In this document: positions 1-32,486 of the stretch, piece by piece
How the letters are laid out: each line of letters opens with the position of its first letter
Position numbering within the stretch: the stretch's first letter is position 1
Sequence record: MF630922.1
DNA: 32,486 nucleotides
Strand: one strand, 5' to 3'
Origin: Escherichia phage IMM-001
The notes under the pieces: model-generated
What the model was told of the DNA's origin: nothing
The model's database searches: none
Seen by the model: only the letters and a program-made list of their open reading frames with translations
Made by a program: the position numbers and the translations under genes

Positions 1-40
1 TATAGCAATATTGCATCGAATGTAATGGTGTTTTTGATTG

Positions 41-55
41 TTGCAGAATTTGCAA
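41..55 (+). repeat. 5-5-5 inverted repeat TTGCA-gaatt-TGCAA inside element TTGATTGTTGCAG, also present at 32444..32464
   Basis: Direct reading at both window edges. Confidence 0.5.
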
Positions 56-228
56 TTATTGATGTGTTAGTGAATGAATGTTGGAAGAACTACCATACAA
101 GTTGATTTTGATTCTGGCTGAGCCATTTTACGGTATACGTGTAACTTCTGTATATTCATTGTAGTCACAAAAGTAAGTGACCACTAACATACGTTTTTAC
201 GCGAAATATACACGCCATATACAATATA

Positions 229-297
229 ATATCTATATATATCAACCTTTTACTATATTATTATTATTATTATTATATATATGTATACTGTGTATAC
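229..297 (+). repeat. AT-rich ~65-bp repeat, copy A, containing (TTA)6 microsatellite at 258..275
   Basis: Core atatctatatatatcaaccttttact + (TTA)n + tactgtgtata is shared with 27746..27806; lies in the 574-bp ORF-free leader region. Confidence 0.8.
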
Positions 298-340
298 CGC
301 TCATAGATTAAATAGTTGATATATTCCTCTGTGATATTCT

Positions 341-375
341 GACACTTGTCAGAATTGGATGACGCTTGTCAGAAT
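341..375 (+). promoter_or_regulatory. Two tandem operator-like elements gacacttgtcagaat / gacgcttgtcagaat spaced 20 bp; first is a 6-2-6 palindrome CTGACA-CT-TGTCAG
   Basis: Direct reading; intergenic; function unknown. Confidence 0.4.
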
Positions 376-574
376 AAAAAGGCACATATATAGGAAATCA
401 CATCAAAAAACTGTACACAGCGGATACGGCAAGGTTACATCCAGTAATGTCGTGGCTTTGGAGACTGAAAAGTGTATCAATGATAAAATATACTAAAATA
501 TACATTGACCGACACGTAAATCTCTGGCACTGTGGTAATCACTGAAACGCAGTACACAACAACGAGGCATTGAA

Positions 575-1123
575 ATGCAGAAAGTAACACTTGGTGAAGT
601 CATCCGTGAGATGGTGCGAAAGGCAATCGAATCGGAAAGTGGTGAGTTTAAGGTTCCGGTCAGCCAGATATTCAAAATGATTCGTGGGAAACCGTACCCG
701 GAAATGGAGTATGACGGCGAGACCGATGAGATATTGAATCTGGCAGACAGGTCATTACCGGAGCTTAAGAACTCATATATCTACAATACTGTATCGCGAA
801 TGACAGAGTTACGAGACGCAAATAAGAGGGCGCGATACAAGTTTATCTGGATTGATGACGAAGGGGAGCAGACAAGCGCAAGGCAATTTGATGGCGACGG
901 CGCTGACAAGCACCTGGTTATATATATTGAGAACGGTGCGCACTGGACTGGTAATCGAGAGAAGAAGAAACAGGAAGCTGAGAAGGAAGCGGCTACCATT
1001 GAGAAATTCAAGAAACGACTTTTGGCAGTCACTCCGAGCATTATCCACCTTAGCGGCGAAAAGCTTGAAGGTGCTCTGTTCGCGCTATCAGCATACCAGG
1101 AAATGATTAAGGAAGCCAAATAG
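575..1123 (+). CDS. hypothetical early protein (182 aa)
   Basis: First long ORF after regulatory region; ATG 575 preceded by aacgagg; no recognisable motif. Confidence 0.5.
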   Translation: MQKVTLGEVIREMVRKAIESESGEFKVPVSQIFKMIRGKPYPEMEYDGETDEILNLADRSLPELKNSYIYNTVSRMTELRDANKRARYKFIWIDDEGEQTSARQFDGDGADKHLVIYIENGAHWTGNREKKKQEAEKEAATIEKFKKRLLAVTPSIIHLSGEKLEGALFALSAYQEMIKEAK

Positions 1124-1224
1124 CATGTATGGCAGTAGACTACCATACCACTTGCGGTACGGTGAGGAAGAGGTTGAGGTGGCGATGGAGTTCTATCGGA
1201 AAGCTAAATAACTCCTGAGTGGAA

Positions 1225-1269
1225 AATAGCACTTTTTGCCTAACGCTATAACGCCATGGATGGCATAAT
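1225..1269 (+). promoter_or_regulatory. Conserved IR promoter-like cassette copy 1 (AATAGCAC-ttt-TTGCCTAA, 22-nt spacer, CATAAT)
   Basis: Member of 9-copy motif family; followed by conserved leader caccacatcaacagcgagatgg. Confidence 0.55.
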
Positions 1270-1306
1270 CACCACATCAACAGCGAGATGGAGTACAAAG
1301 ATAAAA

Positions 1307-1543
1307 ATGGCACACCAAATTGAAGTTATGAGTGAAATTAATGACCTATTACTTACATTGGTTAAGATTATTGACAGACCAGTAGTGAGTTACTTAGTTG
1401 GTTTTGAAGAGATATTTATCGAGTTTTACAAGCAACCAAATAGCCCTTGCTTTGGTGTAGTTAGTGAGACTTACAGATTCAAAAGTTGCAGCGAACTAAG
1501 AGATTGCGTCAACAGTTTAACCAGTAGCACCACTGATTGCTAA
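1307..1543 (+). CDS. hypothetical small protein (78 aa); start moved to internal ATG downstream of the promoter-like cassette
   Basis: ORF-track start 1256 lies inside the -10-like element; the 5' extension is conserved at nucleotide, not protein, level. Confidence 0.4.
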   Translation: MAHQIEVMSEINDLLLTLVKIIDRPVVSYLVGFEEIFIEFYKQPNSPCFGVVSETYRFKSCSELRDCVNSLTSSTTDC

Positions 1544-1599
1544 ACCTGCCGCAAGGCCATTTGATATAGTGGCCTTATTGAAGCAAAGCAAAAGAGGGT

Positions 1600-1833
1600 G
1601 TGATGGAAAGGAACAAATACGAAAGAGAGATTATCGGCATTAATGGCGAGAGGGCTATTGTTGATGTGTATCGCACGCTATCAGCATTCAGTGTTACAGA
1701 CCCAGCATGTCAGCATGCTATCAAAAAGCTGCTCTGCATGGGTTTGCGTGGCCACAAGGATGTCATTACTGACCTTGATGACGCGATAGACTCGCTAAAT
1801 AAGATGAAAACTTACCTGGAGCAAACGAAATGA
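1600..1833 (+). CDS. hypothetical protein (77 aa)
   Basis: ORF with 4-nt ATGA overlap to next gene. Confidence 0.45.
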   Translation: MMERNKYEREIIGINGERAIVDVYRTLSAFSVTDPACQHAIKKLLCMGLRGHKDVITDLDDAIDSLNKMKTYLEQTK

Positions 1834-2132
1834 TTACAATTAACCTGTCAGACAAGCAAGCCGCAACTCTTAAGCAGCTACTATCAAGCCAGCCAATGCG
1901 GTGCTCAGCGGTCGAGTTCTCAGGGATGGTCAAAGATGTTTGCACTCAAATCAGCAACCAGCAGTTCGATGTGTCAGACTTTGAGTCATCAAGGCAGTAT
2001 GAGTCACTGTCAATCGAGAGTGTTGGCCTCACCCAAAAAACCGAGCTATATAAAAGTATAGGGTGGATTATAAAGGAAAGCTCTCAGAATGAAGGATACC
2101 TAACTAACTGGGATGATGAGACTAATAAATGA
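1830..2132 (+). CDS. hypothetical protein (100 aa)
   Basis: ORF in translationally coupled chain. Confidence 0.45.
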   Translation: MITINLSDKQAATLKQLLSSQPMRCSAVEFSGMVKDVCTQISNQQFDVSDFESSRQYESLSIESVGLTQKTELYKSIGWIIKESSQNEGYLTNWDDETNK

Positions 2133-2275
2133 TTTACATTCACACTTATTACACAGGTAAGTTTAATAGCGTTAAGCATGTTCGGGTTTATGAGGACATT
2201 GATGAGGTTTTGGGCCAGTGTCGTGTTCTGGGAGGTGACATTAAGATTTGCAGGTTGATTCAAGTGATTTTATAA
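2129..2275 (+). CDS. hypothetical small protein (48 aa, below ORF-track threshold)
   Basis: ATG overlaps upstream stop; own stop overlaps motif copy 2. Confidence 0.3.
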   Translation: MIYIHTYYTGKFNSVKHVRVYEDIDEVLGQCRVLGGDIKICRLIQVIL

Positions 2276-2319
2276 ATAGCACGAATTGCTAAACAATCGC
2301 CGGAGCAATCCGGCATGAT
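2275..2319 (+). promoter_or_regulatory. Conserved IR promoter-like cassette copy 2 (AATAGCAC-gaa-TTGCTAAA, 22 nt, CATGAT)
   Basis: Motif family; leader aacacatcgacaacgagatgg follows. Confidence 0.55.
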
Positions 2320-2350
2320 TAACACATCGACAACGAGATGGAGTAGAGAG

Positions 2351-2560
2351 ATGAAGGTCAAGATTATTGAAGTTGGCATTGCTGTAGATGACGAGCTAAG
2401 CCTTGCGGATTGCGGTTTCCAGGTTGGTGATGTGGTGGAGGTTTCCGGTCAGTACAAAGATGGAAACTTATCAGTTAAGGCGATTCGTGAAACAAATTTC
2501 GTATCAATCGGAAATGAAGTCAGCATCCAGGAAGGCGAATACGAGGTGATTGAGGAATGA
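2351..2560 (+). CDS. hypothetical small protein (69 aa)
   Basis: Internal ATG with GGAG upstream; ORF-track start 2315 lies in the promoter-like element. Confidence 0.4.
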   Translation: MKVKIIEVGIAVDDELSLADCGFQVGDVVEVSGQYKDGNLSVKAIRETNFVSIGNEVSIQEGEYEVIEE

Positions 2561-2736
2561 AATTCAAGCAAAGTAACCCTAAGCTGCAAGCCAACCACTT
2601 CGATGGCTACTCAACATTCATTATTGCACAGGCTTGCGGAATGCGTGATGAACCTCAGGTTCACACCATCCACTTAACCGAGGAGCAGGCTAGAGAACTC
2701 GCTTATGAAATTCTTGAGCAATTGAATAAGATTTAA
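2557..2736 (+). CDS. hypothetical small protein (59 aa, below threshold)
   Basis: ATGA overlap with upstream stop; ends just before the RBS of the HNH gene. Confidence 0.35.
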   Translation: MKFKQSNPKLQANHFDGYSTFIIAQACGMRDEPQVHTIHLTEEQARELAYEILEQLNKI

Positions 2737-2745
2737 GGTGATAGA

Positions 2746-3111
2746 ATGAAATTAACAAAGTTACAAAGAGATGAACTAAAGTTTAAGCTAGGTGGATTCT
2801 GCGCATACTGCGGCTGCGAACTCGGTGATAAGTGGCATGCTGACCATATGAAGCCAGTAATCAGGTATGATGGTAAAATGGTGCACGATGAGCTTGATAA
2901 TATTTCGAACCTTGTCCCGGCGTGCCACGCTTGCAATCTGCATAAGCACTGCAATAGTGTGGAGGATTACCGGAGAATTATTGACGATGGTAGGCGGGAG
3001 TTTTTGGCATCCGGCAAGGGTAAGGCGCTCGTTCGCATGGGGCTGGTTGATATGAAGATGGATGATATTGTGTTCTGGTTCGAGAAGTTTGAGAAATTGA
3101 ATAAGATTTAA
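2746..3111 (+). CDS. HNH endonuclease (121 aa)
   Basis: Cys pairs CAYCGC and CHACNLHKHC with HADH...N...H spacing typical of HNH nucleases; RBS aaggtg. Confidence 0.8.
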   Translation: MKLTKLQRDELKFKLGGFCAYCGCELGDKWHADHMKPVIRYDGKMVHDELDNISNLVPACHACNLHKHCNSVEDYRRIIDDGRREFLASGKGKALVRMGLVDMKMDDIVFWFEKFEKLNKI

Positions 3112-3588
3112 CGCGTATAGAACGCGTTCTAACTAACAATAATTTAAATGAGGTGATTGCATAATCAAGGTCGTATACATCGGTGAGGATGATTATATGG
3201 CGCTTTTAAAGCACGGCGACGTCTTCTGTTCATGGACTGTTAGTAGTGATGGTAACTATTACATTATTCAAAATAAGAATGGAGAGGAAATTTACCTCTC
3301 GAAAGATGAGGTAGCACTTTACTAATGGATAACTACGAATCACCAAGCCAGTGGGCTAAGCGCATGATGGATGAGGCTAAGACTGGCGAAGAGTCAATGC
3401 AATACTTCGAGCTAATGAATCTATGGAAAGAGCGGGAGGATAAGAAAAATGCTTAACACGTGCTTTTTCCGAACTATCAGGAGTTTGTTGAGGATTTAAT
3501 TTACTTTCACGATAAATACGGCGACACGTTTGAGTGCGACGGTGATAACAACGAAGTTTTAGCAACTTTTGATAGAGGGATCGATGTA

Positions 3589-3633
3589 AATAGCACAAAT
3601 TGCTAAACAAGAGTGGCAAGGATGTCATATAAT
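3589..3633 (+). promoter_or_regulatory. Conserved IR promoter-like cassette copy 3 (AATAGCAC-aaa-TTGCTAAA, 22 nt, TATAAT)
   Basis: Motif family; leader ttcatcaaacaacgagatgg follows. Confidence 0.6.
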
Positions 3634-3662
3634 TAATTCATCAAACAACGAGATGGTAGAAA

Positions 3663-3902
3663 ATGTTCGGATTAAACGAGGCGCATTTCAATGCGGTCAA
3701 GAAGCAGGCTAAAAAGCTTAACGATGATTACTCTAAGTTATCACCAAAAGAGCGAAAGAATGACAAGCTAGTTGCTGCGCTAATATCAGGTTTATGGGAG
3801 CCAGTATTTACTATTATCAGTCGAGACCGCTTCGTTTGGGTGGCTGGATATTTGAAGGGTCGCGTTGGCCATGATGAGAATGGGAATAGCCTTTATGAAT
3901 AA
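3663..3902 (+). CDS. hypothetical protein (79 aa)
   Basis: ORF downstream of cassette copy 3. Confidence 0.45.
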   Translation: MFGLNEAHFNAVKKQAKKLNDDYSKLSPKERKNDKLVAALISGLWEPVFTIISRDRFVWVAGYLKGRVGHDENGNSLYE

Positions 3903-4134
3903 GATTAAGTCATTAATGTTTAAGGTTGGAATCCTACATAAGCATAAATATAGATTATTTCGACGCATAAATTGGTATGAGGACGAATATCAGGATGGGT
4001 GCAGGACAAAACTAATCTGTACAGTTTGCGGGAAGATTTTTAACTCAAAGGTTGACCTAATGGTTTGCAAAAGCACGCTGGATTTCATTAGATATGAAAA
4101 AGAGATTGCATCACTTAGGGGTTTTAATGGATAA
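3895..4134 (+). CDS. hypothetical Cys-rich small protein (79 aa), possible zinc ribbon
   Basis: Internal ATG 3895 overlapping upstream stop; CRTKLICTVCGKIF...C cysteine pattern. Confidence 0.4.
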   Translation: MNKIKSLMFKVGILHKHKYRLFRRINWYEDEYQDGCRTKLICTVCGKIFNSKVDLMVCKSTLDFIRYEKEIASLRGFNG

Positions 4135-4426
4135 GTTTATTGAATGCGTAGTATACACCTTATGCATCACTCTCGTTTTTTGCTCATTGATGATTAGCTT
4201 TGGTGTGCTGTTTAGAATCATTTAGGACAAAATCCTTGCATCACTGACCGGAAAGTATTAGTATGTACCTAGTAGCACAAAAGGCCACTAAGTGGCAACG
4301 GCGCACGGAGCGAAACACAAAGTCCATAGCTCACTAAGCAGCGTACATGGCAAAATCGGTCGAGAAACTCGACGCTGGATGCGTAACCAGCAATCTTTCA
4401 ATAGCGAAATCGCTACTTAAAGATTT

Positions 4427-4502
4427 GTTCTGCTGGCGTAACAGGATAACGCAAAGACCTCCTAAGTCTTAGTTACTGGTTCGAGTCCAGTGCGGAACAC
4501 CA
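4427..4502 (+). tRNA. tRNA-Arg, anticodon CCU (reads AGG), 76 nt with encoded CCA
   Basis: Hand-folded cloverleaf: acceptor gttctgc/gcggaac with one G-U, D stem gcgt/acgc, anticodon stem aagac/gtctt, loop ctCCTaa, variable agtt, T stem actgg/ccagt, T loop ttcgagt, discriminator A. Confidence 0.85.
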
Positions 4503-4518
4503 ATTAAGGAGATTCATT

Positions 4519-4701
4519 ATGTGGGACGTTAAGCTTTCAATCCGCTTAATGGGTCGAAGCTGTAAGAATTGCCAGCAAGAATTTATCGCGTCGGTTGCCG
4601 CTGAGTCCTCAGAGGAAGCGGTAGCGAAAGTTAAGGTAATGTCGGGAGCCGACCCTGATTACCACAAATTCCTAGTAGCTTACGTTCGTGAGCGAAAGTA
4701 A
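4519..4701 (+). CDS. hypothetical small protein (60 aa)
   Basis: Strong RBS aaggag 7 nt upstream, immediately after the tRNA. Confidence 0.5.
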   Translation: MWDVKLSIRLMGRSCKNCQQEFIASVAAESSEEAVAKVKVMSGADPDYHKFLVAYVRERK

Positions 4702-4754
4702 AAGAAGTTCTACTCTCTGGTTGTTTCATCTCTCTCGTTGTTGTTCGACACTTC

Positions 4755-4778
4755 GCTCTCTTCTTGAGGGCTTTTTTA
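4755..4778 (+). terminator. Rho-independent terminator
   Basis: Stem gctctc/gagggc (one G-U), loop ttctt, then T6. Confidence 0.6.
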
Positions 4779-4787
4779 GTGTTTGTG

Positions 4788-4816
4788 TTGACAATAATCA
4801 ACGGGTGCATTAGCAT
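4788..4816 (+). promoter_or_regulatory. Sigma70-like promoter (TTGACA, 17 nt, TAGCAT)
   Basis: Perfect -35 hexamer, weaker -10; upstream of 4858 gene. Confidence 0.45.
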
Positions 4817-4857
4817 TAACTCATCTGGGCGACCCACTAACCAGAAGGAGATTTAAA

Positions 4858-5061
4858 ATGATGACATTAAAAGCAGTATACAAAGACGGCAGCGAGCAGA
4901 TTATTGAAGTTAAAAGAGTTGGCTACGTGCAAGGTTCTCGACTTGTTGACTTCGTTGATTGCGATGGTCCAGGTCAGTTCTTCATGGAGGACCGAGTATT
5001 GTCAGTTTATGTGATGAATTCAGCCGGCAGCACCGTTGGGAAATACCAGCTAGCGGATTGA
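4858..5061 (+). CDS. hypothetical small protein (67 aa)
   Basis: RBS aaggag; followed by terminator. Confidence 0.5.
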   Translation: MMTLKAVYKDGSEQIIEVKRVGYVQGSRLVDFVDCDGPGQFFMEDRVLSVYVMNSAGSTVGKYQLAD

Positions 5062-5071
5062 GTTGCTATCA

Positions 5072-5095
5072 AGCCCCTTAATTGGGGCTTTTTTA
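5072..5095 (+). terminator. Rho-independent terminator
   Basis: agcccc-ttaatt-ggggct then T6. Confidence 0.7.
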
Positions 5096-5106
5096 CGTCT
5101 GCAATA

Positions 5107-5115
5107 TGCTATAAT
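5107..5115 (+). promoter_or_regulatory. Extended -10 promoter element (TGcTATAAT) upstream of terminase genes
   Basis: TGn + TATAAT 27 nt upstream of the terS-like start; no clear -35. Confidence 0.35.
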
Positions 5116-5142
5116 GCTAACCTGAACAAAAGGAGGACGAAA

Positions 5143-5667
5143 ATGAAAGACGAAAACTTCAGCAGCACAGCACAAGAAAAGGTTAGCTCTGGAAACTTTA
5201 AAGCCATGTACAACAAAAAGTATTCTGACATTACAACGCTAGCCAAGAACCGAATTATGACACCAGAGCAGCTATTTGACATTGCTGTGAAATACTTCTC
5301 TTGGGCAGAAGACCAGGCAATCAAGGCAATTGAAACCGCTAGCTTCCAGGGTGTTGTCACTGAAAACCTGGTGCACAAGCCTAGAGTATTCACGCTAACT
5401 GGATTCTGCCTTTACTGCGGCGTCACCCATAGCGCCATCGAAAAATGGAGGAAGTCTGCTGGTTATGACGAGGTAATTGCGTTCATTGATTCCGTTATTC
5501 GTGAGCAGAAATACCAGCTAGCAGCATCTGGCATTGTTAACCCAGGCATGATTTCCAAAGAACTTGGCATCGACAAGCCACAGGAGATTAACATCACCAG
5601 CACATCTTCAGCTAATGACGTCGACACAATGAAAGAAGCGCTGGAGTCGGTAATTAGTAAACTGTAA
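5143..5667 (+). CDS. putative terminase small subunit (174 aa)
   Basis: Position directly upstream of large terminase, size, RBS aaaggagg; no motif check possible. Confidence 0.5.
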   Translation: MKDENFSSTAQEKVSSGNFKAMYNKKYSDITTLAKNRIMTPEQLFDIAVKYFSWAEDQAIKAIETASFQGVVTENLVHKPRVFTLTGFCLYCGVTHSAIEKWRKSAGYDEVIAFIDSVIREQKYQLAASGIVNPGMISKELGIDKPQEINITSTSSANDVDTMKEALESVISKL

Positions 5668-5683
5668 GAATGGAGAGAGTAGA

Positions 5684-7252
5684 ATGTCTAATTTAGTTTG
5701 GGAGGAAATGACGTCAGCCGAAAAGATGGCGGTTAAGGCAATATCAACTCATAGCTTTGAGGGTTTTCTGAGGGTGTGGTTCCAACTGACACAGGGCGAG
5801 CGGTACATCCCAAACTGGCATCATAAATACCTTTGCAGGATAATTGACGAGATTATCGCTGGTGAGCGTAAGGACACCATCATTAACGTCGCTCCCGGTA
5901 GTGGAAAGACAGAAATTGCCTCAATCCACTTTCCAGCATACTCGATGGTTAAGCTGAAGAAGGTCAGGAACCTTAACATATCGTTTGCCGACTCACTGGT
6001 TAAGCGTAACTCCAAGCGAGTGCGTGACTTAATTAAGTCGGTTGAGTTCCAGGAGTTATTCCCATGCAAGTTTGGCACATGCAAGGATGATGAGCTACAG
6101 GTTCTGGATGAGTCTGGCAAAGTACGGTTTGAGTCAATCTCCAAGGCTGCTGGAGGCCAAATCACCGGCGCGAGGGGCGGCTATATAACCGATTCATATA
6201 GTGGCGCGGTTCTGTTAGATGATTTTGACAAACCAGCCGATATGCTTTCTGCCGTGTTCCGCGCAAACAATCACGTGATGCTAAAGAACACCATCCGCTC
6301 TCGTAGGGCTAGCTCAGTTAAAGGTAAAGCAACTCCGATTATCTCTATTCAGCAGCGACTTCACGTCAACGATAGCACGTGGTTCATGATGAATGGAGGT
6401 ATGGGTATCAGCTTCGATTTGATTAAGATACCAGCGCTAGTAACTGAAGATTACGTGGATACACTTCCTGACTGGATTAAGCAGCAATTCATTGATGACG
6501 TTCTATCAAGCGAATATATTGAGCGTGACGGCGTGAAATATTACAGCTACTTCCCAGAAAAGGAGTCGGTTAACGACCTGGTAGCAATGTGGGATTCAGA
6601 CAGCTATACATTCCTTAGCCAGTATCAGCAGGAGCCTGTAGCGCTTGGTGGTAATCTGATTAATGTAGAATGGCTCCAGCGCATTAGCGACACTCTGCGA
6701 CCGCCAGCTAAGTATGATTACAGATTCATGACTCTTGATACCGCCATGACAACAAAGTCATACAGCGACTTTAGTGTACTGCAACTTTGGGGTTATAAGG
6801 ATGGGAAGATTTACCTGCTTGACCAGCGACGAGGTAAGTTTGAAGCGCCGGAGCTAGAGGCTGAGTTATTGGATTTCGAGAAGATAGCAAGGGCATCCAA
6901 TCAGACAGATGGTATCCTTCGTAAAATCATCATCGAGAAGAAAGCCTCTGGCATCGGGCTGATTCAATCGGTAGGTAGGGTTATGCGGACACCAATCGAG
7001 CCATATGTGCCAGATAACGACAAGCTAACTCGCGTAATGAGTGCACTGCCTCAGATTAAGGCTGGTAACGTTATCCTGCCTGAGTCTGCAACATGGCTAA
7101 ACGGATTACTAACGGAGATTGCGGCATTCACGGCAGATGACTCGCATGTTCATGATGACCAGATTGACTGTTTAACTATGGCTGTCAACCTTGTTCTAAA
7201 CATTGCAGAGGATCCTAAATCAAGGATGATGAGATTAGCAGGAATCAAATAG
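5684..7252 (+). CDS. terL: terminase large subunit (522 aa)
   Basis: Walker A-like VAPGSGKTE near N-terminus, size and position before portal. Confidence 0.88.
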   Translation: MSNLVWEEMTSAEKMAVKAISTHSFEGFLRVWFQLTQGERYIPNWHHKYLCRIIDEIIAGERKDTIINVAPGSGKTEIASIHFPAYSMVKLKKVRNLNISFADSLVKRNSKRVRDLIKSVEFQELFPCKFGTCKDDELQVLDESGKVRFESISKAAGGQITGARGGYITDSYSGAVLLDDFDKPADMLSAVFRANNHVMLKNTIRSRRASSVKGKATPIISIQQRLHVNDSTWFMMNGGMGISFDLIKIPALVTEDYVDTLPDWIKQQFIDDVLSSEYIERDGVKYYSYFPEKESVNDLVAMWDSDSYTFLSQYQQEPVALGGNLINVEWLQRISDTLRPPAKYDYRFMTLDTAMTTKSYSDFSVLQLWGYKDGKIYLLDQRRGKFEAPELEAELLDFEKIARASNQTDGILRKIIIEKKASGIGLIQSVGRVMRTPIEPYVPDNDKLTRVMSALPQIKAGNVILPESATWLNGLLTEIAAFTADDSHVHDDQIDCLTMAVNLVLNIAEDPKSRMMRLAGIK

Positions 7253-7293
7253 CACTTTTTGCTAAAGACACTCCGCCATTGGTGGCGTATAGT
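7248..7293 (+). promoter_or_regulatory. Conserved IR promoter-like cassette copy 4 (AATAGCAC-ttt-TTGCTAAA, 23 nt, TATAGT), overlapping the terL stop
   Basis: Motif family. Confidence 0.55.
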
Positions 7294-7323
7294 TACCTCA
7301 CGCAAACAAGAGGAGAAAGTACA

Positions 7324-7696
7324 AGTGGCAACCAAATTAAAAGCTGTATATCTTGGCAACGAAGATGGAGAGTATCGTGGTTTCACCGTAGGAAATGAAT
7401 ATGAGGTTGGTAATTACATAGCTGAAAATGACTGCTTCGGTTCTTTTGATGATGATGGTTGTTATCTTTACATCAATAACGGAGCATTCCACAAGTTTCG
7501 AATCCACGATGAGAATGGCTACCTCAATTTAAAAACACAAGATGAATTTATCAGCAAAGAAAAGCAGTTAAAATACTACATCAATGGCGACGCTGTCACA
7601 AAATGTAAGTTCAATGACGTGCTGCTATGCGTAATGGGATTTCAGTCTGATGGGATTGACGCATCATCAATCAAGTTCGAAGTAAAATTCGAGTAA
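7324..7696 (+). CDS. hypothetical protein (124 aa from GTG 7324), moron-like between terminase and portal
   Basis: RBS gaggag before GTG; ORF-track ATG 7259 lies inside the promoter-like motif; flanked by cassette copy 4 and terminator. Confidence 0.45.
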
Positions 7697-7718
7697 CCAT
7701 AAAAGCTATGTTAAACTA

Positions 7719-7742
7719 AGCCCCTAACGGGGCTTTTTTATT
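7719..7742 (+). terminator. Rho-independent terminator
   Basis: agcccc-taac-ggggct then T7. Confidence 0.7.
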
Positions 7743-7753
7743 GGAGCAAGAAA

Positions 7754-9025
7754 ATGGTAAAAGCAGATTCATATGCCACGCAGTTCCTCGGTGGGGCTAG
7801 TGATGGCAGCGAGATTTACGGTCACTTTGGCAACACCTACCTAACACCTCCTTTCGCTGATTCACTTTACGTATCCAACTCAATTGTTCGTCGCATTGTC
7901 GACACCATACCGGAGACTGCAATCGCAGCAGGTTTCCATATCGACGGCATTGATGACGAAGGTGAGTTCTGGTCCAGGTGGGATTACCTGAAGGTTAACG
8001 AGTCAATATCTGACGCGTGGTCATGGGCGAGATTATTTGGCGGCTCGGCAATTGTGGCTATCGTTAAGGATAATCGTGCGTTAACTAGTCCAGTACGTGA
8101 AGGCGCAGAACTTGAATCACTTCGAGTATACGAGCGAAGTCAGGTAAAGGTGCAAACGAAGGAGGAAAACCCTCGCAACGTGCGATTTGGTAAGCCGCTA
8201 ACGTACCGCATCACGCCTGAAGGCAGCACCATGTTTTATGACGTTCACTATTCCAGGGTTCACATCATGGATGGTGAGAAAATCCCCAGTTCATTGCGTC
8301 GCGGTAATGATGGGTGGGGTGCTAGCGTACTGACTCCTGACTTGCTGGAATCAATCAAGGATTATCAGACGTGCGAGAAGCTGGCAACTCAGTTATTGCG
8401 ACGTAAGCAACAGGCGGTTTGGAAGGCTAAAGGTCTGGCTGAATTGTGTGACGACGCTGAAGGTTTTGGCGCGGCCAGGTTGAGACTGGCTCAGGTTGAT
8501 GATAACTCTGGAGTTGGGCGTGCTATTGGTATCGATGCTGAGGCTGAAGAATACAGCGTTCTGAATTCGGATATTGGTGGTATTGATGGATTCCTCGATA
8601 AGAAGTTCGACAGGATTGTTGCTCTGAGCGGTATTCATGAAATCATACTAAAGGGCCGTAACGTTGGTGGTCTATCCTCCAGCCAAAACACAGCTCTGGA
8701 GACATTTCATAAGCTAATCGACCGCAAGCGCAATGAGGAGTTACTACCTGTCCTTGGGTTCTTAATCCCATTCATCACAACGGAGCAAGAATGGTCGGTT
8801 GAGTTTAATCCGCTAGCTCAGGAATCGAAGAAAGACCGCGCTGAAATACTGAAGAATAACGTTGACTCAATCTCAGCCCTTATCACTAACGGCGTAATGG
8901 ATACAGATGAAGCACGAGATACCTTGCGTGCATTAGCACCTGAGGTTAAGATTGGTGAAGGTTCAATTGTTACCGAGCAATCCGCTCAGGAAGATTTACC
9001 AAAAGAGGAGGTTGTAATTGAATAA
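7754..9025 (+). CDS. portal protein (423 aa)
   Basis: Size and position after terminase; 8-nt overlap with next gene. Confidence 0.7.
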   Translation: MVKADSYATQFLGGASDGSEIYGHFGNTYLTPPFADSLYVSNSIVRRIVDTIPETAIAAGFHIDGIDDEGEFWSRWDYLKVNESISDAWSWARLFGGSAIVAIVKDNRALTSPVREGAELESLRVYERSQVKVQTKEENPRNVRFGKPLTYRITPEGSTMFYDVHYSRVHIMDGEKIPSSLRRGNDGWGASVLTPDLLESIKDYQTCEKLATQLLRRKQQAVWKAKGLAELCDDAEGFGAARLRLAQVDDNSGVGRAIGIDAEAEEYSVLNSDIGGIDGFLDKKFDRIVALSGIHEIILKGRNVGGLSSSQNTALETFHKLIDRKRNEELLPVLGFLIPFITTEQEWSVEFNPLAQESKKDRAEILKNNVDSISALITNGVMDTDEARDTLRALAPEVKIGEGSIVTEQSAQEDLPKEEVVIE

Positions 9026-10124
9026 GAATCGCTTTGATACAGCATCATTCAAAGCCACTGTCGACGAGAATGGATTCCTCGTCGACACTCCAGTGGTGGC
9101 AAGGCTTGGCGTGCAGGTTTATTACATGGAGGATGGTTCTACAGTTCGCGAGTTCAGGCCAGCAGAGGAAGTATTCAAAGAGGAATCGCTAGCCAGTTAT
9201 CAGGGAAAGCCAATGACTCTGAACCACGTATTTGTAAACTCTGATAACGCCAAAGATGTAGTGGTTGGTTCGGTAACAGGCAAAGCCGAAGCTCTTGGCA
9301 GTACAGTTATTGCGCCAATTGTCGTTTACTCTCAACAGGCAATAGATGAAGCTCGCACTGGTAATGCTAAGGAATTATCAGTTGGGTACTCAGCAGTTCT
9401 TGACGAAACTCCAGGCTGGGGCGATCCGGCAACAGGTGAGTATATCCTCAGGAGTGACGCGAAGGAAAGTGATGTACCCCCTGACTGGCAAGAATTCGAT
9501 GCAATCCAGCGAGACATTAAGGTCAACCATCTGGCAATGGTATCTAGAGGCCGTGCAGGTGTGGCGAAATTGAATATGGACGGCCAGCAGGAAAACCCTT
9601 ATACTGACAACGTTGATTCTATTAAAGAGGATGTTAAAGAAATGGTTAAGATTAAACTGAATGGTACTCAGGAGTTCGAAATTGCTCCAGAAGTTGCCGC
9701 ACACATTGCAACTATTAAAAAAGACGCAGATGATGCTAAAGCTAAAGCCGACACCATTGAAGCTGAGCGTGATTCGCTGAAAGCTAAAGTTGATGCGATT
9801 CCTGCTGAAATTGAGAAAGCCGTTAAAGCCGCTAAAGCTGACGCCGAAGCACTTGCTGCTCTGGTTACTGTAGCCGCAGAGGTTGGCGTTAAGACTGACT
9901 GTCTGGATGCTAAAGGCATTAAAGTTGCATACGTTAAAGAAGTTTCTGGCCTTGATGTTGCCGATAAATCCGACGCATACATCGATGCAGCGTTCGACAT
10001 TGCCAAAGATTCTGATAAAATGGCTGAAGTTCGCAAAGCTACCGCAGCTTCCGACAAATCTGACAAGTCTGACGAACCTAAGAAATTAGACCCGCGCGCT
10101 CGTCTGGCTAAAATTAAAAAGTAA
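9018..10124 (+). CDS. head scaffold / maturation protein (368 aa), possibly protease-scaffold fusion
   Basis: C-terminal half is Ala/Lys/Asp/Glu-rich and helical like scaffolds; position between portal and capsid. Confidence 0.45.
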   Translation: MNKNRFDTASFKATVDENGFLVDTPVVARLGVQVYYMEDGSTVREFRPAEEVFKEESLASYQGKPMTLNHVFVNSDNAKDVVVGSVTGKAEALGSTVIAPIVVYSQQAIDEARTGNAKELSVGYSAVLDETPGWGDPATGEYILRSDAKESDVPPDWQEFDAIQRDIKVNHLAMVSRGRAGVAKLNMDGQQENPYTDNVDSIKEDVKEMVKIKLNGTQEFEIAPEVAAHIATIKKDADDAKAKADTIEAERDSLKAKVDAIPAEIEKAVKAAKADAEALAALVTVAAEVGVKTDCLDAKGIKVAYVKEVSGLDVADKSDAYIDAAFDIAKDSDKMAEVRKATAASDKSDKSDEPKKLDPRARLAKIKK

Positions 10125-10135
10125 GGAGATAGATA

Positions 10136-10609
10136 ATGGCAATTCGTTCTGTAGCACTGGCAGGTATGGTAGCTGATACCTCCCTGTATAATATCGATGG
10201 CGCTTGTGTAGTTGGTGGCTCTGCTGCAATTCCTGTTGGTACTGTTGTTGGTGTTACGTCCGCTCAGCCTGTTGATGGGCACAAGGTAGTAGCTGCAACT
10301 GGTATTACCGCCGCTAACGTTCTTGGTGTTGTTGTTCGATCTCATTACGAGACTCCAGACGGCACAGCTCGCGTAAATGAAGCGGTTAACGTAATGACTT
10401 CTGGTCGTATCTGGGTTCGCACAACTCTTGATGCCGCCCCTGCATTTGGCGCTCCGGTTCTTGTTTCTGCAACTGGTGTTGTTGAGGAGGCTGGTGCTGT
10501 AGCGACTGGCTGGACCTTCGCTGGTGGCTTCATCCCTAACACTGGCACTAAGCCGCAAGACCTTAGCGTAGATGGCGCTCTGGTTGAAGTTCAGGTTAAA
10601 CAGAAGTAA
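10136..10609 (+). CDS. putative capsid decoration/cement protein (157 aa)
   Basis: Small Gly/Ala/Val-rich protein between scaffold and major capsid; position-based. Confidence 0.3.
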   Translation: MAIRSVALAGMVADTSLYNIDGACVVGGSAAIPVGTVVGVTSAQPVDGHKVVAATGITAANVLGVVVRSHYETPDGTARVNEAVNVMTSGRIWVRTTLDAAPAFGAPVLVSATGVVEEAGAVATGWTFAGGFIPNTGTKPQDLSVDGALVEVQVKQK

Positions 10610-10631
10610 TAAATATAGCAGTGTAAATAAG

Positions 10632-10652
10632 CCTCCTTCGGGAGGTTTTTTT
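10632..10652 (+). terminator. Rho-independent terminator
   Basis: cctcc-ttcg-ggagg then T7. Confidence 0.7.
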
Positions 10653-10679
10653 GTAATCAAATGCTGCCTATGTTATATT
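10651..10679 (+). promoter_or_regulatory. Sigma70-like promoter (TTGTAA, 17 nt, TATATT)
   Basis: Hexamers at canonical spacing just after the terminator. Confidence 0.4.
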
Positions 10680-10698
10680 CAACTCTCATCTAAAAAAA

Positions 10699-10926
10699 AT
10701 GAGATTAAACATGGCTTACACCGAAGTTAAGGCTATTAGTGCAGATAGCGGTCGATTCAATACACTGCTTCAAGCCGCCATCGATGGTGGTTTTCAGCCA
10801 GTAAGTAAAATCACGGTAAATGGCTCACAGTCATATTCCATCGTCGTAGCAAAAGGCGCTGACAGTTCAATCACTGAAGCGAATGATCACCTCCACCAAT
10901 ATGCGCAAGCTGTTCGAAGCTGTTGA
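10699..10926 (+). CDS. hypothetical protein (75 aa)
   Basis: ORF in terminator/promoter-bounded cassette; overlaps next ORF in +1 frame. Confidence 0.35.
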   Translation: MRLNMAYTEVKAISADSGRFNTLLQAAIDGGFQPVSKITVNGSQSYSIVVAKGADSSITEANDHLHQYAQAVRSC

Positions 10927-11398
10927 AGCTGCGTCTGATGATGGCTTCACAATTGATACGTCAAGCCTGAGTCTATCATCAGGTCAGTTCTTTGCTTATG
11001 CATATAAAGGCAGTGCTGGTGGTTCTGTTTCTGTGGCGTGGGGAGACGTAACTGGCAAACCAACCACCTTTGCGCCAATTGTCGGCACTGGTGCGACCCA
11101 AGCAATGGCTGGCAATAAGACGCTGGCTAACATTGGTGGCGTAGTTCCCTTGTCTGGCCTTCCTATTGCAAGCACCACTGCCGCTGGCATTATCCAGATT
11201 GGCACTGGCGCAACTAACGCAATGCCGGGTAACAAGTTTGTTGCTGGCGCGGCGGTTGCTAACGTTACTGCTCAGACCGTGACTGGTGCTGATGCCGAAG
11301 CGGTGGCAACCTCAGCTACCACAGCTGTTAACGAAGTAGCCACCAAGTTAAACGACCTTCTCGCACAGCTGCGAGTCGCCAAGATCATCGCGGGCTAA
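10883..11398 (+). CDS. Gly/Ala/Thr-rich repeat protein (171 aa), possible fibre/decoration protein
   Basis: Internal direct repeat GTGATQAMAGNK / GTGATNAMPGNK and helical C-terminus; start uncertain (10883 or 10901). Confidence 0.35.
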   Translation: MITSTNMRKLFEAVEAASDDGFTIDTSSLSLSSGQFFAYAYKGSAGGSVSVAWGDVTGKPTTFAPIVGTGATQAMAGNKTLANIGGVVPLSGLPIASTTAAGIIQIGTGATNAMPGNKFVAGAAVANVTAQTVTGADAEAVATSATTAVNEVATKLNDLLAQLRVAKIIAG

Positions 11399-11424
11399 CG
11401 CCAAGCTGGCGGATAACTCACCTG

Positions 11425-11452
11425 TTGATTTGTGGTCGCCATGCTGTATAAT
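11425..11452 (+). promoter_or_regulatory. Sigma70-like promoter (TTGATT, 16 nt, TATAAT) upstream of major capsid gene
   Basis: Near-consensus hexamers. Confidence 0.55.
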
Positions 11453-11490
11453 TGACTCGTACATACATAACTGAAAAGGAATAAACAAGA

Positions 11491-12432
11491 ATGGCCATTA
11501 AATTTGATGCAGAACAAGCAAAAATCACCGCTCACCTTGAGCAAATGGGTGTAGATAAGGCTGATGCTGCTGGTATCTGGACCGTTAAGCAGTTGACCGC
11601 GAATCTGGCGCGCGCTTACGAAGCAGAGTATTCGGAAAACTCCGTAGTTAATATCTTCCCTGTAACTAACGAAATCCCAAGTCACGCAAAGTATTTTGAG
11701 TATCCTGAGTTTGACGGAGCAGCAATTGCACAGATTATCGCTGAATACTCTGATGACCTGCCGCTGGTTGATGCGTTCATGACCGAGAAACAAGGTAAAG
11801 TGTTCCGCTTCGGTAACGCATTCCTGATCTCCATCGACGAAATCAAAGCAGGTGCAGCAACTGGTCAGTCACTGTCATCTCGCAAACAGGCTCTGGCATT
11901 CGAAGCGCACGATAACCTGCTTGATAAACTTGTATGGTCTGGCTCTGCACCGCACGGCATTCCTAGCGTATTCAATGCGCCGAACGTTAACCAGGTTGTT
12001 GCTGGTACTTGGAACTCCGCGGCTGCTGCTATGACTGACATTACCGCTCTTATCGATGCTATCGAAACAGCGACCAATGGCGCTCACACCGCGACTGATA
12101 TCCTGCTTCCAGCTTCCGCTCGCCGCCTGATGCAAGAATTGGTGCCGAATACCTCTATCAGCTACGCGCAGTTGTTTGCAACCAATAACTCCGGCATCAC
12201 TTTGCGCTATCTGCAATTCCTGGACAACTACGACGGCGCAAACGGCAAAGCTGCACTGGCATTTGAAAAAAATCCGTTAAATCTTAGTATTGAGATTCCA
12301 GAAGTTACTAACGTACTTCCGGGCCAACCGAAGGATTTACATTTCAAATACCCGGTGACTTCAAAGGCTACAGGCTTGATTTTATATAGGCCGCTAACTG
12401 TTTCCGTACTGAAAGGCATTACCTACGCCTAA
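11491..12432 (+). CDS. major capsid protein (313 aa)
   Basis: Size, position, own promoter and terminator; not motif-verified. Confidence 0.6.
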   Translation: MAIKFDAEQAKITAHLEQMGVDKADAAGIWTVKQLTANLARAYEAEYSENSVVNIFPVTNEIPSHAKYFEYPEFDGAAIAQIIAEYSDDLPLVDAFMTEKQGKVFRFGNAFLISIDEIKAGAATGQSLSSRKQALAFEAHDNLLDKLVWSGSAPHGIPSVFNAPNVNQVVAGTWNSAAAAMTDITALIDAIETATNGAHTATDILLPASARRLMQELVPNTSISYAQLFATNNSGITLRYLQFLDNYDGANGKAALAFEKNPLNLSIEIPEVTNVLPGQPKDLHFKYPVTSKATGLILYRPLTVSVLKGITYA

Positions 12433-12452
12433 TGGCACTAAATGACAAAACA

Positions 12453-12481
12453 ATACCACCGAAAGGTGGTATTTTTGTTTT
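12453..12481 (+). terminator. Rho-independent terminator
   Basis: ataccacc-gaaa-ggtggtat then T-rich run. Confidence 0.75.
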
Positions 12482-12507
12482 AACACAACGCTAATAGTGG
12501 TGCGGTT

Positions 12508-12981
12508 ATGGAATTTTCAGATTATATAGTTTACGACAATGGGAAGTTACGCTGGAAGAAGAAGACAGGGAGGTCAACCCAGATAGGCAAGGAGATAGGA
12601 ATAAATTCAGGGAGCGGATACCTTACATTCAAGTTTTATGGTAAAAGATACAAAGTCCACAGGGTTGTGTGGATGATAATGGTTGGGCCAATACCTGATG
12701 GTATGGAAACTGATCACATAAATCATGTTCGAGACGATAATAGAATTGAGAATCTCAGGCTTGTATCAAGGATTGAGAACATGAAGAACAAAAGCGTTTA
12801 CAGAAGCAACTCTTCCGGATTTTGCGGGGTTAGTGTCAAAAGCAGCGGCATGTACCACGCCTACATACAGTTTAATGGGAAGCAAGTAAACCTTGGTTTA
12901 TTTAAGGAAAAGCAGGATGCAGTAACGGCAAGATTGGAGGCAGAAATGGTTTATGGATTTCATGATAATCATGGGTTATAA
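12508..12981 (+). CDS. HNH homing-type endonuclease (157 aa)
   Basis: ETDHINHVRDDNRIENLRLVSRIENMKNK motif; free-standing between capsid and neck genes. Confidence 0.8.
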   Translation: MEFSDYIVYDNGKLRWKKKTGRSTQIGKEIGINSGSGYLTFKFYGKRYKVHRVVWMIMVGPIPDGMETDHINHVRDDNRIENLRLVSRIENMKNKSVYRSNSSGFCGVSVKSSGMYHAYIQFNGKQVNLGLFKEKQDAVTARLEAEMVYGFHDNHGL

Positions 12982-13013
12982 TCAACCATCAATTAATAAA
13001 AGTGGAGCAACAA

Positions 13014-13259
13014 ATGATTCGTTTAGAACACACTGGCGCGTGCATGATTACCTTTCGTGGTGTGAATTATATGCCAGGTGAATTCATCGAGGTCGAGGAA
13101 ATTAACGCTGGACTTAAGAGCTTGATTGCAGAAGGCCGCTTGCAGATTGATGGCGACACCAAAGCAACTAAAGAAATTGCCGCAGAGGTTAAAGCAAAGT
13201 CTAAGCGCAAAGAACCGAAGACCATTGACGAAGCTCAGACTGGTCAGGAATATAAATAA
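13014..13259 (+). CDS. hypothetical protein (81 aa)
   Basis: ATG 13014 with RBS agtggag; ORF-track start 13002 is GTG. Confidence 0.4.
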   Translation: MIRLEHTGACMITFRGVNYMPGEFIEVEEINAGLKSLIAEGRLQIDGDTKATKEIAAEVKAKSKRKEPKTIDEAQTGQEYK

Positions 13260-13264
13260 CCAAA

Positions 13265-13287
13265 TGGGCGCTTCGGCGTCCGTTTTT
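13265..13287 (+). terminator. Rho-independent terminator
   Basis: gggcgc-ttcg-gcgtcc (one G-U) then T5. Confidence 0.55.
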
Positions 13288-13300
13288 GCATGGGGGTTTT

Positions 13301-13696
13301 ATGAACGAACAAGCATTGGCATTTATGAGATCACTGGTTCCAGCTTTGCGTAACGTTCCAGATGAAACGCTGGACGCATGGCTTGAACTGGCTAAACTTT
13401 ACATCTGCGCTAGTAAGTTTGGTGACGATGCTTACAAGGCGCTGGCGTTATACACTCTGCACATTGCCTTTCTTGATGGCGCGCTTAAGCAGAATGGGTC
13501 GCTCGATGATTATGGGAAGAAAATTGCAAGTTACTCCCTGAGCGGTGAATACTCTATCAGGCATGAATCCACCTCGCAAACACAATCATCAATGACAGCC
13601 ACCCCGTGGGGTAGGCTTTACTGGAACCTCCTGCGTAAGAAAGGTGGCGGTTTTGGCTTTATTACGTCCGCTGGGCGTGGGTGCGGTTGCCGATGA
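13301..13696 (+). CDS. putative head-tail connector protein (131 aa)
   Basis: Position and size; ATG 13301 chosen over TTG 13286. Confidence 0.35.
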   Translation: MNEQALAFMRSLVPALRNVPDETLDAWLELAKLYICASKFGDDAYKALALYTLHIAFLDGALKQNGSLDDYGKKIASYSLSGEYSIRHESTSQTQSSMTATPWGRLYWNLLRKKGGGFGFITSAGRGCGCR

Positions 13697-14064
13697 ATTA
13701 CTCCCAAGTAGAATCATTAATGCGCACGGGCATCAATATCTTTAGTGATGGCGATGGTACGTTTACCATGGAAACTGGTAAAGGCGGTGTTGAAATTGTT
13801 GACGGCGTTGAAGTTCCCGTGGCTGGCGGAACTGCGTTAATTAAGGGGCTGGTGAGGGAGATTAAAACCAGGGATATTGATGGTGAGTATATTCAATTTG
13901 GTGACAAGCGTGGAATTTTCACTTCGGAAGTCCCAATCTTGCAGGGCTACAGGATTATAGTGGACGATGAAACTTACACTGTAGTCGACCCAAGGCCAGT
14001 TAAACCAACTGGCACAGTGGTCGCTTACAGGCCAATTCTAAGAAGGATTGCTACCTATGGCTAG
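13681..14064 (+). CDS. putative head-tail adaptor/neck protein (127 aa)
   Basis: Overlapping coupled ORF in neck region. Confidence 0.35.
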   Translation: MRLPMNYSQVESLMRTGINIFSDGDGTFTMETGKGGVEIVDGVEVPVAGGTALIKGLVREIKTRDIDGEYIQFGDKRGIFTSEVPILQGYRIIVDDETYTVVDPRPVKPTGTVVAYRPILRRIATYG

Positions 14065-14494
14065 AAACATTGGTGGGGTAGCTACATTTACGAATAGTAT
14101 TGCTGATTGGATTGATAGGGCTGATTCTAATGTGTCTGAAGTTGTGTCTGGCACTGTTATTAAAGCAGCTAACGCCATTGTTGATTTATCTCCCGTTGAT
14201 ACTGGTAGGTTCAAAGCCAACTGGCAGATTACCGCTAACTCACCAGCTGCGCAGTCCCTGAATGAGTACGATAAAACTGGTGGCGATACGAAAAGATATC
14301 TGGCAAGGCAAGCTCAAGCAGTTGCTAACTCACCAGCAACAAAGGTTATCTACATAACCAACAGGCTTGATTACGCTTCTGACCTTGAATACGGTGCATC
14401 GCAGCAAGCTCCGGCTGGTGTTCTTGGGGTTGTAAATATCAGGCTTGGACGGTACTTCGAAGAAGCTGTTGCTGAAACAAGGAGTAAACGATAA
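14048..14494 (+). CDS. putative neck/tail completion protein (148 aa)
   Basis: Position-based. Confidence 0.35.
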   Translation: MLPMARNIGGVATFTNSIADWIDRADSNVSEVVSGTVIKAANAIVDLSPVDTGRFKANWQITANSPAAQSLNEYDKTGGDTKRYLARQAQAVANSPATKVIYITNRLDYASDLEYGASQQAPAGVLGVVNIRLGRYFEEAVAETRSKR

Positions 14495-14892
14495 TGCAGT
14501 ATGAGCTATCTTTAGCAGCAAGGAGGTTTGTGACTGATTTGGTTAAAACGTTTCCAGTCAGGTACCCAATCTCATACGAAAACGTGGCCTTCTCTCCACC
14601 AAGCAATGGAGGTATGTGGCTGAAATACGATTACACAGAGGCCGATACGGTAACTTATAGCTTGAGTCGAAAGTGCAAATACTATGTTGGCATGGTTCAG
14701 GTGTCTGTATTTTTCTCACCAGGTGATGGTGTTGATAGTGCAAGGAGAATTGCTAATCAATTGGCAGAATCAATGCTTGATGGTACAATGCTTGACACAG
14801 GCTACATTTATGAGGGTGGGGTAGTTCACCCAGTAGTGAAGTCAAAATCTGGCTGGTTTATTCCAGTTCGTTTCTATGTTCGTCTTGACTAA
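14494..14892 (+). CDS. putative tail terminator protein (132 aa)
   Basis: Position just before major tail protein. Confidence 0.35.
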   Translation: MQYELSLAARRFVTDLVKTFPVRYPISYENVAFSPPSNGGMWLKYDYTEADTVTYSLSRKCKYYVGMVQVSVFFSPGDGVDSARRIANQLAESMLDGTMLDTGYIYEGGVVHPVVKSKSGWFIPVRFYVRLD

Positions 14893-14904
14893 AAAGGAAA
14901 ATAT

Positions 14905-15564
14905 ATGGCCCATCTCAGCAATGGCACCCAAGTCTTCGTAGAAGGTAGTAGGGGTGAAGCTATCAACGTAACCGCAATTTCTAATGCGGCTAACCCTGTT
15001 TTTACCGTGGCTGCCAGTTCAGGCTTAGCGGTTGGTGACTACATTCTAGTAACCAGCGCATCATCTACATTTATGGCAGATAAGCAGCTTCGCGTAACGG
15101 CAGTTTCAGACACTAGCGTCACGGTTGAAGGCATTGACACCTCCAATGTCACCAAATTCCCAGCTGGCGGAACGGCTGAAATCGTTAAGATTCTTAGTTG
15201 GTTTGAGATTCCTTGCGTTCAGGACGTATCAACTGACGGTGGCGAACAGCAGTTCGTTAACTTCCAGTGCTTGTCCGATGACCGTGAGCAACAAATTCCA
15301 ACTTACAAGTCTGCGGTAACAAATACCTACACGTTCGCGCACGAATACACCAACCCGGTATATCCTATTCTGCGTAACTATGACGAAGCTGGTACTGTTG
15401 TTGCTATCCGTATGTTTGTACCTCGCGCTAGTGAGATGCGTCTTCAGTCTGGTACCATCGCCTTTAACGACACCCCAAGCATTGGTGTCAACGAAATCGA
15501 AACGGTATCCATCGCGGTATCTATCCGTGGCAGGCTGAGTTCTGTAGCATCTGAACTGTCATAA
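14905..15564 (+). CDS. major tail protein (219 aa)
   Basis: Position before chaperones and tape measure; strong terminator after it. Confidence 0.55.
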   Translation: MAHLSNGTQVFVEGSRGEAINVTAISNAANPVFTVAASSGLAVGDYILVTSASSTFMADKQLRVTAVSDTSVTVEGIDTSNVTKFPAGGTAEIVKILSWFEIPCVQDVSTDGGEQQFVNFQCLSDDREQQIPTYKSAVTNTYTFAHEYTNPVYPILRNYDEAGTVVAIRMFVPRASEMRLQSGTIAFNDTPSIGVNEIETVSIAVSIRGRLSSVASELS

Positions 15565-15571
15565 AAATTAA

Positions 15572-15593
15572 CCCTCTTCGGAGGGTTTTTTAT
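15572..15593 (+). terminator. Rho-independent terminator
   Basis: ccctc-ttcg-gaggg then T6. Confidence 0.75.
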
Positions 15594-15594
15594 T

Positions 15595-15639
15595 GATAGC
15601 ACTTTTTGTTAAAGGCTATTGTGTTGATTGCTGTATAGT
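15595..15639 (+). promoter_or_regulatory. Conserved IR promoter-like cassette copy 5, variant (GATAGCAC-ttt-TTGTTAAA, 22 nt, TATAGT)
   Basis: Motif family; leader tcattcatcgaaacg. Confidence 0.5.
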
Positions 15640-15672
15640 TCATTCATCGAAACGAAATGATAGATTAATGAA

Positions 15673-15924
15673 ATGAACAACGTAAAAAATATCATCAAAC
15701 TTGCTGCTGCTCTTGGTGCTTTCTACCTGGCAATTCAGATTGTCAACCCAACTAGTGGCGCAACAGCAAACTCTGATGCAATAAAGTATGAAACTAAATT
15801 CAATAGCGCATATTCATACTGTGAAAAAGTTGCTGGAGACAAGGTTAATCAGATCATGACTCATGGTCGCGAAGTGTGCACAGAAGTTGCTCACAAAATT
15901 GCAAAAGAAGACGAATCAAAGTAA
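15673..15924 (+). CDS. small secreted or membrane protein (83 aa)
   Basis: N-terminal hydrophobic stretch LAAALGAFYLAIQIV after a Lys-containing n-region; two Cys in mature part. Confidence 0.45.
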   Translation: MNNVKNIIKLAAALGAFYLAIQIVNPTSGATANSDAIKYETKFNSAYSYCEKVAGDKVNQIMTHGREVCTEVAHKIAKEDESK

Positions 15925-15959
15925 TATAATCATTCAACACAAACAAAGGAGATAATGAG

Positions 15960-16274
15960 ATGGCAAAATTTAAACTTTCACTTAAGGCGCTTCCTGACTT
16001 TAAACTTCCAGTTAAGTTTCAGCTGGCTAATGGTGAAGATGCTGAAGTAGTACTAACAGTTAAGCACAAGAAATCATCTGAGTTGCAGGAGATTCTTAAT
16101 CGTGAAAACTTCAGCACTAAAGAATTGATTAGCGAAATCTGCTCTGACTGGGATTTAGAAGAGCCATTTAACGATGAAAACGTAGATGAGTTTGCAAACC
16201 TTTTTCCTGGCGCTGTTCCATCACTGATGGATAGCTACATGAAAGCGCTTGCAGGTCAGCGAGTAAAAAACTAA
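15960..16274 (+). CDS. tail assembly chaperone, lambda G-like (104 aa)
   Basis: Position before tape measure; ends with slippery heptamer. Confidence 0.6.
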   Translation: MAKFKLSLKALPDFKLPVKFQLANGEDAEVVLTVKHKKSSELQEILNRENFSTKELISEICSDWDLEEPFNDENVDEFANLFPGAVPSLMDSYMKALAGQRVKN

Positions 16275-16588
16275 AACGCGCAGTATACCTACAATACCAG
16301 TCGCCGCCAACGGATTCCGAACTTGAAGCTATAGGAATGAAACGTTCCGACTACGAAGGTGAAGAGCCCGAGGAGTTATTCTTCGATGAAACAATGATGC
16401 AAAGCTGGGATGTGTACTGTGCTATGTCAACACAATGGCGAGTAGGAGCTTGCGGCGCCACAGGTCTTGATTACAATTGCCTTCCATTCTTGTTCAAAGT
16501 CTATAAAATAGATGATGAAGAAATGGCACTTAACGATATCAGAATACTTGAGGCTAAAGCCTTAGATATGATGAACGCCAAGAAATAG
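15960..16588 (+). CDS. tail assembly chaperone GT-like fusion via putative -1 frameshift at A_AAA_AAC (16265..16271)
   Basis: The -1 frame is open from 16235 through 16588 and overlaps the end of the G-like ORF; the downstream ORF has no convincing RBS. Confidence 0.5.
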
Positions 16589-16613
16589 CCATCCTTCGGG
16601 GTGGCTTTTTTTA
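16587..16613 (+). terminator. Rho-independent terminator
   Basis: agccatcc-ttcg-gggtggct then T7. Confidence 0.7.
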
Positions 16614-16626
16614 TTATGGAGACAAT

Positions 16627-19599
16627 ATGGCAACTAACGAAATTGCTGGTATCACGCTAGCCGTCGACGTCGCTCAGGTCGATAGAGGTACGCAGTCCTT
16701 ACAGAAATTCAGGCAAGCAAACGAGCAAGCTGCAACAGGCATTAATAGCTTCGTTAATGCTGAACTTGTAGCCAAGACTCAAGCAAGGGATACAGCAAGG
16801 CAGCTTGAGGAGCAGCGAAAATCTTTCGCATCGCTTCAGCAAGTAATCGACCCAACTGCTGCTAAATTCCAGAAGTTGCAGAAAGCGGCAACCGAATTGG
16901 ACAAAGCATTTGAGTCTGGGCTGGTTCCTGATGATGAGTTCTTCAGGCTTGGCTCTGTTATTGAAACTCAAATTAATAAGCTAAACAGGTCCAGGGCTGC
17001 GTTGAGTGAAGAGGGTAGGGCTGCACTCCAAGCTTCAATAGATAAAGAAAAAGCAACAGCAACCGCGCAAAAGTTCATTCAATCCCTTGAGAACGAGGCG
17101 AATGCGGCAACTCTCACAAGGACTGAGCTGCTTCAACTTAAGGCTGCTCAGCTAGGCGTTAGCGACCAAGCGGCACCGATTATCGACAGGATTGGTAAGG
17201 CCGCTGAGGCGTCAGCAGTTCAATTGCAGAAGCAAAGCTCAGCTTTTGTTAAGTCAGGTTTAAGCGCAGGGCAGTACAAGCAAGCAATACGACAGCTCCC
17301 TGCTCAGATTACAGATATCGGAACCTCACTTGCTGGCGGCATCCCAATCTGGCTGATTGCAATTCAGCAAGGCGGTCAGATTAAGGATAGTTTCGGCGGT
17401 ATTGCGAACACGGCAAGGTTTGCACTTGCGGCCATTAATCCATTGACAGCTGTTGTTGGTACTTTGGGGCTGGCTCTTGGTGCTCTTGGTGTTGCAGCTT
17501 ATCAGGCTGATAAGAACACTCGCGGACTAGCATCAACGATAACGCTTGTTGGCAATTCAACTATCACTTCAACGGCACAGATAAATCAGGTTGTTGACGG
17601 GATTGAGAAAACAACATTAGCCACGCGCGGTCTTATTCAGGAAATAGCAAATAGTCTGGTAGCAAACGGTAATCTTACGCTTACGCAGATAGATAAGATA
17701 ACCAAGGCAACAGCGCAGTGGGCGACTGTAACATCAACCGACTCAAAGACTATCCTTGGATACTTTGACCAGATCACAAAGGACCCAATAAAGGGACTTA
17801 CTGACCTTGATAAGCAATTTAACTTTCTTCAGTATGGGCAGTTAAAATATATTGAGAATATCAGGAAGACGGCTGGAGAAACAGAGGCAGTAACCGCAGC
17901 CACTGAACTATTCGCTGAAGTTATGGAAAATAGGCTAGCAGACGTAGCGCTAAGCCTCAACCCTCTTGAAAGCGCGTGGAATAGCTTCAGGAAGTTTGTA
18001 AGTGAGATCTTGGATGACATCAGCAAAAGGACGCTTGGGGCCCTTAACTTAATAACTGACGTTGTTGCTGGTACGATTGAGCAGATAAGGTCACTCATAA
18101 ACTCCGGCGACATTCTCTTGGGTGAGTTTGCTATAGCAGCAACCAAGACGCTTCAGTCAATACCCGGCCTTGGTGATATAGGTAATGAGGCAATTGCTGA
18201 GCAGCAAAAGATTGTTGATGCAGCCAAGAAGCAAAATGAGGAGTTAGCAAAAAGCATATCTGAGCGAGATGCTAGAATCAGGAAGGGTGAGCTTGGCTAT
18301 GTGGAGAGAAATAATAACACTAACCTGAATGGAAATAATGCATCAACTGATAAGGAGTTCGGAGCAAGGAAGAAGGCCCTAGCAGACGAGCTTGATGCCA
18401 TAATGAAGGCTAGAAGGGAGAGGAACAAAGCTGTAAAAGAAGAAAGGGATTTAACCTTATCTTATGAATCTGGCGTTCTTGCACTTCAGGCTCAATTGAA
18501 GGTTTTGCAAGAGCATAGAACGATAAACGATGTAATAAGCAACGAGCGCAAGCAGCTATTTCAGGAAGAGGCTAAGTTTGCAATACTCGAGCAAAGATAT
18601 GCTGATGGTAGCCTAACCAAGTCTCAAGCCAAACTGCTCTCGCAGAAGGATATCATTCTTGAACAGGCTAAACAGAAGGCTGAACTAGGAGATCAGATTG
18701 TTCTTCAAGAGAGGTCAAACAAGTTACTTGATGATAACCTAAAGAAGACTGTTCAGATTACAAATGAGGCAAATAATGTTTCTCTTGCTGCTAATTTATC
18801 TGACAGGGAGAAGCAAAGGGCGAAAGAGCTTCAGGCGCTTCAATCCAATCAGTTAAACAAAGGTGGCTCTGTAGATGACGCTGATTTCCAGGCTTTACTG
18901 GAAGCAAGGCGTAATTTTTATGCTCAAGAGGACGCGCTACGTGAAAACTGGCTAGCCGGTGTGCAGTCATCATTCGCTAATTGGGCAGAGAGCGCGACAG
19001 ATGCATTTTCTATAGCTGGTGAATTGACCACTTCCGTGTTTACCGGAATTACAGAGCAGATTACCAGCCTTGTAACAACTGGCACGGCAGACTTCAGGAG
19101 CTTTACCGTTGAAATCCTGAAACAGATTGCCAAGATTGCAACACAGCTCTTAATTGTTAAGGCGATTGAGTCAAGTTTAAGCAGCTTCGGCGGAACTGGC
19201 GGCGCTATTGGTTCAATTGGTGGCGCGCTTGGCTTTGCTGGCGGTGGATATACTGGTGATGGAGGTAAGTACCAACCTGCCGGAACTGTGCACAAAGGTG
19301 AATTTGTTTTCACCAAAGAAGCAACCAGCAGGATTGGAGTCAAGAACCTGTACAAGCTTATGCGAGGTTATGCAAATGGCGGTGCTGTTGGTGGGCCATC
19401 TGGTTATGCTAATGGTGGTGCTGTCGGCGGTACTAATGTCAGTGTTGGCGGCGTTACTGTTAACGTAAATTCTGGAATCGGTGGCGGCAATGATGCTAAG
19501 GCTATAGAATCTGGAGTTAAGGTTATCGTGGCTGAGGAAATCAGTAAGTCATTCCAGCAGGGCGGCAGGGCGTATCAGTTCTTGCGCGGTTACAACTAA
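16627..19599 (+). CDS. tail tape measure protein (990 aa)
   Basis: Long helical protein with hydrophobic central segments and Gly-rich C-terminus, after chaperone pair. Confidence 0.85.
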
Positions 19600-19630
19600 T
19601 TAATGGGGCTTCTGCCCCTAAGGATTTAAA

Positions 19631-19981
19631 ATGGCATTGCAAACATTCAATTGGTGCTTAAACGTACTCAATGGCGGCTCTTCATTTACCAATGCCAACA
19701 ATATTAGGGTTGTATCATTTGGTAATGGTTACCAACAGCGTGGCACTGGAGGATACAGGACGAACAAGAGGACGTATACTGTTAGCTACGTTGGCCGTGA
19801 GTGGGAGGCAGTAATGAACTTCTGCCTTGATCACATCGTAAAACCTTTCGCATGGACTACGCCACAGGGTGAGTTAAAGATGTTTGTTATTCAGCAGGAT
19901 AGCATTAGCGTCTCGCCGAGCACAAAAGAAGTTCAGACTGTTAGTATGCAATTTACTGAAGTTTTCACTTCAATGAGTTAA
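19631..19981 (+). CDS. minor tail protein, lambda M-like (116 aa)
   Basis: Position and size after tape measure. Confidence 0.55.
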   Translation: MALQTFNWCLNVLNGGSSFTNANNIRVVSFGNGYQQRGTGGYRTNKRTYTVSYVGREWEAVMNFCLDHIVKPFAWTTPQGELKMFVIQQDSISVSPSTKEVQTVSMQFTEVFTSMS

Positions 19982-19985
19982 ACTA

Positions 19986-20009
19986 AGGCCCATAAAGGGC
20001 CTTTTTTTA
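19986..20009 (+). terminator. Rho-independent terminator
   Basis: aggccc-ataaa-gggcct then T7. Confidence 0.7.
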
Positions 20010-20020
20010 TTGGAGAGAAT

Positions 20021-20776
20021 ATGGCAAGTGTAAAGTTTGAAAACCAGCTTCAATCACTATTTCCTGGTGAGGTAGTCACACTTATTGAGGTTGATGGCAG
20101 CAAGTTTGGCGCAAGGGTTTACAGGTTTCATGGAGAGGACATCTCATACACGCCAGAGGAAATCATGCAAGCCCAAACATCTGGTCAGCCACTACCATCC
20201 AAGACAATCACGTTCCGTGGCGAAGAGTATGGAGCCAGGCCTTTCGGCATTAGCGGCATCAACCTGACTTCTGACGGCAAAGCAAACAAGCTCACGCTAA
20301 TTCTATCAAACGTTGACCAGGCTGTTTCCGCACTCATACGTCAGTATAATGGTATGGTTCAGGCCAAGGTGACAATCTGGGTTACTATCAGGGATAATAT
20401 CAATGAGGACGGCAGCATTGCAGATGGCGATTATCGTAAGATGGTTTACTTTATTGAGCGCCCTAAGCAGGTTGACTACAAAACTGCCTCTTTTGAGTTA
20501 TCTAGCCCAATTGATATGGATGGTATTTATATTCCAGCCAGGCTAGTCCAGTCAGTATGCTATTGGGCTTCCCGTGGCTGGTACCGCAGTGGGAATGGTT
20601 GTGCTTATGCTGGTAATCGATATTTTGATAAAGACAATAATCCTGTTGATGACCCTGGCCTAGATTTCTGCGCCGGAACTGTTGACGCCTGTAAGTTAAG
20701 GTTTGGCGAGAATAACCAATTAGATTTTGGCGGTTGTGCCTCAGCAAGTTTGCAAGCTAAGAATAATCAGAACTAA
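20021..20776 (+). CDS. minor tail protein, lambda L-like (251 aa)
   Basis: C-terminal cysteine cluster as in L-family tail-tip proteins. Confidence 0.65.
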   Translation: MASVKFENQLQSLFPGEVVTLIEVDGSKFGARVYRFHGEDISYTPEEIMQAQTSGQPLPSKTITFRGEEYGARPFGISGINLTSDGKANKLTLILSNVDQAVSALIRQYNGMVQAKVTIWVTIRDNINEDGSIADGDYRKMVYFIERPKQVDYKTASFELSSPIDMDGIYIPARLVQSVCYWASRGWYRSGNGCAYAGNRYFDKDNNPVDDPGLDFCAGTVDACKLRFGENNQLDFGGCASASLQAKNNQN

Positions 20777-20786
20777 GGGGAGTAAA

Positions 20787-21533
20787 ATGCTTACACCAAA
20801 AGTTAAACTAGAAATCATGCGTCACGCAAAAGAGGATTTCCCCAACGAATGCTGTGGTGTAGTCACCCAGAAAGGCATGGCTCAGAAGTACCATCGAATC
20901 ACCAACGCGTCTAAAGACACTGAGAATGAGTTCATTCTTGATGCTGGCGAGTACATGAAGATTAGTGATGAAGAACAAGTTGTTTACATTGTTCACTCAC
21001 ATACGGGAGATGGCGCGACTACTCGTCCAAGCCCTGCTGATATCTGTAGCTGCAATGAGTGCGAGATTCCTTACGTGATTGTTAGTTACCCTGAGGGGGA
21101 CATGAGAATTCTCGAGCCTGAAGAAATGCCGCTAGCAGGAAGGCCGTGGGGACTTGGTAGCTTCGACTGCTGGGGCTTGATAATGTCCTTCCACGCAAAA
21201 CACGGCGTAAAACTGACTGACTACCGAGTTAATTATCCATGGTGGAACAAGGAGTACGACGAAAATATCTACGACGACAATTGGATTAAGGAAGGATTTG
21301 AGCTAGTCGAAACTGATGATATTCCTGCTGGCTCCATGATTATGATGCAGATTCAAAGCGAGACAACAAATCACGCAGGAATCTACGTTGGAGATAACAA
21401 GTTCTTGCACCATCTTTACGGTAAGATGAGTAAAGTTGATACCTACAGTGATTACTGGCGAGAGCGCACCGTTCGCATCGTTCGCCACAAAGATTTACCA
21501 GAAGGAGCAAGCTACAATGCAGAGACTGATTAA
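20787..21533 (+). CDS. tail assembly protein, lambda K-like (248 aa), JAB/MPN + NlpC/P60-like
   Basis: HSHTGDGATTRPSPADI matches JAMM H-x-H-x7-S-x2-D; Cys/His in C-terminal half; ATG 20787 with RBS aaggggag. Confidence 0.75.
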   Translation: MLTPKVKLEIMRHAKEDFPNECCGVVTQKGMAQKYHRITNASKDTENEFILDAGEYMKISDEEQVVYIVHSHTGDGATTRPSPADICSCNECEIPYVIVSYPEGDMRILEPEEMPLAGRPWGLGSFDCWGLIMSFHAKHGVKLTDYRVNYPWWNKEYDENIYDDNWIKEGFELVETDDIPAGSMIMMQIQSETTNHAGIYVGDNKFLHHLYGKMSKVDTYSDYWRERTVRIVRHKDLPEGASYNAETD

Positions 21534-22083
21534 AGTTAAATTGGGCCTTTCGCTTGGTAGGAGGTATGGAAAGATTCACGAACTATGTGTCGAGTCTGTA
21601 CCGGAGGCGCTTAGGGCGTTGTCTGTAAACATTCCAGCATTCAAGGAATTCATGCAGAGCCATGTCGGGCAGAATACAAGGTTTGCAATCTTTGCAGATG
21701 GCAAAAACCTAAACGAGCATCGCATCAAAGACTTTAAGGCCGTAAAGGAGATTCGCATCATGCCAATCCCTCAAGGACGAAAGAGTGGTGGGTTGTTCCA
21801 GACTGTTTTGGGTGCGGCGCTAATTACTATTGGTGCATTCACCGGACAGGTTTATCTTGTTGCGGCAGGTGTTTCACTCGCAGCTGGCGGCGTAGCTCAA
21901 TTACTGTCACCTCAAGCAACAGGTCTTAAAAGCCAGGAGTCTGCACAAAACAGGGCTTCTTACGCATTTGGTTCGGCGGTTAACACGGTTGCTGCTGGAT
22001 ACCCGGTATGTCTGCCATACGGTTATCGAAGTGTTGGTGGCTCCGTATTTAGTGCTGGCAGTTACGCTCAGGATATTGCATAA
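21517..22083 (+). CDS. tail assembly protein, lambda I-like (188 aa)
   Basis: Hydrophobic C-terminal half, position between K-like and J-like; ATG 21517 with RBS gaaggag. Confidence 0.55.
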   Translation: MQRLIKVKLGLSLGRRYGKIHELCVESVPEALRALSVNIPAFKEFMQSHVGQNTRFAIFADGKNLNEHRIKDFKAVKEIRIMPIPQGRKSGGLFQTVLGAALITIGAFTGQVYLVAAGVSLAAGGVAQLLSPQATGLKSQESAQNRASYAFGSAVNTVAAGYPVCLPYGYRSVGGSVFSAGSYAQDIA

Positions 22084-22090
22084 ATTAACA

Positions 22091-22112
22091 CCCGCCTAGT
22101 GCGGGTTTTTTA
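22091..22112 (+). terminator. Rho-independent terminator
   Basis: cccgc-ctagt-gcggg then T6. Confidence 0.7.
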
Positions 22113-22162
22113 TTTGATGTACAATGGCACCAATAGTCAAAAACAAAACAGGATAATGTGAT

Positions 22163-25100
22163 ATGGCGCAGGACATTAAAATATACGGCAGCAAGGGCGG
22201 TAGTTCTAAGCAGAAACAACCAGTAGAGCAGCCAGATAACTTGATATCTGTAAACAAGGTTAAGGTTTTGCTAGCTGTTTCTGATGGTGAAGTTGATAAC
22301 TCGTTCTCGCTTAAAGACCTGTATCTTGCTGACGTTCCGGTTCAGAACCAGAATGGCACATACAACTACGAGGGTGTGACAGCAGAATTTCGCCCTGGCA
22401 CGCAGAGTCAGGATTACATCGCCGGCCTCGAGGGTGCCAGCTCTGAGGTGCAGGTCAATAGGGAGATTACAAACTCAACGCCTTACATAATTGCCGTTAA
22501 CAACACTCAACTATCTGCGATTAGGGTTAAATTATACTGGCCTCGACTGATTAATCAGGAAAGTAACGGAGACCTGAACGGAACAACTTGCGAGTACGCT
22601 ATTGACTTATCTGTTGATGGCTCCACGTACAGTGAGTACACGCGAGGCGTAGCTAACGGCAAGACGACTAGCGGGTACGACAGGAGTATCAGGGTAAACC
22701 TTCCAGCTGAGTTTTCTAGCGCTCTTGTTAGGGTCCGTAAAATTACAGCAGACTCAGAAAGCTCTACTCTGGTTAACGGAATGCAAATTACGACCTATCA
22801 GGAAGTAATCGATGCTAAATTCCGTTATCCGCTTACAGCGCTGGTTTACGTTGAGTTTAGTTCGGACCTCTTCCCTAACGGAATCCCGGCCATCTCAATC
22901 AAAAAGAAGTGGAAGTTGATTCGCGTTCCGACTAACTATAACCCAGAGACAAGAACTTATAGCGGAACTTGGAACGGCACATTTAAGATGGCGTATTCAA
23001 ATAACCCAGCGTGGGTTCTTTACGACCTTGTAACTAACCAGCGATATGGGCTTGACCAACGCGAACTTGGTATCACAATTGATAAATGGGGGTTGTATGA
23101 AGCGGCGCAATTCTGTGACCAAATGGTACCAGACGGAAAGGGAGGTGTGGAGCCGCGTTACTTGTGTGATGTTGTAATTCAGCAAAAGGTTGAGGCATAC
23201 CAAGTCATCCGTGATATCTGTTCTATCTTCCGTGGGCTAACATTCTATGATGGTGAGCAGATAGGGATTGTTGTCGATAAGCCGCGCCAACCATCATACG
23301 TATTCACCAACGATAACGTTGTTGACGGGTTATTTAACAGGACTTTCGGAAGCGACAAATCGCTATACACAGTCGCTAACGTTCAGTTTGATGATGTTGA
23401 AAACTCATACCAGCAAGATGTAGAGCCAGTATTTGAGCTAGAGGCAACAAGGCGTTTTGGTTACAACCCGGTTGACCTTACCGCTATTGGCTGTACTCGC
23501 AGGAGTGAAGCAAACCGCCGTGGTCGTTGGTTGTTAAAGACAAACTTGCGCAGCGAGACGATAAGTTTCACCACAGGGCTAGAAGGTATGATCCCAATGA
23601 TTGGTGAGGTGATTGCGGTTAATGACCAGGCATGGTCTAGCAACTACACCTTAAACCTTTCTGGTCGTATCGAGTCTGTAAGTGGTTTGCAGGTTTTCGT
23701 GCCGTTTAAGATTGATGCTGCTGCCGGCGACAGGATTCTGATTAACAAGCCTGACGGAATGCCGGAATACAGGACTATTGCATCTGTATCTGAAGATGGA
23801 ATGACGCTGCAACTTAACACGGCGTTTAGCTTCAACCCTCAACCTGATACTGTATTTGCGATTGATAAGGAGAATCTTGCGCTTCAGCAATATGTTGTGA
23901 CCGGGATTCAAAAAGCAGACAGCGATGGAGATGATGCGTTCGGTTACAGTATTACAGCGGTTGAGTACGACCCGAACAAATACGACGAGATTGATTACGG
24001 CGTAAACATTCAGGACAGGCCAACGTCAATCGTTGAGCCAGATACATTACTGGCACCTGAGAATGTTCAGGTAAGCAGCTACAGTAAGGTTGTGCAGGGT
24101 ATTTCAGTTGAGACTATGGTCATCACCTGGGATAAGGTTCAGTACGCTAAGACATACACAGTTCAGTGGCGTAAGGAGAATGGAAACTGGATTAATGTAC
24201 CGCGCACTGCAAACACAGAAGTTGATATTGAAGGTATTTACGCAGGCATTTATCAGGTTCGTGTAAGGGCTGTTTCTGATACTGAAAACGTATCTGCGTG
24301 GTCTGAAATTGTTTCAGCTAGCCTTACAGGTAAGATTGGAACTCCTTCTGCACCTACAGTTATTACGGCTTCAGATGACGAGGTGTTTGGCATTATGGTT
24401 AAGTGGGGATTCCCTGACAACTCAACTGATACGTCATACACTGAATTGCAGCAAGTTGCCGACAATGGTGATGGCACTTACACGCCAGAGAACGCAAGCT
24501 TGCTAACATTAGTTCCTTACCCGAGCTACGAGTATTGGCACACTACGCTACCGGCAGGTAAGGTTATCTGGTACAGGGCGCGACTAATCGACAAGATTGG
24601 TAACGTCTCACCATGGACTGATTTTGTAATGGGCATGGCAAGCGATGACGTTTCGGCAATCATTGGTGAAATTAAGGTTGATATAGAGAACTCGGAGGGG
24701 TTCAAGTATCTTCAGCAGAATGCCATTGAGTCAAACGGAGCTATTCAGGCGCAAGCAGAATCAATCATCGAGAACACCCTGGCGAATGATGGTGACGTTC
24801 GTCGAATGACTAAGGAAAACAGCAAGAGGAAGGCTGAATTTATTCAGGCAGTCAATCTTATCGCTGATGAAGAAAGGGCTCGCGTAGAGGCCCTGACTCA
24901 GCTTAAGGCACAGATTGATGATGAGATTGTAGCTTCGTTAACAAGGATTGATACTGCGCTAGCTGAGGAAACTCAAGCAAGGACCACTGCGGACACTGCT
25001 TTATCCGCAAGGCTTGGCGAGAATGAAGCTGCATTAAATGAGAAGCTTGACACATACGTTACCGCTGATTCAATTGGCGCTCAGTATGGAATTAAGCTCG

Positions 25101-25549
25101 GTCTTACTTACAATGGAGTTCAGTACAGTTCTGGGATGAGCATGGAGCTAACAGGTTCTGATGGTAATGTTCGTAGCCAGGTCATCTTTGACGCTAACAG
25201 GTTCGCGATCAGTAATGGTGTTAGTTCCGGTTCCGGTCAGTGGTCATTGCCTTTCGTAGTTGAGAATAATCAGGTCTTCATTCAGAGCGCAGTAATTCAG
25301 GACGGTTCAATCACTAACGCGAAGATTGGTAACAGGATTCAATCTAACAACTACGTGGCTGGATCTCAAGGATGGGCGATTGACAAGGCAGGTAGCGCCG
25401 AGTTTAGTAACGCAACTGTAAGGGGGAATTTATACGCAAATAACGGTAACTTTGCATTTAACGGAACAAACAACACTGTACAGATTAACAACAACGGAAT
25501 TACAGTTAATTTACCGAATGGTGGCAGGGTTGTAGTTGGAGTGTGGTAA
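22163..25549 (+). CDS. central tail fibre / host specificity protein, lambda J-like (1128 aa)
   Basis: Size and position after I-like gene; long multi-domain protein. Confidence 0.8.
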   Translation: MAQDIKIYGSKGGSSKQKQPVEQPDNLISVNKVKVLLAVSDGEVDNSFSLKDLYLADVPVQNQNGTYNYEGVTAEFRPGTQSQDYIAGLEGASSEVQVNREITNSTPYIIAVNNTQLSAIRVKLYWPRLINQESNGDLNGTTCEYAIDLSVDGSTYSEYTRGVANGKTTSGYDRSIRVNLPAEFSSALVRVRKITADSESSTLVNGMQITTYQEVIDAKFRYPLTALVYVEFSSDLFPNGIPAISIKKKWKLIRVPTNYNPETRTYSGTWNGTFKMAYSNNPAWVLYDLVTNQRYGLDQRELGITIDKWGLYEAAQFCDQMVPDGKGGVEPRYLCDVVIQQKVEAYQVIRDICSIFRGLTFYDGEQIGIVVDKPRQPSYVFTNDNVVDGLFNRTFGSDKSLYTVANVQFDDVENSYQQDVEPVFELEATRRFGYNPVDLTAIGCTRRSEANRRGRWLLKTNLRSETISFTTGLEGMIPMIGEVIAVNDQAWSSNYTLNLSGRIESVSGLQVFVPFKIDAAAGDRILINKPDGMPEYRTIASVSEDGMTLQLNTAFSFNPQPDTVFAIDKENLALQQYVVTGIQKADSDGDDAFGYSITAVEYDPNKYDEIDYGVNIQDRPTSIVEPDTLLAPENVQVSSYSKVVQGISVETMVITWDKVQYAKTYTVQWRKENGNWINVPRTANTEVDIEGIYAGIYQVRVRAVSDTENVSAWSEIVSASLTGKIGTPSAPTVITASDDEVFGIMVKWGFPDNSTDTSYTELQQVADNGDGTYTPENASLLTLVPYPSYEYWHTTLPAGKVIWYRARLIDKIGNVSPWTDFVMGMASDDVSAIIGEIKVDIENSEGFKYLQQNAIESNGAIQAQAESIIENTLANDGDVRRMTKENSKRKAEFIQAVNLIADEERARVEALTQLKAQIDDEIVASLTRIDTALAEETQARTTADTALSARLGENEAALNEKLDTYVTADSIGAQYGIKLGLTYNGVQYSSGMSMELTGSDGNVRSQVIFDANRFAISNGVSSGSGQWSLPFVVENNQVFIQSAVIQDGSITNAKIGNRIQSNNYVAGSQGWAIDKAGSAEFSNATVRGNLYANNGNFAFNGTNNTVQINNNGITVNLPNGGRVVVGVW

Positions 25550-25553
25550 ATGA

Positions 25554-25579
25554 TTAGGCCCCTTTTGGGGCCTTTTCTT
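25554..25579. terminator. Bidirectional rho-independent terminator between convergent genes
   Basis: aggcccc-tttt-ggggcct with T-runs readable on both strands. Confidence 0.7.
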
Positions 25580-26542
25580 TTAGTAGAAGTTTGGGATAAA
25601 TGGCAGAGCCATTGATATGTTTGTGTCGAATGGGAACTGCGCCCCAGTCTGTGTTGAATAGTTCCCTATTACAGTTCCAGGTACAGCCATTACGGCGCCT
25701 CCAGACATACAGACACCCTTGTACCTTAAGTTGTTATACCCACCAGTAACCCTTGTTGTAGCTCCACACCTGAGTAGTGGAAAGAACCCCCCATTTATTG
25801 ACTGGAAACCATTGGTTATTTGTATAAAACCACTAAGAACGAAAGGTCTCCTGACGCTTGAGAAGACAATCTGACCAGAACTGTTAGACATTGTAAGGCC
25901 GTGGCCAGCTATTGGAGGCTCATTTCTGAATATCACTAATTGGACGTAAGTGCTTGCTGCCACGTCATCTATGCCGCCGTAATTTATATCGCGACACCAT
26001 ATTGTACTCCCGTCACTCTCGAGAGAGACGTTTGGGTTATCCCATTTACCAAACGGGATTCCGCTAACTGGAAGTGAAGCCGCGCCGTTAACCTGAATCC
26101 CACCAACCCATGCCGCCGACATTAACCTAGAATTGCTTGATATTGCCAAAAAGTCAGTTGAGTTCTCAACCAGTATGCCAGGGCTTGACGACGATGAAGC
26201 ATCAAGTATCTCAAAGCAATTACCAGCGAAGTCAATAATTCGACCTCTGGCACCATTAAAGTTACTAAGCGTTATCCTGCCAACTCCGTCATTTACCTTC
26301 TGAAACCCGTTAATATAATAAACTTCAGGTACAACATCATAGGCGTCAACGTGGACGGCCTTTGTTGGCAAGCAGAATGCGGTAGAGCCTGGTGACATGG
26401 TTAAACCAAAGTCCCATGATGATGCTGGCGTCGAAAGTCCATTAGTATTTATTGATCCAGTCACAGCAGGTGCTCTTAGTCCAGCGGTAATCTCCATCGC
26501 TGGCCTTCCGTCATTTAGGTCAATCAATATACCTTGCGGCAT
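25580..26542 (-). CDS. putative receptor-binding protein / tail fibre (320 aa)
   Basis: Minus-strand gene after J-like gene, TAATG-coupled to the upstream lipoprotein gene; ATG 26542 has AAGGAG 8 nt upstream (ORF-track GTG 26551 sits inside that RBS). Confidence 0.4.
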   Translation of the reverse strand: MPQGILIDLNDGRPAMEITAGLRAPAVTGSINTNGLSTPASSWDFGLTMSPGSTAFCLPTKAVHVDAYDVVPEVYYINGFQKVNDGVGRITLSNFNGARGRIIDFAGNCFEILDASSSSSPGILVENSTDFLAISSNSRLMSAAWVGGIQVNGAASLPVSGIPFGKWDNPNVSLESDGSTIWCRDINYGGIDDVAASTYVQLVIFRNEPPIAGHGLTMSNSSGQIVFSSVRRPFVLSGFIQITNGFQSINGGFFPLLRCGATTRVTGGYNNLRYKGVCMSGGAVMAVPGTVIGNYSTQTGAQFPFDTNISMALPFIPNFY

Positions 26543-26787
26543 TATTTCCACTCCTTAGATCCGTGGTCAGCAACTGAACCACCGTAACCGCCGCCAACCT
26601 TGCTCTCAATACCAGCGTAGCGCACATCAACTTCACCAGCCGGTACAACTACACCATTTTTCCATTTAGCAACGCACACGCCGTTTGCTTGCGTTGCACA
26701 CCAACCGTCAGGACGAGGAGCAGATGAACAACCTACCATCATGATTGCTGCTGCGGCGATGATTGAAAGTTTGATTAAGTTAGTCAT
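26542..26787 (-). CDS. small lipoprotein (81 aa), candidate superinfection-exclusion factor
   Basis: Signal peptide [20 protein letters not shown] with lipobox-like MVGC; RBS aagga. Confidence 0.65.
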
Positions 26788-26828
26788 TTACGTATTCCTT
26801 ATGAGGTTCGTTTCTTTTCGATGGAGTA

Positions 26829-26870
26829 ACTATATCTCATTCTTGAGATTTGTCTTTAGCTATTCGTGCT
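26829..26870 (-). promoter_or_regulatory. Conserved IR promoter-like cassette copy 8, variant (AGCACGAATAGCTAAAG, 22 nt, TATAGT), overlapping the MTase stop
   Basis: Motif family on minus strand upstream of the lipoprotein gene. Confidence 0.5.
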
Positions 26871-27578
26871 GTTTATTCTATTTTTTGCGACATTAAAATA
26901 CTCAGTATCTAGCTCTATACCTATAAATGACCTGTTTGTGTTTACGCATGCTACGCCAGTTGTTCCGCTACCCATGCAGTTATCAAGAACTAAGTCACCC
27001 TCGTCAGTGTATGTTTTTATTAGGTACTCCATCAAGGAAACCGGCTTTTGCGTTGGGTGTAGTGATGATTTCTGCTTGTCGCTAGCCATCTTTATCACAT
27101 CCCTTGGGTATCTCATTGTTGAATCATAAGATAGTGATTCGAAATTCTGATCTCCATAGTTTGTTCCATTGTCGTTCCTCTTTGTTGCTGTTTTTCTTTT
27201 GTGACCCTCTGTCATTTGCGGGTTGTATTTGTAAGGTTTTTTGTAGAAAACAAGTATGTTTTCATGAGCCTTCATCGGAGCTCTCTTGGCATTAAGGTGT
27301 CCGGTTGCATGTGTTTTTTCCCATATCCACTCATGCTTCAACATTTCAAGATTGGAGCACCCGAGTACTTTATCGAATGGTGTTTGCGCCGTAAGTACAA
27401 TTGCACCCTTGCACACCCTCCTGTATTGAGTCCATAGCAAGTCAAGGTCTATAACTGAATCCCACTTGTTTCTGGTTGTTCCGTATGGTAAGTCGCACAA
27501 AATCATGTCAATTGAATTGTCTGGGATTTCTTTCATAAGCTCAAGGCAGTCGCCATTCATTAATTTAATCATTTCCAT
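26856..27578 (-). CDS. orphan DNA methyltransferase, beta-class, DPPY motif (240 aa; may start at second ATG 27572)
   Basis: Motif IV ILCDLPYG near N-terminus and motif I VLDNCMGSGTTG near C-terminus; no adjacent restriction enzyme gene. Confidence 0.8.
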   Translation of the reverse strand: MEMIKLMNGDCLELMKEIPDNSIDMILCDLPYGTTRNKWDSVIDLDLLWTQYRRVCKGAIVLTAQTPFDKVLGCSNLEMLKHEWIWEKTHATGHLNAKRAPMKAHENILVFYKKPYKYNPQMTEGHKRKTATKRNDNGTNYGDQNFESLSYDSTMRYPRDVIKMASDKQKSSLHPTQKPVSLMEYLIKTYTDEGDLVLDNCMGSGTTGVACVNTNRSFIGIELDTEYFNVAKNRINSTNS

Positions 27579-27603
27579 CTCTCATTGCGTTTTTGTTGTG
27601 ATG

Positions 27604-27646
27604 ATTATACATAACCAAGCAAGGGTGTCTTTAGCTATTCGTGCTA
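27604..27646 (-). promoter_or_regulatory. Conserved IR promoter-like cassette copy 9, variant (TAGCACGAATAGCTAAAG, 22 nt, TATAAT)
   Basis: Motif family on minus strand upstream of the MTase gene. Confidence 0.55.
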
Positions 27647-27745
27647 CTGGTTACGCGTAACCGATGTAAATCGATGTATACCATATGCATCCGCTGGAAA
27701 TCGTATACGCATTGTTACGCCTAGTTACGCCATAGTTACATTAAA

Positions 27746-27806
27746 ATATCTATATATATCAACCTTTTACTCTTATTATTATTATTATATATATTACTGT
27801 GTATAT
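27746..27806 (+). repeat. AT-rich repeat, copy B, containing (TTA)5 microsatellite at 27773..27787
   Basis: Shares core with 229..297; lies in the 535-bp ORF-free region between divergent blocks. Confidence 0.8.
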
Positions 27807-28113
27807 CATGTAACCACTGTTCTGGAGTGTTCCGGCTATAATTTTTATATCATGTGATTTTATACAGTATTTCGCGGCACATATACCAATGCACCACCCG
27901 CTAAAATCGGTATACACGGTATACGCATTATTTACATTGAGCTATAGCGGCCCAGCCGGAGCAGTTAAGCGTAACTAATGCCAATGTCTACACGTAATTA
28001 CAAAATTATACGCGTATACTTGATTAATTAATCGGGGATACCAATTAGACGTGGTGACAAGCGTTCTGCATAATTATCACATCGAAAGCAAACAACCATA
28101 GAGAGATAGAGAA

Positions 28114-28308
28114 ATGCCATACTTCATCATTAAAGAGAAAAAAAACGCACTGTTCGGAGATTGCTACTTCGGCGGTGAGGCTGGATATACAATTCACAAA
28201 TCTGAAGCGGACCGATTCGATACCAAGGAAGAGGCCAAGTCTATTCTGACTGGATATTTCACTGAGGAAGATTTGAAAGCTGTTAAGATTGTTAAAATTA
28301 AGGATTGA
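28114..28308 (+). CDS. hypothetical small protein (64 aa)
   Basis: First ORF of rightward block; RBS agagag. Confidence 0.45.
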   Translation: MPYFIIKEKKNALFGDCYFGGEAGYTIHKSEADRFDTKEEAKSILTGYFTEEDLKAVKIVKIKD

Positions 28309-28311
28309 ACC

Positions 28312-29283
28312 ATGACATTTACCGTATACACCAACGACGAACTAACAAACGAATCCTATCACGAAGAGCAGAGCCACATCTCTGGCTCTTCACTGGCTGA
28401 GATTCTCGCCACTTCACCAGCAAAATGGAAATTCAAGCAGCGCGATAACTCAAGCGCAGCACTTAAGTTTGGCACTCTAAGTCACTGCATGATGCTTGAG
28501 CGTGAGGCGTTCGATTCAACCTACATGCGAGCCACTGACTTTGATGAAGTTGAGGGGTTAATCACAAGCCAAACCGCGTTATCGGCAGCACTTAAGAAAG
28601 TTGGAGTTTCTGGTACGTCAGGAAAAGGCTATAACGAGCTAGTAGAGATGATGTACAAGTGCGGTGAGGATTGGCCTGTTAAGTGGCTAATTGAACAGCA
28701 GGAGAGCGCTGAGGCGTTAATTAGTGGCAAGGAGTTGGTTAGTGCGAAAGATTACGATAAGGTAATCGCAATGCGCGAGGTTCTGACCAATATCCCAGCT
28801 TACGATGCAGTTATTAATTCACCAACAGCGCAGAAAGAGCTATCAATCTTTGGTGAGATTCTTGGATGCGGCGTTAAGGTTAGACTTGACCATGTGGATG
28901 TTGTTGATGGCGCGGTTTACATTACTGACTACAAAACCACAGCAGACGCAAGTCCTCGAGGATTTGGTAAGTCGGCTTATGACCATGGATACCTTTGCAA
29001 GATGGCACTCCAGCGCGATTTGTTTGTTAAGGCGTTTAGCGAGAAGCGTAAGGTTGTAGTTCGTCTTCTGGCGCAGGAGAAGACAGAGCCTTATTTGCCA
29101 ATGTGCTACACGCTCACAGATGAGCAGCTTCACATTGGTCGCCTTCAATATATGGAAGCACTTGCCACGTACAAGCAGTGTAAGGAACTTGATGTTTGGC
29201 CTGGATACAGTAATGGGATTACAGAGCAAGATTTAATGATTCCTGAATGGGTAGCAAAACAATACGGAGAGATATTAAAATGA
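28312..29283 (+). CDS. PD-(D/E)xK family nuclease, RecB-like domain (323 aa); likely recombination exonuclease
   Basis: VRLDHVDVVD and YITDYKTT resemble nuclease motifs II and III (hhD / D-Y-K); sits upstream of Erf. Confidence 0.6.
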   Translation: MTFTVYTNDELTNESYHEEQSHISGSSLAEILATSPAKWKFKQRDNSSAALKFGTLSHCMMLEREAFDSTYMRATDFDEVEGLITSQTALSAALKKVGVSGTSGKGYNELVEMMYKCGEDWPVKWLIEQQESAEALISGKELVSAKDYDKVIAMREVLTNIPAYDAVINSPTAQKELSIFGEILGCGVKVRLDHVDVVDGAVYITDYKTTADASPRGFGKSAYDHGYLCKMALQRDLFVKAFSEKRKVVVRLLAQEKTEPYLPMCYTLTDEQLHIGRLQYMEALATYKQCKELDVWPGYSNGITEQDLMIPEWVAKQYGEILK

Positions 29284-29744
29284 ATAAAGATTGCTGGCAG
29301 ACACCATTAGAATTATTTAATCAACTAAATGATAAGTACAATTTCCAGGTTGACGCGTGCGCAAGTCAAGAGAATGCTTTGTGTGAGCATTTTTGGACCG
29401 AAGATGATGACTGTTTGCAGCAGGATTGGGGTGATGAAAATGATTTTGTTTGGTGCAACCCACCATACAGCAACCCATTGCCATTTGTCGAAAAGTGCCA
29501 GGAGTACGGTTACGCTGTTATGCTTTTAAATCAGGACACATCAACGAAATGGGCTAAGATAGTTTTTGAAAAATCCTCAAAGGTAATACTGTTATCAGAT
29601 AGGGTTAGGTTTATAAACCCATCGACGCTCGAGATTGGGAAGTCAAACCCAAAATGCCAGATGATTGTAGTGTTCGATAATAGTGTGGAGCATGGGCCTG
29701 TCATAAGGTGGTGCTCAATAAAAGATATTCACAAAAACATCTAA
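29280..29744 (+). CDS. Dam-like phage N6-adenine DNA methyltransferase (154 aa)
   Basis: N-terminal CWQTP and catalytic NPPY motifs; ATG 29280 overlaps upstream stop. Confidence 0.7.
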   Translation: MNKDCWQTPLELFNQLNDKYNFQVDACASQENALCEHFWTEDDDCLQQDWGDENDFVWCNPPYSNPLPFVEKCQEYGYAVMLLNQDTSTKWAKIVFEKSSKVILLSDRVRFINPSTLEIGKSNPKCQMIVVFDNSVEHGPVIRWCSIKDIHKNI

Positions 29745-29788
29745 ATAGCACTAATTGCTAAAGATAAAATTAACAGGTGTGGTATGAT
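29744..29788 (+). promoter_or_regulatory. Conserved IR promoter-like cassette copy 6 (AATAGCAC-taa-TTGCTAAA, 22 nt, TATGAT), overlapping the Dam-like stop
   Basis: Motif family; leader accacatcaacaacgagatgg. Confidence 0.55.
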
Positions 29789-29819
29789 TACCACATCAAC
29801 AACGAGATGGTTTAAGCAA

Positions 29820-29963
29820 ATGAAAGTATTTAAAAGTAAAATATGTAGCTACATTAAAATGGCCATTAATCGAAACGATGATATTATAAAAACAATAGAT
29901 ATAAAACCTGGCGACGAGGTTTTTGTCATAATCGAAAAGTCTATAGCGTTAGAACTTGCATAA
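29820..29963 (+). CDS. hypothetical small protein (47 aa, below threshold)
   Basis: ATG downstream of cassette copy 6; the in-frame upstream ATG 29784 lies in the promoter-like element. Confidence 0.3.
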   Translation: MKVFKSKICSYIKMAINRNDDIIKTIDIKPGDEVFVIIEKSIALELA

Positions 29964-30000
29964 TACATCTTAAAAAATTCAGAAAAACTAGAGGATTGAT

Positions 30001-30651
30001 ATGAACATTTCAGAATCATGCAAATCAATTTTAAACGCACTGCACACTGCTAAATCGCTATTTGCGAAGGCTGAGAAGTCAAAGCAAAACTCGCACTTAA
30101 AGAACAAGTACGCCACTTTAGAAGACGTTTTAGCAGCAGTTGAGCCAGGATTGGATGAGTGCGGTTTGGTAATGTTCCAAAGCGTAATAGATGATGAATC
30201 AACGAACCGAATAAAGGTTGAAACTAAGCTGTTTCATGCAGAATCTGGAGAATGGGTTAGCTTCTTAATGATTGTCCCAATCAGTAAGCAAGATGCTCAA
30301 GGTTACGGCTCTGCTCTTACATATGCTCGACGCTATGGCATTACAGCAGCCTTAGGGCTTAGCCAGGCTGATGATGATGGTAATCTTGCAGCTAAGGGTG
30401 TTAAAGACTTCAAGCGAGAACTTGAGAAGTGCAATACGCTCGATGAGCTTCGTAATGTCTGGAAGGAGGCTAAACAGTCACTTGATGCGGCAGGATGGAA
30501 GGTTTTCGAACCACACATTATCGAGCGCAAGGCAGAGATTCAGGCAAATGAAATGAATGGCTTCAACCCAGCCACGCCTAAGAAAGTTGCAGAAAAAAGT
30601 AGTGATAAAGAAAAGATTGAAGTAGAATCACAACAAATCGATACATTCTAA
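30001..30651 (+). CDS. erf: Erf-family single-strand annealing protein (216 aa)
   Basis: GSALTYARRYGITAALG hallmark and NSHLKNKYATLEDVL N-terminal motif; RBS gagga. Confidence 0.75.
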   Translation: MNISESCKSILNALHTAKSLFAKAEKSKQNSHLKNKYATLEDVLAAVEPGLDECGLVMFQSVIDDESTNRIKVETKLFHAESGEWVSFLMIVPISKQDAQGYGSALTYARRYGITAALGLSQADDDGNLAAKGVKDFKRELEKCNTLDELRNVWKEAKQSLDAAGWKVFEPHIIERKAEIQANEMNGFNPATPKKVAEKSSDKEKIEVESQQIDTF

Positions 30652-30693
30652 ATTAAACGGGGCTTCGGCCCCAGCAAACAGAGAGATAAAAAC

Positions 30694-31131
30694 ATGCACG
30701 TAATTACTGGTCAGATTCGCCGCGCTCCATTCACTAAAGAAGGTCAGAATGCTAATGGTACCTGGAAAATGTTTGCGGTTGATTTGAGTGAGCGATACAA
30801 AGATAAAGATGGTCAGACTCAGTATAGTAACTATCGCGCAGTCTTCTTCGCGAAAGAGTCAATTTTAGATTGGTATAATGAAGCATTTCAAGAAGGTAAA
30901 ATTGTTAGCGTTAGCGCTGAAAGTTTATCTGTAGATGTTCGAGATAAAGATGGCAAGACTTACGTAACAATCAATATGAATAATCCTCGACTTGAGTTTA
31001 GTCAGCGTGGAGATTCGCAACCACAACAAAATCAGAGACAGCAGCAGCAACAACAGCAGCAGAATAATCAGCAGAAGAGGCAACCACAACCACAACAACA
31101 GCAGCAGTTTGACGACTCCATTCCATTCTGA
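30694..31131 (+). CDS. ssb: single-stranded DNA-binding protein-like (145 aa) with poly-Gln linker and acidic tip
   Basis: C-terminal FDDSIPF resembles the SSB DDDIPF tail; preceded by a Gln-rich linker; N-terminal domain not canonical. Confidence 0.55.
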   Translation: MHVITGQIRRAPFTKEGQNANGTWKMFAVDLSERYKDKDGQTQYSNYRAVFFAKESILDWYNEAFQEGKIVSVSAESLSVDVRDKDGKTYVTINMNNPRLEFSQRGDSQPQQNQRQQQQQQQQNNQQKRQPQPQQQQQFDDSIPF

Positions 31132-31140
31132 TAAAAGATA

Positions 31141-31163
31141 AGGCCCCTTTCGGGGCCTTTTTA
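31141..31163. terminator. Bidirectional rho-independent terminator
   Basis: aggcccc-tttc-ggggcct then T5; convergent genes on both sides. Confidence 0.7.
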
Positions 31164-31691
31164 TGGCATGTTTACTCGAATTGAAACGAACGAGTCAGAA
31201 GGTATATCTATAGGGTCTCCGTTACTGAAGCCGTCAATTTTATTTCTCGCGAAAGACGGAGATGAATCGTGAGTGCGATGATAAGTTTTAACAACTATTG
31301 AACCATCAGCTTCAACCTCGTAATCTAGCCATATTCTAGGCTGCTTATTCAAGTCTACAGGTACCTCAAATCCACCGTTAACACCGCCCCAAGAAGTGTC
31401 AGAATTTAGGCCAAGCACACCTGATACCTTATAAACACCAGTAGAAACCCTCTCCACTGAAGCTCCTTCTGATTCCTCGTTTGTTTCAAAACTCCCATCT
31501 CGGAATACCTTAATTATAGGTGAGGCCACTTTGACGAAACCGCTAGGGTCCACTGTTGTGTTTAATCCGTGTAAAAGTTCCATTACCGCAAGTCCGCCAT
31601 TATAAGTTGAGTTAGCTATATAACAACGCCTTGCCCCATAAGATATGGCAAGCTGACCCCACTCGCGTGGAGTTGGGCCAGGCATATCCAT
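31161..31691 (-). CDS. tail-fibre-like protein, C-terminal part (176 aa from first ATG); frame stays open upstream to 31970 with no start codon
   Basis: Upstream in-frame translation ...NLQNKLQARSNLGLGTSATINHGDDAGQ... looks fibre-like; no ATG/GTG/TTG in 93 upstream codons. Confidence 0.4.
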   Translation of the reverse strand: MDMPGPTPREWGQLAISYGARRCYIANSTYNGGLAVMELLHGLNTTVDPSGFVKVASPIIKVFRDGSFETNEESEGASVERVSTGVYKVSGVLGLNSDTSWGGVNGGFEVPVDLNKQPRIWLDYEVEADGSIVVKTYHRTHDSSPSFARNKIDGFSNGDPIDIPSDSFVSIRVNMP

Positions 31692-32011
31692 GAATACAAC
31701 AGAATCTTTGTGTAAGTTAAAACCGGAACCGTAAGGCTCATATCCATAAGACCATGTTTTTGTTGTCCTATTCGCTGAAAGAAACCTTGGTCCATAAACT
31801 AGCTGGACCTGCCCTGCATCGTCTCCATGATTAATAGTCGCAGAGGTTCCAAGTCCAAGATTGGACCTTGCTTGTAGCTTGTTTTGTAAGTCATTCAGGT
31901 TTTCTTCTTTTTTTAAAAAACTTGATGGATTTACTGAATTAGCGTAATCTGCCGCTTGCTGCGCTGATGCTCAGGGAGCAATCCTTCTTCAGTTGCTCAA
32001 GCGCTTCGCCT

Positions 32012-32179
32012 TTAATCTTCATTTTTAAACCACCTTTCTTTAAGAACCTGAGCCCAAGACTTTGCATCATCTTCTGTCATGAAGAAACTTAATTTTGGGT
32101 ACTTGTGAAACCCCTTTAACTCAACAACCCAATGACCATTATTGTGACTGTAAGAAACTGTTTTTTCTTTCATTATTAC
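32012..32179 (-). CDS. hypothetical small protein (about 55 aa from internal ATG)
   Basis: ORF-track entry starts at a GTG inside structured leader; internal ATG has gagag upstream. Confidence 0.35.
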   Translation of the reverse strand, partial: VIMKEKTVSYSHNNGHWVVELKGFHKYPKLSFFMTEDDAKSWAQVLKERWFKNED

Positions 32180-32385
32180 CATCTCTCTATATTTGCTTGT
32201 TATCGAAATCTCTTCAACGTACTCGCTACAACTCGGGATTTTAAACCCGGCCCGGCATCCTGGCAAAAGGACCCGCAAGGCGCTTTGGTGGGTTAGGTAA
32301 CGCTTCCTCACATTGCGCGGTGTCGTTCACTCTTTTTGGTTCCTTTCGGAAGTGACTCAGAGTCCAGCACCGTTTCGATGAATAC

Positions 32386-32431
32386 ATAGTAGCAACTTAC
32401 TCATGATTGAGCATTAGCAAAAAGTGCTATT
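32386..32431 (-). promoter_or_regulatory. Conserved IR promoter-like cassette copy 7 (AATAGCAC-ttt-TTGCTAA, 23 nt, TACTAT)
   Basis: Reverse complement of 32414..32431 equals copy 4 motif; leader gtattcatcgaaacg. Confidence 0.5.
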
Positions 32432-32486
32432 CGTTGGATTTATTGATTGTTGCAGCTATTGCAATGATTCACATGACTATTGCACA

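Follow-up and report, generated by a model that had tools for sequence, protein, structure and literature searches.

The analysed stretch of Escherichia phage IMM-001 (32,486 nucleotides; "the window") comes from an Rtp-like coliphage (Drexlerviridae, Braunvirinae). Two large non-coding regions, hub A and hub B, stand at the heads of plus-strand gene blocks, and each holds one copy (copy A, copy B) of an AT-rich module of about 100 bp. Judged from the related phages TR1 and MSK, the end of the window joins its start. The features of the two hubs are:

1-574, no strand: hub A, non-coding between divergent gene blocks (ORF list), with the pac region, copy A of the element and the proximal promoter of the gene at 575-1123
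90-109, plus strand: CTACCATACAAGTTGATTTT, the most conserved block of the pac region (identity 0.92; columns 60-80 of alignment A)
197-224, plus strand: upstream phased direct repeats of copy A, spaced 10-11 bp, TTACGC (197), ATATACAC (206) and ATATACAA (217)
226-252, plus strand: AT-rich flank and exact IHF consensus TATCAACCTTTTA (240-252) of copy A, kept in relatives
249-282, plus strand: TTTACT (-35-like), ATA, (TTA)6 at 258-275 and TA run at 274-281 of copy A (TRF, promoter scan)
283-298, plus strand: GTATAC-TGT-GTATACC of copy A, a tandem motif with an inverted RTATACRC at 290-297
303-324, minus strand: inverted copy of the ATATATCAAC arm of copy A, 82% complementary to its partner at 237-258 (repeat search)
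27579-28113, no strand: hub B, non-coding, with the minus-strand methylase/cor block on one side and the plus-strand recE-erf-ssb block on the other
27649-27662, no strand: perfect 14-bp palindrome GGTTACGCGTAACC (columns 160-180 of alignment B, identity 0.96)
27703-27741, plus strand: upstream phased repeats of copy B, GTATACGC (27703), GTTACGC (27714 and 27724) and GTTACAT (27735)
27743-27769, plus strand: AT-rich flank and exact IHF consensus TATCAACCTTTTA (27757-27769) of copy B, identity 0.97-1.0
27766-27795, plus strand: TTTACT, C, (TTA)5 at 27773-27787 and TA run at 27786-27793 of copy B (TRF)
27795-27814, plus strand: TACTGTGTATAT of copy B, with an inverted RTATACRC at 27799-27806, then ATGTAAC; 98% identity in 23 relatives
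27861-27925, no strand: further hub B motif copies, TATACAGTA (27861) and GGTATACACGGTATACG (27909-27925)
28007-28019, no strand: palindrome TATACGCGTATAC (repeat search)
28046-28113, plus strand: proximal promoter-like TAGACG-17-CATAAT, conserved leader and RBS of the first B gene (D1 repeat family)

Smith-Waterman local alignment within the window places copy A at 188-296 and copy B at 27704-27805, in the same orientation. The alignment score of 111, against 22.7±3.0 (maximum 37) for 200 mononucleotide composition-preserving shuffles, indicates homology far beyond chance, and a repeat search finds a shared core of 35 nt with 94% identity. The duplicated, same-orientation element that the preliminary description had placed in the two large non-coding regions is therefore real, as are its starts; by direct reading atatctatatatatcaaccttttact begins at 229 and 27746. 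The ends it had given, 297 and 27806, are each 1 nt too long, as tactgtgtata ends at 296 in copy A and at 27805 in copy B. Its 6 and 5 TTA units are recovered by TRF and by regex, which find tracts of at least four units in these two copies only, and its estimate of about 280 to 310 bp to the first downstream gene agrees with measured distances of 278 bp (A) and 308 bp (B) to the ORFs at 575 and 28114. The difference in TTA units between the copies is also real, but one unit is not all that sets them apart: TTTACT and CTGTGTATA are 34 nt apart in copy A and 26 nt apart in copy B.

Several of the smaller features are related to one another. The upstream repeats of copy A, among them an RTATACRC at 206(+), align with those of copy B, which have a period of 10 and 3.3 copies (TRF). 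In hub B, the ATGTAAC that follows TACTGTGTATAT is the inverted partner of GTTACAT at 27735, TATACAGTA is the inverted partner of ACTGTGTATA, GGTATACACGGTATACG is the reverse complement of copy A 283-298, and the block around palindrome GGTTACGCGTAACC is fully conserved. In hub A, the inverted arm at 303-324 contains a second IHF-consensus match (309-321, minus strand), and only TTGATA within this arm is conserved in relatives (alignment A columns 300-306). The pac-specific TTGCA-N5-TGCAA repeats (41-55 and 32450-32464) are found in hub A only. The packaging terminus maps to about position 93, which puts the TTA tract of copy A roughly 165 bp downstream of it; this mapping is based on the PhageTerm start of phage MSK at 36,862 (PMC8421802), which equals position 563 of L060. 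Edges of database records fall near the same block (Rao1 ends at window position 84 and SU57 starts at about 110), and the TR1 record carries a pac annotation.

We also considered whether the element or its surroundings belong to a known class of sequence. T1-family phages carry a 21-nt intergenic repeat, aaATAGCACnnnTTGnTAAAA, about 76 nt upstream of many genes or start codons (PMC11447400). Both are conserved intergenic repeats of Drexlerviridae, and our repeat search finds about nine copies of aaATAGCACnnnTTGnTAAAA elsewhere in the window; the TTA element is not a member of this ATAGCAC family, with which it shares no sequence and from which it differs in copy number (2 versus about 9-21) and in position. 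A mobile element or borrowed origin was rejected, as neither the 72,556 plasmids nor the 5,426 E. coli genomes searched contained a match. Rfam at gathering thresholds identifies only a tRNA-Arg in the whole window. Some records annotate ORFs of 74-143 aa on the 3' side of copy B. We rejected coding potential there: neither the window nor phage ES has an ORF in this region, and 1-nt indels among relatives between the tract and the first B gene, which starts about 330 bp past the tract in all relatives, argue against coding. A structured leader RNA in this region was set aside, the long-range pairing predicted by RNAalifold being weak and itself the inverted DNA motif ACTGTGTATA/TATACAGT.

The preliminary description had proposed that the TTA tract could vary in length between isolates and so tune expression, and had itself named an invariant copy number across relatives as the first of two results that together would refute its reading. 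To examine the tract we surveyed its homologues in GenBank phages and metagenomes, about 44 copies in all, and we find just such near-invariance. Five TTA units are present in 22 of the 24 copies at site B, and seven units in 15 of the 20 at site A; the six units at site A of the window and of phage Sd1 result from a point substitution in the first unit that leaves the spacing unchanged. All 12 canonical A copies with both anchors keep 34 nt between TTTACT and CTGTGTATA, 21/24 B copies keep 26 nt, and differences in unit count tend to be offset by changes in the TA run or by point changes. The sole clean case of one unit gained or lost is BEK2 (4 units) versus BEK3 (5 units), where it is the only difference in 1.1 kb; one-unit differences are also seen between phiA2-1 and TR1 and in the metagenome contig L041. 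Forty-three near-identical isolates and four T145P1 records have identical BLAST spans and no change in length. The frequent variation among close isolates that marks a phase-variable repeat is thus not found, and a variable tuning microsatellite is largely refuted. The constraint extends to the sequence itself. Each copy is the conservation peak of its non-coding region of about 550 bp: among 23 B copies, pairwise identity over a stretch of about 85 bp is 0.94-1.0, and in the alignment of copy A it is 0.99 across the tract, against 50-80% for the sequence flanking the element and for genes. On these comparisons, the TTA run appears to be a structural element constrained in both length and sequence, and no mutable tuner.

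Calculation of duplex stability sets the same two segments apart. Whether 30, 50 or 100 bp are considered, no duplex in the window is less stable than copies A and B; at 50 bp their energies are -45.1 and -46.2 kcal, the mean being -67.5 (SD 4.3) and the next segment lying at -54.1. Copy A is the least stable and copy B the second, with the minimum of copy A at 251-280 or 229-278. Around these minima we find clustered, specific motif repeats, phased upstream and inverted downstream. The pentamer TATAC occurs 26 times in the two hubs (11 in hub A and 15 in hub B) against 9.5±3.2 expected from dinucleotide shuffles, none of 1000 reaching the observed value, and RTATACRC occurs seven times against 0.8±0.9 expected (0/1000 shuffles) and only twice in the remaining 31 kb. 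A convergent pair of RTATACRC sites, 84 bp apart in copy A and 96 bp in copy B, flanks the IHF site and the tract. Each copy contains three to four phased TTACGC/TATACAC repeats, an AT-rich flank with an IHF consensus, (TTA)n(TA)n and an inverted GTGTATAY. The array motifs are 5-8 bp long and scattered, and are shorter than classical iterons of 18-22 bp.

A similar arrangement recurs in a second subfamily. In the T1-like phage Sfin-3, the two divergent non-coding regions are paralogous to each other (score 50 versus 22.5±2.5), and no segment elsewhere in the 50 kb is less stable than these two. Here the hub motif is TGTCTA (10 versus 0.8 expected) and TATAC is not enriched. Paired cores that are shared while the flanking motif differs would imply a co-evolving binder encoded by the phage. 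Phased repeats of the type bound by the host regulators OmpR, ArcA and CpxR were set aside, as the array motif differs between subfamilies that infect the same host. A Pfam scan of the neighbouring early genes of the window returned DUF7174, DUF7180, HNH and methylases only, and no DNA-binding domain.

Both copies carry a putative IHF-binding site, at which the host protein would bind and bend the DNA. The core consensus WATCAANNNNTTR is matched exactly at 240-252(+), 27757-27769(+) and also 309-321(-), and an AT-rich tract lies directly 5' of the core in both copies (ATATAATATCTATATA in A, TTAAAATATCTATATA in B). The window contains five consensus matches against 2.2±1.6 expected, so a match by itself is weak evidence. 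Among relatives, variants of the core are few and all fall within its NNNN positions (CCCT in ES, GCTT in the B copy of TR1, CCAT in MSK). The core is absent from the A copies of TR1 and phiA2-1, from Sadiya and from Sfin-3, and IHF therefore cannot be universally required. In the literature searched, no data on IHF-dependence or transcription starts came up for T1-like phages.

Based on these data, we propose that the module is the unwinding core of an origin-type protein-DNA complex, present as a pair like oriL and oriR of phage SPP1, a reading to which we assign a probability of about 0.35. In this reading the TTA tract, T-rich and of near-fixed length, would form the centre of a duplicated cis-acting assembly module, the part that melts most readily. 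Where its site is present, IHF would bend the DNA sharply; a phage-encoded protein sitting on the convergent sites at either side would thereby be brought together across the tract, and the duplex would open there. Each hub lies between divergent promoters, which would be expected to add negative supercoiling that favours opening. Opening would serve replication, and the hubs would be the origin-type elements of Rtp/T1-like phages: hub A about 165 bp inside the pac end, hub B ahead of recE-erf-ssb. As expected of origins, an AT-rich candidate unwinding element coincides with the stability minimum in the window and in both Sfin-3 hubs. The preliminary description had offered an origin or bent-DNA element as a fallback, and this idea fits the anatomy: IHF consensus, least stable duplex and motif arrays. 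The element is not the proximal promoter of the downstream genes; they carry -10/leader modules of their own, and the element is not needed in that role.

T1-like phages use the host polymerase together with their own primase and helicase, and no replication origin could be located in the 2024 re-annotation of phage TLS (PMC11447400). The closest parallel we find is SPP1, a virulent, pac-type Bacillus siphophage of about 44 kb with two origin copies, paralogous cis elements many kilobases apart that are each made up of direct repeats together with an unwinding element rich in AT (PMC6316719). In SPP1, as in the window phage, AT-rich islands are the strongest anomalies of genome composition; in SPP1 they mark origins and regulatory regions alike (PMC6316719). 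In addition, the function of the second SPP1 copy has been tied to recombination proteins (an exonuclease, an annealing recombinase and SSB), and copy B lies directly upstream of recE-erf-ssb. The likeness is one of organisation, with no sequence similarity. The SPP1 repeats bind the initiator gp38 and oriL lies inside the gp38 gene, whereas the motifs here are shorter and converge around a putative IHF site, and the Pfam scan recognised no initiator gene beside either hub. The nearest initiator candidates, a DUF3987 protein, primase and helicase, are absent from the 32.5-kb window. GC skew was discarded as an origin marker: the cumulative curve runs monotonically with gene orientation and has no origin signal of its own.

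A close rival to the origin-type core, and a possible reading in its own right, is an IHF-assisted early promoter or switch. Here TTTACT would be the -35 hexamer and the TTA tract an AT-rich spacer that also supplies the -10. Activation, UP-like or by bending, would come from the AT-rich/IHF segment, which might move supercoil-induced melting into the -10. At the flanking TATAC sites, serving as operators, a phage protein would turn the promoter off later on, and the transcript would cross a leader of about 300 nt into the early block. Sheridan, Benham and Hatfield reportedly described such a coupling of IHF and supercoil-induced duplex destabilisation in 1998 for the upstream activating sequence of ilvPG. 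The element resembles ilvPG in having an IHF site in the most meltable AT-rich DNA, upstream of or overlapping promoter-like hexamers, and, in a comparison with the UP-element early promoters of T4 and T5, its TTTAC-type -35 recalls T4 early promoters. It departs from all three in its weak hexamer matches and in that the downstream genes already have a proximal promoter. An AT-rich island between divergent operons is also a usual feature of ordinary regulatory regions.

The sequence offers this promoter sigma-70-like hexamers at allowed spacing (TTTACT-16-TATTAT in copy A, TTTACT-18-TATATT in copy B), and phiSITE promoters are annotated on the element in CEB_EC3a. Hexamers and spacing are kept in most Braunvirinae and in Sadiya of the Rogunavirinae, which has TTTAGA-17-TATATT with two TTA units replaced by GTAGTA; the TR1 B copy, 2 nt shorter, still has TATATT at 16 bp. 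Both copies share the direction of the downstream genes, and the fully conserved B block spans about -62 to +17 of the predicted start, about one polymerase footprint. This orientation, the sigma-70-like hexamers and the footprint-sized block of about 85 bp fit a promoter equally well and count against an origin. However, the hexamer match is 9/12 in each copy, no better than in shuffled AT-rich DNA, and a promoter scan finds 9 sites versus 4.3±2.3 expected in hub A and 6 versus 4.3±1.8 in hub B. The hexamers are arranged differently in A and B. BEK2 and IME542, both viable phages, would have spacers of 15 bp and 19 bp respectively, the -35 is lost in the A copies of TR1 and phiA2-1, and no comparable hexamers are present in the cores of Sfin-3, swan01 and K50. 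The first genes have proximal promoters of their own, such as the promoter-like site at 28046-28113, which is separate from copy B; in other subfamilies this position carries a near-consensus TTGACT-17-TATAAT. Lastly, a spacer role needs no conservation of a pure (TTA)n at the level of sequence.

A more doubtful alternative is a purely architectural or regulatory complex, in which a phage DNA-binding protein would coat or loop both hubs through the TATAC arrays with the help of IHF, and would set the timing of the divergent promoters, as an early shut-off or as a switch to middle expression. The tract would serve only as a flexible, correctly sized spacer, in which no process begins. IHF-centred wrap complexes are known from P1 parS and Mu O1-IHF-O2. 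The arrays extend over about 500 bp in both orientations and include the palindromes GGTTACGCGTAACC and TATACGCGTATAC, the tract is constrained in length, and a Roi/KilA/Rha-type DNA-binding gene adjoins hub B in most relatives. In the window a methylase takes the place of the Roi-type gene and the motif arrays are still 90-100% conserved, which argues against such a complex. Nor does it account for a centre that is the least stable DNA of the genome, or for the pure (TTA)n that is kept there.

We regard it as very improbable that the module is a phage-borne version of the bacterial origin-opening system that uses host DnaA. DnaA would bind the conserved TGTGTATAY 9-mer(s), and its filament, at three nucleotides per protomer and helped by the adjacent IHF bend, would extend onto the T-rich (TTA)n strand, where TTATT motifs and in-register triplets follow spacers of 12 and 9 nt. 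By the criteria of Pelliciari 2021 (a DnaA box with at most 2 mismatches, 0-16 bp from at least three NAN triplets on the 5'-tail strand; PMC8287927), copy A qualifies with GTATACACA (289-297, minus strand), a 12-nt spacer and 6-7 TAT triplets, and copy B with ATATACACA (27798-27806, minus strand), a 9-nt spacer and five triplets. This rule is permissive in AT-rich DNA. Like the left half of E. coli oriC, the element has a TTATT-bearing T-rich strand that lies near an IHF site and 5' of a TGTG-type 9-mer, and TGTGTATAC/T matches TGTGNAWAA at 8/9 positions in the oriC/DnaA-trio comparison (PMC8287927); in both Sfin-3 hubs, TGTG-type 9-mers with at most one mismatch to the DnaA box (counted by eye) follow the AT core. 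Unlike in oriC, the order of the elements differs, the trios beside the box read 3'-TAT-5' and not the preferred 3'-GAT-5', and boxes are not clearly enriched. Box-like 9-mers with at most one mismatch number 61 in the window versus 78±8 expected, and 6 in the hubs versus 1.9 expected (p = 0.015); a DnaA-box array was rejected on this count, and the motifs enriched at the locus are instead RTATACRC and, in Sfin-3, TGTCTA/GTGTAA. The change of array motif between phage subfamilies of one host argues for a phage protein. If the DnaA reading were true, a T1-like phage, having no polymerase of its own, would bring in the host's initiation machinery at two sites.

It is very unlikely that the element is a packaging accessory site, that is, a cosB-like region for assembly of terminase and IHF downstream of the pac cut. 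In lambda cosB (R3, IHF site I1, R2, R1) and in P1 pac, protein-binding repeats and an IHF site lie beside the packaging cut. Copy A resembles them, with short repeats flanking an IHF site about 165 bp inside the pac terminus, in the direction of packaging. Unlike these systems, there is a second and better conserved copy far from pac, so the element is not unique to the cut. Copy B is 27.5 kb away and has neither a homologue of the cut-site block (90-109) nor TTGCA-N5-TGCAA repeats; A/B homology stops at 188, PhageTerm gave one terminus in MSK, and pac recognition is already accounted for by the separate repeat family of hub A. A pac site was rejected as the main role.

A contingency microsatellite, in which slippage of the TTA run would often change its length and tune or switch expression between isolates, is equally hard to credit: promoter-spacer repeats such as the TA repeats of Haemophilus hif and those of Neisseria are hypervariable within populations, and although the TTA tract also lies between -35-like and -10-like hexamers and the BEK2/BEK3, phiA2-1/TR1 and L041 differences are of the right kind, it is nearly invariant across the subfamily, its differences are mostly substitutions or are offset in the TA run, and a run of 5-7 trinucleotide units is short for slippage at a high rate.

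The T1-like phages (Drexlerviridae), classic and abundant, cause trouble in industry, and their origin, early promoters and temporal switch are not known to have been mapped. Our analysis identifies two paralogous, strongly conserved cores that are the least stable DNA of the genome in two subfamilies and that carry lineage-specific motif arrays, to which Rtp-like phages add a consensus IHF site. It also corrects a misreading, in that a perfect trinucleotide run, which could be taken for a mutable tuner, is here constrained in length and sequence. The two copies are good candidates for replication origins or early control switches, and they offer defined cis elements for engineering or disabling T1-like phages.

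The AT-rich element found twice in the same orientation in the window is real, non-random, strongly conserved and duplicated. The preliminary description of the element is correct to within 1 nt, and the two TTA runs are the only tracts of at least four units in the window. We find that homology between the copies exceeds the span first described, with copy A (188-296) pairing with copy B (27704-27805) at a local alignment score of 111 versus 22.7±3.0 in composition-preserving, mononucleotide shuffles. The order of parts is identical in both copies. From TTTACT to CTGTGTATA there are 34 nt in A and 26 nt in B, a difference of 8 nt rather than of one TTA unit.

Parts of the element
258-275: (TTA)6, copy A
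27773-27787: (TTA)5, copy B
Part 1: three or four direct repeats spaced 10-11 bp (copy A: TTACGC, ATATACAC, ATATACAA; copy B: GTATACGC, GTTACGC, GTTACGC, GTTACAT)
Part 2, both copies: AT-rich stretch whose end, TATCAACCTTTTA, exactly matches the IHF consensus WATCAANNNNTTR
Part 3, both copies: TTTACT, then the TTA run, then a TA run
Part 4, both copies: the repeat motif inverted (copy A: GTATAC-TGT-GTATACC; copy B: TACTGTGTATAT, then ATGTAAC, which mirrors GTTACAT)

By BLAST, the window belongs to the Rtp-like coliphages (Drexlerviridae, Braunvirinae), its closest records being TR1, TR2, ES, phiA2-1 and JeanPiccard. Colinearity with TR1 and MSK shows that its final 70 bases lead straight back to its start (closure, 31100-32486 joined to 1-60). 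On the closed map, therefore, no large non-coding region other than hubs A and B, which hold the two copies, separates divergent gene blocks.

Layout of the window
1-574 plus the window end: hub A, non-coding, between divergent gene blocks
From 575: small early ORFs
4427-4502: tRNA-Arg, anticodon CCT, early region
Up to 25549, plus strand: terminase, head and tail genes
Up to 27578, minus strand: short block of fibre-associated gene, cor lipoprotein and DNA methylase
27579-28113: hub B, non-coding, between divergent gene blocks
From 28114, plus strand: recE / Dam / erf / ssb block
31161-31990, minus strand: truncated, frameshifted remnant of a GP32-like gene
Window end, minus strand: short terminal block

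The window lacks some 12.5 kb found in relatives between the fibre-like gene adjoining ssb and the packaging (pac) hub; the missing stretch corresponds to phiA2-1 GP33-GP57 (primase, helicase, VRR-NUC, holin/lysozyme/spanin and a DUF3987 protein). The 32,486-bp window is either an assembly artefact or a defective deletion derivative in which pac and the two hubs survive. The tRNA-Arg also occurs in TR1 and other T1-like phages. Two DNA methyltransferases are encoded (26856-27578, minus strand; 29247-29744, plus strand); an N6/N4 methylase fills the slot left of hub B that a Roi/KilA-type DNA-binding protein holds in most relatives, and a Dam-family methylase lies between recE and erf, a position taken in relatives by an HNH endonuclease.

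Conservation is centred on the element. The 150 bp around copies A and B match 55 and 96 phage records, respectively, mostly at 90-95% identity, and the neighbouring kilobase is alignable in just 22 and 7 records (75-90%). RecE, for instance, is only 79% identical in a phage with a nearly identical B core. In our alignments of 16 A-type and 23 B-type regions, drawn from GenBank, IMG/VR and metagenome contigs, the element was the conservation maximum in both sets, with pairwise identity of 0.94-1.0 across ~85 bp of B (GTTACAT to ATGTAAC) and 0.99 across the TTA run of A. The remainder of each hub is less conserved (0.5-0.9), still non-coding and marked by 1-nt indels, and the first gene begins about 330 bp past the tract in all relatives. 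Hub A also carries a direct repeat, CTTGTCAGAAT, at 345-355 and 365-375, at 20-bp spacing (many relatives have CTTGTAGGAAT). Conserved in the A-type alignments, it may by its sequence be either an extended -10 promoter-like site (TTGTCA-18-TGTCAGAAT) or a pair of operator sites. Two metagenome contigs (L041, L051) end at the element or within its TTA tract, consistent with the A/B repeat breaking assembly.

The preliminary description proposed that TTA copy number could vary between isolates and tune expression. This is largely refuted. The modal length is 5 units in 22 of 24 copies at site B (exceptions: BEK2 with 4, and IME542 with 6 and a TA run 2 nt shorter) and 7 units in 15 of 20 at site A, where the window, Sd1 and MSK have 6 and TR1 and L041 have 8. 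In the window and Sd1 a point change turns the first unit into ATA or CTA with spacing unaltered; in MSK the flank has diverged (ATTTAGTAC replaces TTTTACT), so spacing is not comparable. At site A of TR1, a TA run 4 nt shorter offsets the 8 units, leaving the total distance to the upstream repeat unchanged; its B copy has 5 units and a TA run shorter by 2 nt. Comparison across isolates showed identical match spans in 43 near-identical isolates and four T145P1 records. The single clean slippage event is at site B, where BEK3 has 5 units and BEK2 has 4, one TTA being their sole difference across 1.1 kb; barring a sequencing error, no natural slippage at the tract is clearer. The survey indicates that the tract is constrained in length and sequence rather than hypervariable, and a contingency repeat is very improbable.

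Both hubs are rich in short motifs. The 8-base motif RTATACRC occurs seven times in the hubs' 1.1 kb, where dinucleotide-shuffled hub sequence gives 0.8±0.9, and twice in the remaining 31 kb; TATAC occurs 26 times in the hubs (9.5±3.2 expected, same shuffles). A convergent site pair brackets the putative IHF site and tract, spanning 84 bp in A and 96 bp in B. Duplex stability is lowest at the two elements, which rank first and second in the whole window for three window sizes, some 5 SD off the mean. We propose, with a joint probability of roughly 0.8, that the element is a functional cis site under strong purifying selection, that the same trans factor or factors act on both copies, and that the tract is an easily melted, near-fixed spacer centring a bent or wrapped protein-DNA complex.

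The duplex would open at the tract, at the centre of this complex. We tentatively infer that opening would serve an origin-type role in replication, ranked first because it accounts for the centre being the genome's least stable DNA, the convergent and phased motif arrays, the duplication (SPP1 oriL/oriR are a precedent for a duplicated origin, PMC6316719) and independence from proximal promoters, and because T1-like phages have no mapped origin, although they depend on host polymerase and their own primase and helicase (PMC11447400). Nearly as likely, if still doubtful, is an IHF-assisted early promoter or switch. In its favour, hexamers are present at an allowed spacing, the element points the same way as the genes, and its conserved block roughly equals one polymerase footprint in length. 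Against it, the hexamers match no better than expected by chance in AT-rich DNA, the geometry is unlike between copies, natural variants have 15-19-bp spacers or no -35, and other subfamilies hold no equivalent. That the complex is purely architectural and acts in timing seems unlikely.

A packaging accessory is a far weaker candidate. The TR1 record annotates the packaging initiation region directly upstream of copy A, and the PhageTerm start published for MSK (PMC8421802) falls at window ~93, within the most conserved upstream block (90-109, CTACCATACAAGTTGATTTT); several GenBank records begin or finish within about 50 bp of it. The copy A tract therefore sits some 165 bp inward of the pac end. 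A TTGCA-N5-TGCAA repeat family (41-55, 32450-32464) is confined to hub A, and neither it nor the cut-site block has a counterpart at site B. These palindromes sit inside ~35-nt direct repeats (26-60 versus 32435-32469, 80%). The pac hub repeats (including 5-14, 41-55 and 32450-32464), upstream of block 90-109, and the block itself probably serve as small-terminase recognition sites and cut region. The T1-like phage Sfin-3 carries the same GATTGTTGCA...TGCAA repeats.

On sequence grounds we class the element as a candidate phage origin or early-control nucleoprotein site; the earlier alternative of an origin or bent-DNA element is a better lead than a variable microsatellite. It resembles the paired SPP1 origins, the unwinding-element/R1/IHF part of oriC, lambda cosB and the IHF/supercoil-destabilised region upstream of ilvPG, with membership in any of these classes not demonstrable. 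The element formally satisfies a published DnaA-box plus DnaA-trio search rule. DnaA-box matches show no clear enrichment, and both the type of trio and the lineage specificity of the motif speak against DnaA, whose use here as the opening factor is highly improbable. Rfam families, plasmids and E. coli chromosomes gave no match. The element is undescribed in the literature searched; the Rtp and T1 genome papers, outside that search, may mention it.

The element is distinct from a 21-nt repeat (ATAGCAC) known from T1-like phages; that repeat, reported in TLS, T1 and Rtp, has no known role (PMC11447400). About nine copies (ATAGCAC-N3-5-TTGCTAA(A), containing a TAGCA/TGCTA dyad) occur in the window, each followed about 22 nt downstream by a -10-like CATAAT/TATGAT. 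A 47-nt conserved module combines a -10-like hexamer, a leader (...CACATCAACAACGAGATGGAG) and a ribosome-binding site; reverse-complement copies (e.g., 32180-32206, 4721-4743) serve minus-strand genes.

Other intergenic repeats
1226, 2273, 3587, 7246, 15596, 29742, plus strand: ATAGCAC repeat copies
26851, 27625, 32414, minus strand: ATAGCAC repeat copies
1262-1308, 2312-2358, 28067-28113, 29781-29827: 47-nt module, upstream of several genes

Comparable cores occur in other subfamilies. Sadiya (Rogunavirinae) retains the module; its tract is (TTA)3 with GTAGTA in place of two units, its total length differs by 1 nt, and a palindrome stands in for the IHF core. In swan01 (Tempevirinae), an exact IHF consensus is followed by (TTTA)3 and TATGTATGTATAT. 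The two divergent hubs of Sfin-3 (46159-46841 and 26888-27412) are paralogous (score 50 versus 22.5±2.5), and no other segments of its 50-kb genome are as unstable (-44.0 each; mean -68.3, SD 4.4). They are enriched in TGTCTA (10 versus 0.8 expected) and GTGTAA (8 versus 1.1), with no enrichment of TATAC; the motif thus tracks phage lineage at both hubs. Because the flanking motif varies by lineage despite the same hosts, the protein that binds it is more likely encoded by the phage than by the host. Paired melting-prone cores are thus a family trait, and the TTA run is the Rtp lineage's means of building them.

Follow-up and report, generated by a model that had tools for sequence, protein, structure and literature searches.

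The DNA analysed here, referred to as the window, comprises 32,486 nucleotides of Escherichia phage IMM-001 (MF630922.1) and covers the left part (~32 kb) of a T1-like siphovirus (Drexlerviridae), a coliphage whose closest record is Escherichia phage TR1 (88.7% identity across the first 1.3 kb). According to the circular maps of relatives, positions 1-575 form the right-hand part of a divergent intergenic region of ~700 bp, which is flanked by leftward replication genes on one side and by rightward small early genes on the other, and in which the TR1 record places its annotated packaging start. The first of the rightward early genes (575..1123, + strand) encodes a DUF7174 protein of 182 aa and lies downstream of this control region. 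The two short repeats that are the subject of this study precede this gene by about 230 bp.

The initial annotation had described these as two 15-bp repeats spaced 20 bp apart, and they are real: positions 341-355 (gacacttgtcagaat) and 361-375 (gacgcttgtcagaat) are identical at 14 of 15 nucleotides, with a start-to-start distance of 20 bp. The repeated unit is in fact 16 nt long (340-355 and 360-375, 15/16 identical). The first copy had been read as a 6-2-6 palindrome; the palindrome stands, whereas its extent has to be revised to a perfect 9-2-9 palindrome, ATTCTGACA-CT-TGTCAGAAT, at 336-355 (site 1), with conserved arms and a variable centre. Its core 18-mer (337-354), TTCTGACA-ct-TGTCAGAA, has the 8-2-8 geometry of a box for the regulator EvgA, to which we return below. 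The adjacent site 2, GGATGACG-ct-TGTCAGAA(T), occupies 357-375 on the + strand and combines a degenerate left arm with a conserved right arm; in the lineage of the window, 360-375 is a 15/16 direct copy of the right part of site 1. The centres of the two sites are 20 bp apart. An exact 11-mer, CTTGTCAGAAT, occurs at these two places only in the 32.5-kb window. Further copies elsewhere in the genome or in relatives, on which the initial annotation had let its proposal depend, are absent from the window and from the whole 44-kb TR1 genome when the full palindrome motif is searched with up to three mismatches, but clear copies exist in related phages. Perfect palindromes with arms of at least 9 nt are found twice in the window, the other one being a terminator at 12452, and at least one such palindrome arises in 46% of shuffled windows. 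A palindrome alone is thus not rare, and the case for a function rests on the adjacent copy and, above all, on conservation.

Our comparison with relatives (14 aligned phages, 18 in the later examination) places both sites in a conservation island of ~50 bp at 334..384, which consists of sites 1 and 2 and a AAAAAGGCA tail. Mean column identity across the 14 phages is 0.913 in this block versus 0.73-0.81 in its flanks. In the distant phages FP, CJ19 and 50EP the block is 76-88% identical to the window, the flanks 45-55%, and a BLAST search of the control region (280-575) against CJ19 and 50EP returned window positions 318-389 as the sole match. The block is carried by 67 phage records, all from Escherichia or Shigella phages apart from one UNVERIFIED 'Campylobacter' record, and the downstream DUF7174 gene by 133. 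In Rtp, IME542, ESCO41, IME253 and DTL the block is missing or replaced, with the gene and its promoter kept, so that the block has to be regarded as an accessory, mosaic module. An exact-pattern scan of IMG/VR for TTCTGAC-N4-GTCAGAA gave 91 loci, just two of them T1-like (L022, and L034, which is Sd1); the remaining matches were dismissed as chance or as other phages' own motifs. As to a possible capture of the module from a host chromosome, a BLAST search of 5,426 E. coli genomes gave no extended similarity to 318-400; an isolated 18-mer is undetectable by such a search.

Another explanation for the block is a replication or packaging element, either part of an origin beside an AT-rich unwinding tract or a secondary site for the small terminase near pac. 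We consider this improbable: close relatives possess the same packaging region and the same AT-rich and GTATAC elements and are without the block, so that an essential role in either process is unlikely. Better candidates for pac are the TTGCA repeats at 1-60, and the match of the block to a transcription-factor site (see below) is specific. The 334-384 segment is, with high probability, a protein-binding module.

The alleles of the module form a series. Its half-sites occur as TGTCAGAA and as TGTAGGAA, with TGTAAGAA in CJ19 and 50EP. In FP, Msk, P818, Rogue1 and the IMG/VR contig L169, both arms of site 1 carry the TAGG allele and form a perfect palindrome, TTCCTACA-N(1-2)-TGTAGGAA. A second state, seen in BEK6, SU57, CJ19 and 50EP, has the G allele in the left arm of site 1 and TAGG or TAAG in the right arm. 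In Sd1, JeanPiccard, 2725-N35, 12210I, BEK1-1 and A110b both arms of site 1 are changed and site 2 still reads TGTAGGAA. Finally, in the window, TR1 and phiA2-1 site 2 likewise carries TGTCAGAA, with a centre that is 1 nt longer; here site 2 has been overwritten by a copy of site 1. The near-identity of the two 15-mers is a feature of this lineage alone.

Throughout this series the dyad symmetry of site 1 is kept, also where both arms have changed (TTCTGACA..TGTCAGAA in the window versus TTCCTACA..TGTAGGAA in FP, Msk, P818 and Rogue1), and its 2-nt centre varies freely between phages while the arms change together. Site 2 behaves differently. In 15 of the 18 phages its sequence is GGATGACA-t-TGTAGGAA or closely similar to this, with a 1-nt centre; its left arm is GGATGACA in 12 of the 18 and a near variant in the others, is never the symmetric partner of the right arm, and shares with site 1 only the GAC-for-TAC allele. 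The centre-to-centre distance is 19-20 bp in 18 of 18 phages. These alignments demonstrate two adjacent sites, placed on the same helical face, and a dyad symmetry evidently under selection. The proposal that the repeats are cooperative sites of a dimeric regulator thus gains from the maintained symmetry and from the constant spacing in 18 phages, but loses the equivalence of the two sites. It is very probable that a dimeric DNA-binding regulator recognises the two repeats as a pair.

A symmetry of this kind can also be read at the level of RNA or single-stranded DNA, as a hairpin that serves as a processing site, attenuator or terminator. The segment of the window folds well, at -18 kcal/mol, with z-scores of -4.1 (+ strand) and -4.6 (- strand), and the arm changes in FP keep the pairing. 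However, the predicted folds differ between phages, with a local hairpin in FP (z = -2.8) and none in BEK6 (z = 0.0), and in the fold of the window the partner of the left arm of site 1 is the right arm of site 2; the strength of this fold is owed to the lineage-specific repeat. In 4 of 18 phages the stem is disrupted by hybrid alleles, the repeats have neither a T-run nor a terminator call, and a hairpin leaves the invariant, non-complementary GGATGACA arm unexplained. A hairpin function is therefore most improbable.

The promoters in the vicinity need to be considered next to the sites. The proximal one, a sigma-70-like promoter at 506..534 (+ strand; TTGACC-17 nt-CACTGT with an upstream TG), is predicted to drive the first rightward gene; its homologue in Rogue1 is TTGATA-17-TATAGT with TG (10 of 12 matches), and its conservation extends to phages that lack the block. 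Its -35 element is 130-170 bp, and its predicted start ~175-195 bp, downstream of the palindromes; there is no overlap between the sites and a recognisable downstream promoter. On the minus strand, a leftward promoter-like site, TATACA-16-AATAAT (269..296), is a consensus match only, with equivalents predicted in 12210I, Rogue1 and P818; relative to its leftward start, site 1 would lie ~83 bp and site 2 ~103 bp upstream. A search of the literature found no transcripts or transcription starts mapped in T1-like phages.

Alternatively, the repeats themselves might be a sigma-70 promoter, with TTGTCA at 346-351 as the -35 element, TGtCAGAAT at 367-375 as an extended -10 element, an 18-nt spacer and a rightward start at ~382. 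The promoter scan indeed gives TTGTCA-18-CAGAAT with TG, 9 of 12 matches; in this AT-rich region, however, promoter-like matches are just about two-fold over the shuffle expectation. Eleven of the 14 aligned relatives have AGGAAT as the supposed -10, without A at -11; TR1 carries CAGAAC, which lacks T at -7, and in phiA2-1 the -35 is ACGTCA. The promoter form of the repeats is limited to the window and not conserved in its relatives, and such a promoter would not account for the invariant left arm of site 1 (TTC...ACA), the maintained dyad symmetry or the invariant GGATG. We therefore assign this explanation little probability.

The TAGG/TAAG form found in other phages resembles the EvgA motif, a likeness that was then tested on sequence. 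EvgA is a response regulator of the NarL/FixJ family with a LuxR-type HTH, the output of the acid-sensing EvgS/EvgA two-component system, and acts as an activator rather than a repressor. E. coli K-12 carries evgA-evgS. A scan of 34 kb of the K-12 genome (two stretches, of 20 kb at evgAS and of 14 kb at ydeP) with TTCYTACA-NN-TGTARGAA, allowing up to three mismatches, found six sites, all of them in intergenic regions of canonical EvgA targets: emrK/evgA, frc (yfdW; no mismatches), yfdX (two sites, 38 bp apart), safA-ydeO and ydeP. The only other matches were two with three mismatches, one within the ydeO CDS and one, gapless, in the CPS-53 prophage region. The EvgA box used here, TTCYTACA-NN-TGTARGAA, is thus the one given by the six K-12 promoter sites. 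Binding of EvgA to inverted repeats upstream of yfdX and yfdW has been reported (PMC3720670).

A half-site matrix built from the 12 half-sites of these six K-12 sites gives the K-12 sites 17.4-25.2 bits, with frc as the best (25.2). Site 1 of FP, Msk, P818, Rogue1 and L169 scores 25.1 bits, level with the best K-12 site, and the phage consensus allele, TTCCTACA-NN-TGTAGGAA, agrees with the EvgA box at 16 of 16 positions (FP, Msk, P818, L169). The hybrid alleles of CJ19, 50EP and BEK6 reach ~20.6 bits. Judged from these comparisons, the consensus phage site is identical to the K-12 EvgA sites; a dedicated phage partner was not found (see below). The geometry agrees as well: the 8-2-8 arrangement at 337-354 of the window is present in all six K-12 sites. 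Viewed in gene orientation, ydeP, safA and the second yfdX box have a degenerate distal and a conserved proximal arm, and so does phage site 2 when read rightward. The distance from the box to the start codon of the DUF7174 gene is 229.5 nt; in K-12 EvgA promoters it ranges from 106 to 260 nt. A scan of IMG/VR with the consensus EvgA box gave at least 120 loci; among the matches listed, one is T1-like (L169), and none of the others listed has the tandem arrangement.

On this basis we propose that a subset of T1-like coliphages share a conserved operator module of two sites, that the repeats are the form which it takes in the window, and that this module is an operator for a dimeric response regulator of the NarL/FixJ type, most probably the host's EvgA. 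We assign this reading a probability of about 0.45.

Several observations speak against EvgA. Site 1 of the window scores 16.2 bits, less than any K-12 site, a value also attained in 19 of 300 shuffled windows (6%); site 2 of the window scores 5.9 bits on the K-12 matrix. Site 1 agrees with the box at 14 of 16 positions, and both mismatches fall on half-site position 5, where the window has G and 12 of 12 K-12 half-sites have T, so that the YTACA core is broken in both arms. The window's site thus lacks one defining feature of an EvgA box, yet it is clearly homologous to sites that possess all the features of its sequence. With G at position 5 in both arms and a homogenised site 2, its affinity for EvgA is predicted to be lower or altered. 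The centre is 1 nt long in site 2 of 15 of the 18 phages and in both sites of Rogue1, compared with 2 nt in all six K-12 sites. Downstream of the sites, at a distance suited to an activator, there is no good promoter, and the scans gave weak candidates. Close relatives that infect E. coli do without the block, which is hence dispensable. Moreover, the replacement was stepwise and in the same direction, first in the left arm, then in both arms and then in site 2; this looks like a shift in specificity, unexpected if the binder were an unchanging host protein. The symmetric replacement by G could reflect a retuned, weaker binding of EvgA or a shift to another protein. We give EvgA an even chance of being the binder within the phage family and a less than even chance of binding the G allele of the window.

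The discrepancy between the G allele and the EvgA box leads to the question of another binder. It is possible, though on balance unlikely, that both sites are bound cooperatively by another dimeric protein that prefers CTGACA half-sites, either a phage-encoded regulator or a host regulator other than EvgA; the likeness to the EvgA box would then reflect ancestry or a half-site shared among NarL-type proteins, not present-day binding by EvgA. Candidates would be the DUF7174 protein, by autoregulation, and a Cro-like HTH protein encoded beside the primase, outside the window. The initial annotation had noted that no repressor gene is recognisable in the window, and this holds: no HTH family was detected in 10 early and 5 further ORFs, and among these ORFs no gene for a cognate HTH repressor adjoining the operators was found, an absence that is explained if the binder is host-encoded. 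An EvgA-like HTH is likewise not encoded by the phages. Comparison of same-genus pairs (TR1 vs IME542, CJ19 vs ESCO41) yielded no phage gene that co-occurs with the block; a 67-aa ORF (35% identity), the sole fit to the co-occurrence pattern, is without DNA-binding features. The gene annotated as 'transcriptional repressor' in TR1 (homologue in the window at 3895-4134) has no Pfam support and gave sub-threshold, zinc-finger-like matches only.

The DUF7174 protein deserves separate consideration. Its AlphaFold model (pLDDT 78.7 overall, 82-94 in ten-residue blocks across residues 1-90) contains an H-beta-H...H-H-beta-beta domain, followed by two long helices, and is weakly winged-helix-like. 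As a reader of the palindromes the protein is nevertheless improbable: its putative recognition helix stays the same whichever operator allele a phage has, and also in phages that lack the block, its gene is twice as widespread among phages as the block, and both of its subfamilies have members with and without the block. The GTATAC repeats, which are common to all these phages, would be a more natural target.

Among host proteins, a bacterial regulon that uses the G variant was sought in 100,044 species genomes, which contain 100 scattered exact matches, approximately the rate expected by chance; the exact palindrome has no match in Escherichia, and the sole match in Enterobacterales (Cedecea) lies inside a CDS. 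UhpA was discarded because its sites in the K-12 uhpT promoter (CCAGG..CCTGG, TCAGGCCTGA) are unlike the phage sites. LexA recognises CTGT-N8-ACAG, CRP TGTGA-N6-TCACA and FNR TTGAT-N4-ATCAA; for these as well as for RutR, DeoR, PhoB, RcsB and UvrY/GacA, compared at the level of the consensus, a critical base or the arrangement of half-sites differs from the phage sites.

If the module is indeed such a host-read operator, the mechanism that we infer, from the binding itself and the binder of the G allele to the sign of regulation and the promoter controlled, would be as follows. A dimer of a NarL/FixJ-type regulator, most probably of phosphorylated host EvgA, would bind the palindromic site 1, and a second dimer, recruited by the first, would occupy the half-conserved site 2, which is adjacent and faces the same side of the helix. 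Both dimers would then modulate early transcription of the phage, probably rightward into the early operon that begins with the DUF7174 gene; the direction is suggested by the conserved arm of site 2, which points that way, as in K-12 EvgA promoters. A hypothetical, weak candidate for an activator-dependent promoter core at 366..394 (+ strand) is formed by TTGTCA in the right arm of site 2 and TATAGG after 17 nt; it would place the sites at about -35 and -55, and the leader that follows TATAGG, CACATCAAAAAAC, resembles that of the phage's other promoter units. The TATAGG element itself has no T at -7, is not conserved in CJ19, BEK6 and P818, and was not called by the promoter scan. Two further candidates for the controlled promoter are the leftward site at 269..296 and the proximal promoter at 506..534.

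Known systems share different parts of this layout. Like the phage sites, the K-12 EvgA boxes are 18-bp inverted repeats of 8-2-8 geometry with a better conserved gene-proximal arm, and yfdX possesses a second, degenerate box; its boxes are, however, 38 bp apart, compared with contiguous sites at 19-20 bp in the phages. The phage sites also differ in the G at position 5 in the window, in the mostly 1-nt centre of site 2 and in their location in the genome of a virulent phage. With its changed core base, contiguous secondary site and virulent-phage setting, the site of the window is a variant rather than a clean member of the EvgA boxes. In Bordetella, the EvgA homologue BvgA binds the fha and ptx promoters at a high-affinity palindrome of TTTCCTA-type heptads, and further dimers cooperatively occupy a contiguous array of weaker secondary sites, spaced by about two helical turns, on the side of the promoter. 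The combination of a strong palindrome and an adjacent, half-conserved site is like that of the phages, although organism and protein are different and only two sites are evident in the phage. The lambda operators OR1-3 and OL1-3 are likewise adjacent pseudo-palindromic sites about two turns apart and suited to cooperative dimers; unlike them, the phage module occurs at a single locus, has no adjacent repressor or cro gene and no overlap with a recognisable promoter, and its sites are not equivalent.

Boxes for host regulators are known from other phages: CtrA in alphaproteobacterial phages, LexA in temperate phages and Pho in cyanophages. As we propose for the module described here, a site for a global or stress regulator of the host is present and the phage encodes no cognate protein; here, by contrast, the site belongs to an accessory, mosaic module of a strictly virulent phage. 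In our literature search we found neither an EvgA box nor a box of any acid-sensing two-component system reported from a phage, and no paper that links EvgA to T1-like phages or analyses their control region. If our reading is true, a purely lytic phage would sense mild acid via EvgS/EvgA without a regulator of its own, which is relevant to the behaviour of coliphages in the gut and to phage therapy with Drexlerviridae. The natural allele series provides ready-made variants of the binding site: the consensus, and forms in which one arm, both arms or both sites are changed.

A wider dependence on host regulators is also conceivable. T1-like phages have, to our knowledge, no RNA polymerase or sigma factor of their own. 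The phage possesses eight or nine promoter units with a MarA/SoxS/Rob-like upstream element. Such units suggest a general reliance on host activators and make the EvgA reading more plausible. That virulent T1-like coliphages wire their control regions into the stress regulons of the host, with an EvgA operator and MarA/SoxS/Rob promoters, is a doubtful generalisation at present; if it is true, phage development is tuned by acid, oxidative or antibiotic stress of the host, e.g. during gut passage, and the operator alleles record an ongoing retuning of this coupling. The reannotation of phage TLS lists three sigma-70-like promoters only and names basic questions of regulation as open, and the '21-nt repeat' of T1-like phages is listed there as unexplained (PMC11447400). 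This repeat fits the consensus of the MarA/SoxS/Rob box, AYnGCACnnWnnRYYAAAY (PMC3709825). With at most one mismatch the box occurs eight times in the window, versus 0.7 expected. Each of the eight matches is followed by a -10 hexamer 19-20 nt on, which is weak at 22124 and strong in the other seven, and the seven units with a strong -10 element also have a conserved leader.

The '21-nt intergenic repeat' of T1 type (AAATAGCACnnnTTGCTAAA) is among the questions that PMC11447400 leaves open. This repeat agrees with the marbox consensus of the host activators MarA/SoxS/Rob, AYnGCACnnWnnRYYAAAY (PMC3709825), which with at most one mismatch is matched eight times in the window, twice perfectly, where 0.7 matches are expected. 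Seven of these marbox-like repeats lie on the plus strand (1226-1244, 2276-2294, 3590-3608, 7249-7267, 15596-15614, 22124-22142 and 29745-29763) and one on the minus strand (26872-26854). All eight are followed after 19-20 nt by a -10-like hexamer, which reads CATAAT, CATGAT, TATAAT, TATAGT or TATGAT in seven units and is weaker in the unit at 22124; the same seven units also carry a conserved leader, CATC(A/G)A(A/C)AACGAG, ahead of the start codon. By their arrangement the units look like activator-dependent promoters of class-II layout. The 21-nt repeat occurs a ninth time (minus strand, about 32430-32410), there deviating from the marbox consensus at more positions and lacking a clear -10.

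At the very start of the window (1-60) there is a cluster of TTGCA(A/G)/TGCAA repeats, the palindrome GCAATATTGC among them, which in an alignment of relatives (A1) reaches about 70 bp further left. These are probably recognition repeats of the small terminase (pac), because the record of TR1, the nearest relative, places the initial packaging site at this cluster. Further right, an exact IHF consensus (TATCAACCTTTTA, WATCAANNNNTTR) adjoins a (TTA)7 microsatellite (239-275), and this match is conserved neither in TR1 nor in the related phage phiA2-1.

The pentamers TATAC/GTATA occur 11 times in positions 1-575, against 2.35 ± 1.65 in shuffled sequences and 1.0 per 575 bp elsewhere in the window. 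They lie at 130-300 and 485-505, are often paired as GTATAC or ATATAC with a spacing of 10-11 bp (207/218, 283/293, 489/499), and are conserved whether or not a phage carries the operator block. Perhaps these pentamers are iteron-like sites, and the winged-helix-like DUF7174 protein, product of the first rightward early gene, is possibly their binder. A perfect tandem duplication, TAAAATATAC x2 (484-503), lies directly 5' of the TTGACC -35 of the DUF7174 promoter; possible readings of it are an A/T tract resembling an UP element and a site for protein binding.

Besides site 1 of the operator block, the only perfect palindrome with 9-nt arms in the window is AATACCACC-gaaa-GGTGGTATT (12452-12482), located just downstream of the major capsid gene (11491-12432). 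Together with the TTTTGTTTT that comes next, it is a textbook intrinsic terminator. Outside this phage group, several copies of TTCTGAC-N4-GTCAGAA are present in the unrelated IMG/VR viral contigs L036, L084, L006, L072 and L062, where they probably belong to operator families of other phages: L036 has six copies at about 130 bp spacing within a longer repeat (2097-3032), and in L084 (2159-5331), L006 and L072 TTCTGACCTAGGTCAGAA is found 5' of genes.

The protein of 3895-4134 is the homologue, with 91% identity, of a TR1 protein named 'transcriptional repressor', and a Pfam search with it revealed no family behind this name, only sub-threshold C2H2/RING-like zinc-finger hits; the name looks unfounded. 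The UNVERIFIED record of 'Campylobacter phage A110b' (MG065688.1, L105) has a sequence typical of a T1-like coliphage, and it shares its operator block with the E. coli phage BEK1-1 at 100% identity, which makes the Campylobacter host label doubtful.

Follow-up and report, generated by a model that had tools for sequence, protein, structure and literature searches.

What function is served by a short element that recurs, nearly unchanged, ahead of genes on both strands of a 32,486-nt stretch of Escherichia phage IMM-001 (sequence record MF630922.1; hereafter the window), each time followed at an almost fixed distance by a −10-like hexamer? The window belongs to a Drexlerviridae (T1-like) phage, 77–86% identical to Braunvirinae phages, and the original prediction described nine copies of an inverted-repeat cassette, forming either a phage-specific promoter class or a regulator-binding site at about −45. 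All nine were located, within 1–2 nt of the positions first given for them: the motif TAGCACNNNTTGCTA occurs exactly five times against 0.01 expected, and the other four copies differ by one or two base changes (TGCCT at 1227; TGTTA at 15597; AGCTA at 26871 and 27646). With a tenth, weaker copy, the density is 9–10 boxes per 32 kb, and the same motif scan returned ∼16–24 boxes each in the relatives T1, CY1 and JeanPiccard.

On the plus strand, the cassette at 1226–1276 comprises the box ATAGCACTTTTTGCCTAACG (1226–1245), an 18-bp gap, the hexamer CATAAT (1264–1269) and a predicted +1 near 1276, ahead of ORF 1307–1543 (78 aa); the weaker tenth cassette (1527–1577) has the box GCACCACTGATTGCTAAACC (1527–1546), with the stop codon of the upstream ORF inside it, 18 bp and TATAGT (1565–1570), ahead of ORF 1600–1833. 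The next two boxes show no mismatch to the marbox consensus considered below: ATAGCACGAATTGCTAAACA in the cassette at 2276–2326 (18 bp; CATGAT, 2314–2319; predicted +1 near 2326; target ORF 2351–2560) and ATAGCACAAATTGCTAAACA in that at 3590–3640 (18 bp; TATAAT, 3628–3633; predicted +1 near 3640; target ORF 3663–3902). At 7249–7300, the large terminase ORF 5684–7252 terminates at the TAG inside the box ATAGCACTTTTTGCTAAAGA, and a 19-bp gap, TATAGT (7288–7293) and a predicted +1 near 7300 lead into the virion structural protein ORF 7325–7696 and the head genes. A terminator (15570–15587) stands immediately before the cassette at 15596–15646 (box ATAGCACTTTTTGTTAAAGG; 18 bp; TATAGT, 15634–15639; predicted +1 near 15646), which serves ORF 15673–15924 and the tail assembly and tape-measure genes, and the cassette at 29745–29795 (box ATAGCACTAATTGCTAAAGA, containing GCACTAATTGCTAAA; 18 bp; TATGAT, 29783–29788; predicted +1 near 29795) precedes ORF 29820–29963, then Erf and SSB. 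On the minus strand lie the cassettes at 26822–26872 (box ACAGCACGAATAGCTAAAGA, 26872 to 26853; 18 bp; TATAGT, 26834 to 26829; targets ORF 26787–26542 and the DUF6453 gene 26551–25580), at 27597–27647 (box GTAGCACGAATAGCTAAAGA, 27647 to 27628; 18 bp; TATAAT, 27609 to 27604; target the DNA methylase gene 27578–26856) and at 32379–32430 (box ATAGCACTTTTTGCTAATGC, 32430 to 32411; 19 bp; TACTAT, 32391 to 32386), where the first ORF, 32311–32012, follows an unusually long leader of 68 nt. Promoters without a box are also found in the window, before 575 and at 28046–28074.

Each copy points at the next gene, as had been proposed, with the ORF start 69–85 nt from the start of the box (119 nt for the minus-strand copy at 32430). 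The accompanying claim, that copies sit at or over the stop codon of the upstream gene, holds for those at 1527, 7249, 29745 and 26872 only; the copy at 15596 follows its terminator, and the remaining ones have no long ORF ending alongside. Terminators placed between the units divide the genome into short modules, each running from promoter to terminator, and the repeat marks what are, on their predicted architecture, the main promoters of this T1-like coliphage.

The arrangement of box and hexamer is tightly constrained. Counted from TTGCTA, the hexamer begins 22 nt on in seven copies and 23 nt on in two (7249 and 32430), as first reported, and TTGCTA is indeed too distant to act as a −35 element. 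Every hexamer has the form yAnnnT, with A at position 2 and T at position 6 invariant, a G at −14 often accompanying the good ones; TACTAT, the hexamer of the 32430 copy, was missing from the list drawn up originally. Counted from the end of the box, the gap is 18 bp at seven of the nine sites and 19 bp at two, and across 76 sites from six phage genomes it is 18 bp in 63, 19 bp in eight and 17 bp in five. No recognisable −35 hexamer was found at the cassettes, only a partial AAGACA 16–17 bp upstream in some copies, and the canonical TTGACA-N16–18-TATAAT arrangement is not enriched (36 against 31.3 expected; 31 against 29.3 expected). Since the forward box ends 18–19 bp upstream of the −10, it is centred at about −40.5 to −41.5, assuming a start ∼7 nt after the hexamer, in place of the missing −35; the proposed regulator site is thus retained as a candidate, with its centre moved from about −45 to near −41.

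The 20-mer ATAGCACnnnTTGCTAAAGn reads as a forward mar/sox/rob box, fitting the consensus AYNGCACNNWNNRYYAAAYN. Against the marbox consensus AYNGCACNNWNNRYYAAAY, as quoted in PMC2064960, all nine sites have at most two mismatches and seven have at most one, the same counts being obtained with AYNGCACNNWNNRYYAAAYN; matches with at most one mismatch number eight in the window, against 0.76 expected. An independent consensus from MarA ChIP-seq, 5'-gcactaattgctaaa-3' (PMC5684230), is matched at 15/15 positions at 29745, at 14/15 at two sites and at 13/15 at four, and yields ten matches with at most three mismatches in the window against 1.71 expected. All ten boxes are co-oriented with hexamer and ORF, GCAC being, on the coding strand, the element farther from the −10 and AAA the nearer, which is the sense of the forward box at micF of K-12. 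Across the 76 sites, 18 of the 19 marbox consensus positions hold, including Y at position 14; the Y at position 19 is not followed, which counts against a host activator.

At bacterial class II promoters, a forward marbox overlaps the −35 region, positions cluster near −41, a recognisable −35 is absent and the −10 is canonical (PMC10268841; PMC12052159; PMC9638938); at micF, Rob occludes σ region 4 from the −35 (PMC9178005). The E. coli class II promoters micF, fumC and nfo share with the phage cassettes a 20-bp asymmetric forward box with GCAC and (C/T)AAA elements, ending 18–19 bp before a canonical −10 and centred near −41.5, and the lack of a −35; in the K-12 sequence, micF reads ACAGCACTGAATGTCAAAAC-18-TAGAAT with its box centred at −41.5, nfo -18-TATCAT, and fumC -18/19-. 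Such a near-perfect marbox copy, placed where MarA, SoxS and Rob activate bacterial genes, suggests that the phage probably borrows these proteins for transcription, and we put the probability that the cassettes are class II promoters activated by host Rob/MarA/SoxS at roughly 60%.

One monomer of a host MarA-family activator would occupy the box, its two helix-turn-helix units reading GCAC and CTAAA from neighbouring major grooves; it would replace the σ region 4 contact with the −35, touch the α-CTD and σ region 4, and so recruit host RNA polymerase. Transcription would start at the A of a conserved CAT(C), ∼7 nt after the hexamer, giving a CA-rich leader of 19–35 nt (68 nt at 32430). For units activated in this way, the phage would need no polymerase, σ factor or activator of its own. 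The activator would most plausibly be Rob, as a constitutive and abundant protein, with MarA and SoxS adding to it in stressed cells and RamA doing so in Klebsiella or Salmonella. Rob is expressed constitutively and at a high level (PMC9178005). It has also been described as mostly sequestered and inactive, however, and cells that are not stressed contain little MarA or SoxS (PMC5684230; PMC9178005); T1-like phages nevertheless grow fast in ordinary cultures, and this combination weighs against the reading.

The element itself has been published: in phage TLS, a 21-nt direct repeat, aaATAGCACnnnTTGnTAAAA, was described, and pointed out also for T1, Rtp and Rogue1, with a stoperator, an enhancer site or an UP element floated as its role (PMC11447400). 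The window cassettes and the TLS repeats (DR1–18) are the identical element, sharing the pattern aaATAGCACnnnTTGyTAAAa, an intergenic position in a T1-like genome, orientation along transcription, a distance of ∼76 nt to the start codons and central-triplet subgroups TTT, GAA and AAA. Only three σ70 promoters were predicted in the TLS annotation, alongside the 18 repeats, and no RNA polymerase or σ gene was found in the TLS family by its authors; their account draws no marbox connection and gives no fixed 18-bp distance to a −10 (PMC11447400). A marbox reading of the T1-family repeat was not found in the searchable literature, and that proposed reading of the cassette, rather than the repeat, is what is new here.

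Among the roles floated for TLS, direct recognition by RNA polymerase without an accessory protein, as an UP-element-like or displaced −35-like enhancer, appears distinctly unlikely. The element does occupy −50 to −31, its centre is rich in T or A and its tail is AAA; TTGCTA is similar to TTGACA, and the G at −14 present at many sites can, together with a good −10, support promoters lacking a −35. UP elements, however, which lie upstream of the −35 and are bound by the α-CTD, have an A/T-only signature, whereas G4, C5 and A6 of the box are invariant in the 76 sites, C7 and G13 nearly so. The 22–23 bp separating TTGCTA from the −10 also argues against a −35-like role, and this reading offers no account of the exact marbox fit in sequence, orientation and spacing.

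A 5-5-5 inverted repeat had been claimed for every copy; it is perfect in five of nine, with 10 bp from centre to centre. In none of the 76 sites do box positions 1/17 or 7/11 form a complementary pair; G4 is invariant, but the position 14 facing it is occupied by C in 54 sites and by T in 17, and mismatches at positions 6/12 and 2/16 affect 10–13; the flanks, AA...AAA, lie on the same strand, and no half-site covariation was found, as would be looked for in an operator read symmetrically by an HTH dimer. Conservation is asymmetric, and the inverted repeat incidental. An operator for a dimeric repressor (the stoperator of PMC11447400), or a DNA hairpin, cruciform or RNA hairpin formed through TAGCA/TGCTA, is therefore very improbable: symmetry is absent outside the 5-bp arms, no copy gives a hairpin more stable than −3.1 kcal/mol, variant copies lose it, and the fixed 18-bp distance to the −10 with strict gene co-orientation fits activation, not silencing. 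In its favour, a few boxes of T1, CY1 and JeanPiccard, between the tail fibre and primase genes, lack a −10 and are antisense to genes. A hairpin promoter of the type used by the N4 virion RNA polymerase was rejected on the same weakness and loss of the hairpin; as to an N4-type phage polymerase, the largest ORFs of the window are the tape measure protein and the tail tip protein.

Recruitment by a regulator encoded in the phage has precedents. T4 MotA/AsiA middle promoters, those of Mu Mor and C and those of lambda CII likewise combine a σ70 −10 with a repeatedly used activator site replacing or overlapping the −35. The MotA box (TGCTTtA) has its centre near −30 and lies ∼12 bp from the −10, whereas the distance of TTGCTAAA from it here is 20–22 bp; oligomers bind the repeats that make up the Mor, C and CII sites, in contrast to the asymmetric phage box; and, unlike in those systems, no activator gene was found common to all box carriers. 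A Mu Mor/C- or T4 MotA-like cascade could nevertheless be run by the HTH regulator TLS gp57 (ST23 in T1), made early from a canonical promoter, the marbox likeness then being coincidence or mimicry. This regulator is conserved in T1-like phages. gp57 is annotated as a 'transcriptional regulator' (pI 10.3), and of the mere three canonical σ70 promoters predicted in TLS one lies ahead of its gene, an arrangement expected of an activator cascade and so counting against host activation; homologues are encoded between the primase and helicase genes of T1, CY1 and JeanPiccard, the protein contains a Cro-like HTH (Pfam P22_Cro, with E = 1e-5 falling short of the curated cutoff), and the box-less promoters of the window could be immediate-early.

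The uniformity of the boxes points the same way. They are near-consensus and nearly identical to one another, A3 being conserved beyond the consensus, whereas bacterial marboxes are degenerate, and a matrix derived from the phage sites gives micF and fumC only ∼6.6 bits against 25–35 for the phage sites; a more specific reader than the host activators could account for this. They also differ from micF, fumC and nfo in that they serve a virulent phage and precede its early, structural and recombination genes without distinction. Against a phage activator, the AlphaFold model of ST23 has one HTH core (residues 42–100), the rest being of low confidence (mean pLDDT 51), and a single HTH predicts a symmetric site, yet conservation in the box is asymmetric; a chance match to a ∼22-bit host consensus with the right orientation and spacing is very unlikely.

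The spread of the box bears on the same question. It is present in 1082 phage records, overwhelmingly of Klebsiella, Escherichia, Shigella, Salmonella, Enterobacter, Citrobacter and Cronobacter. The podoviruses IME_EC2 (seven copies) and C130_2 (8–9 copies) carry the cassette genome-wide, with identical box, spacing and −10. What they have in common with T1-like phages is limited to replication, recombination, methylase and lysin genes; a homologue of the T1-family HTH regulator was not detected in either (tblastn E > 1; profile HMM), nor was any further DNA-binding protein that they share. The T4-like phage Lw1, read around its two boxes only, has both ahead of early genes. The spread could reflect horizontal transfer, as IME_EC2 and C130_2 carry a T1-like replication module. 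No MarA/SoxS/Rob-like ORF was found in the window, CY1, JeanPiccard, T1, IME_EC2 or C130_2 (best HMM E-value 0.12). With these observations, a phage activator at the box is judged unlikely. The cassettes look like promoters, as originally predicted, but are probably not phage-specific, since the box is the host MarA/SoxS/Rob consensus, recurs in phage lineages without a shared detectable regulator gene and is oriented and spaced as at class II promoters of bacteria.

Extended beyond the window, activation by the host proteins leads to a broader proposal, that virulent enteric phages have wired most of their transcription units to host MarA/SoxS/Rob (RamA) through optimal class II marboxes. It would take in the whole T1 family, podoviruses of two or more unrelated genera and, in some T4-like phages, single early genes; its chances are about even. 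For T1-family phages, which have no polymerase or σ gene, the class II marbox reading offers a concrete and testable mechanism of transcription. If it is true, phage gene expression would be sensitive to bile salts, antibiotics, salicylate and oxidative stress, and replicating phage DNA, with ∼20 high-affinity boxes per copy, would soak up the regulators and alter the intrinsic drug-resistance response of the infected host. The compact set of near-consensus natural marbox promoters would serve studies of activator discrimination; there would also be a link between a classic regulon of antibiotic resistance and stress and both the phage susceptibility of E. coli, Klebsiella, Salmonella and related hosts and the burst size in them, with relevance to phage therapy combined with antibiotics or in the bile-rich gut.

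All nine copies of the promoter-like motif put forward in the original prediction were found in the window, with an additional, weaker tenth copy at 1527(+). Five of the nine are exact occurrences of TAGCACNNNTTGCTA, of which chance would give 0.01, and four depart from it by 1–2 bases. Every copy is followed by a −10-like hexamer whose second base is A and sixth base T (TATAAT, TATAGT, CATAAT, TATGAT, CATGAT or TACTAT). As first described, its distance from TTGCTA is 22 or 23 nt, the shorter value in seven copies and the longer in two. Each copy also points at an ORF in the direction it faces; the start codon of that ORF lies 69–85 nt from the box start (119 nt at 32430(-)) and has a Shine-Dalgarno-like sequence ahead of it. 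The proposed placement at or over the upstream stop codon holds for four boxes only, and not for the others. A spacing of 22–23 bp from the −10 excludes TTGCTA as a −35 element, in line with the earlier argument, and 16–17 bp 5' of the hexamer just a partial AAGACA is present, in some copies.

Matches to canonical sigma70 promoters occur at chance level (36 against 31.3 expected, and 31 against 29.3), and terminator-like hairpins are enriched (26 against 12.8 expected, and 22 against 14.6). A 51-nt terminator and ribosome-binding-site module (GTTAAACTAAGCCCC...GGGGCTTTTTTATTGGAG...ATGG) is found at 7710-7760 and 19977-20027 with 71% identity, ahead of the portal gene and a minor tail gene, respectively, where units appear to be joined through terminator read-through and not by a box promoter. 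Two extra consensus matches were rejected as promoters of this kind: ATGGCACCAATAGTCAAAA at 22124(+) is left over from the start of the tail-tip gene, since the JeanPiccard tail-tip gene starts at the homologous ATGGCAC, and ATGGCACTAAATGACAAAAC at 12432(+), with the capsid terminator inside its 'spacer', is a weak eleventh site at most. The latter region (12432-12480(+)) lies directly 3' of the major capsid gene, its terminator hairpin falling within the 18-bp 'spacer' and the hairpin's T-run, TATTTT, at the place of the −10; the CY1 counterpart (at 32991) reads ATAGCAC..., and the arrangement may represent either a decayed box or a weak promoter with a terminator nested inside it. The remaining 2-mismatch matches in the window (17 against 9.45 expected) were rated as chance level.

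The 20-mer ATAGCACnnnTTGCTAAAGn agrees with the consensus AYNGCACNNWNNRYYAAAYN (quoted in PMC2064960) of the mar/sox/rob box, or marbox, the DNA site of the host regulators MarA, SoxS and Rob. All nine sites have at most two mismatches to this consensus, seven at most one and two none, with eight matches of ≤1 mismatch in the window against 0.76 expected. The independently derived MarA ChIP-seq consensus of Sharma et al., 5'-gcactaattgctaaa-3' (PMC5684230), is exact within the site at 29745 and matched at 14 of 15 positions at 2276 and 3590; ten matches with ≤3 mismatches occur in the window, where 1.71 are expected. The K-12 mar operon's own marbox is ATGCCACGTTTTGCTAAATC on the reverse strand, sharing TTTTGCTAAA with the phage boxes. 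Judged by these matches, the phage box is predicted to be a marbox.

From the end of the 20-mer to the −10 hexamer the gap is 18 bp at seven sites of the window and 19 bp at two; across 76 sites from six phage genomes it is 18 bp in 63, 19 bp in eight and 17 bp in five. The micF promoter of E. coli K-12 reads ACAGCACTGAATGTCAAAAC, 18 bp, TAGAAT, 7 nt and +1, with its box centre at −41.5, agreeing with the literature, and the phage cassettes likewise agree in spacing with nfo (18 bp to TATCAT) and fumC (18–19 bp). In class II promoters the forward marbox overlaps the −35, clustering near −41, with an unrecognisable −35 and a canonical −10 (PMC10268841; PMC12052159), and in the cryo-EM complex at micF sigma region 4 is kept off the −35 by Rob (PMC9178005). 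The geometry of the phage cassette is that of class II. G at −14 is present in 51 of the 76 phage sites, often with C-A at the expected start; direct recognition of the element by polymerase is nonetheless quite unlikely. A T4 MotA-box middle promoter was rejected for the wrong position of the box, judged by the usual placement of MotA boxes.

The 5-5-5 inverted repeat first ascribed to the motif is perfect in only five of the nine copies, and its status as a meaningful feature did not survive comparison of the 76 sites, where asymmetry and the lack of compensating changes mark it as incidental. Box positions 1/17 and 7/11 are complementary in none of the 76, and opposite the invariant G4 the would-be partner is C in 54 sites and T in 17, uncompensated. 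Both flanking A-runs lie on the same strand, and 18 of 19 positions, among them position 14 with its Y, obey the asymmetric marbox consensus. The central triplet of the box is TTT, GAA, AAA or TAA. A box hairpin is conceivable; its fold is weak (−3.1 kcal/mol) and lost in variant copies, dismissing an N4-like hairpin, cruciform or RNA hairpin, and operator or hairpin explanations as a group are highly improbable.

Across long stretches the window shows 77–86% identity to Braunvirinae (family Drexlerviridae), siphophages of E. coli that include CY1_Cui-2023, TR2/TR3, ES, DTL and JeanPiccard. Its contents include small early genes, a tRNA-Arg, terminase, head and tail genes, a methylase and an ExoVIII/Erf/SSB recombination module. 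The 2024 re-annotation of the T1-like phage TLS reported 18 intergenic 21-nt direct repeats, aaATAGCACnnnTTGnTAAAA, oriented along transcription ∼76 nt 5' of start codons and also noted by its authors in T1, Rtp and Rogue1; no function was assigned, stoperators, enhancer-binding sites or UP elements being suggested, in a genome with only three sigma70-like promoters (PMC11447400). The original prediction's motif recurs in relatives: when CY1, JeanPiccard and T1 were scanned with a matrix of the window's sites, each gave ∼16–24 copies, which lie on either strand and almost always have a hexamer 17–19 bp past the box. One strong box is conserved between the primase and tail-fibre genes of all three (T1 34902(+), CY1 10209(+), JeanPiccard 28097(+)), in a region whose equivalent is absent from the window. 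It opposes the flanking genes, lacks a −10 at the 18-bp distance and precedes a terminator hairpin, and is not a promoter.

Other features of the window include a tRNA-Arg (anticodon CCT, 4427-4502(+)) amid the small early genes; the JeanPiccard annotation places a tRNA-Arg reading AGA in the equivalent region. An Rfam search gave a tRNA as its sole match. A promoter-like element at 28046-28113(+) has the −10 and leader of the box cassettes (CATAAT tatcACATCGAAAGCAAAC...) with no marbox upstream, carries TAGACG 17 bp 5' of the hexamer and precedes the ExoVIII operon; the TLS counterpart of the following gene has canonical promoter P51, one of the three (PMC11447400), and an immediate-early role for the element is possible. 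An AT-rich segment of ∼85 bp with a (TTA)n run occurs twice (220-303 and 27737-27812), once in each of the two largest non-coding regions (1-574 and 27579-28113), which are rich in GTATAC, TATACGC and GTTACGC motifs; these features bear no relation to the marbox motif and may represent an origin, or else operators or iterons bound by a phage protein. The 23-nt direct repeat TTGAGCAATTGAATAAGATTTAA (96% identical, 2714-2736 and 3089-3111) forms the ends of ORF 2557-2736 and of an HNH endonuclease ORF (2746-3111), and looks like a homing-endonuclease insertion footprint that duplicated the upstream gene's 3' end. CY1 and JeanPiccard, the closest relatives, contain nothing similar to the segment 31165-32486; ORF 31161-31691(-) encodes only a phage tail fibre C-terminal domain (Pfam Phage_tail_C_2), the genes for primase, regulator, helicase and lysis found 3' of SSB in relatives are missing from the window, and a 35-nt repeat is common to 26-60 and 32435-32469, a state that could reflect rearrangement, deletion or the cut point of the window.

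Scanning viral contigs for ATAGCACNNNTTGCTAAA identified the complete cassette in multiple copies in the podoviruses IME_EC2 (Murrayvirus, seven) and C130_2 (Hungariovirus, eight to nine), genome-wide in early and structural regions alike; two copies precede early genes in the T4-like phage Lw1/RB16, and two viral contigs, of 178 kb and 61 kb, each contain a single box with an 18/19-bp gap and hexamer. Some of these cassettes carry the T1-type leader CCCATCGAAACGA. A BLAST search with two boxes matched 1082 of 50,697 phage records, whose named hosts, among those listed, are almost all enteric (Klebsiella 503, Escherichia 354, then Shigella, Salmonella, Enterobacter, Citrobacter, Cronobacter and Pantoea), with 20 records labelled Campylobacter and 25 more organism names outside that listing. 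When the carriers are compared for a common factor, it is therefore most simply the host, in which Rob is constitutive and abundant (PMC9178005).

A phage-encoded reader of the box is unlikely. An HMM from K-12 MarA, SoxS and the Rob N-terminal domain found no MarA-like protein among all ORFs of at least 35 aa in the window, CY1, JeanPiccard, T1, IME_EC2 and C130_2 (best E-value 0.12), and such a protein was rejected for these six genomes. The main rival to a host reader is a conserved basic protein of T1-like phages (TLS gp57/T1 ST23), annotated as a transcriptional regulator, encoded between primase and helicase and, in TLS, transcribed from one of the three canonical promoters (PMC11447400). 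It gives just a weak Cro-like HTH match, and its AlphaFold model, of low confidence (mean pLDDT 51), shows a single HTH core. No homologue was detected in IME_EC2 and C130_2 by tblastn or profile HMM, and, missing from the window too, it was rejected as a universal reader; T1-like phages and both podoviruses share only helicase, primase, VRR-NUC, ExoVIII, Erf, methylases and endolysin.

Reading of the box by a host activator is given a probability of about 60%. The match, orientation, spacing and distribution of the boxes are observed directly. We infer a course in which a MarA-family monomer, be it Rob, MarA or SoxS, would bind the box, take over the −35 contact and activate the promoter by recruiting sigma70 holoenzyme to the −10, with transcription starting ∼7 nt past the hexamer and units delimited by terminators. 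Counting against this, most Rob is reportedly sequestered, and levels of MarA and SoxS are low in unstressed cells (PMC5684230; PMC9178005); the phage boxes vary far less than their bacterial counterparts, and the cassette could have spread horizontally with a T1-like replication module.

The repeat itself and class II marbox promoters as a kind are already known, and the link between them is apparently new: no paper connecting the marbox, Rob, MarA or SoxS to phage promoters was found in a searchable literature that is thin in subscription journals, where earlier publication is possible, and 'Rob' alongside Drexlerviridae proved to be an author's first name. The interest of the finding is that a classic family of virulent phages, and unrelated enteric phages too, would have near-consensus sites for a host stress regulator as their principal promoters.

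Follow-up and report, generated by a model that had tools for sequence, protein, structure and literature searches.

The window, meaning the whole stretch of 32,486 nt analysed here, comes from a T1-like (Drexlerviridae), Braunvirinae-like phage in which a short leader sequence recurs ahead of genes. Exact matches to the 18-mer ACATCRACARCGAGATGG lie at 1274–1291, 2324–2341 and 29793–29810 of the whole window, all on the plus strand; no match occurred in 100 dinucleotide-preserving shuffles and none is expected by chance. A fourth copy, TTCATCAAACAACGAGATGG at 3637–3656, carries a variant of the 18-mer (3638–3656) that is 1 nt longer through an extra A, and the core ACRNCGAGATGG has four exact matches against an expectation of 0.53, calculated for a search with one mismatch allowed. 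An earlier note on this DNA had reported the near-identical leader, and its sites were recovered in full, though the start coordinates that it gave lay upstream of the exact 18-mer matches by 1–2 nt. The related GAGAGATGG that it had placed before a methyltransferase ORF (27583..27575, minus strand) and a small gene near 32179 (32187..32179, minus strand) was likewise found, and the window contains 12 GAGATGG sites compared with about 3.6 expected.

A −10 hexamer immediately precedes each of the four leaders, with a gap of 4 nt to the 18-mer, and all four follow, at 50 nt in the direction of transcription, the sequence aaATAGCACnnnTTGnTAAAA (Table 1). The latter is the 21-nt intergenic direct repeat described for T1-like phages about 76 nt before the start codon (PMC11447400), and the distance from the start of this box to the gene start is 74–82 nt here. 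Where the paper on phage TLS treats the repeat, its function is left open as a stoperator, an enhancer or an UP element, and the section on transcriptional elements describes the box only, without a fixed-distance −10 hexamer, the start/leader sequence or spacer hairpins (PMC11447400). Nine to ten copies of the combined cassette are present in the window and 14–20 in each complete genome of its relatives. ORFs that open inside the promoter run through the leader and read MINTSTTRW, MITTSTTRW or ..TTSTARW, so the shared TSTTRW N-termini are an artefact of conservation at the nucleotide level, as the earlier note had recognized.

Table 1. Promoter-plus-leader cassettes and related sites in the window
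Feature	Position	Strand	Remark
Copy 1 upstream box AATAGCAC-N3-TTGCCTAA, predicted −51..−33	1225..1243	+	Matches the consensus of the TLS 21-nt repeat as given in the section on that repeat (PMC11447400)
Copy 1 −10 hexamer CATAAT, preceded by TGG (extended −10-like)	1264..1269	+	38 nt after box start
Copy 1 predicted 5′ UTR, +1 = A1276	1276..1306	+	Distance to −10, conserved C−1/A+1
Copy 1 GAGATGGAG	1285–1293	+	Inside predicted 5′ UTR
Copy 1 embedded ATG 1288, 11-codon ORF	1288–1323	+	
Copy 1 likely gene start ATG	1307	+	Putative
Copy 2 upstream box	2275..2293	+	
Copy 2 −10 hexamer CATGAT	2314..2319	+	
Copy 2 spacer hairpin GCCGGAgcaaTCCGGC	2298–2313	+	Spacer MFE −12.3 kcal/mol, z −4.9
Copy 2 predicted 25-nt 5′ UTR, conserved start AUCGACAAC	2326..2350	+	
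Copy 2 GAGAUGGAG	2335–2343	+	Inside predicted 5′ UTR
Copy 2 mini-ORF ATG GAG TAG	2338–2346	+	
Copy 2 gene start ATG	2351	+	7 nt after GGAG
Copy 3 upstream box	3589..3607	+	
Copy 3 −10 hexamer TATAAT	3628..3633	+	Consensus scan: TAAACA-18-TATAAT
Copy 3 predicted 23-nt 5′ UTR	3640..3662	+	GAGATGG at 3650–3656
Copy 3 embedded ATG 3653, out-of-frame 19-codon ORF	3653–3712	+	ORF ends at 3712
Copy 3 gene start ATG	3663	+	Conserved MFGL
Copy 6 upstream box	29744..29762	+	Overlaps stop codon of upstream gene (29742–29744)
Copy 6 −10 hexamer TATGAT	29783..29788	+	
Copy 6 inverted repeat GTGGTA..TACCAC flanking −10	29777–29794	+	Spacer MFE −11.9 kcal/mol, z −4.5
Copy 6 predicted 25-nt 5′ UTR	29795..29819	+	GAGATGG at 29804–29810
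Copy 6 mini-ORF ATG GTT TAA	29807–29815	+	
Copy 6 predicted gene start ATG	29820	+	
Methyltransferase cassette: box, TATAAT, then AACAAAAACGCAATGAGAGATGGAAATG	27573..27648	−	
ATG within methyltransferase GAGATGG	27578	−	In frame with the gene
GAGAGATGGTAATAATG before small gene	32171..32187	−	ATG 32182 in frame with ATG 32173
Cassette copy 5, family-consensus leader type ATCGAAACGAAATGATAGATTAATGAA, then ATG 15673	15595..15672	+	3-codon mini-ORF at +12
Box-less promoter TAGACG-17-CATAAT, start-site motif CACATCGAAAGC as in cassettes	28062..28113	+	Gene start ATG 28114

The wider family of cassettes was profiled from 139 non-redundant examples (<80% mutual identity) drawn from 38 related sequences, and the −10 hexamer follows the start of the 21-nt box by 38 nt in 226 of the 282 unique cassettes. 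The consensus of the 139 comprises the box, a hairpin-prone spacer, G−14, TATAaT, tacctC, A(+1)TCGAAAC.AAA, a purine-rich Shine-Dalgarno (SD) sequence and an ATG near +25. Across this profile the positions of the box carry about 1.5–2 bits, A−11 reaches 100%, T−7 94%, G−14 82% and T−15 46%, the predicted first nucleotide is A in 86% (1.22 bits) and is preceded by C or T in 88%, and positions +2..+12 hold 0.3–0.8 bits each, while the spacer and the positions beyond +20 fall to about 0 bits. This distribution of information argues for selection over recent duplication. Summed over +1..+12, the information is 9.2 bits when cassettes are aligned on the −10 hexamer, compared with 5.0 bits for the equivalent 12 positions (−24..−13) when they are aligned on the start codon, and the start motif is held at +1 even where the UTR is at least 29 nt long. 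The spacing of the 5′ half of the leader is fixed relative to the −10 hexamer and not to the start codon. The same motif also occurs at a promoter that lacks the box (28062–28090) and at the orthologues of that promoter.

A canonical −35 hexamer (TTGACA-like, 17 ± 1 nt from the −10) was not found for these cassettes, and a consensus scan reported copy 3 only; the best candidates are TAAACA or TAAAGA at 18 nt (3–4 of 6 matches) or TTGCTA at 22 nt. An extended −10 is distributed unevenly, with TGn in copies 1 and 6, only the G in copy 2 and neither in copy 3. The cassettes are presumably used by the host RNA polymerase; recognition by that enzyme unaided is putative because the canonical −35 is absent at 17 ± 1 nt, and the near-invariant box suggests the involvement of an extra factor. 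A search of the literature found no mapped transcript 5′ ends for any member of the Drexlerviridae, and +1 is predicted here from spacing, from the conserved Y−1/A+1 and from a resemblance to the T7 promoters A1 and A3, whose start sites the annotation of NC_001604 places at nt 498 and 750. T7 A3 (TACGAT GTACCAC ATGAAACGAC, A+1TGAAACGAC) closely resembles TATGAT TACCAC ATCAACAACGAG in the window, as does the start context of T7 A1 (..CAGCC ATCGAGAGGG, A+1TCGAGAGGG), and the family consensus TATAGT-TACCYC-ATCGAAACGA is close to both. The T7 promoters differ in having good −35 hexamers, no ATAGCAC box, a 7-nt rather than a 6-nt gap from the −10 hexamer to +1, and long transcript leaders in place of the 24-nt UTR ending in an SD that is seen in the T1-like cassette. 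Because the family consensus sets its position relative to the −10 and +1, the 18-mer most likely spans −2..+16, where it would combine the predicted start site, the initial transcribed sequence and the SD-like GAGAUGG. The conservation of +2..+12 might reflect a role in the DNA, through promoter escape, or in the RNA, through stability or the binding of S1 or a standby ribosome. In the strong promoters of phage T5 such as PN25, homology in the transcribed region adds promoter strength and supplies an SD; PN25 has a comparable initial transcribed sequence (..GAGAGAGGAG..), likewise conserved and rich in purines, whose letters differ from those of the T1-like element.

The 3′ half of the leader points to ribosome binding. 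Within the 5′ UTR, all four leaders pair best with the anti-SD through GAGAUGG(AG/UU/UA), at −5.6 to −6.5 kcal/mol, and GAGAGG in orthologous leaders gives comparable values (−6.3 to −7.0 kcal/mol). The best anti-SD 6-mer of the family ends modally 7 nt ahead of the start codon. A non-canonical ribosome-binding site, one of the functions put forward in the earlier note, is plausible given this pairing and a spacing of 6–9 nt to the start in copies 2, 3 and 6; copy 1, at 13 nt, is the exception. Orthologues of the copy 3 leader have GAGAGGG, GAGAGGT, GAGAGATTG or ACGGAGT, those of copy 2 have ACGATGGAG or GAACGAGGAAG, and the counterpart of copy 6 is GAACGAGGTTAA in Rtp, Rao1, DTL and OzMSK, with a ribosome-binding site annotated there in OzMSK. 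The start codon lies modally at +25 in the family, and the first ATG opens a long ORF in 107 of 139 cassettes. The proposal that the real gene begins at an ATG after the leader holds for the genes at 2351 and 3663, whose N-termini (MK(V/I)KI and MFGL) are conserved among relatives regardless of the sequence upstream. For the genes behind copies 1 and 6, the phage collection yielded no detectable homologues, and for this reason their starts are predictions.

The spacer region of the cassettes, from −33 to +3, has strong hairpin potential in excess of shuffled sequences (mean z −2.5; z < −2 in 58% of cassettes), with a 3′ arm that often ends exactly at −1 or −12; four annotated terminators of T1 lie inside cassettes and use the T-rich −10 region as a U tract, and upstream genes end within the cassette. 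At one cassette, copy 6, the homology that this phage shares with Rtp, Rao1 and DTL stops in the leader and an extra orphan gene follows, which suggests recombination at cassettes. A parallel is found in the PeSLs (promoter-early stem-loops), composite promoter/terminator cassettes of T4-like phages (PMC2839356, PMC4122927), which are also short repeated units of promoter plus stem-loop between small, often orphan genes; the ends of upstream genes inside the T1-like cassette fit the same comparison, and the loss of inter-genome homology inside copy 6, a single case, may do so. The two have no sequence relationship and belong to different phage families, and the T1-like stem-loop sits inside the promoter spacer.

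Combined, these observations favour, with a probability of about 0.72 for the model as a whole, an interpretation of the 18-mer as the start-proximal part of a promoter-plus-leader cassette placed before many genes of the T1-like phages. The cassette would consist of the known 21-nt box (AATAGCAC-N3-TTGyTAAA, about −51..−33), a sequence-variable and hairpin-prone spacer, a sigma70-type −10 hexamer often with G or TG at −14/−15, a 6-nt discriminator TAYYYC, a conserved A as the predicted +1, leading into the initial transcribed sequence AUC(G/A)A(A/C)AAC, and a purine-rich SD with the start codon at about +25. Within the 18-mer, AC would be the end of the discriminator, AUCRACARC would form the start of the mRNA, and GAGAUGG would be a weak-to-moderate variant of the GAGAGG/GAGG of relatives, serving the AUG that lies 6–9 nt downstream in copies 2, 3 and 6 and a less well-spaced one in copy 1. 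The mini-ORFs are most likely incidental by-products of this G-to-U variant, because the embedded AUG falls within the segment that pairs with 16S rRNA and lacks its own SD, and initiation presumably does not occur there. The variant itself has probably spread between the cassettes of this genome by recombination at their near-identical flanks. The earlier reading of the leader stands with respect to nucleotide-level conservation and the later ATG and is plausible with respect to ribosome binding; what it missed is that the element forms the 3′ end of a promoter cassette.

The embedded AUGs could also be read as functional, with ribosomes initiating there, translating 2–19 codons and terminating at or beside the main initiation region, such that translation of the downstream gene is tuned, blocked or coupled. 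The start-stop sites of E. coli and the lambda bar minigenes (AUG-AUA-UAA) are possible precedents, and the phage leader shares with them very short ORFs (two sense codons) near the real initiation region. A recount of the ORFs at 1288, 2338, 3653 and 29807 returned the 11, 2, 19 and 2 codons of the earlier note; the two shortest stop 5 nt before the main AUG, none of the four is a strict AUG-stop, and the ORF of copy 1 overlaps a main start whose SD is poorly spaced. An ATG at +11..+15 is present in five of six scored cassettes of the window compared with 8 of 125 elsewhere (Fisher p = 2.5e-5, a figure weakened by the non-independence of the copies, the four leaders having common descent or gene conversion behind them), and the phage is a statistical outlier that is unusually rich in SD-embedded AUGs. 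Additionally, four genomes with downstream proteins only 57–92% identical share a mini-ORF before gene 15673 (ATG AGA/ATA GAT TAA). In bar minigenes and characterized start-stops, however, the AUG is served by a separate, normally spaced SD and ribosome occupancy is demonstrated, whereas the phage AUG is located inside the best anti-SD-pairing sequence: no SD of its own was found 5–9 nt upstream, only AUCAACAAC, and the preceding AUCAACAACGAG has anti-SD complementarity only where this overlaps the AUG itself. Orthologous leaders of close relatives replace the ATG with GAGAGG, GAACGAGG or ACGGAG, and CGAGATG in a promoter-leader context opens ORFs of 2, 2, 11, 19, 16, 51 and 94 codons, with no consistency of size, of reading frame or of arrangement relative to the main start. 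Upstream ATGs in the family are mildly depleted rather than enriched (27 of 131 against 41.5 ± 4.9 in shuffles; 21 of 117 against 28 ± 4.2 expected from a position-specific null), and most are one-base variants of an SD motif (ATGAGG for AGGAGG, GAGATG for GAGGTG). The earlier note had held that absence of the element from close relatives would count against its observation, and it is the embedded ATG that is absent, not the whole leader. That uORF lacks comparative support, the tiny ORFs look like by-products instead of a conserved regulatory device, and regulatory initiation at the embedded AUG is improbable. Less probable still is the note's alternative of an RNA processing site, for which there is no positive evidence, where cleavage within or beside the leader, 3′ of the hairpin, would turn read-through transcripts from the gene upstream into monocistronic mRNAs. 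The strong hairpin potential and the position of its 3′ arm would suit such cleavage, but stems of 6–10 bp are too short for RNase III, the A/C-rich leader lacks the U-rich context that RNase E prefers, the hexamer just upstream, with its invariant A−11/T−7, is the mark of a promoter in the DNA, and the annotation of the T1 hairpins as intrinsic terminators accounts for them without cleavage. A scan of the whole window with Rfam 15 returned only a tRNA (4427–4499) at or above the gathering score, and the leader matches no family.

Recognition by a dedicated regulator, which shares much with the promoter-plus-leader model and would be compatible with it, is unlikely. Here a phage or host regulator would bind the conserved +1..+12, in the DNA or at the RNA 5′ end; it could be an activator or anti-terminator that loads on the promoter, or a factor for translation or stability. 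In combination with the box centred at −42, the cassette would then serve as an expression signal specific to the phage. The roughly 9 bits over +1..+12 are consistent with such a factor, as ordinary E. coli promoters have far less information after +1, and so are the missing −35 and the nearly invariant box, which holds a partial dyad (TAGCA-N5-TGCTA) with its centre near −42 and whose role the published treatment of the repeat does not settle (PMC11447400). Against a dedicated factor, the start motif also occurs at promoters without the box and at T7 A1 and A3, and the cassette precedes early-type and structural genes alike and therefore marks no single temporal class. The T7 promoters A1 and A3 are transcribed by E. 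coli RNA polymerase unaided. A joint reading, tentative and rather unlikely, would make the cassette a composite, phage-specific unit: a box near −42 that provides stops in three frames and binds a phage-encoded or recruited factor, a terminator-like spacer hairpin, the −10 and a conserved mRNA 5′ end, with the factor reading both the box and +1..+12. Such a unit would also be a recombination joint between shuffled genes, and the unusual build-up of SD-embedded AUGs in this lineage would be a tuning device, acting as a ribosome decoy or start-stop and not as noise. If true, the composite would answer the question that was left open for the T1-like phages in 2024.

For annotation, the promoter-plus-leader model removes false N-terminal extensions ('TSTTRW') and offers a rule for T1-like genomes, in which the gene start is expected about 25 nt past a conserved C-A-T that itself follows ATAGCAC by 50 nt. 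The start-stop idea would be ordinary unless ribosome data say otherwise. More broadly, the 21-nt repeat of the T1-like phages is tied to a fixed-distance −10 hexamer and a conserved start region like that of T7 A1/A3, as well as to an embedded hairpin and the stop codon of the upstream gene, and these linked features provide a concrete, testable model for how transcription may be punctuated in the T1-like phages.

The leader repeated downstream of cassette copies 1, 2, 3 and 6 (the plus-strand cassettes with leaders near 1274, 2324, 3638 and 29793) is best explained, at a probability of roughly 0.7, as the start region of a promoter followed by a short conserved 5' UTR that carries a variant of the Shine-Dalgarno (SD) sequence. 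The near-identity of the four copies described in the earlier note was confirmed. The 18-mer ACATCRACARCGAGATGG recurs exactly at 1274-1291, 2324-2341 and 29793-29810, the fourth copy is TTCATCAAACAACGAGATGG with its 3' end at 3656, and no match arose in 100 dinucleotide-preserving shuffles. The core ACRNCGAGATGG occurs four times exactly in the window and, allowing at most one mismatch, five times against 0.53 expected. As that note had proposed, a related sequence, GAGAGATGG, lies 5' of the methyltransferase ORF and also of the small gene on the minus strand near 32179, and conservation acts at the nucleotide level: ORFs that open in the upstream promoter run on across the leader and encode MINTSTTRW, MITTSTTRW and ..TTSTARW there, so that their shared 'N-termini' are an artefact. 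When IMG/VR was scanned for exact copies of the 18-mer, 30 unrelated contigs came back with one match each, consistent with chance at the size of the collection, and Rfam gave no match at the leaders.

The window phage is T1-like and belongs to the Drexlerviridae, near Braunvirinae such as AN_ECEAS, CY1 and Rtp, and every leader closes a longer repeated cassette at its 3' end. The 5' part of the cassette is a box, ATAGCAC-N3-TTGCTAAA, with a -10-like hexamer (CATAAT, CATGAT, TATAAT or TATGAT) exactly 38 nt past the box start; the leader starts 4 nt 3' of this hexamer. Nine box cassettes are present in the window, six on the plus and three on the minus strand, and the complete genomes of AN_ECEAS, CY1 and T1 hold 19, 14 and 20 copies, respectively. 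A tenth, degenerate cassette represents a distinct subfamily that is widespread in Drexlerviridae and has longer UTRs containing CAACCAATCAGAGGA. The box is identical with a direct repeat of 21 nt, aaATAGCACnnnTTGnTAAAA, described in the phage TLS paper (PMC11447400). That paper also lists the repeat for T1, Rtp and Rogue1, puts it ~76 nt 5' of start codons and names its function an open question; its section on transcriptional elements makes no mention of the cassette parts 3' of the box.

Coordinates of cassettes, promoters, hairpins and terminators in the window and in T1
Feature	Position	Strand	Box region with stop codons	Spacer hairpin
Box cassette (box start)	1226	+	1225-1243	1253-1265
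Box cassette (box start)	2276	+	2273-2293	2298-2313
Box cassette (box start)	3590	+	3586-3607	
Box cassette (box start)	7249	+	7246-7266	
Box cassette (box start)	15596	+		
Box cassette (box start)	29745	+	29742-29762	29777-29794
Box cassette (box start)	32430	-		
Box cassette (box start)	27647	-		
Box cassette (box start)	26872	-		
Degenerate cassette (AAGGCCAtttgaTATAGTGGCCTT ATTGAAGCAA..), predicted +1 at 1577	1527-1600			
Box-less promoter (TAGACG-17-CATAAT) with start motif CACATCGAAAGC	28062-28113			
Intrinsic terminators	7713-7743, 10625-10655, 15565-15595, 16583-16613, 19980-20010, 25544-25576, 31136-31166			
Terminators within cassettes of T1 (locus L033)	38973-39001, 39998-40024, 41980-42007, 35930-35971			

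A family-wide profile was derived from 307 cassettes gathered from the window, the three complete genomes and, via the large terminase, 34 loci of IMG/VR; the 226 cassettes with the modal 38-nt offset were reduced to 139 under 80% mutual identity and aligned on the -10 hexamer. The box (-51..-33) carries ~1.5-2 bits per position and the spacer ~0 bits, with G-14 at 1.1 bits (82% G) and T-15 at 0.2 bits (46% T). The hexamer is typical of sigma70 (T-12 85%, A-11 100%, T-7 94%), position -1 is C or T in 88%, and the A located 7 nt past the hexamer, the predicted transcription start (+1), reaches 86% and 1.22 bits. Positions T+2, C+3, G/A+4, A+5-7, C+8 and A+10-12 hold 0.3-0.8 bits each, followed by a purine-rich stretch at +13..+17 and ~0 bits past +20. 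Recent duplication does not account for the conservation of -1..+12, since spacer and coding sequence are by now no more alike than random sequence. Start codons lie most often at +25, and in 107 of the 139 cassettes the long ORF begins with the first ATG that follows +1. Read against this profile, the window 18-mer covers -2..+16, from the last bases of the discriminator through the predicted start site and the initial transcribed sequence to the SD region.

The family consensus has no proper -35 hexamer; TTGCTA was rejected for this role as the spacer would be 22 nt, and the box was judged not to be a sigma54 element (TGGCAC-N5-TTGC), given its N3 spacing and its AG in place of GG. Within the box, TAGCA-N5-TGCTA (consensus -49..-35; window 2277-2291, for instance) forms a partial dyad with its centre near -42, where class II activator sites lie, and is a possible factor-binding site.

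Three observations tie the 5' half of the leader to the -10 hexamer and start site, independently of the box. Positions +1..+12 hold 9.2 bits when aligned on the hexamer versus 5.0 bits for the equivalent -24..-13 aligned on the start codon, the motif stays at +1 in 43 cassettes with UTRs of at least 29 nt, and CACATCGAAAGC also occurs 3' of the box-less promoter at 28062-28090 and of its orthologues in AN_ECEAS (+1 18925) and CY1 (+1 6283). For the box-less count the relaxed pattern was noisy, and intergenic matches alone were used. The box cassettes may belong to a later temporal class than this box-less promoter. The annotated starts of two T7 promoters for the E. coli polymerase, A3 (TACGAT GTACCAC A+1TGAAACGAC) and A1 (CAGCC A+1TCGAGAGGG), are strikingly similar to the cassette starts (copy 6: TATGAT TACCAC ATCAACAACGAG), a likeness that favors the A of C-A-T as +1 and suggests that the conserved sequence belongs to strong phage promoters of the host polymerase, as their start region. 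The literature search found no usable mapped 5' ends, transcription-start or transcriptome data for Drexlerviridae or T1, and a search on 'ATAGCAC' returned primer noise alone.

The 3' half of the leader fits the ribosome-binding role that the earlier note had listed among its options. In all four leaders the best partner of the 16S 3' tail within the 5' UTR is GAGAUGG plus the next bases (-5.6 to -6.5 kcal/mol), similar to GAGAGG in orthologous leaders (-6.3 to -7.0), while copy 3 has a slightly stronger anti-SD site (-5.9) within the coding sequence. From the end of GAGAUGG to the AUG taken as the gene start the distance is 6-9 nt in copies 2, 3 and 6 and 13 nt in copy 1; across the family, the strongest anti-SD hexamer most often stops 7 nt short of the start codon. 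That the real gene begins at a later ATG was borne out for genes 2351 (MK[V/I]KI) and 3663 (MFGL), whose starts are fixed by N-termini conserved among many relatives, the upstream sequence of those relatives being unrelated. The genes of copies 1 and 6 (1307-1543 and 29820-29963, with predicted starts) gave no hits by tblastn among 50,697 phage records and are thus orphan genes. Homology of copy 6 with relatives stops at the leader, after which the window phage has its orphan gene before erf. OzMSK has a small gene positioned like that of copy 6, starting ATGAAAGTC.

The earlier note had also suggested that the ATG inside GAGATGG opens a regulatory start-stop ORF, and its lengths of 11, 2, 19 and 2 codons (copies 1, 2, 3 and 6) were reproduced on recount. 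In favor of a function, an ATG at +11..+15 occurs in 5 of 6 scored window cassettes versus 8 of 125 elsewhere (Fisher p = 2.5e-5, a figure weakened by the non-independence of the copies), the window has 12 occurrences of GAGATGG where about 3.6 are expected, and four genomes retain a 3-codon mini-ORF ahead of gene 15673. However, the comparison with relatives does not support this role, as the ATG is missing from orthologous leaders of copies 2, 3 and 6: copy 3 corresponds to GAGAGGG (CY1), GAGAGGT (AN_ECEAS), GAGAGATTG (locus L034) and ACGGAGT (locus L043), copy 2 to ACGATGGAG (CY1), GAACGAGGAAG (loci L034 and L039) and GAACGAGTAAATG (AN_ECEAS), and copy 6 to GAACGAGGTTAA in Rtp, Rao1, DTL and OzMSK, the last with an RBS annotated at this sequence. 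Where CGAGATG stands in promoter-leader context, the ORFs run to 2, 2, 11, 19, 16, 51 and 94 codons, and no separate SD serves the embedded AUG, which sits within the segment that pairs with the anti-SD. Across the family, upstream ATGs are not enriched and are, if anything, depleted (27 of 131 cassette UTRs versus 41.5 +/- 4.9 expected from mononucleotide shuffles; 21 of 117 versus 28 +/- 4.2 under a position-specific column-permutation null), and those that exist are mostly one-base variants of SD motifs, e.g., ATGAGG and GAGATG. We read the excess in the window as one SD variant spread among near-identical cassettes of one genome, and a start-stop function is unlikely. RNA processing, the remaining option of the earlier note, is unsupported. 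The region before gene 15673 (15652-15680) chains tiny ORFs, ATG ATA GAT TAA, a TAATG overlap, ATG AAA TGA, an ATGA overlap and the main ATG AAC; the first mini-ORF is present in four genomes and the second is not kept.

The cassette also carries signals that end upstream genes. The box supplies stops in all three frames (TAA -53/-52, TAG -49, TAA -36), and in 103 of 138 cassettes an ORF of 40 codons or more, upstream on the same strand, terminates at one of them (TAG -49 in 62, TAA -36 in 21, TAA -53 or -52 in 18); the large terminase stops at the TAG of ATAGCAC, 7250-7252. Hairpin potential over -33..+3 is strong (mean z -2.5 versus shuffles, below -2 in 58% of cassettes), in two classes, one with the 3' arm ending at ~-12 and one in which the hairpin brackets the -10 hexamer and ends at -1, and the spacer hairpins are variable in sequence. 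In T1, four annotated rho-independent terminators lie inside cassettes with the T-rich -10 region as U tract, and terminator and promoter therefore overlap. The organization resembles the PeSL cassettes of T4-like phages, which are composite promoter/terminators, but the sequences are not alike (PMC2839356, PMC4122927).

Several other elements were observed in the window. Strong intrinsic terminators of one family share the form AAAnTAAGCCCC-loop-GGGGCTTTTTTAT, and one of them directly adjoins the box at 15596. Long AT-rich non-coding stretches are duplicated (220-303 with 27737-27812; 26-60 with 32435-32469) in two large intergenic regions without boxes that may be early control or origin regions: copies of TACAATATAATATCTATATATATCAACCTTTTACT are 94% identical, both regions contain TATTATTATTAT..ACTGTGTATA repeats, and TGATTGTTGCAGnnTTTGCAATnATT is found at both window ends with 80% identity. 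A tRNA-Arg gene (anticodon CCT) lies at 4427-4502 among small early genes. A structured RNA in the ~200-nt region between the 32430 minus-strand cassette and the gene near 32176 was rejected (z = +0.43 versus shuffles, with a sub-threshold Rfam hit alone).

Between the SD and the start-stop readings of GAGATGG, the latter keeps a small share for the lineage of the window phage. The leader adds a new, clearly bounded part to a repeated cassette that was already known and is not a new kind of system.

Follow-up and report, generated by a model that had tools for sequence, protein, structure and literature searches.

The window analysed here, a stretch of 32,486 nucleotides from Escherichia phage IMM-001 (record MF630922.1), contains at positions 4236-4426 a promoter followed by a structured non-coding RNA of ~156 nt (~4271-4426), which runs into a tRNA-Arg(CCU) gene at 4427. 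Sequence comparisons give good support to the view that this RNA belongs to a previously undescribed structured RNA family, found in every T1-like phage (Drexlerviridae) examined. In these phages the RNA always heads a short operon located just 5' of the DNA-packaging genes.

The phage is a virulent T1/Rtp-like E. coli siphophage of the Drexlerviridae, subfamily Braunvirinae, and its closest records (TR1, TR2, TR3, CY1 and Rao1) showed ~87% identity across 72% of a 1.3-kb query. All the confirmed or annotated genes near the segment are on the + strand. Two small genes (3663-3902 and ~3898-4134) are located 5' of it, and its 3' side is occupied by the tRNA-Arg, a 60-aa gene (here the anchor gene), a terminator, a second small unit and the small terminase gene (terS) at 5143, which matched GP3_package. 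A first-pass annotation, made from the sequence alone, had described 4135-4426 as a segment with several hairpins and no ORF of 60 aa or more between the upstream gene and a tRNA. The ORF list agrees with this (the upstream gene stops at 4134), and the tRNA is a tRNA-Arg with anticodon CCT and an encoded CCA at 4427..4502 on the + strand (ARAGORN; Rfam RF00005, 58.9 bits). The observation is real and, apart from a supposed repeat and a coding 5' third, understated.

The description of the segment as non-coding held for 4236-4426 and failed for 4135-4225, where a hydrophobic ORF ends at 4225, with 32 aa if read from ATG 4127 or 43 aa from ATG 4094. The shorter form (MDKFIECVVYTLCITLVFCSLMISFGVLFRII; 4127..4225, + strand) is a probable small ORF in view of its start, which overlaps the stop of the upstream gene and has AGGGG 6 nt 5' of it, and of a conserved 21-aa hydrophobic micro-ORF (MSELTIWFIAGLIAWGYFLIA) that six relatives carry in the same place, ending ~20 nt 5' of the -35 element. 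The first ~90 nt of the segment probably encode a small membrane peptide, separate from the RNA. A blastn search with the segment gave no DNA match to 4135-4234 among phage records.

The RNA is preceded by a putative sigma-70-type promoter (4236..4264, + strand), assigned by positional conservation and composed of a -35 TTGCAT (4236-4241), a 17-bp spacer and a -10 TAGTAT (4259-4264). The spacer holds a family-invariant CTGAnnGG at 4244-4251, and an A-rich stretch is found 5' of the promoter. In the alignment of Braunvirinae the element reads TTGCAT-17-TAATAT/TAACAT at a conserved position and is followed, 7-8 nt after the -10, by an invariant GUAG, while other Drexlerviridae clades have a near-consensus TTGACG-17-TAnnAT with TG (extended -10). 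A regular expression recovered the promoter motif in 44 of 45 IMG/VR loci defined by the anchor gene. A consensus scanner did not call the window promoter, since its -35 matches at just 3 of 6 positions (7 of 12 for the whole promoter), so that the case for it comes from conservation and not from consensus strength. Transcription would start at about A4271.

The 156 nt of 4271-4426 fold to -42.2 kcal/mol, as compared with -32.4 +/- 3.4 for shuffled sequences (z = -2.94; 1 of 200 shuffles as good). The elements of the RNA, all on the + strand, begin with a family-wide 5' core (4272..4319), supported by the covariance models R2 (its best match) and R1 described below and by covariation, which is composed of GUAGCACAAAAGG, P1, AACG, P2 and an A-rich linker. 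Both helices of the core are supported by covariation: P1 (4284-4288 / 4292-4296) closes a UAA loop, and P2 (4301-4304 / 4310-4313) closes the loop ACGGA, with G4301-A4313 unpaired in the window; the AACG motif lies between them at 4297-4300. The RNAalifold consensus adds P3 (4322..4351), a Braunvirinae-specific hairpin with an internal loop, made of outer pairs G4322-C4351, C4324-G4350, C4325-G4349, A4326-U4348 and U4327-A4347 and inner pairs G4329-C4342, C4330-G4341 and U4331-A4340.

The 3' half of the RNA contains an AAUCG(G) motif and P4 (together 4354..4373), the latter an inverted repeat that covaries (GUCGAG 4359-4364 / CUCGAC 4368-4373, loop AAA). P5 (4374..4391; GCUGG 4374-4378 / CCAGC 4387-4391, loop AUGCGUAA) is supported by covariation and by a shared loop motif, and is the window version of a family-wide 'CCGUAA' hairpin whose loop motif was also found in Tls, T1, Webervirus and others. 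The last element, P6 (4392..4425), is an inverted repeat forming a long hairpin with 16-nt arms that are 88% complementary, and ends 1 nt 5' of the tRNA. P6 is present in the window/TR/AN_ECEAS/ECH1 clade only; in ECH1 its base is kept (AAUCUU/AAGAUU) and its apical stem is different (CUAG/CUAG).

Three of these helices correspond to the short perfect stems listed in the first-pass annotation: gccac-taa-gtggc is P1 (GCCAC(T)/(A)GTGGC at 4284-4296), tcgag-aaa-ctcga is P4 (GTCGAG/CTCGAC at 4359-4373), and tagcga-aa-tcgcta is the tip of the 16-nt-arm inverted repeat at 4392-4425, that is, P6. All three are kept by compensatory changes in relatives, which places them far beyond chance. The accompanying 'partial copy of the IR motif' (AGTAGCACAAAAGG) was not sustained, as it has 4 matches at ≤3 mismatches in the window against 3.3 expected by chance; this sequence is the conserved 5' end of the structured RNA and not a repeat. 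That earlier description did not include the promoter inside the segment, the unity of the stems as one Drexlerviridae-wide RNA family, or the independence of the RNA from the tRNA.

Comparison of 13 sequences with RNAalifold gave 27 pairs, 9 of them with compensatory double changes and almost none broken. Pairing was also counted for specified helices, using as controls partners slid by 1-3 columns, plus 500 shuffles. In the 5' domain (P1/P2/P3) of 13 Braunvirinae, 99.1% of the cells were paired, against 14-44% with slid partners; five pairs had changed on both sides, and the covariation score was reached by none of the 500 shuffles. P3 itself was 100% paired in the 13 sequences, with one pair changing from G-C to A-U and another appearing as U-G, U-A or C-G. 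P4 and P5 were 100% paired in Braunvirinae, against 22-47% when slid, with five double-change pairs. The signal extends to 20 non-redundant sequences from distant clades, in which P1 and P2 were 97.2% paired (20-57% when slid), with double changes in 8 of 9 pairs, 58 compensatory cells and a score that 0/500 shuffles reached. Across 32 distinct family-wide sequences, in an alignment fitted to the model, pairing was 98.2%, with 86 compensatory cells.

The helices are conserved in several sequence versions: P1 was found as GCCAC/GUGGC, CCAUC/GAUGG or CUAGC/GCUAG, P4 as GUCGAG/CUCGAC, GGUCG/CGACC or GGCUG/CAGCC, and P5 as GCUGG/CCAGC or CCCGG/CCGGG. The stems, whose lack of conservation in relatives had been named beforehand as grounds for abandoning the idea of an RNA, were thus conserved, with covariation. 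Several helices contain G-U pairs, which would be C-A mismatches on the complementary strand, indicating selection on the + strand transcript. Relatives within the Braunvirinae have optional hairpin modules of 0-150 nt between P3 and P4, and in JulesPiccard P4-P5 is duplicated in tandem.

Some additional pairings were considered and rejected. For a pseudoknot between the P2 loop ACGGA and UCCGU of P3, the change to UCCAU in the window tracks the P3 partner and not the loop (by eye), and DTL changes the loop with no compensation. A helix between the 5' GUAG and a CUAC after P2 can be formed in Rtp-type sequences and is absent in the window clade, and is thus no feature of the family. No covariation was seen for pairing of the CCGUAA loop with AACGG or with the P2 loop.

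A blastn search with the segment matched 88 phage records; in nearly all of these the shared part (~4235-4345) carries no annotation. Twelve relatives were retrieved for comparison with the window, and all 12 showed the same order of upstream gene, ~80 nt, conserved core, at least ~84 nt, tRNA-Arg, small gene and terS. ARAGORN found the tRNA-Arg in each, with anticodon CCT in the window clade and TCT elsewhere. More distant phages share the plan despite almost no alignable sequence: a promoter, (C)GU[AGU][AU]ACA[UA]AAGAG, P1, AACG, P2, a variable middle and a final hairpin. The family core can be written as GUnnACAnAAGAG, P1, AACG, P2, a variable middle and a hairpin with CCGUAA in its loop; in distant clades P1 is of unrelated sequence, and the final hairpin has NCC-GUAA(GA) on the 3' side of the loop.

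The window has this arrangement, with GUnnACAnAAGAG/P1/AACG/P2 right after the sigma-70-type promoter and 5' of a phrog_2919 gene, and with a P5 loop (AUGCGUAA) that carries the trait of the 3' hairpin, NCC/NGC-GUAA on the 3' side of the loop. Direct reading showed a hairpin of the CCGUAA type in Braunvirinae, Vilniusvirus, Tls-like phages, T1 and most Webervirus loci, and variants of the final hairpin (CCUGUAAG or CUAUAAGA, for example) are present in a few clades. The last hairpin of some clades is terminator-like, with a 9-bp GC stem, an inner covarying 3-bp helix (GGU/ACC, GGA/UCC or GAA/UUC) and a U-tract, whereas in others, including the window, it has 5 bp and is devoid of a U-tract.

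Two covariance models were used: R2, built from the 20 distant-clade sequences with the subfamily of the window (Braunvirinae) excluded, and R1, for the subfamily of the window. Searched over the whole window on both strands with filters off, R2 had its best match at 4272-4319 (+), with 14.2 bits and E ~0.015, and no other credible match. R2 also matched JulesPiccard (22.5 bits) and ECH1 (20.1 bits), both at the correct position. In the complete T1 genome (both strands, filters off) there was a single match, at 7624-7676 (+) with 47.4 bits, in the gp58-gp57 gap. R1 scored 86.8 bits in the window at 4271-4353 and 87-109 bits in Rtp-like (Braunvirinae) genomes.

A scan of IMG/VR with the 60-aa protein as anchor gave 45 loci. 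R2 matched once per locus in the 39 non-Braunvirinae loci (46-74 bits); together with R1 for the Braunvirinae, the RNA was found in 45/45 loci, one copy in each. An exact 16-mer scan of IMG/VR gave 18 matches, of which six were true members, all in Rtp-like genomes, and the rest were chance. An Rfam search, which the first-pass annotation had proposed, matched only the tRNA: with Rfam 15 on window positions 3800-4900 at E≤10, the remaining matches had 16-20 bits against gathering scores of 43-55, and in six relatives at E≤1 only tRNAs were matched within the element. As regards host mimicry or a prophage copy, no blastn match was found in 5,426 E. coli genomes. In the literature, we found no description of this RNA and no transcriptome of a T1-like phage.

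The anchor gene (4519..4701, + strand; tblastn and PHROG match) encodes a 60-aa CxxC protein of phrog_2919, a PHROG family with no assigned function, and is the conserved protein gene of the unit in all loci. The protein was found by tblastn in 341 Drexlerviridae records, from hosts such as Escherichia, Klebsiella, Salmonella, Citrobacter, Cronobacter and others. Its AF2 model (pLDDT 87.8) is beta-beta-alpha-beta with a CxxC loop and had no significant Foldseek match in PDB. Pfam and PDB sequence matches were non-significant (HMA/thioredoxin-like CxxC), and no RNA-binding fold was recognisable.

The slot that follows the RNA contains variable cargo: tRNA-Arg(CCU), tRNA-Arg(UCU), tRNA-Ser, unrelated ORFs, or the anchor gene directly. 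A tRNA-Ser abuts the RNA in Vilniusvirus; Webervirus has the RNA directly 5' of the anchor gene; and, of the other non-Braunvirinae sampled, Tempevirinae (Tls and atuna, for instance) and Klebsiella phage K50 have the slot either empty or occupied by a protein gene. The RNA is not tied to a tRNA, since relatives have tRNA-Ser, ORFs or nothing in its place. The linker after the final hairpin is homologous between Rtp, where ACUCAUUCAAAG precedes the tRNA, and phages of Tls/Webervirus type, where it reads AACCAUUCAGGAG (before the AUG in Tls). These homologous linkers and the gene order in Webervirus suggest that the ancestral state was probably a 5' UTR of the anchor gene, with cargo inserted later between the hairpin and the SD. 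In Tls-like phages and Webervirus the RNA runs into the SD and AUG, shows no obvious 3'-end signal and looks like a plain 5' UTR.

The unit is closed by an intrinsic terminator (GCTCTC-TTCTT-GAGGGC plus T6; 4755..4779, + strand), identified by a terminator scan. An equivalent strong terminator, which is annotated in T1, was found in 44/45 related loci (the remaining one, L059, ends too early), following the anchor gene or sometimes one more small ORF. In every clade, terS is found directly 3' of the unit terminator, preceded by a strong SD and by an extended -10 promoter (TGnTATAAT) that is conserved. In the window this junction is at ~5090-5143, an additional small unit being interposed between the terminator and terS. 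The unit terminator and the separate terS promoter indicate that the RNA heads a self-contained operon.

The first-pass annotation had offered three identities for the segment. Its small RNA finds a match in the conserved, structured RNA described here, for which transcription from the promoter is predicted, and its tRNA precursor leader agrees with the RNA directly abutting the tRNA. The degenerate second tRNA was discarded: ARAGORN found a single tRNA in the window, and RF00005 at E≤10 matched 4427-4499 only.

Our preferred reading, to which we give about an even chance, is a non-coding RNA with a function of its own, released by RNase P from the tRNA precursor. Host RNA polymerase would start at ~4271, transcribe the RNA, the tRNA-Arg(CCU) and the 60-aa CxxC gene, and stop at the terminator at 4755-4771. 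RNase P cleaves at tRNA 5' ends, and its cut here (4426/4427) would free the upstream RNA as a discrete molecule. The 3' end of the freed RNA would be P6 with a 1-nt tail, which should shield it from 3' exonucleases. The hairpin scaffold would then most likely present the single-stranded GUAGCACAAAAGG, AACG, AAUCGG and the loop GCGUAA to a partner, either protein or RNA, in the early phase of infection; the invariant single-stranded motifs between covarying hairpins look like partner recognition sites.

The own-function reading is favoured by the signals at the end of the RNA, namely an abutting tRNA in Braunvirinae and Vilniusvirus and a GC-rich hairpin with a U-tract in other clades, since a discrete hairpin-ended RNA is expected in three of the four configurations (tRNA-Arg, tRNA-Ser and terminator-like end). 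It is also favoured because the RNA was enlarged (P3, optional modules and P6) and did not decay where processing would detach the mRNA. Release, stability and action independent of the cargo are what we infer for the RNA from these patterns. With P6 ending 1 nt from the RNase P site, cleavage might be impeded, which would count against release. The own-function reading also has against it the window promoter, which agrees with the consensus at just 7 of 12 positions, the 5' UTR-like state in Tls-like phages and Webervirus, the lack of similarity to E. coli DNA, and the absence of a recognisable RNA-binding fold in the anchor protein, which is always linked to the RNA.

The nearest precedent for a stable RNA beside a phage tRNA-Arg is rnaC/rnaD (species 1 and 2) of T4, small stable RNAs of a virulent coliphage that are co-transcribed with tRNA-Arg and matured by the host tRNA-processing machinery, and whose function is unsettled. 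Both cases have a phage RNA beside tRNA-Arg in one transcription unit. However, rnaC/rnaD lie 3' of the tRNA-Arg according to the annotation, whereas the RNA in the window lies 5', carries the promoter and has relatives that occur with no tRNA at all. No homology was detected: R1, with filters off, had a best score of 7.2 bits in T4 68000-75000, and not at rnaC/rnaD. In E. coli, RNAs of the 3'ETS-leuZ type are sponges derived from 3' or internal spacers of host operons, and are short and for the most part unstructured. By analogy, the RNA in the window would also be a functional RNA cut from a tRNA precursor, a by-product when the tRNA is matured, but it makes up a 5' spacer, is phage-encoded and highly structured, and is kept in phages that have no tRNA after it.

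It is possible, though we consider it rather doubtful, that the RNA is a cis-regulatory 5' leader controlling its own short operon, by binding the CxxC protein or a host factor and altering transcript stability, processing, premature termination or translation of the first ORF. Its constant position, first in the unit and 5' of the same small protein gene, would fit such a role, as would Webervirus, where the RNA adjoins the anchor gene and the homology of the linkers AACCAUUCAGGAG and Rtp ACUCAUUCAAAG makes the 5' UTR ancestral. Several clades even show the layout of an attenuator, with the 9-bp GC stem and U-tract ~10 nt before the next SD. However, the U-tract comes and goes among phages that share the downstream gene, and neither a terminator nor an SD follows the RNA in the window or in any Braunvirinae. 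A U-tract hairpin of the kind expected for a terminating riboswitch or attenuator was absent after the RNA in the window and all Braunvirinae; as it occurs in some other clades only, it is lineage-specific and does not define the family. No consistent antiterminator pairing was seen (by eye), and the anchor protein has no RNA-binding signature. In the lineage of the window, moreover, RNase P would part the RNA from the anchor mRNA, yet the RNA was kept and enlarged.

An unlikely alternative, drawn by analogy with the put RNAs, is processive antitermination, in which the nascent RNA would bind its own RNA polymerase, alone or with a (small) phage protein, and let it read through the unit terminator and ~10 intrinsic terminators in the packaging, head and tail genes. 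The put RNA of HK022 measures ~70 nt, folds into two long stem-loops and a triplex, follows each of the two early promoters (hence two copies per genome) and acts in cis, binding RNA polymerase so that downstream terminators are suppressed (PMC9378689). The RNA family resembles it in being a folded RNA just 3' of a sigma-70 promoter with terminators downstream; the RNA would be at +1 of that promoter, as is putL (PMC9378689), and the core in the window starts at 4272, 8 nt 3' of the -10. It also heads the rightward late region, and several T1 late-gene terminators are followed within ~10 nt by an SD and ATG, which leaves no room for a promoter and makes read-through necessary there. In some clades a terminator-like hairpin comes right after the RNA, like tR' after lambda P_R'.

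On the other hand, terS has its own extended -10 promoter in every clade, independent of the operon that precedes it, so the unit looks self-contained. The RNA has short hairpins of 4-6 bp and not two long stem-loops, it is single-copy in the window and T1 in contrast to putL plus putR in HK022, and it shows no homology to put: R2 found nothing in the HK022 immunity region 23000-30500 (best 6 bits). A near-consensus early promoter would give no temporal control of late genes, and leakiness of the terminators that follow capsid and tail genes may serve just to adjust protein ratios. The lambdoid nut sites consist of a boxA (CGCUCUUA-like) 5' of a 5-bp hairpin with a GNRNA pentaloop. The P2 loops (ACGGA in the window, GCGGA or GCGAUA elsewhere) resemble GNRNA boxB loops by eye, which is a loose resemblance only, and no boxA-like sequence was found in 4236-4520, the 27 matches in the window comparing with 32 expected.

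A short promoter-proximal transcript is also known from Stx phages, where the P_R' transcript StxS acts as an sRNA within the Q/tR' antitermination logic of temperate lambdoid phages (PMC7547250). The clades with a hairpin and U-tract resemble it, since StxS ends at a terminator 5' of the late genes; however, there is no homology, the version in the window is devoid of a terminator, and T1-like phages are virulent.

It is very improbable that 4236-4426 holds a small protein gene that escaped annotation or acts at the DNA level, as a pac site or an origin of replication, even though it is close to terS and contains short frames (24 aa, 4263-4337; 42 aa, 4292-4420). The G-U pairs make selection strand-specific, which argues against a DNA element, and the terminal repeat of the T1 record places pac at 1-2800, 7.6 kb from the element. 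The open frames in the core shift between relatives and none is conserved, while the stem compensations would mean radical amino-acid changes if translated. Least credible of all is a passive tRNA leader, in which the region is a promoter and spacer for the tRNA and the hairpins are incidental; it has in its favour the position directly 5' of the tRNA, and is contradicted by covariation in six helices, conserved single-stranded motifs and the presence of the RNA in phages with no tRNA there, including T1.

Drexlerviridae are among the most often isolated coliphages, Klebsiella phages and Salmonella phages, and are present in therapy cocktails and in the BASEL collection. To our knowledge, gene regulation in T1-like phages is essentially uncharted, their genomes being annotated as protein genes with an occasional tRNA, and we know of no RNA polymerase or late regulator encoded by them. 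The T1-like phages examined share one unannotated, conserved structured RNA at a fixed position, behind a promoter that is apparently among the strongest of the genome. The family is suited to Rfam and to genome annotation, and an RNA defined by covariation is a concrete object for experiment. The slot after it is an insertion hotspot (tRNA-Arg, tRNA-Ser and small ORFs), which is useful for understanding and engineering high-expression sites. The RNA is a candidate for an RNA aimed at the host early in infection, or for the control element of late transcription that has been missing, and the put-like reading, if true, would explain late-gene expression in T1-like phages.

The spacer of the promoter (window 4236-4264, + strand) preceding the structured RNA and tRNA-Arg(CCU) contains the motif CTGAnnGG (4244-4251), which is invariant in all related loci. 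In most clades this motif adjoins the -10 element, whereas in Braunvirinae, the subfamily that includes IMM-001, it lies 7 bp further upstream. Because its position relative to the -10 differs between clades, its conservation goes beyond RNA polymerase contacts alone, and CTGAnnGG may be a regulator binding site.

Upstream of the promoter lies a small hydrophobic ORF (4094-4225, + strand), 43 aa long if read from 4094 or 32 aa if read from the ATG at 4127. It overlaps the preceding gene's stop codon and possibly encodes a small membrane peptide. Six relatives conserve a 21-aa hydrophobic micro-ORF (MSELTIWFIAGLIAWGYFLIA) in the same place, mostly without annotation, which ends ~20 nt before the promoter. 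An HNH endonuclease gene (2746-3111; Pfam HNH, E 8e-7) is also found upstream, amid small early genes.

Within the RNA, the GCGUAAC loop of hairpin P5 (4381-4387) is found again in the tRNA-Arg D-arm (4435-4442; GGCGUAAC), and in TR3, a close relative, the 8-mer GGCGUAAC is common to both sites. This repeat may be a coincidence, or it may be a scar of the recombination that introduced the tRNA-Arg. The module of hairpins P4 and P5 is duplicated in tandem in JulesPiccard (locus L004, ~1800-1895), where the second copy carries the loop AAUCAUAA in place of AGCCGUAA. Directly 3' of tRNA-Arg, PCEc3 (locus L007, 981-1082) and CEB_EC3a contain an additional ~100-nt element annotated as 'tRNA-Ile' (102 nt), for which ARAGORN made no tRNA call.

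The 60-aa protein encoded downstream of the tRNA-Arg (window 4519-4701; phrog_2919) is conserved in 341 Drexlerviridae records. It has a confident predicted fold, a beta-beta-alpha-beta unit (pLDDT 87.8), whose modeled MGRxCxxC loop recalls metal-binding HMA domains; structure and sequence comparisons of this protein gave no significant match.

The junction preceding the small terminase gene terS is conserved in all Drexlerviridae clades (window 5071-5145; locus L058 1925-2000; and equivalents), and consists of a strong intrinsic terminator with an extended -10 promoter (TGnTATAAT) directly behind it; AGGAGG comes next, and terS begins ~50 nt on. The -35 region of this promoter would share sequence with the terminator T-tract. 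Intrinsic terminators are also annotated in the late gene cluster of phage T1 (10545-10585, 14235-14285, 16107-16152, 16445-16485 and 28568-28610), where a Shine-Dalgarno sequence and start codon follow within ~10 nt, leaving no space for a promoter; therefore, late transcription must pass many terminators.

Follow-up and report, generated by a model that had tools for sequence, protein, structure and literature searches.

A tRNA-Arg(CCU) gene in Escherichia phage IMM-001 and the choice of arginine codons among T1-like phages

Escherichia phage IMM-001 encodes a genuine and canonical elongator tRNA-Arg(CCU), located at positions 4427-4502 of the 32,486-nucleotide stretch of sequence record MF630922.1 that was analysed here as a whole (the window). 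The cognate codon, AGG, is in large excess in this phage, and among its relatives the use of AGG and AGA changes, in a codon-specific manner, together with the anticodon carried at the same locus. Of the functions considered for this tRNA, codon supply has the best support in this AGG-rich genome, and we consider it likely. The tRNA gene as such is already known in T1-like phages, where it is a matter of routine annotation. All that is new is that, across the family, the anticodon state of the locus (none, UCU or CCU) is linked to the choice of arginine codons, which is a clear case of a known principle and not a new type of system.

We searched the complete 32.5-kb window with ARAGORN, which reports exactly one tRNA, a tRNA-Arg with anticodon CCT on the + strand. 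The Rfam family RF00005 matches 4427-4499 with 58.9 bits, for a gathering score of 29 (E=1.8e-10), so that the threshold is exceeded across the full tRNA model (positions 1-71 of 71). In terms of structure, the unconstrained minimum-free-energy fold of the 76 nucleotides is the canonical cloverleaf. In a positional parse the stems measure 7, 4, 5 and 5 bp, mispairs are absent, and the only wobble is U5-G68. The 7-nt anticodon loop, CUCCUAA, contains U33, C34-C35-U36 and the purine A37. The first-pass annotation had described a complete cloverleaf with anticodon CCT at this place and proposed running a tRNA predictor on it; gene call, Rfam score and fold all agree with that description, and a score at twice the threshold does not resemble that of a pseudogene. 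As for the conserved nucleotides, T8/U8, A14, G18G19 and A20 are in place, with the D loop reading AACAGGATA and the T loop TTCGAGT, and every position expected to form tertiary contacts (U8, A14, G18G19, T54-Psi55-C56 and A58) carries the expected base.

The identity nucleotides of E. coli ArgRS are A20, C35, U36 or G36, and A73 or G73. The phage tRNA has the complete arginine set (A20, C35, U36 and the discriminator A73), and CCA is encoded in the gene; charging by the host ArgRS would be expected from these features. Some relatives have a tRNA-Trp, a tRNA-Val or a cluster of six tRNAs in this region, and for this reason a permissive Rfam scan was made of 3900-5200, which found no second or degenerate tRNA.

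In terms of codon use, AGG is the commonest arginine codon of the phage, with 136 of 414 arginine codons in the curated window ORFs (33%, or 14.5 per 1000 codons). In a sample of 42 annotated E. coli K-12 genes, treated in the same analysis, it accounts for 10 of 799 (1.3%, or 0.68 per 1000). The phage thus uses the cognate codon of the tRNA about 20 times as often as the host sample does. In E. coli, AGG is the rarest arginine codon and is read only by the scarce tRNA-Arg(CCU) and tRNA-Arg(UCU). Bailly-Bechet et al. are said to have found in 2007 that phage tRNAs match codons that are common in the phage and rare in the host. The present case resembles the codon-compensating tRNAs of T4 and T5 in the size of this excess and in the concentration of the codon in late structural genes. 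It differs in that T4 and T5 have sets of tRNAs and the window a single one, and in that the link is visible within one family as three states (no tRNA, UCU and CCU) at orthologous sites.

The distribution of AGG over the genome is uneven. Its share of arginine codons is 4% in the exonuclease VIII, Erf and SSB genes (1/25), 19% in packaging and head genes, 20% in the small ORFs of the left arm, 45% in neck and tail genes (84/187) and 54% in one membrane-protein and two methyltransferase genes (15/28). The tape-measure gene (27/43) and the tip protein gene (22/50) are rich in AGG, and three tandem AGG-AGG pairs occur in the phage ORFs. The major capsid and major tail genes have 1 AGG among 7 and 2 among 9 arginine codons, respectively. 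Since these highly expressed genes avoid AGG, the codon looks tolerated rather than preferred. A count of AGG in early versus late genes had been proposed along with the first description of the tRNA; the contrast that it reveals, 4% in recombination genes and 45% in neck and tail genes, fits a tRNA that is needed mainly for late genes.

This contrast also bears on a different reading, in which the tRNA is a translational timer, so that AGG-rich late genes are expressed efficiently only after the tRNA has accumulated, while the AGG-poor early genes are independent of it. The model for such a role is bldA, the tRNA-Leu(UAA) of Streptomyces, and the likeness is that in both cases one tRNA reads a rare codon which gene classes use unevenly. 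Besides the uneven distribution, the predicted placement of the tRNA in a small transcription unit of its own and the scarcity of AGR codons in the recombination genes of all lineages speak for a timer. Unlike what bldA would suggest, however, the bulk late products of the phage come from AGG-poor genes, and the left-arm small ORFs that are clustered with the tRNA already have 20% AGG. Unevenness of this kind may equally reflect expression level or mosaic origin. We regard a timer as unlikely.

Next, we compared the locus among relatives. The window gene is the same gene as the tRNA-Arg of other T1-like phages, at the same position upstream of an rtp16-like ORF and the small terminase gene. 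Since 2014, "1 arginyl-tRNA" has appeared in genome papers on the T1-like group (PMC4070988). The SU57 paper proposes, as an aside, that the tRNA of that phage aids the reading of the rare AGA codon (PMC7718038), and the MSK paper also mentions the tRNA (PMC8421802). In the literature searched we found no analysis of a switch between CCU and UCU or of recoding to AGG. A related tRNA sequence is present in at least 100 phage records, many of them annotated as tRNA-Arg. ES and AN_ECEAS have exactly the sequence of the window gene (100% identity), and Jk06, C119, phiJLA23, TR2, CY1 and Rao1 match it at 97%.

Two anticodon types are found at this locus. The CCU type occurs in the window, ES, Christensenvirus (TR2, CY1) and, among Rogunavirinae, in Jk06, AHP24, phiEB49, Sf12, Sd1 and Opt-79; AHS24, also of the Rogunavirinae, is likewise listed among annotated carriers of a CCU-type tRNA-Arg. 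The UCU type occurs in Rtp, DTL, IME253, CEB_EC3a, Veterinaerplatzvirus, JulesPiccard, SU57, ETEP102, FP and Msk. The two types are 78-83% identical and have acceptor pairs 3-7 and the T arm in common. In the anticodon arm they differ only in the wobble base (C34 or U34) and in one compensated pair, 28-42 (A-U or C-G). A third state is represented by T1, which has small ORFs and no tRNA at the equivalent place, and by about 20 Tunavirinae-like loci with no tRNA within 10 kb of terL. Two pattern scans of IMG/VR, made to widen the sample, returned almost only the same cultured phages.

Some loci carry genes beyond the single tRNA-Arg or gene calls that depart from the records. Sd1 has a tRNA-Trp just upstream (locus L008, 8633-8706), phiEB49 a tRNA-Val(AAC) just downstream (L042, 478-554), and the metagenomic contig L033 has six tRNAs (Arg, Ser, Ser, Asn, Trp and Met) at 8322-8969. 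In Opt-79 the call is an odd tRNA-like sequence of 93 nt (L044, 491-583), and many of the UCU genes of Braunvirinae have a length of 78 nt and an irregular D arm. A published comparison states that the tRNA is absent from Rtp and DTL (PMC8421802). ARAGORN finds an intact tRNA-Arg(UCU) in both, at 4893-4969 of NC_007603 for Rtp (the same gene as 684-760 of locus L037) and in MG050172 for DTL (L038, 699-776). Neither record annotates it, and in DTL it is overlapped by an annotated 'hypothetical protein ORF 26'.

Arginine codon choice follows these three states. The comparison was made at conserved arginine columns of orthologues, with gene calls for the relatives obtained by a crude ORF method. 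In the window, AGG makes up 0.29-0.36 of such columns. Other phages with a CCU tRNA have 0.19-0.32 AGG and 0.02-0.09 AGA, phages with a UCU tRNA have 0.07-0.14 AGG and 0.15-0.17 AGA, and T1-like phages without a tRNA have 0.04-0.05 AGG (0.11 in one locus). For the window and T1 at the same columns the counts are 61/168 and 9/168 (Fisher p=8e-13, a value which, like the other p-value of these comparisons, ignores shared ancestry and mosaicism). The first-pass annotation had put forward codon-usage compensation as one of two explanations, and it is this explanation that is strongly supported by the frequency of AGG, in the phage and in the host, and by its covariation with the tRNA type of the relatives. 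The covariation of AGG and AGA extends to both the presence and the anticodon of the tRNA and is specific to these codons, with ancestry uncorrected.

The specificity is seen when all synonymous codons are considered. At columns with identical residues, AGG for arginine shows the largest rise of any synonymous codon, +0.32 relative to T1 and +0.23 and +0.24 relative to two full genomes of the UCU type, and AGA shows the largest fall in the window relative to UCU phages. Where the UCU relatives have AGA, the codon in the window is AGG, at 32:4 and 31:5 for the two relatives. The same third-position change, pooled for Lys, Glu and Gln, gives 151:172 and 134:165 (p about 1e-6 versus the change from AGA to AGG, ancestry ignored). 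Furthermore, the share of G-ending codons in the purine pairs of Lys, Glu, Gln, Gly and Leu does not rise, with Lys at 0.60 in both. General compositional drift was considered as the source of the AGG excess and rejected, as the other purine-ending codon pairs are unchanged.

A separate lineage points the same way. The contig L033, whose terL is 56% identical, has a non-orthologous CCU tRNA within its cluster of six, and AGG at 0.24-0.32. A point against the association is terL, the gene most recently common to the window and a UCU phage (91% identical to that of Msk), in which AGG counts barely differ, 8 and 6.

As for the direction of cause, either the tRNA or the codon use may lead. Phages with no tRNA, the UCU type and the CCU type offer a compact system for asking which of the two is cause and which is consequence. 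A bolder proposal, speculative and to our minds with only a small chance of being right, is that T1-like phages switched U34/C34 together with one compensating stem pair at a single locus, that their genomes were recoded to match, AGG in CCU phages taking the place of AGA in UCU phages at about 8:1, and that the translation of late genes may also be gated by the tRNA in the manner of bldA. If this were true, the family would be a natural three-state experiment on a single tRNA gene that reshapes codon use and the expression programme. On the practical side, the tRNA identifies these phages as relying on AGG decoding, a point that concerns host range, production in strains poor in argW or argU and the expression of tail proteins in the laboratory; the value of this is modest.

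We also compared the phage tRNA with the host genes, to which its identity is low, 64% for argW and 61% for argU. With argW it has in common the anticodon, the loop CUCCUAA, U2-A71, a 4-nt variable loop, A20 and A73. Both host tRNAs differ from it in the anticodon stem, the D arm and the T arm; the anticodon stem is AU-rich in the phage (AAGAC/GUCUU) and reads AGCCC/GGGCU in the host. A different mixture is seen in the UCU type of the phages, where the 17-nt anticodon arm is identical to that of argU (L040, 224-300), the D arm, the length of the variable loop and G73 are argU-like, and the acceptor and T arms are those of the phage CCU type. Gene conversion or convergence could explain this mixed likeness to argU and argW. 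A blastn search of the phage tRNA against 5,426 complete E. coli genomes found no match. Given this result and the low identity to argW and argU, the gene is not a recent host copy or a fragment of an attachment site; for a tRNA-derived attachment site, we add that no integrase is found among the neighbouring and right-arm ORFs examined.

The divergence from the host genes would suit another explanation, the second one offered by the first-pass annotation, namely evasion of defences that target tRNAs. The phage tRNA would then replace a host tRNA-Arg destroyed by a tRNA-cleaving immune or toxin system and escape cleavage by its difference in sequence, and the low identity, the unlike anticodon stem and the empty blastn search are all in line with this. 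Colicin D cleaves the anticodon loops of tRNA-Arg, and the retron Eco2 cuts several host tRNAs, a tRNA-Arg among them, in the acceptor stem. Known anti-defence tRNAs (T5 tRNA-Lys with PARIS, T5 tRNA-Tyr with retron Eco7, and those of mycobacteriophage) are similar in being copies of a host isoacceptor with a diverged body. The mycobacteriophage ones have changes in the anticodon loop, whereas the loop here is identical to that of argW, so that the signature of loop mutation is absent. In contrast to these systems, codon use accounts for the presence of the tRNA in the window, and a decoy model does not predict a recoding from AGA to AGG that follows the anticodon. The literature searched, with incomplete coverage, contained no arginine-specific antiphage anticodon nuclease, only the broad tRNA nickase retron Eco2. 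Depletion of the CCU tRNA would also be a poor defence against most phages, because it is a minor isoacceptor for a codon that the host hardly uses. The suggestion of evasion thus found no specific support, and we judge an anti-defence role distinctly unlikely.

Evidence of selection on the cloverleaf comes from 20 distinct tRNA homologues, taken from the retrieved loci of relatives. The MAFFT alignment of the tRNAs places a gap wrongly in the anticodon stem, and pairs were counted instead from the positional parse. Compensatory double changes are found at five stem positions. U-A alternates with C-G at acceptor pair 2, G-C with U-A at D-stem pair 3 and A-U with C-G at anticodon-stem pair 2; the first pairs of the T stem and of the anticodon stem both alternate between A-U and G-C. 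Comparison at this level shows purifying selection on the cloverleaf. A decaying passenger is ruled out by such double compensating changes in the stems.

A passenger origin deserves a closer look in view of how the homology is arranged. The tRNA might be a non-functional pseudogene that hitchhikes in a mosaic module or is left over from an integration site. Homology to several relatives does start or stop at the tRNA, matches to Veterinaerplatzvirus begin at window position 4429, and an HNH endonuclease gene (2746-3111) lies 1.3 kb upstream. The part held in common with ES consists of the leader and the tRNA only, and leader and tRNA would therefore act as one mosaic module. Against a passenger, the tRNA is full length, without mispairs and at twice the Rfam threshold, all four of its stems have been kept by compensatory substitutions across the family, and it has been retained at the same site in at least 100 records. 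An integration leftover is further contradicted by the virulent character of the family, by the lack of an integrase among the ORFs examined and by the fact that E. coli tRNA genes have no similarity to the phage tRNA that blastn detects. We reject the passenger, pseudogene and attachment-site readings and put their probability very low.

The features around the tRNA, together with the genes that differ most in AGG content, are listed in Table 1.

Table 1. Coordinates in the window of the tRNA, of features in its vicinity and of structural genes rich or poor in AGG
Feature	Position	Strand	Basis
Candidate sigma-70-type promoter, TTGCAT-17 nt-TAGTAT	4236..4264	+	alignment with relatives
Structured leader of ~160 nt, promoter to tRNA	4265..4426	+	fold z-score
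tRNA-Arg, anticodon CCU, 76 nt, CCA encoded	4427..4502	+	ARAGORN, RF00005, positional parse, MFE fold
Shine-Dalgarno AAGGAG of the 60-aa ORF, 3 nt past the tRNA 3' end	4506..4511	+	direct sequence reading
Conserved 60-aa ORF, rtp16 / phrog_2919 family	4519..4701	+	phrog_2919 E=7.9e-28
Terminator-like hairpin GCTCTCTTCTTGAGGGC then TTTTTT	4755..4771	+	terminator-like site scan
Promoter-like TTGACA-17 nt-TAGCAT, next unit	4788-4816		promoter scan
ORF of next unit	4858-5061		
Strong terminator-like hairpin closing next unit	5071-5090		
Bulk structural genes, AGG-poor	11491-12432 and 14905-15564		
Low-copy giant tail protein genes, AGG-rich	16627-19599 and 22163-25549		

The putative promoter falls below the threshold of a consensus scan, with 3 of 6 matches in its -35 hexamer. 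It aligns with TTGACG or TTGACT-17 nt-TAGTAT in seven Rogunavirinae and with TTGACA-17 nt-TACATT in ES and AN_ECEAS, and the element is equidistant from the tRNA in the relatives even though the flanking sequence has diverged. On the basis of this conservation we infer that it acts as a promoter.

The leader, considered over 4270-4426, folds at -42.2 kcal/mol (z=-2.82 versus shuffled controls) and has no match to an Rfam family. Its last hairpin, 4398-4426, abuts the 5' end of the tRNA and shows one compensatory change relative to ES (T4402C with A4422G, among three sequence variants). The leader of Rogunavirinae is different, and its hairpins also carry compensating swaps.

Downstream, seven bases separate the AAGGAG from the ATG at 4519. 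That a gene with a strong ribosome-binding site directly follows the tRNA had been noticed at first sight, and the family match of the ORF (E=8e-28) upholds it. A homologous ORF lies 3' of the tRNA in Rtp, JulesPiccard, SU57, Veterinaerplatzvirus, AHP24, CY1 and TR2. The ORF is probably co-transcribed with the tRNA, and the hairpin at 4755-4771 is the probable end of their transcription unit. T1 is described, in a passage of a paper that cites the original work (PMC11447400), as having a series of small transcription modules flanked by terminators, and the predicted arrangement of the tRNA unit matches this description.

Our interpretation of these elements is as follows. Host RNA polymerase would transcribe a small unit made of the promoter, the leader, the tRNA, the 60-aa ORF and the terminator-like hairpin. 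The scan found no + strand terminator-like site between the upstream ORFs and the tRNA, and read-through transcription from upstream is therefore also possible, as an alternative to a promoter of its own. Excision of the tRNA would then fall to host RNase P and 3' processing enzymes, and charging to host ArgRS. The tRNA would add decoding capacity for AGG, the commonest arginine codon of the phage and one that is frequent above all in the large tail genes. We infer each of these steps, from transcription at the proposed promoter to the benefit in translation; a search of the literature for the timing of transcription or for expression in Drexlerviridae returned nothing usable.

The window also contains a 21-nt intergenic repeat of TLS, T1 and Rtp, ATAGCACnnnTTGnTAAAA, for which the TLS paper proposes roles as promoter, enhancer or operator. 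With up to 3 mismatches it occurs 12 times, where 1.9 are expected. Eight of the 12 sites are on the + strand (1226, 2276, 3590, 7249, 12432, 15596, 22124 and 29745) and the others are on the - strand (3575, 26872, 27647 and 32430). The repeat was considered as a promoter element of the tRNA and rejected, as the family is present in the window but absent at the tRNA.

In terms of classification, the window belongs to a T1-like siphophage of the Drexlerviridae, nearest to Christensenvirus-like Braunvirinae. The best matches are ES, TR2, CY1, Rao1 and AN_ECEAS, which reach ~86% identity across 55-69% of 25 kb; of these, TR2 and CY1 are assigned to the genus Christensenvirus of the Braunvirinae. 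Because identity to any GenBank record searched is only ~86%, the phage is probably a new species. The layout begins with a left arm of small + strand ORFs without assigned function, which include the neighbours of the tRNA. It continues with the small terminase gene (5143-5667), the large terminase gene (5684-7252) and the portal, head and tail genes up to 25549, beyond which are methyltransferase, exonuclease VIII, Erf and SSB genes. Within this layout, the tRNA belongs to the cluster of left-arm small ORFs, and 640 bp separate it from the small terminase gene downstream. That this is an early region, with early ORFs on both sides, as the first-pass annotation had it, is an assumption.

Judged from these comparisons, the genome is a mosaic. 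[quoted passage not shown] The large terminase has 91% amino acid identity to those of IME253 and Msk, which both carry a UCU tRNA, while the tRNA of the window is of the CCU type.

Two minor observations concern other genes. In T1 (ST64, L002 4948-5478), a T4-like polynucleotide kinase/phosphatase of the tRNA-repair type is present in the equivalent left-arm region, together with no tRNA; no homologue of it was noticed among the ORFs scanned in the left arm of the window. Lastly, there are two HNH endonuclease ORFs in the window, both on the + strand. The first is the one upstream of the tRNA, and the second (12508-12981) lies between the major capsid and neck genes, has AGR as 8 of its 10 arginine codons and looks like a mobile insertion.

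Follow-up and report, generated by a model that had tools for sequence, protein, structure and literature searches.

A moron-like accessory expression unit between the large terminase and portal genes of a T1-like coliphage

In a coliphage of the Rtp/T1-like group (Drexlerviridae, Braunvirinae), a small ORF preceded by a promoter-like cassette lies between the genes encoding the large terminase subunit (terL) and the portal protein, which raises the question of whether this stretch is a moron-like addition to the head gene module and what its product might do. The original prediction, made from the letters of the window alone (the whole stretch of 32 486 nt from Escherichia phage IMM-001 that was analysed), described such a cassette and assigned it a possible role in host interaction, defence or anti-defence. 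The moron-like architecture was supported by empty slots in related phages, the promoter-like cassette, the terminator, the GC content of 38 % and the existence of counterparts in a tail gene slot, and the unit is a real moron-like accessory unit. The reading that is probable, if far from certain, is that positions 7249–7742 form an accessory expression unit that is facultative and passes horizontally between phages, the protein product of which, we infer, serves as a binder or adaptor within the cell. The features of the locus are collected in Table 1.

Table 1. Features of the terL–portal locus (positions are those of the window)
Feature	Position	Strand	Remarks
terL (large terminase subunit, left flank)	5684..7252	+	Pfam Terminase_6C; phrog_38, E 4.5e-109
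terL stop codon TAG	7250-7252		Inside cassette motif 7249-7266
Cassette core ATAGCAC-N4-TGCTAAA (here ATAGCAC-TTTT-TGCTAAA)	7249..7266	+	Exact pattern match
Palindrome TAGCA-N5-TGCTA	7250-7264		Centre ~43 bp upstream of inferred transcription start
Second short palindrome CGCCA-TTGG-TGGCG	7274..7287	+	Adjoins -10-like hexamer on upstream side
-10-like hexamer TATAGT	7288..7293	+	Promoter scan; in register across all cassette copies
Conserved leader	7294..7324	+	Contains RBS GAGGAG, 7310-7315
Accessory gene	7325..7696	+	GTG start; 123 codons, then TAA stop at 7694-7696
GTTAAACTA junction, then rho-independent terminator	7710..7742	+	Shared with empty-slot phages
Portal RBS GGAG	7743-7746	+	
Portal gene (right flank)	7754-9025	+	ATG at 7754; Pfam Phage_portal_3, E 9.6e-67

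The cassette had been predicted to sit on the terL stop codon, and the TAG does fall within its motif. The GTG start and its GAGGAG ribosome-binding site were likewise recovered, but the start lies at 7325 rather than 7324 and, since 123 codons precede the TAA stop, the product is 123 and not 124 amino acids long; in the alignment, the GTG coincides with the ATG start codons of the homologues in Rtp, ES and EC3a. The strong terminator is also present at 7718–7742, as a 7-bp stem (five G–C pairs, 7718–7735) followed by T6-A-TT, with a predicted hairpin free energy of −16.9 kcal/mol. However, it is not a member of the inserted unit, as had been supposed: because the same terminator lies directly 3′ of terL in phages with an empty slot, it belongs to the backbone and not to the cargo. 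The existence of 65 homologues, together with dN/dS values below 1, identifies the ORF as a real coding gene and rules out both a spurious ORF and the minus-strand ORFs.

The synteny comparison showed that the gene is far from universal at this position. A homologue occupies the terL–portal slot in 37 of 124 related phage records, while in the remaining records the two genes are about 50 bp apart or are separated by an HNH endonuclease gene; HNH genes are found there in AugustePiccard and RobRod40, and in IME542 the HNH gene stands alone. The two flanking genes are, as predicted, normally adjacent: terL and portal follow each other directly in TR1 and JeanPiccard, with a gap of 47–49 bp. In at least 21 records listed the junction is approximately 450 bp shorter than in the window, and the slot is thus empty in DTL, Msk, BEK1-1 and many other phages. 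The flanks of the TR1 group are 86.6 % identical to the window at the nucleotide level, and phages with terL/portal flanks of 86–88 % identity either are missing the protein or encode an allele that is 35 % identical. The family match lists contained no member from anywhere in the genomes of TR1, JeanPiccard, DTL and Msk. Since such close relatives do without any family member, the gene is dispensable for building the virion.

The promoter-like cassette is not confined to this locus. Counted over the whole window with up to three mismatches allowed, the cassette pattern occurs 15 times, against 4.3 expected, and none of 100 shuffles reached 15 or more; about ten of these copies are accompanied by a -10-like hexamer at constant spacing and by an ORF downstream. 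The promoter scan returned AAGACA-17-TATAGT, with nine of 12 consensus matches and no canonical -35 at 17 bp; TTGCTA lies 22–23 bp from the -10 hexamer, and the palindrome extends from about -50 to -36. At the end of terL the cassette is conserved in ES, EC3a, Rtp and AugustePiccard, and GCCA-N4-TGGC elements, equivalent to the second palindrome in Table 1, are found in related phages and in other cassette copies. The leader and cassette are 83–84 % identical to those of ES and EC3a at the nucleotide level, whereas the ORF is just 61–74 % identical. Genes of all classes are preceded by the cassette (about ten times in the window and 21 times in AugustePiccard); genes of the early region use the same element as the accessory unit, and an identical cassette at 15597 lies upstream of essential tail genes. 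The cassette is therefore the presumed general promoter/leader module of the phage and is not private to the accessory gene. The terminator module is also repeated, with four copies in the window; a similar module lies at 19977–20027 (family D6), and at 15565–15640 a terminator module adjoins a promoter cassette. The slot is bounded on the left between AAATAG and CAC and on the right by the GTGATAAACTAG terminator module, the same boundaries being found in the L/K tail slot, and the terminator separates the ORF from portal in every occupied phage. An Rfam search for known RNA elements gave none near gathering scores.

The accessory gene differs from its neighbours in composition and in evolutionary history. 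Its GC content is 37.9 %, compared with 46.3 % for terL and 47.9 % for portal, and its dN/dS is 0.3–0.66, compared with 0.03–0.12 for terL and portal; over 70 pairs the values for the gene range from 0.16 to 0.69, and purifying selection on it is thus weak but present. At least 60 homologues have an intact reading frame with conserved core residues, and the family is present in three subfamilies of Drexlerviridae, often as two copies per genome. A frameshift interrupts the gene in ACG-M12-type records and, within an A8 run, in phiEB49, although these homopolymer frameshifts may be sequencing errors. Compared with phage ES, the ORF shows a dN of 0.66 and a dS of 1.64, whereas the flanks show a dN of 0.02 and a dS of 0.7–0.8; compared with SRR14663583, the dS of the ORF is 0.27, that of portal is 1.2 and that of terL is saturated. 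As estimated from these distances, the relationships of the accessory gene conflict with those of the flanks. Identity in the N-terminal domain is uncorrelated with identity in the C-terminal domain (r = 0.15 among 58 homologues), and one pair of homologues is 25 % identical in the former and 93 % in the latter, while another pair is 93 and 43 % identical, respectively. Such patterns indicate that the gene is exchanged between phages both as an entire allele and one domain at a time.

The encoded protein has a mass of 14.05 kDa and a pI of 4.7. Its description as Tyr/Asn/Gly-rich was roughly correct (Tyr 7.3 %, Asn 8.1 % and Gly 9.8 %), to which Phe (8.1 %) may be added, along with the complete absence of Pro and Trp. 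The statement that it has no recognisable motif agrees with the Pfam, NCBIfam and PADLOC searches, which returned no match with the window protein (no family among the PADLOC defence-protein models), but not with its N-terminal half, which is predicted to be SH3-like. In the AlphaFold model, residues ~5–62 form a five-stranded SH3-type beta-barrel, residues 66–79 a disordered linker and residues 82–122 a C-terminal domain with the order strand–strand–helix–strand. The last strand is nearly invariant, being IKFEVKFE in the window protein and in most members and FIDFEV(Y/S)FE in the tail-slot type. The protein matches the PHROG 14592 profile (E 2.6e-30), its residues 5–123 covering profile positions 2–116 of 116. 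The members of this family, namely Rtp rtp22, Jk06 35P, phiEB49 gp57 and gp37 and AugustePiccard bas01_0005 and bas01_0024, share the slot, cassette and terminator seen in the window. The allele of the window is divergent, with 30–48 % identity to the published members and 70 % to the best metagenomic relative, and it joins an N-domain of the common type to a C-domain of the rarer type (VTK..LLCV..DGID.SS). A paralogous relationship with the 67-aa ORF at 4858–5061, which has a similar LKAVY start, was rejected (BLASTP E 2.2).

A profile search of the PDB gave matches at chance level only, while fold searches returned generic SH3 matches and no informative match for the C-terminal domain; the BFVD fold matches outside the family are small uncharacterised phage proteins. 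A close comparison is with DUF7244 proteins, which are standalone SH3 proteins encoded in the lysis module of Drexlerviridae and belong to the shell (non-core) genome, sometimes beside HNH genes (PMC13164509). Like the N-domain, these are small SH3-like beta-barrels from the same phage family, and in Foldseek they align to it with a TM score of 0.66–0.69 (target-normalised). Nevertheless, the window protein is encoded elsewhere in the genome and carries a further domain at its C terminus; the Pfam DUF7244 HMM gave no match to it at E ≤ 1, and only two of 58 family members matched weakly (E 0.0065).

The family is not restricted to the terL–portal slot. In AugustePiccard, phiEB49 (gp37) and a 44-kb metagenomic phage, members also occupy a second slot, which separates the L-like from the K-like tail gene, and the tail-slot paralogues consist of the same cassette, an ORF and their own terminator copy. 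Both Drexlerviridae slots are located in morphogenesis modules (head and tail) on the late-gene strand, which counts against an accessory function. A Vequintavirus-like contig carries a family member with one Drexlerviridae-type cassette in a region of small ORFs that follows the DNA polymerase gene. This occurrence was observed in short-read assemblies of two sequencing runs, which is a weakness; the unit is missing from the related phage JEP1, and none of the published Vequintavirus genomes contains the gene.

The position of both slots within head and tail modules would also suit a virion-associated protein that the phage can do without, serving for decoration or adhesion or as an accessory part of the head or tail; the conserved C-terminal strand would then attach to the particle and the variable SH3-like domain would be displayed. 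Non-essential decoration proteins, T4 Hoc and Soc among them, typically contain small beta-barrels, evolve fast and are patchily distributed, a profile that the family fits, and its nearly invariant C-terminal strand points in the same direction. Further support comes from the 'virion structural protein' label that RefSeq and PHROG give the family, a single GenBank record naming a member 'putative minor outer capsid protein'. However, the original GenBank records read 'hypothetical', and the phiEB49 GenBank notes make no mention of mass spectrometry. A proteomic basis for the label was found in none of the Niu 2014, Chibeu 2012, SU57, KanT1 and ES10 papers, the phages analysed by virion mass spectrometry in Niu 2014 not being among the family matches, and a literature search whose scope lay outside the original Rtp and phiEB49 papers gave no experimental basis for it. 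The label, which spreads via PHROG-based annotation, should thus be treated as unverified. A place in the virion is also difficult to reconcile with the relatives that have closely similar flanks but lack the protein or carry a very different allele, with the occurrence of the family in a head slot, a tail slot and, in a myovirus-like contig, a region of replication/early type, and with the promoter cassette that the unit shares with early-region genes. Moreover, the window already contains a decoration ('cement') protein gene at 10136–10609, the L007 counterpart of which matches Pfam Phage_cement. A virion-associated role is therefore considered unlikely, and the protein is probably not a core structural component.

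Two further explanations require no function of the protein. The gene could be a near-neutral passenger that brings the phage no benefit and hitch-hikes on module recombination or on co-conversion by an HNH homing endonuclease, which would agree with the HNH genes found in the same slot, the raised dN/dS, the frameshifted records and the patchy presence among relatives. Such a passenger would hardly be expected to keep dN/dS below 1 in every one of the pairs compared, an intact frame with conserved core residues in so many homologues, and a place in three subfamilies, often in duplicate, and its frameshifts lie in homopolymers where sequencing errors may occur; this explanation is quite improbable. 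More improbable still, to the point of being barely credible, is that the promoter is the important element, boosting transcription of portal and the head genes, with the ORF being incidental. The identical cassette upstream of essential tail genes and the better conservation of cassette and leader than of the ORF would favour it, but a strong terminator stands between ORF and portal in all occupied phages, empty-slot phages express portal without the promoter of the accessory unit, and the ORF shows purifying selection.

Under the preferred reading of an accessory expression unit, a copy of the generic promoter/leader cassette (upstream palindrome, TATAGT and GAGGAG leader), which also supplies the terL stop codon, would drive a gene with a GTG start that encodes a two-module protein of 14 kDa, acidic and soluble, and transcription would stop at the terminator with which, in insert-free phages, the terL transcription unit ends. 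The protein would presumably act inside the infected cell by binding, or as an adaptor, and be aimed at a protein of the host or of a competitor, with host takeover, counter-defence and exclusion as candidate roles. The PADLOC (defence models), Pfam, NCBIfam and PDB sequence searches gave no homologue with an anti-defence, exclusion or host-takeover function, which counts against these roles. A bolder and rather doubtful extension is that PHROG 14592 is a two-module adaptor in the coliphage arms race, spread between slots and families by modules resembling the promoter–stem-loop (PeSL) cassettes discussed below. In that case, the variable SH3-like domain of the modelled structure would serve for recognition and the C-terminal domain, with its conserved end strand, for docking; the protein would be an inhibitor, decoy or exclusion factor directed against host immunity or competing phages, portable promoter and terminator modules would have carried the gene from Drexlerviridae to Vequintavirus, and the independent shuffling of domains would be a trace of the arms race.

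The lambdoid morons, a concept of Juhala and Hendrix, for example those of HK97 and HK022, are extra genes between genes that are adjacent in relatives; they have their own promoter, a factor-independent terminator and a deviant base composition, and are dispensable for virion assembly. The unit described here resembles them in its extra gene, upstream promoter-like element, downstream terminator, deviant GC content and dispensability for the virion, but its terminator is shared with the backbone and its putative promoter is the phage's own generic cassette rather than a foreign one. Expression from a repressed prophage is, moreover, not relevant to a virulent T1-like phage.

In T4-type phages, non-essential genes are bordered by repeated mobile regulatory PeSL cassettes, composed of a promoter and a stem-loop terminator (Arbiol et al. 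2010, PMC2839356; Comeau et al. 2014, PMC4122927). A sigma70 early-promoter consensus and mini-circle intermediates are further characteristics of these cassettes. The window modules are similarly repeated genome-wide at non-essential gene borders, where they bound insertions, deletions and replacements. However, the window phage belongs to Drexlerviridae and is not of the T4 type, the motif sequence is different and lacks a canonical -35, and the order at the locus is promoter–ORF–terminator, unlike in PeSL. Given the phage family and the 22–23 bp that separate TTGCTA from the -10 hexamer, the unit is PeSL-like but not a PeSL member.

T1-like phages are common contaminants in laboratories and fermentations as well as therapy candidates, and hardly any of their accessory genes has been characterised. 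The locus offers a clean natural experiment, in which near-isogenic phages have the slot empty, filled with very different alleles or doubly occupied, and since several such phages are available in the public BASEL collection, the function of the gene is directly testable. The repeated promoter/leader and terminator/RBS modules suggest that T1-like phages shuffle accessory genes in a PeSL-like manner, a mode of exchange for which T4-type phages have provided the descriptions to date.

The terL stop codon (TAG, 7250–7252) falls within the motif ATAGCAC-TTTT-TGCTAAA (7249–7266), in agreement with the original prediction, which had placed the fourth copy of a repeated cassette on that stop. The GAGGAG ribosome-binding site and the strong terminator, proposed at 7719..7742, were also found, and the coordinates were correct to within one base. 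The GTG-initiated ORF stood as well, although it starts at 7325 rather than 7324 and encodes 123 rather than 124 residues. In the alignment, this GTG is in register with the ATG start codons of the homologues from Rtp, ES and EC3a, and the longer, TTG-initiated frame reported by the ORF finder would cross the promoter-like region.

Features of the accessory unit, its flanks and related elements in the window
Feature	Position	Strand	Details
Promoter-like site TTGACA-17-TAGCAT	4788-4816		unit upstream of terS
67-aa ORF	4858-5061		unit upstream of terS; phrog_3909, function-less family label
Terminator	5071-5090		unit upstream of terS
terL, large terminase	5684-7252	+	Pfam Terminase_6C, phrog_38
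Short palindrome CGCCATTGGTGGCG	7274-7287		downstream of cassette motif
-10-like TATAGT	7288-7293		after CGCCATTGGTGGCG palindrome
Leader with GAGGAG	7310-7315		upstream of GTG 7325
Accessory ORF	GTG 7325 to TAA 7694-7696	+	123 codons
Hairpin terminator	stem 7718-7735; T6-A-TT to 7742		7 bp, 5 G-C pairs; predicted -16.9 kcal/mol
Portal RBS and portal gene	ATG 7754		Pfam Phage_portal_3, E 9.6e-67
Cassette copies with hexamer, leader and ORF	1227, 1528 (weak), 2277, 3591, 7250, 15597, 29746	+
Cassette copies with hexamer, leader and ORF	27646, 26871, 32429	-
Terminator/RBS module copies	7710-7760, 19977-20027, 15565-15595, 31136-31166

The flanks of the unit match Drexlerviridae/Braunvirinae coliphages, the closest being phage ES (87.6 % nucleotide identity over terL plus portal). 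A sensitive blastn search of 6650–8350 against the phage collection returned 124 records, of which 37 have a terL–portal span of about the window length and a homologue in the slot; AugustePiccard and RobRod40 carry an HNH homing endonuclease gene there in addition. Among the matches listed (64 of the 124 records lie outside them), IME542 has the HNH gene only, and the remaining records have an empty slot, with a span smaller by about 450 bp (TR1/2/3, CY1, Rao1, JeanPiccard, DTL, RES-2009a, FP, Msk, MM01, A110b, BEK6, BEK1-1 and five vB_EcoS-12397V-type records, hosts E. coli DSM 12242). The two genes lie 47–49 bp apart in TR1 and JeanPiccard, as expected if the unit separates genes that are normally adjacent, and the flanks of the TR1 group are 86.6 % identical to the window, which places this group among its closest relatives. 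The synteny comparison proposed as a check on the original prediction thus describes an optional slot, empty in close relatives. In the junction alignment, the empty site consists of the terL stop, CCGTGATAAACTAGCCCC...GGGGCTTTTTTATTGGAG and the portal ATG; therefore, both the terminator and the RBS of portal belong to the backbone. What is optional comprises the cassette, the ORF and ~15 further nucleotides, and this difference may have arisen by either insertion or deletion. The slot HNH gene of AugustePiccard (2174–2716 of its record) has its own cassette copy, while ES, TR1 and a further comparison record (L019) have an HNH gene in the terS–terL interval instead.

The cassette on the terL stop is not private to the accessory gene: it is the promoter/leader module that the phage uses as standard. 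The window has 15 matches to the motif when up to three mismatches are allowed; 4.3 would be expected, and no shuffled sequence out of 100 had as many. About 10 copies also have a -10-like hexamer 38–40 nt past the motif start, a conserved CATCRAMAACGAGAGG-type leader and then an ORF. The general build is [T]AAATAGCAC-N4-TGCTAAA, a spacer of ~20 nt that often contains a GCCA-N4-TGGC palindrome, TATAGT or TATAAT, and a CATCGAAACGAGAGGAG-type leader. Most copies start with TAAATAG and thereby provide the upstream gene with its stop codon, so the copy at terL is a genuine one. AugustePiccard has 21 copies, all pointing to a downstream gene, early, DNA-metabolism and tail genes among them. Since TTGCTA lies 22–23 bp from the -10 hexamer, there is no canonical -35 element; the position of the TAGCA-N5-TGCTA palindrome, roughly -50 to -36, suggests a candidate site for a dimeric factor, either an activator or another regulator.

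The terminator/RBS module is repeated as well, consisting of GTTAAACTA, a G+C-rich hairpin and TTTTTTATTGGAG-N6-ATG, and at 15565–15640 it directly adjoins a promoter cassette. In their behaviour, the repeated promoter/leader and terminator/RBS modules resemble the PeSL cassettes known from T4-type phages (PMC2839356, PMC4122927), and this composite is PeSL-like; however, neither the motif nor the phage family is the same, which makes the likeness an analogy rather than membership. Immediately before terS (4788–5090) there is another small unit that looks autonomous, and its 67-aa product was rejected as a relative of the 123-aa protein (BLASTP E 2.2). Directly after its terminator, terS has a different type of promoter upstream (region 5093–5142), an extended -10 TGCTATAAT at ~5107–5115 that was read by eye and is absent from the promoter-scan output. 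Other repeats in the window include AT-rich blocks of TACAATATAATATCTATATATATCAACCTTTTACT then TATTATTATT runs at 220–303 and 27737–27812, 27.5 kb apart, and a 35-nt repeat (80 % identical) near its two ends, at 26–60 and 32435–32469.

The prediction that the protein has no recognisable motif held for Pfam, NCBIfam and PADLOC, none of which gave a match. In PHROG, the full-length protein matches phrog_14592 (E 2.6e-30). Homologues were detected by tblastn in 37 phage records, including Rtp rtp22, Jk06 35P, phiEB49 gp57, CEB_EC3a gp67 and the Piccard phages of the BASEL collection, at only 30–48 % identity, and a profile search collected 65 proteins of the family, nearly all from 44–50 kb phage contigs. 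The gene adds a divergent member to a family that is known but uncharacterised, within a known kind of genome feature.

The family also occupies other sites. A second copy in AugustePiccard (bas01_0024, 32 % identical, tblastn E 3e-11) lies between L-like and K-like minor tail genes, with the same cassette before it and GTTAAACTAG, a terminator and TTATTGGAG after it. The same arrangement is found for phiEB49 gp37 and in a 44-kb metagenomic phage, in the latter between Phage_tail_L and a Prok-JAB/NlpC gene. Second copies, counted irrespective of flanking genes, are also present in ACG-M12, JulesPiccard and BEK6, whose terL–portal slot is empty. The window has a single family copy, and its own tail-slot junction (~20776) is uninterrupted, with no terminator. 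A more distant member, P0059, is encoded in a Vequintavirus-like contig (L020, 2442–2953; Logan ERR10744916), where it is flanked by the JEP1_081 and JEP1_082 equivalents in a group of small ORFs downstream of the DNA polymerase gene; the arrangement recurs in a second run (L021, ERR10744276). It has a native TTGACA-17-TATAAT promoter upstream and one Drexlerviridae-type cassette downstream (81 % identical to 7248–7316), and the insert is absent from JEP1 and from all published Vequintavirinae. This points to gene transfer across unrelated families of coliphage, with the caveat that both contigs are short-read assemblies.

The structure prediction and remote homology search proposed for the protein gave a two-part model and a weak link to DUF7244. 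The AlphaFold2 model (58-sequence alignment, mean pLDDT 76.9) has five strands in residues 5–62, a low-confidence linker (66–79), and a β–β–α–β unit in residues 82–122. No sequence relative was found in the PDB, and, outside the family, BFVD gave its best matches to small phage proteins that are uncharacterised and include DUF7244 members. Pfam weakly matches DUF7244 to two of the 58 homologues; DUF7244 has recently been described as a standalone SH3 protein beside Drexlerviridae lysis genes (PMC13164509). With a pI of 4.7 and a GRAVY of -0.46, the protein is both acidic and hydrophilic. Its extreme C-terminus is nearly invariant (I-K-F-E-V-K-F-E; FIDFEV(Y/S)FE in the tail-slot type), and its conservation in tail-slot paralogues despite different downstream DNA indicates a constraint on the protein, not the DNA.

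The G+C content of the ORF is 37.9 %, against 46.3 % for terL and 47.9 % for portal. Its dN/dS is 0.3–0.66 in the least saturated pairs, compared with 0.03–0.12 for terL and portal (Nei–Gojobori, 13 phages), which identifies a real gene on which purifying selection acts, five to ten times less strongly than on the flanks. Against ES, dN is 0.02 and dS 0.7–0.8 in the flanks, whereas the ORF reaches 0.66 and 1.64 and the accessory proteins share 35 % identity. In the comparison with metagenomic phage SRR14663583, similarity is highest in the ORF (dS 0.27; portal dS 1.2, terL saturated). This disagreement indicates that alleles were replaced by recombination, with the conserved cassette and terminator as the sites of exchange. 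The protein, too, is a mosaic: identities of the N- and C-domains are essentially uncorrelated (r = 0.15, 58 homologues), with some pairs at 25 and 93 %, respectively, and others at 93 and 43 %. The slot gene is frameshifted inside an A8 run in phiEB49 (record 40133–40592) and lies in two pieces in ACG-M12-type records (ACG-M12, SCS31, ECH1), which could reflect sequencing error, gene decay or slippage.

Architecture and distribution support the moron-like reading originally put forward, because an extra gene with a promoter-like element, a terminator and deviant base composition lies between genes adjacent in close relatives and is dispensable, moves between slots and passes from phage to phage. 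The main rival explanation is a dispensable virion-associated protein, which location within morphogenesis modules would fit and which the RefSeq label 'virion structural protein' implies; the original GenBank records read 'hypothetical protein', and a literature search with partial coverage of candidate sources found no proteomic basis for the label. The host-interaction, defence or anti-defence function suggested earlier is plausible as a putative one. A putative intracellular binding or adaptor role against a host or competitor protein is favoured, owing to the dispensability of the gene, the speed and modularity of its evolution, its transferability to an unrelated phage and its use of the promoter class found at early-region genes.

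Follow-up and report, generated by a model that had tools for sequence, protein, structure and literature searches.

The locus between the cement and major capsid genes

Escherichia phage IMM-001 is a T1/Rtp-like phage of Drexlerviridae, and the window analyzed here is the whole stretch of DNA taken from its record (MF630922.1; 32,486 nt). Judged from its sequence, region 10651-11398 of the window is a single accessory gene with a putative promoter of its own, bordered on the left by the terminator that follows the cement/decoration gene and on the right by the major capsid gene's promoter. The features of the locus are as follows:

10629..10655, + strand: intrinsic terminator AAGCCTCCTTCGGGAGGTTT with T-run, belonging to the upstream cement/decoration gene (10136-10609)
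10651..10679, + strand: putative promoter-like site P1 (TTGTAA, 17-nt spacer, TG-extended TATATT)
10692..10710, + strand: degraded ribosome-binding site, reading AAAAAAAATGAGATTAAAC (relatives, AAGGAG(A/C)TTAA(AC/TT) before the ATG)
10711..10926, + strand: ORF1, 5' fragment of the ancestral gene, with a phrog_1954 match (GenBank ATI17085.1, annotated from 10699)
10883..10884, + strand: site of a 2-bp deletion, relatives having GCGAAGGTGATC (…E A K V I…) and IMM-001 GCGAA^TGATC
10883..11398, + strand: ORF2, 3' fragment, 171 aa, with a phrog_1954 match (ATI17086.1)
11084..11236, + strand: GTGAxxAMxGNK motif, present twice at a distance of one 39-codon period
11288..11377, + strand: predicted alpha-helix at the C-terminus (restored-protein residues 194-223; pLDDT ~86-93), with …LNDLLAQLRVAKIIAG at its end
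11425..11452, + strand: promoter-like site P2 (TTGATT-16-TATAAT, 10/12), upstream of the major capsid gene (11491-12432)

A preliminary description of this DNA had given the cassette its own terminator and promoter. There is a terminator at the left edge, with a stem (10629-10648) of eight pairs, four of them GC, a TTCG loop, and a T7 run extending to ~10655; its fold had a free energy of -12.8 kcal/mol (z = -4.2), and 0 of 200 shuffles were equally stable. However, it belongs to the cement/decoration gene and is conserved there, as the same hairpin is found 3' of the cement gene in phages ES and DTL and in OzMSK, which is cassette-free, and no terminator was found downstream of ORF2 between 11398 and 11491. 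Relative to a moron-type cassette, the gene shows sporadic presence among syntenic relatives and has no downstream terminator of its own. No foreign base composition was seen in the cassette, its GC content of 0.51 being equal to that of the cement gene. The promoter at 10651..10679 is present as a promoter-like site: P1 matches a sigma-70-like promoter at 9 of 12 positions, with a TG extension, a score near chance in this region (9 such sites found versus 5.7 expected), and both of its hexamers are invariant among the gene carriers in four- and five-phage alignments. P2 forms the right border of the cassette and is conserved in all relatives, including OzMSK.

The same alignments, along with the DTL sequence, showed that the AAGGAG of relatives has become AAAATGAG in IMM-001, and they place the ancestral start codon at ATG 10711, not 10699. 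The in-frame ATG 10699 is spurious, since it was created by the mutation that destroyed AAGGAG. Both of the ORFs first described are present, one of 75 aa from 10699 to 10926 and one of 171 aa from 10883 to 11398; they overlap by 44 nt, and the reading frame of the second is shifted by +1 against that of the first ((10883-10699) mod 3 = 1). ORF2 does lack a clear ribosome-binding site, as neither of its candidate starts (ATG 10883 and ATG 10901) is preceded by a Shine-Dalgarno sequence.

One gene, split by a 2-bp deletion

PHROG 1954 ("virion structural protein") matched ORF1 at profile positions 1-55 (E-value 1.5e-11) and ORF2 at positions 55-198 (E-value 5e-37), which together cover 1-198 of the 199 positions, so that the profile is matched over its full length in IMM-001 by two ORFs and not by a single uninterrupted one. 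No Pfam family was identified for ORF1, ORF2, or the restored protein. The relatives encode a single ORF: it is uninterrupted at 229 aa in phiEB49 (gp53), BEK6, 2725-N35, and DTL, and at 190 aa in phiA2-1, and at least 42 homologue clusters in the protein collection have the gene as one uninterrupted ORF of 190-234 aa. In the four- and five-phage alignments the GG of GCGAA[GG]TGATC is missing only in IMM-001, between 10883 and 10884, the lesion form across the site being GCGAATGATC and the intact form GCGAAGGTGATC. Inserting the GG in silico restored a 229-aa ORF, and the restored protein shares 90% identity with phiEB49 gp53 (YP_009018667.1). Values of dN/dS were 0.07-0.16 in all pairs, the reconstructed IMM-001 gene included, indicating purifying selection. 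The suggestion that the two ORFs belong together was therefore correct and, on these sequence comparisons, ORF1 and ORF2 are one gene.

An AF2 model of the restored protein has two tandem small beta-alpha-beta-beta domains at the N-terminus, autonomously folded in the model, and the deletion, in codon 58, hits precisely the linker that joins them. Codons 1-57 of ORF1 (to 10881) are homologous to relatives and encode N-terminal domain 1 (residues 5-48), while the deletion junction falls within the AAT codon at 10882-10884, which together with the next 13 codons forms a 14-residue out-of-frame tail, NDHLHQYAQAVRSC, that stops at TGA 10924-10926. ORF2 encodes N-terminal domain 2 (to ~11008), a Gly-rich repeat region, and the C-terminal helix. 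We confirmed the direct repeat reported in ORF2 at the DNA level (11084-11119 and 11201-11236; 36 nt, 75% identity, spacing 117 nt or 39 codons). The copy number of this 39-codon unit varies in the family, with variants of 190, 208, 229, 234, and 244 aa; the 190-aa variants are without one repeat unit, and the phiA2-1 alignment gap is 117 nt. In the monomer AF2 model residues 106-190 had low confidence (pLDDT 44-65) and no helix-turn-helix repeats. Foldseek searches of the PDB found no significant structural relatives of the N-terminal domains, the best match having an E-value of 0.2 and the matches being to ACT-like/ferredoxin-like folds.

It is very improbable that the gene is intact in the actual phage and that the 2-bp gap is an error of sequencing or assembly. 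The IMM-001 record is an incomplete 32.5-kb draft from 50-nt single-end reads, compared with 44-48 kb for relatives, which leaves room for error; however, the phage was sequenced on Illumina at very high (thousands-fold) depth (PMC6301781), a method that seldom gives a 2-bp deletion outside homopolymers, and the remaining large genes of the window are intact. Furthermore, an independent Logan assembly, SRR25011036, which is 99.66% identical over 6.2 kb and has different contig ends, carries the identical 2-bp deletion and the identical altered ribosome-binding site, despite differing at 21 other positions. Sequencing error as the cause was rejected on the strength of this shared deletion and of the sequencing method and, because the two assemblies share it, the deletion is to be regarded as real and heritable in the IMM-001 lineage.

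SRR25011036 also differs from IMM-001 by a GGA to TGA change at window position 11042, within the conserved AWGDVTGKP motif and 54 codons into ORF2. Besides this stop, the two genomes differ in ORF2 by three nonsynonymous and no synonymous changes, compared with eight of each outside ORF2; this excess of amino-acid-changing differences is not significant alone (one-sided P = 0.10). Eight of 20 differences between the sister genomes are G>T or C>A changes, such as library damage can give, and therefore the extra ORF2 stop in SRR25011036 could be an assembly artefact.

Probable decay of the gene, and alternatives

We consider it likely that IMM-001 carries a head-fibre-like accessory gene that was split by a heritable 2-bp deletion and is decaying as a dispensable decoration. 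The deletion at codon 58 left ORF1 with domain 1 and 14 nonsense residues and ORF2 with everything after them, and the Shine-Dalgarno sequence is degraded as well. It is therefore most likely that no full-length protein is produced, and we infer that the IMM-001 gene has lost its function and is dispensable. Homologues are broken independently elsewhere: in SRR24099959 the gene has two TAA codons, and in SRR7892456 it has lost 13 bp between 7-bp repeats. Of the four lesions in these two and the IMM-001 lineage, three lie in the putative N-terminal anchor part, the exception being the second TAA of SRR24099959, which directly precedes the C-terminal helix, and a Shine-Dalgarno change of AGGAG to ATGAG accompanies the lesions in both Drexlerviridae cases. 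The dN/dS of the reconstructed IMM-001 gene against its relatives was not raised, and therefore either the lesion is recent or the halves are still constrained. Relaxed selection could not be argued from dN/dS, as there was no signal against distant relatives and the sister-genome comparison was suggestive only.

The best-surviving alternative, which we think unlikely, is a functional split in which ORF2 is translated separately via re-initiation at ATG 10883 or ATG 10901; the corresponding model, in which the ORF2 product would still form a fibre but with only one N-terminal domain as anchor, and ORF1 would give a free domain 1, is just as doubtful. Since the break falls at the predicted linker between two autonomously folded domains, both fragments could fold, the ORF2 starts lie 23 and 41 nt upstream of the ORF1 stop, which is compatible with termination-reinitiation, and the unraised dN/dS fits as well. 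Against this, neither start has a Shine-Dalgarno sequence and that of ORF1 is itself degraded, so that few ribosomes would reach ORF2; the ORF2 of SRR25011036 has a stop 54 codons in, and its differences are all amino-acid-changing; and all of the ~42 intact homologue clusters keep both domains fused. We give still less weight to a reading in which the repeated independent inactivation was selected rather than neutral, or in which the split products form a functional two-piece fibre. Fibre loss could be adaptive, for example as an escape from a fibre-recognising host defence or a receptor-like trap, or it could be an adaptation to a host surface such as that of CS7-fimbriated ETEC.

The idea that the ORFs are joined by frameshifting did not hold, and we regard programmed +1 (or -2) ribosomal frameshifting or transcriptional slippage as highly unlikely. 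In its favor are the +1 overlap of two ORFs that jointly reconstitute a conserved protein, an AAA_G at 10852, the only re-pairing site of the stretch scanned, where tRNA-Lys could re-pair in +1, and a hairpin 8 nt past the ORF1 stop (z -2.3). However, this AAA_G is followed by the common codon GGC and has no stop, rare codon, or Shine-Dalgarno stimulator, and a shift there would swap out 10 conserved residues; the stop context UGU_UGA_A is unable to re-pair; and the longest homopolymer is 4 nt. A codon-by-codon scan of 10846-10926 and the 77-nt shift window found no usable slippery site, X_XXY_YYZ heptamer, or Shine-Dalgarno-like stimulator. The local hairpin is not conserved and has no covariation in seven sequences (consensus fold -6 kcal/mol, 0 compensatory pairs), so there was no conserved stimulatory RNA structure. 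The two-frame arrangement is seen only in the IMM-001 lineage (two assemblies) and in no relative, all intact copies being in frame, and both the degraded ribosome-binding site and the downstream ORF2 stop of SRR25011036 also weigh against the idea. The codon scan, the relatives' reading frame, and the structure-conservation test together led us to reject it. As at the prfB/RF2 +1 site and the tail chaperone G/GT -1 site, two overlapping ORFs amount to one longer protein; unlike those sites, IMM-001 has no slippery sequence, stimulator, or conserved arrangement and has instead a recent deletion. Because a genuine 2-base deletion split the gene, we favor ordinary gene decay over programmed frameshifting.

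Head-fibre similarity and the variable slot

The preliminary description had proposed a head fibre, and this stands as the best available label, based on weak remote similarity, gene position, and architecture. A profile search of the PDB gave five matches, none significant, of which the best four were fibres (3QC7, 7QOF, 23sh, and 6QVK), three of them head/capsid fibres and one a tail fibre; E-values were 0.028 for 3QC7 (in two stretches), 0.063 for 7QOF, and 1.3 for 6QVK. ORF1, ORF2, and the restored protein had no match to PF11133 (Phage_head_fibr) at E-values up to 1; two of 60 family members did match it (best E-value 0.0018), and the similarity to solved head fibres is sub-threshold throughout. 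Distant family members matched phrog_5711 ("head fiber protein"), and one nr record labels a family member "Head fiber protein", while the BEK6 homologue QGH76853.1 is annotated as "tail fiber protein".

Among known head fibres, phi29 gp8.5 (3QC7, 6QVK) is also short, with an N-terminal capsid-binding part and a repetitive stalk. Its C-terminal motif, …LNSLITVLKNAGIIS, has sub-threshold similarity to the …LNDLLAQLRVAKIIAG of IMM-001, as have the "lPxAtttaxG" repeats; however, the N-terminal domains are unrelated by Foldseek, and the helix-turn-helix supercoil is not predicted in the monomer model of the IMM-001 protein, whose repeat has pLDDT < 60. In phi29, gp8.5 is dispensable. A C-terminal helix motif also aligns with the PhiCrAss001 head fibres gp21/gp29 (7QOF), …VVTKVNAILSALKVADIM versus …VATKLNDLLAQLRVAKII, but at an E-value of 0.063 over only ~45 residues, and the phage group and the remaining protein differ. 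We infer that the intact product would be a trimeric head fibre on the capsid, with the N-terminal two-domain part probably acting as its capsid anchor. In the literature searched we found no experimental characterisation of any PHROG 1954 family member, and no virion proteomics or structure of this protein. The T1-like proteomics paper reports seven structural proteins, all other than this one, and the paper on IMM-001 contains no discussion of the gene (PMC6301781).

The gene is sporadic in an otherwise syntenic setting. Relatives with PHROG 1954 genes (phiEB49, BEK6) have the same order of cement gene, terminator, promoter, gene, promoter, and capsid gene and share the flanking regulatory sequences, but their gene is intact, whereas the IMM-001 copy is split and its Shine-Dalgarno sequence degraded. 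Among 50,697 records, the gene occurs in only five distinct phages; the flanking genes were matched by 96 records, of which only six cover ≥80% of the query. The synteny comparison found that the cassette is not conserved in all relatives, the slot being empty in most (e.g., OzMSK). When IMG/VR was scanned with a degenerate pattern spanning the deletion site, phiEB49 itself was the only match, and therefore that collection added no other copy, whether frameshifted or intact.

In phage ES the same locus, after the same terminator, holds a collagen-like protein of 486 aa (WNO47591.1; phrog_5073, "tail fiber protein"). Its N-terminal ~100 residues align with both IMM-001 N-terminal domains by BLASTP (E-value 2e-5), with an hhalign E-value of 0.0012 at a probability of only 19%, and ORF1 weakly matches phrog_22681, which covers the ES N-terminus. 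In contrast, the distal part is wholly different, with long GXY collagen repeats and a globular C-terminal domain. The Gly-rich and collagen-like slot genes thus appear to share an N-terminal two-domain module. An extra 161-aa ORF of DTL was rejected as a homologue of the N-terminal domains, the match being too weak (hhalign E-value 0.0066, probability 6%).

For annotation, ATI17085.1 and ATI17086.1 would be best described as one disrupted gene (a pseudogene) homologous to phiEB49 gp53, and as neither two hypothetical proteins nor a recoding site. Beyond IMM-001, T1/Rtp-like phages have between their cement gene and their major capsid gene a slot for interchangeable fibre-like genes, Gly-rich or collagen-like, that are often absent or broken. 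If these are true capsid-anchored head fibres, the slot would offer a simple natural system for studying fibre attachment to HK97-fold capsids and might serve engineering as a display site.

Genes and control sites around the cassette

The window, which an exact protein look-up traced to the 32,486-bp GenBank record of Escherichia phage IMM-001, represents the head and tail module of a siphophage of the T1/Rtp-like type, and the cassette lies in the slot between the cement and major capsid genes, arranged as follows.

Features around the cassette (positions of the whole stretch)
7754-9025, portal gene
9018-10124, protease/scaffold gene
10136-10609, cement/decoration gene (PF22758 Phage_cement, E 1e-26)
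10629-10655, terminator (hairpin 10629-10648 plus T-run)
10651-10679, P1, TG-extended promoter-like site of the cassette (TTGTAA-17-TATATT)
10699-10926, ORF1 (75 aa)
10883-11398, ORF2 (171 aa)
11084-11236, repeat region, 39-residue unit (…GTGAxxAMxGNKTLANIGGVVPxSGLPxASTxAAGxIQI…)
11425-11452, P2, conserved capsid promoter (TTGATT-16-TATAAT)
11491-12432, major capsid gene (PF09950)
12508-12981, HNH endonuclease gene (PF13392, 157 aa)

The observation made in the preliminary description was confirmed: both ORFs are present with a 44-nt overlap in the +1 frame, no Shine-Dalgarno sequence was found ahead of ORF2, and the direct repeat (36 nt, 75% identical, 117-nt spacing), the promoter-like site P1 and the terminator hairpin with its T-run (-12.8 kcal/mol by folding, z -4.2) are all there. 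The terminator had been taken as the cassette's own; it belongs instead to the cement gene, being kept in phages both with and without the insert, and in OzMSK the capsid promoter directly follows it with no cassette between. The insert itself consists of P1 and a gene only, followed by P2 and the capsid leader, and because there is no terminator of its own between the gene and P2 it fits the definition of a moron only in part. Its base composition is like that of its neighbours (GC 0.51 versus 0.51 for the cement gene). On the 3' side of the capsid gene a bidirectional terminator (12452-12473) is followed by the HNH gene, which is found at the equivalent place in phiEB49, is absent from BEK6, phiA2-1, 2725-N35 and DTL, and is probably a mobile homing-endonuclease insertion.

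Relationship of ORF1 to ORF2

ORF1 (ATI17085.1) and ORF2 (ATI17086.1) are each labelled "hypothetical protein" in GenBank, and comparison with relatives shows that they are one gene. ORF1 matches positions 1-55 and ORF2 positions 55-198 of PHROG 1954 ("virion structural protein", 199 positions), and the closest phages with the gene have an uninterrupted ORF at the same place, of 229 aa in phiEB49 (gp53), BEK6, 2725-N35 and DTL and of 190 aa in phiA2-1; in a large protein collection, ~42 further clusters (190-234 aa) are every one continuous. Nucleotide alignments reveal the cause of the split, the loss of 2 bp between 10883 and 10884 (GCGAA^TGATC in the window versus GCGAAGGTGATC, …E-A-K-V-I…, in relatives), and putting GG back gives a 229-aa ORF 90% identical to gp53. 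The same alignments place the true start at ATG 10711, preceded by the ribosome-binding site AAGGAG in all five intact relatives inspected (AAGGGT in phiA2-1); in IMM-001 this site is now AAAATGAG, a change that also produced the spurious in-frame ATG at 10699. The dN/dS of the restored gene against intact relatives (~0.1) equals the value among those relatives, which shows clear constraint on the family as a single ORF and points to a recent lesion in IMM-001. That ORF2 instead gives a separate product with residual function we consider unlikely.

The preliminary description had suggested a possible head fibre, or else two ORFs that frameshifting could join; a single gene, probably for a head fibre, stands, and the recoding is not borne out. 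All codons were scanned from 10850, just after the ORF2-frame TAG (10847-10849), to the ORF1 stop (10924-10926), and AAA_G at 10852 alone would let the P-site tRNA re-pair after a +1 shift. The next codon there is the common GGC, neither a stop or rare codon nor an SD-like stimulator accompanies it, and a shift at this point would swap out ten conserved residues; the ORF1 stop context (UGU_UGA_A) allows no re-pairing. Transcriptional slippage was excluded because the region has no homopolymer longer than 4 nt. An 11-bp-stem hairpin does lie in the coding region 8 nt past the ORF1 stop (10934-10984, z -2.3), but it is not conserved (seven-sequence consensus fold -6 kcal/mol, no compensatory pairs or covariation) and is probably fortuitous. 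Nor is the gene spread over two frames in any relative. On these grounds programmed recoding finds no support, and true recoding that joins the ORFs seems very improbable.

An error in the record, equally improbable, would require the identical deletion and altered RBS to recur in another run's assembly, as both do in a Logan contig from SRR25011036 (32,907 bp, with different ends) that is 99.66% identical to IMM-001 over 6.2 kb (20 substitutions, 1 indel). The IMM-001 genome was assembled in CLC from ~3.9 million 50-nt Illumina HiSeq reads (PMC6301781), a depth at which the spurious loss of 2 bp away from any homopolymer is unlikely. The shared deletion, which weighs more, and the sequencing depth together mark the lesion as genuine and inherited within a small lineage. 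The IMM-001 record (32.5 kb) is shorter than its relatives (44-48 kb), and the published genome therefore appears incomplete; the SRR25011036 contig (32.9 kb) is of similar length, offset by ~0.9 kb.

Predicted structure and function of the intact protein

As modelled by AlphaFold2 (60-sequence alignment, mean pLDDT 73), the restored protein has two tandem beta-alpha-beta-beta domains (residues 5-48 and 56-100, pLDDT 79-93), a Gly-rich, low-confidence region containing the 39-residue repeats (106-190) and a confident C-terminal helix (194-223), and the frameshift falls exactly in the linker just ahead of domain 2. Copy number of the 39-residue unit varies in the family (190-, 208-, 229-, 234- and 244–249-aa variants), and some members have the repeats joined to unrelated N-terminal domains, a modularity typical of fibre proteins.

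There is no Pfam family for the restored protein, and Foldseek found no significant match to its model in the PDB. A profile search of PDB sequences gave only five weak matches, four of them to fibre proteins: phi29 head fibre gp8.5 (3QC7, E 0.028), in which both an "lPxAtttxG" repeat and a C-terminal …LNxLxxxLxxAGII motif align, crAss001 head fibre gp21/gp29 (7QOF, E 0.063), tail fibre gp9 (23sh, E 0.069) and the phi29 capsid fibre (6QVK, E 1.3); the fifth was decoration protein B2 Dec gp45 (9d82, E 0.66). Two family members touch PF11133 Phage_head_fibr (E 0.0018), distant members match phrog_5711 "head fiber protein" (E 6e-19 and 1.6e-7) and also match phrog_1954 along the whole of their own length, and one member is named "Head fiber protein triple repeating helix-turn-helix" in nr. 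The literature searched yielded neither proteomic nor structural work on this protein. From these weak similarities, the architecture and the gene position, the best-supported reading is that the restored protein is probably a head fibre.

Probable decay, distribution and the contents of the slot

ORF2 of the SRR25011036 genome differs from that of IMM-001 by one nonsense substitution (TGA for GGA at window 11042, within the nearly invariant AWGDVTGKP motif) and three nonsynonymous changes (L31P, A82D, E151A), with none synonymous, against 8 synonymous and 8 nonsynonymous among the other 16 substitutions in 6.2 kb. This excess is not significant (one-sided P = 0.10), and the changes are a suggestive sign of decay. 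Across window 7712-13926, 8 of the 20 substitutions are G>T or C>A, and the transition:transversion ratio of the 20 is 1:1, which may reflect errors from oxidative damage or low coverage in one of the data sets; such possible library artefacts weaken the inference from the stop codon at 11042.

Only five distinct phages among 50,697 records carry the gene. The flanking genes are matched by 96 records, only six of which cover ≥80% of the query, and most align as two pieces with the cassette missing. Homologues have been independently inactivated in at least two further cases. In a Drexlerviridae contig from SRR24099959 (L010:2195-3115), codon 5 has gone from GAA to TAA, a further TAA stands ahead of the C-terminal helix and the SD is changed from AAGGAG to AATGAG, the same G-to-T change as in IMM-001; the two sequences are otherwise not especially close. 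A more distant 209-aa homologue has lost 13 bp between 7-bp direct repeats (ACAGGTG) in SRR7892456 and is whole in two further samples (L012:2264-2920 versus L013:2470-3140 and L014:2448-3118). This homologue is carried by another group of phages, where it follows an E217_gp27-like connector gene; the deletion splits it into 45 aa and 136 aa, and the 136-aa fragment is the nr entry with the triple repeating helix-turn-helix name. In sum, the IMM-001 cassette most likely contains a dispensable decoration-fibre gene whose copy here has recently been frameshifted, is poorly translated and is decaying.

DTL (NC_047893.1) has an extra unannotated 161-aa ORF (L004:2103-2588), with its own terminator upstream, ahead of the 229-aa gene (L004:2676-3365); any homology of the 161-aa ORF to the N-terminal domain is too slight to be asserted (hhalign probability 6%). 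As annotated in RefSeq, the DTL "virion structural protein" covers just the final 58 codons (3189-3365) of the 229-aa ORF, which is itself intact.

In phage ES the slot is occupied by a 486-aa collagen-like protein (OR466728.1 6391-7851; L005:2892-4352; phrog_5073 "tail fiber protein") that combines long GXY repeats with a globular domain at the C-terminus. Over roughly its first 100 residues it resembles the pair of domains at the N-terminus of the window protein (hhalign E 0.0012, probability 19%; BLASTP E 2e-5), which suggests a shared capsid-anchoring module with interchangeable fibres. The main value of the analysis is the correction of the annotation and a pointer to a variable head-fibre slot in Drexlerviridae.
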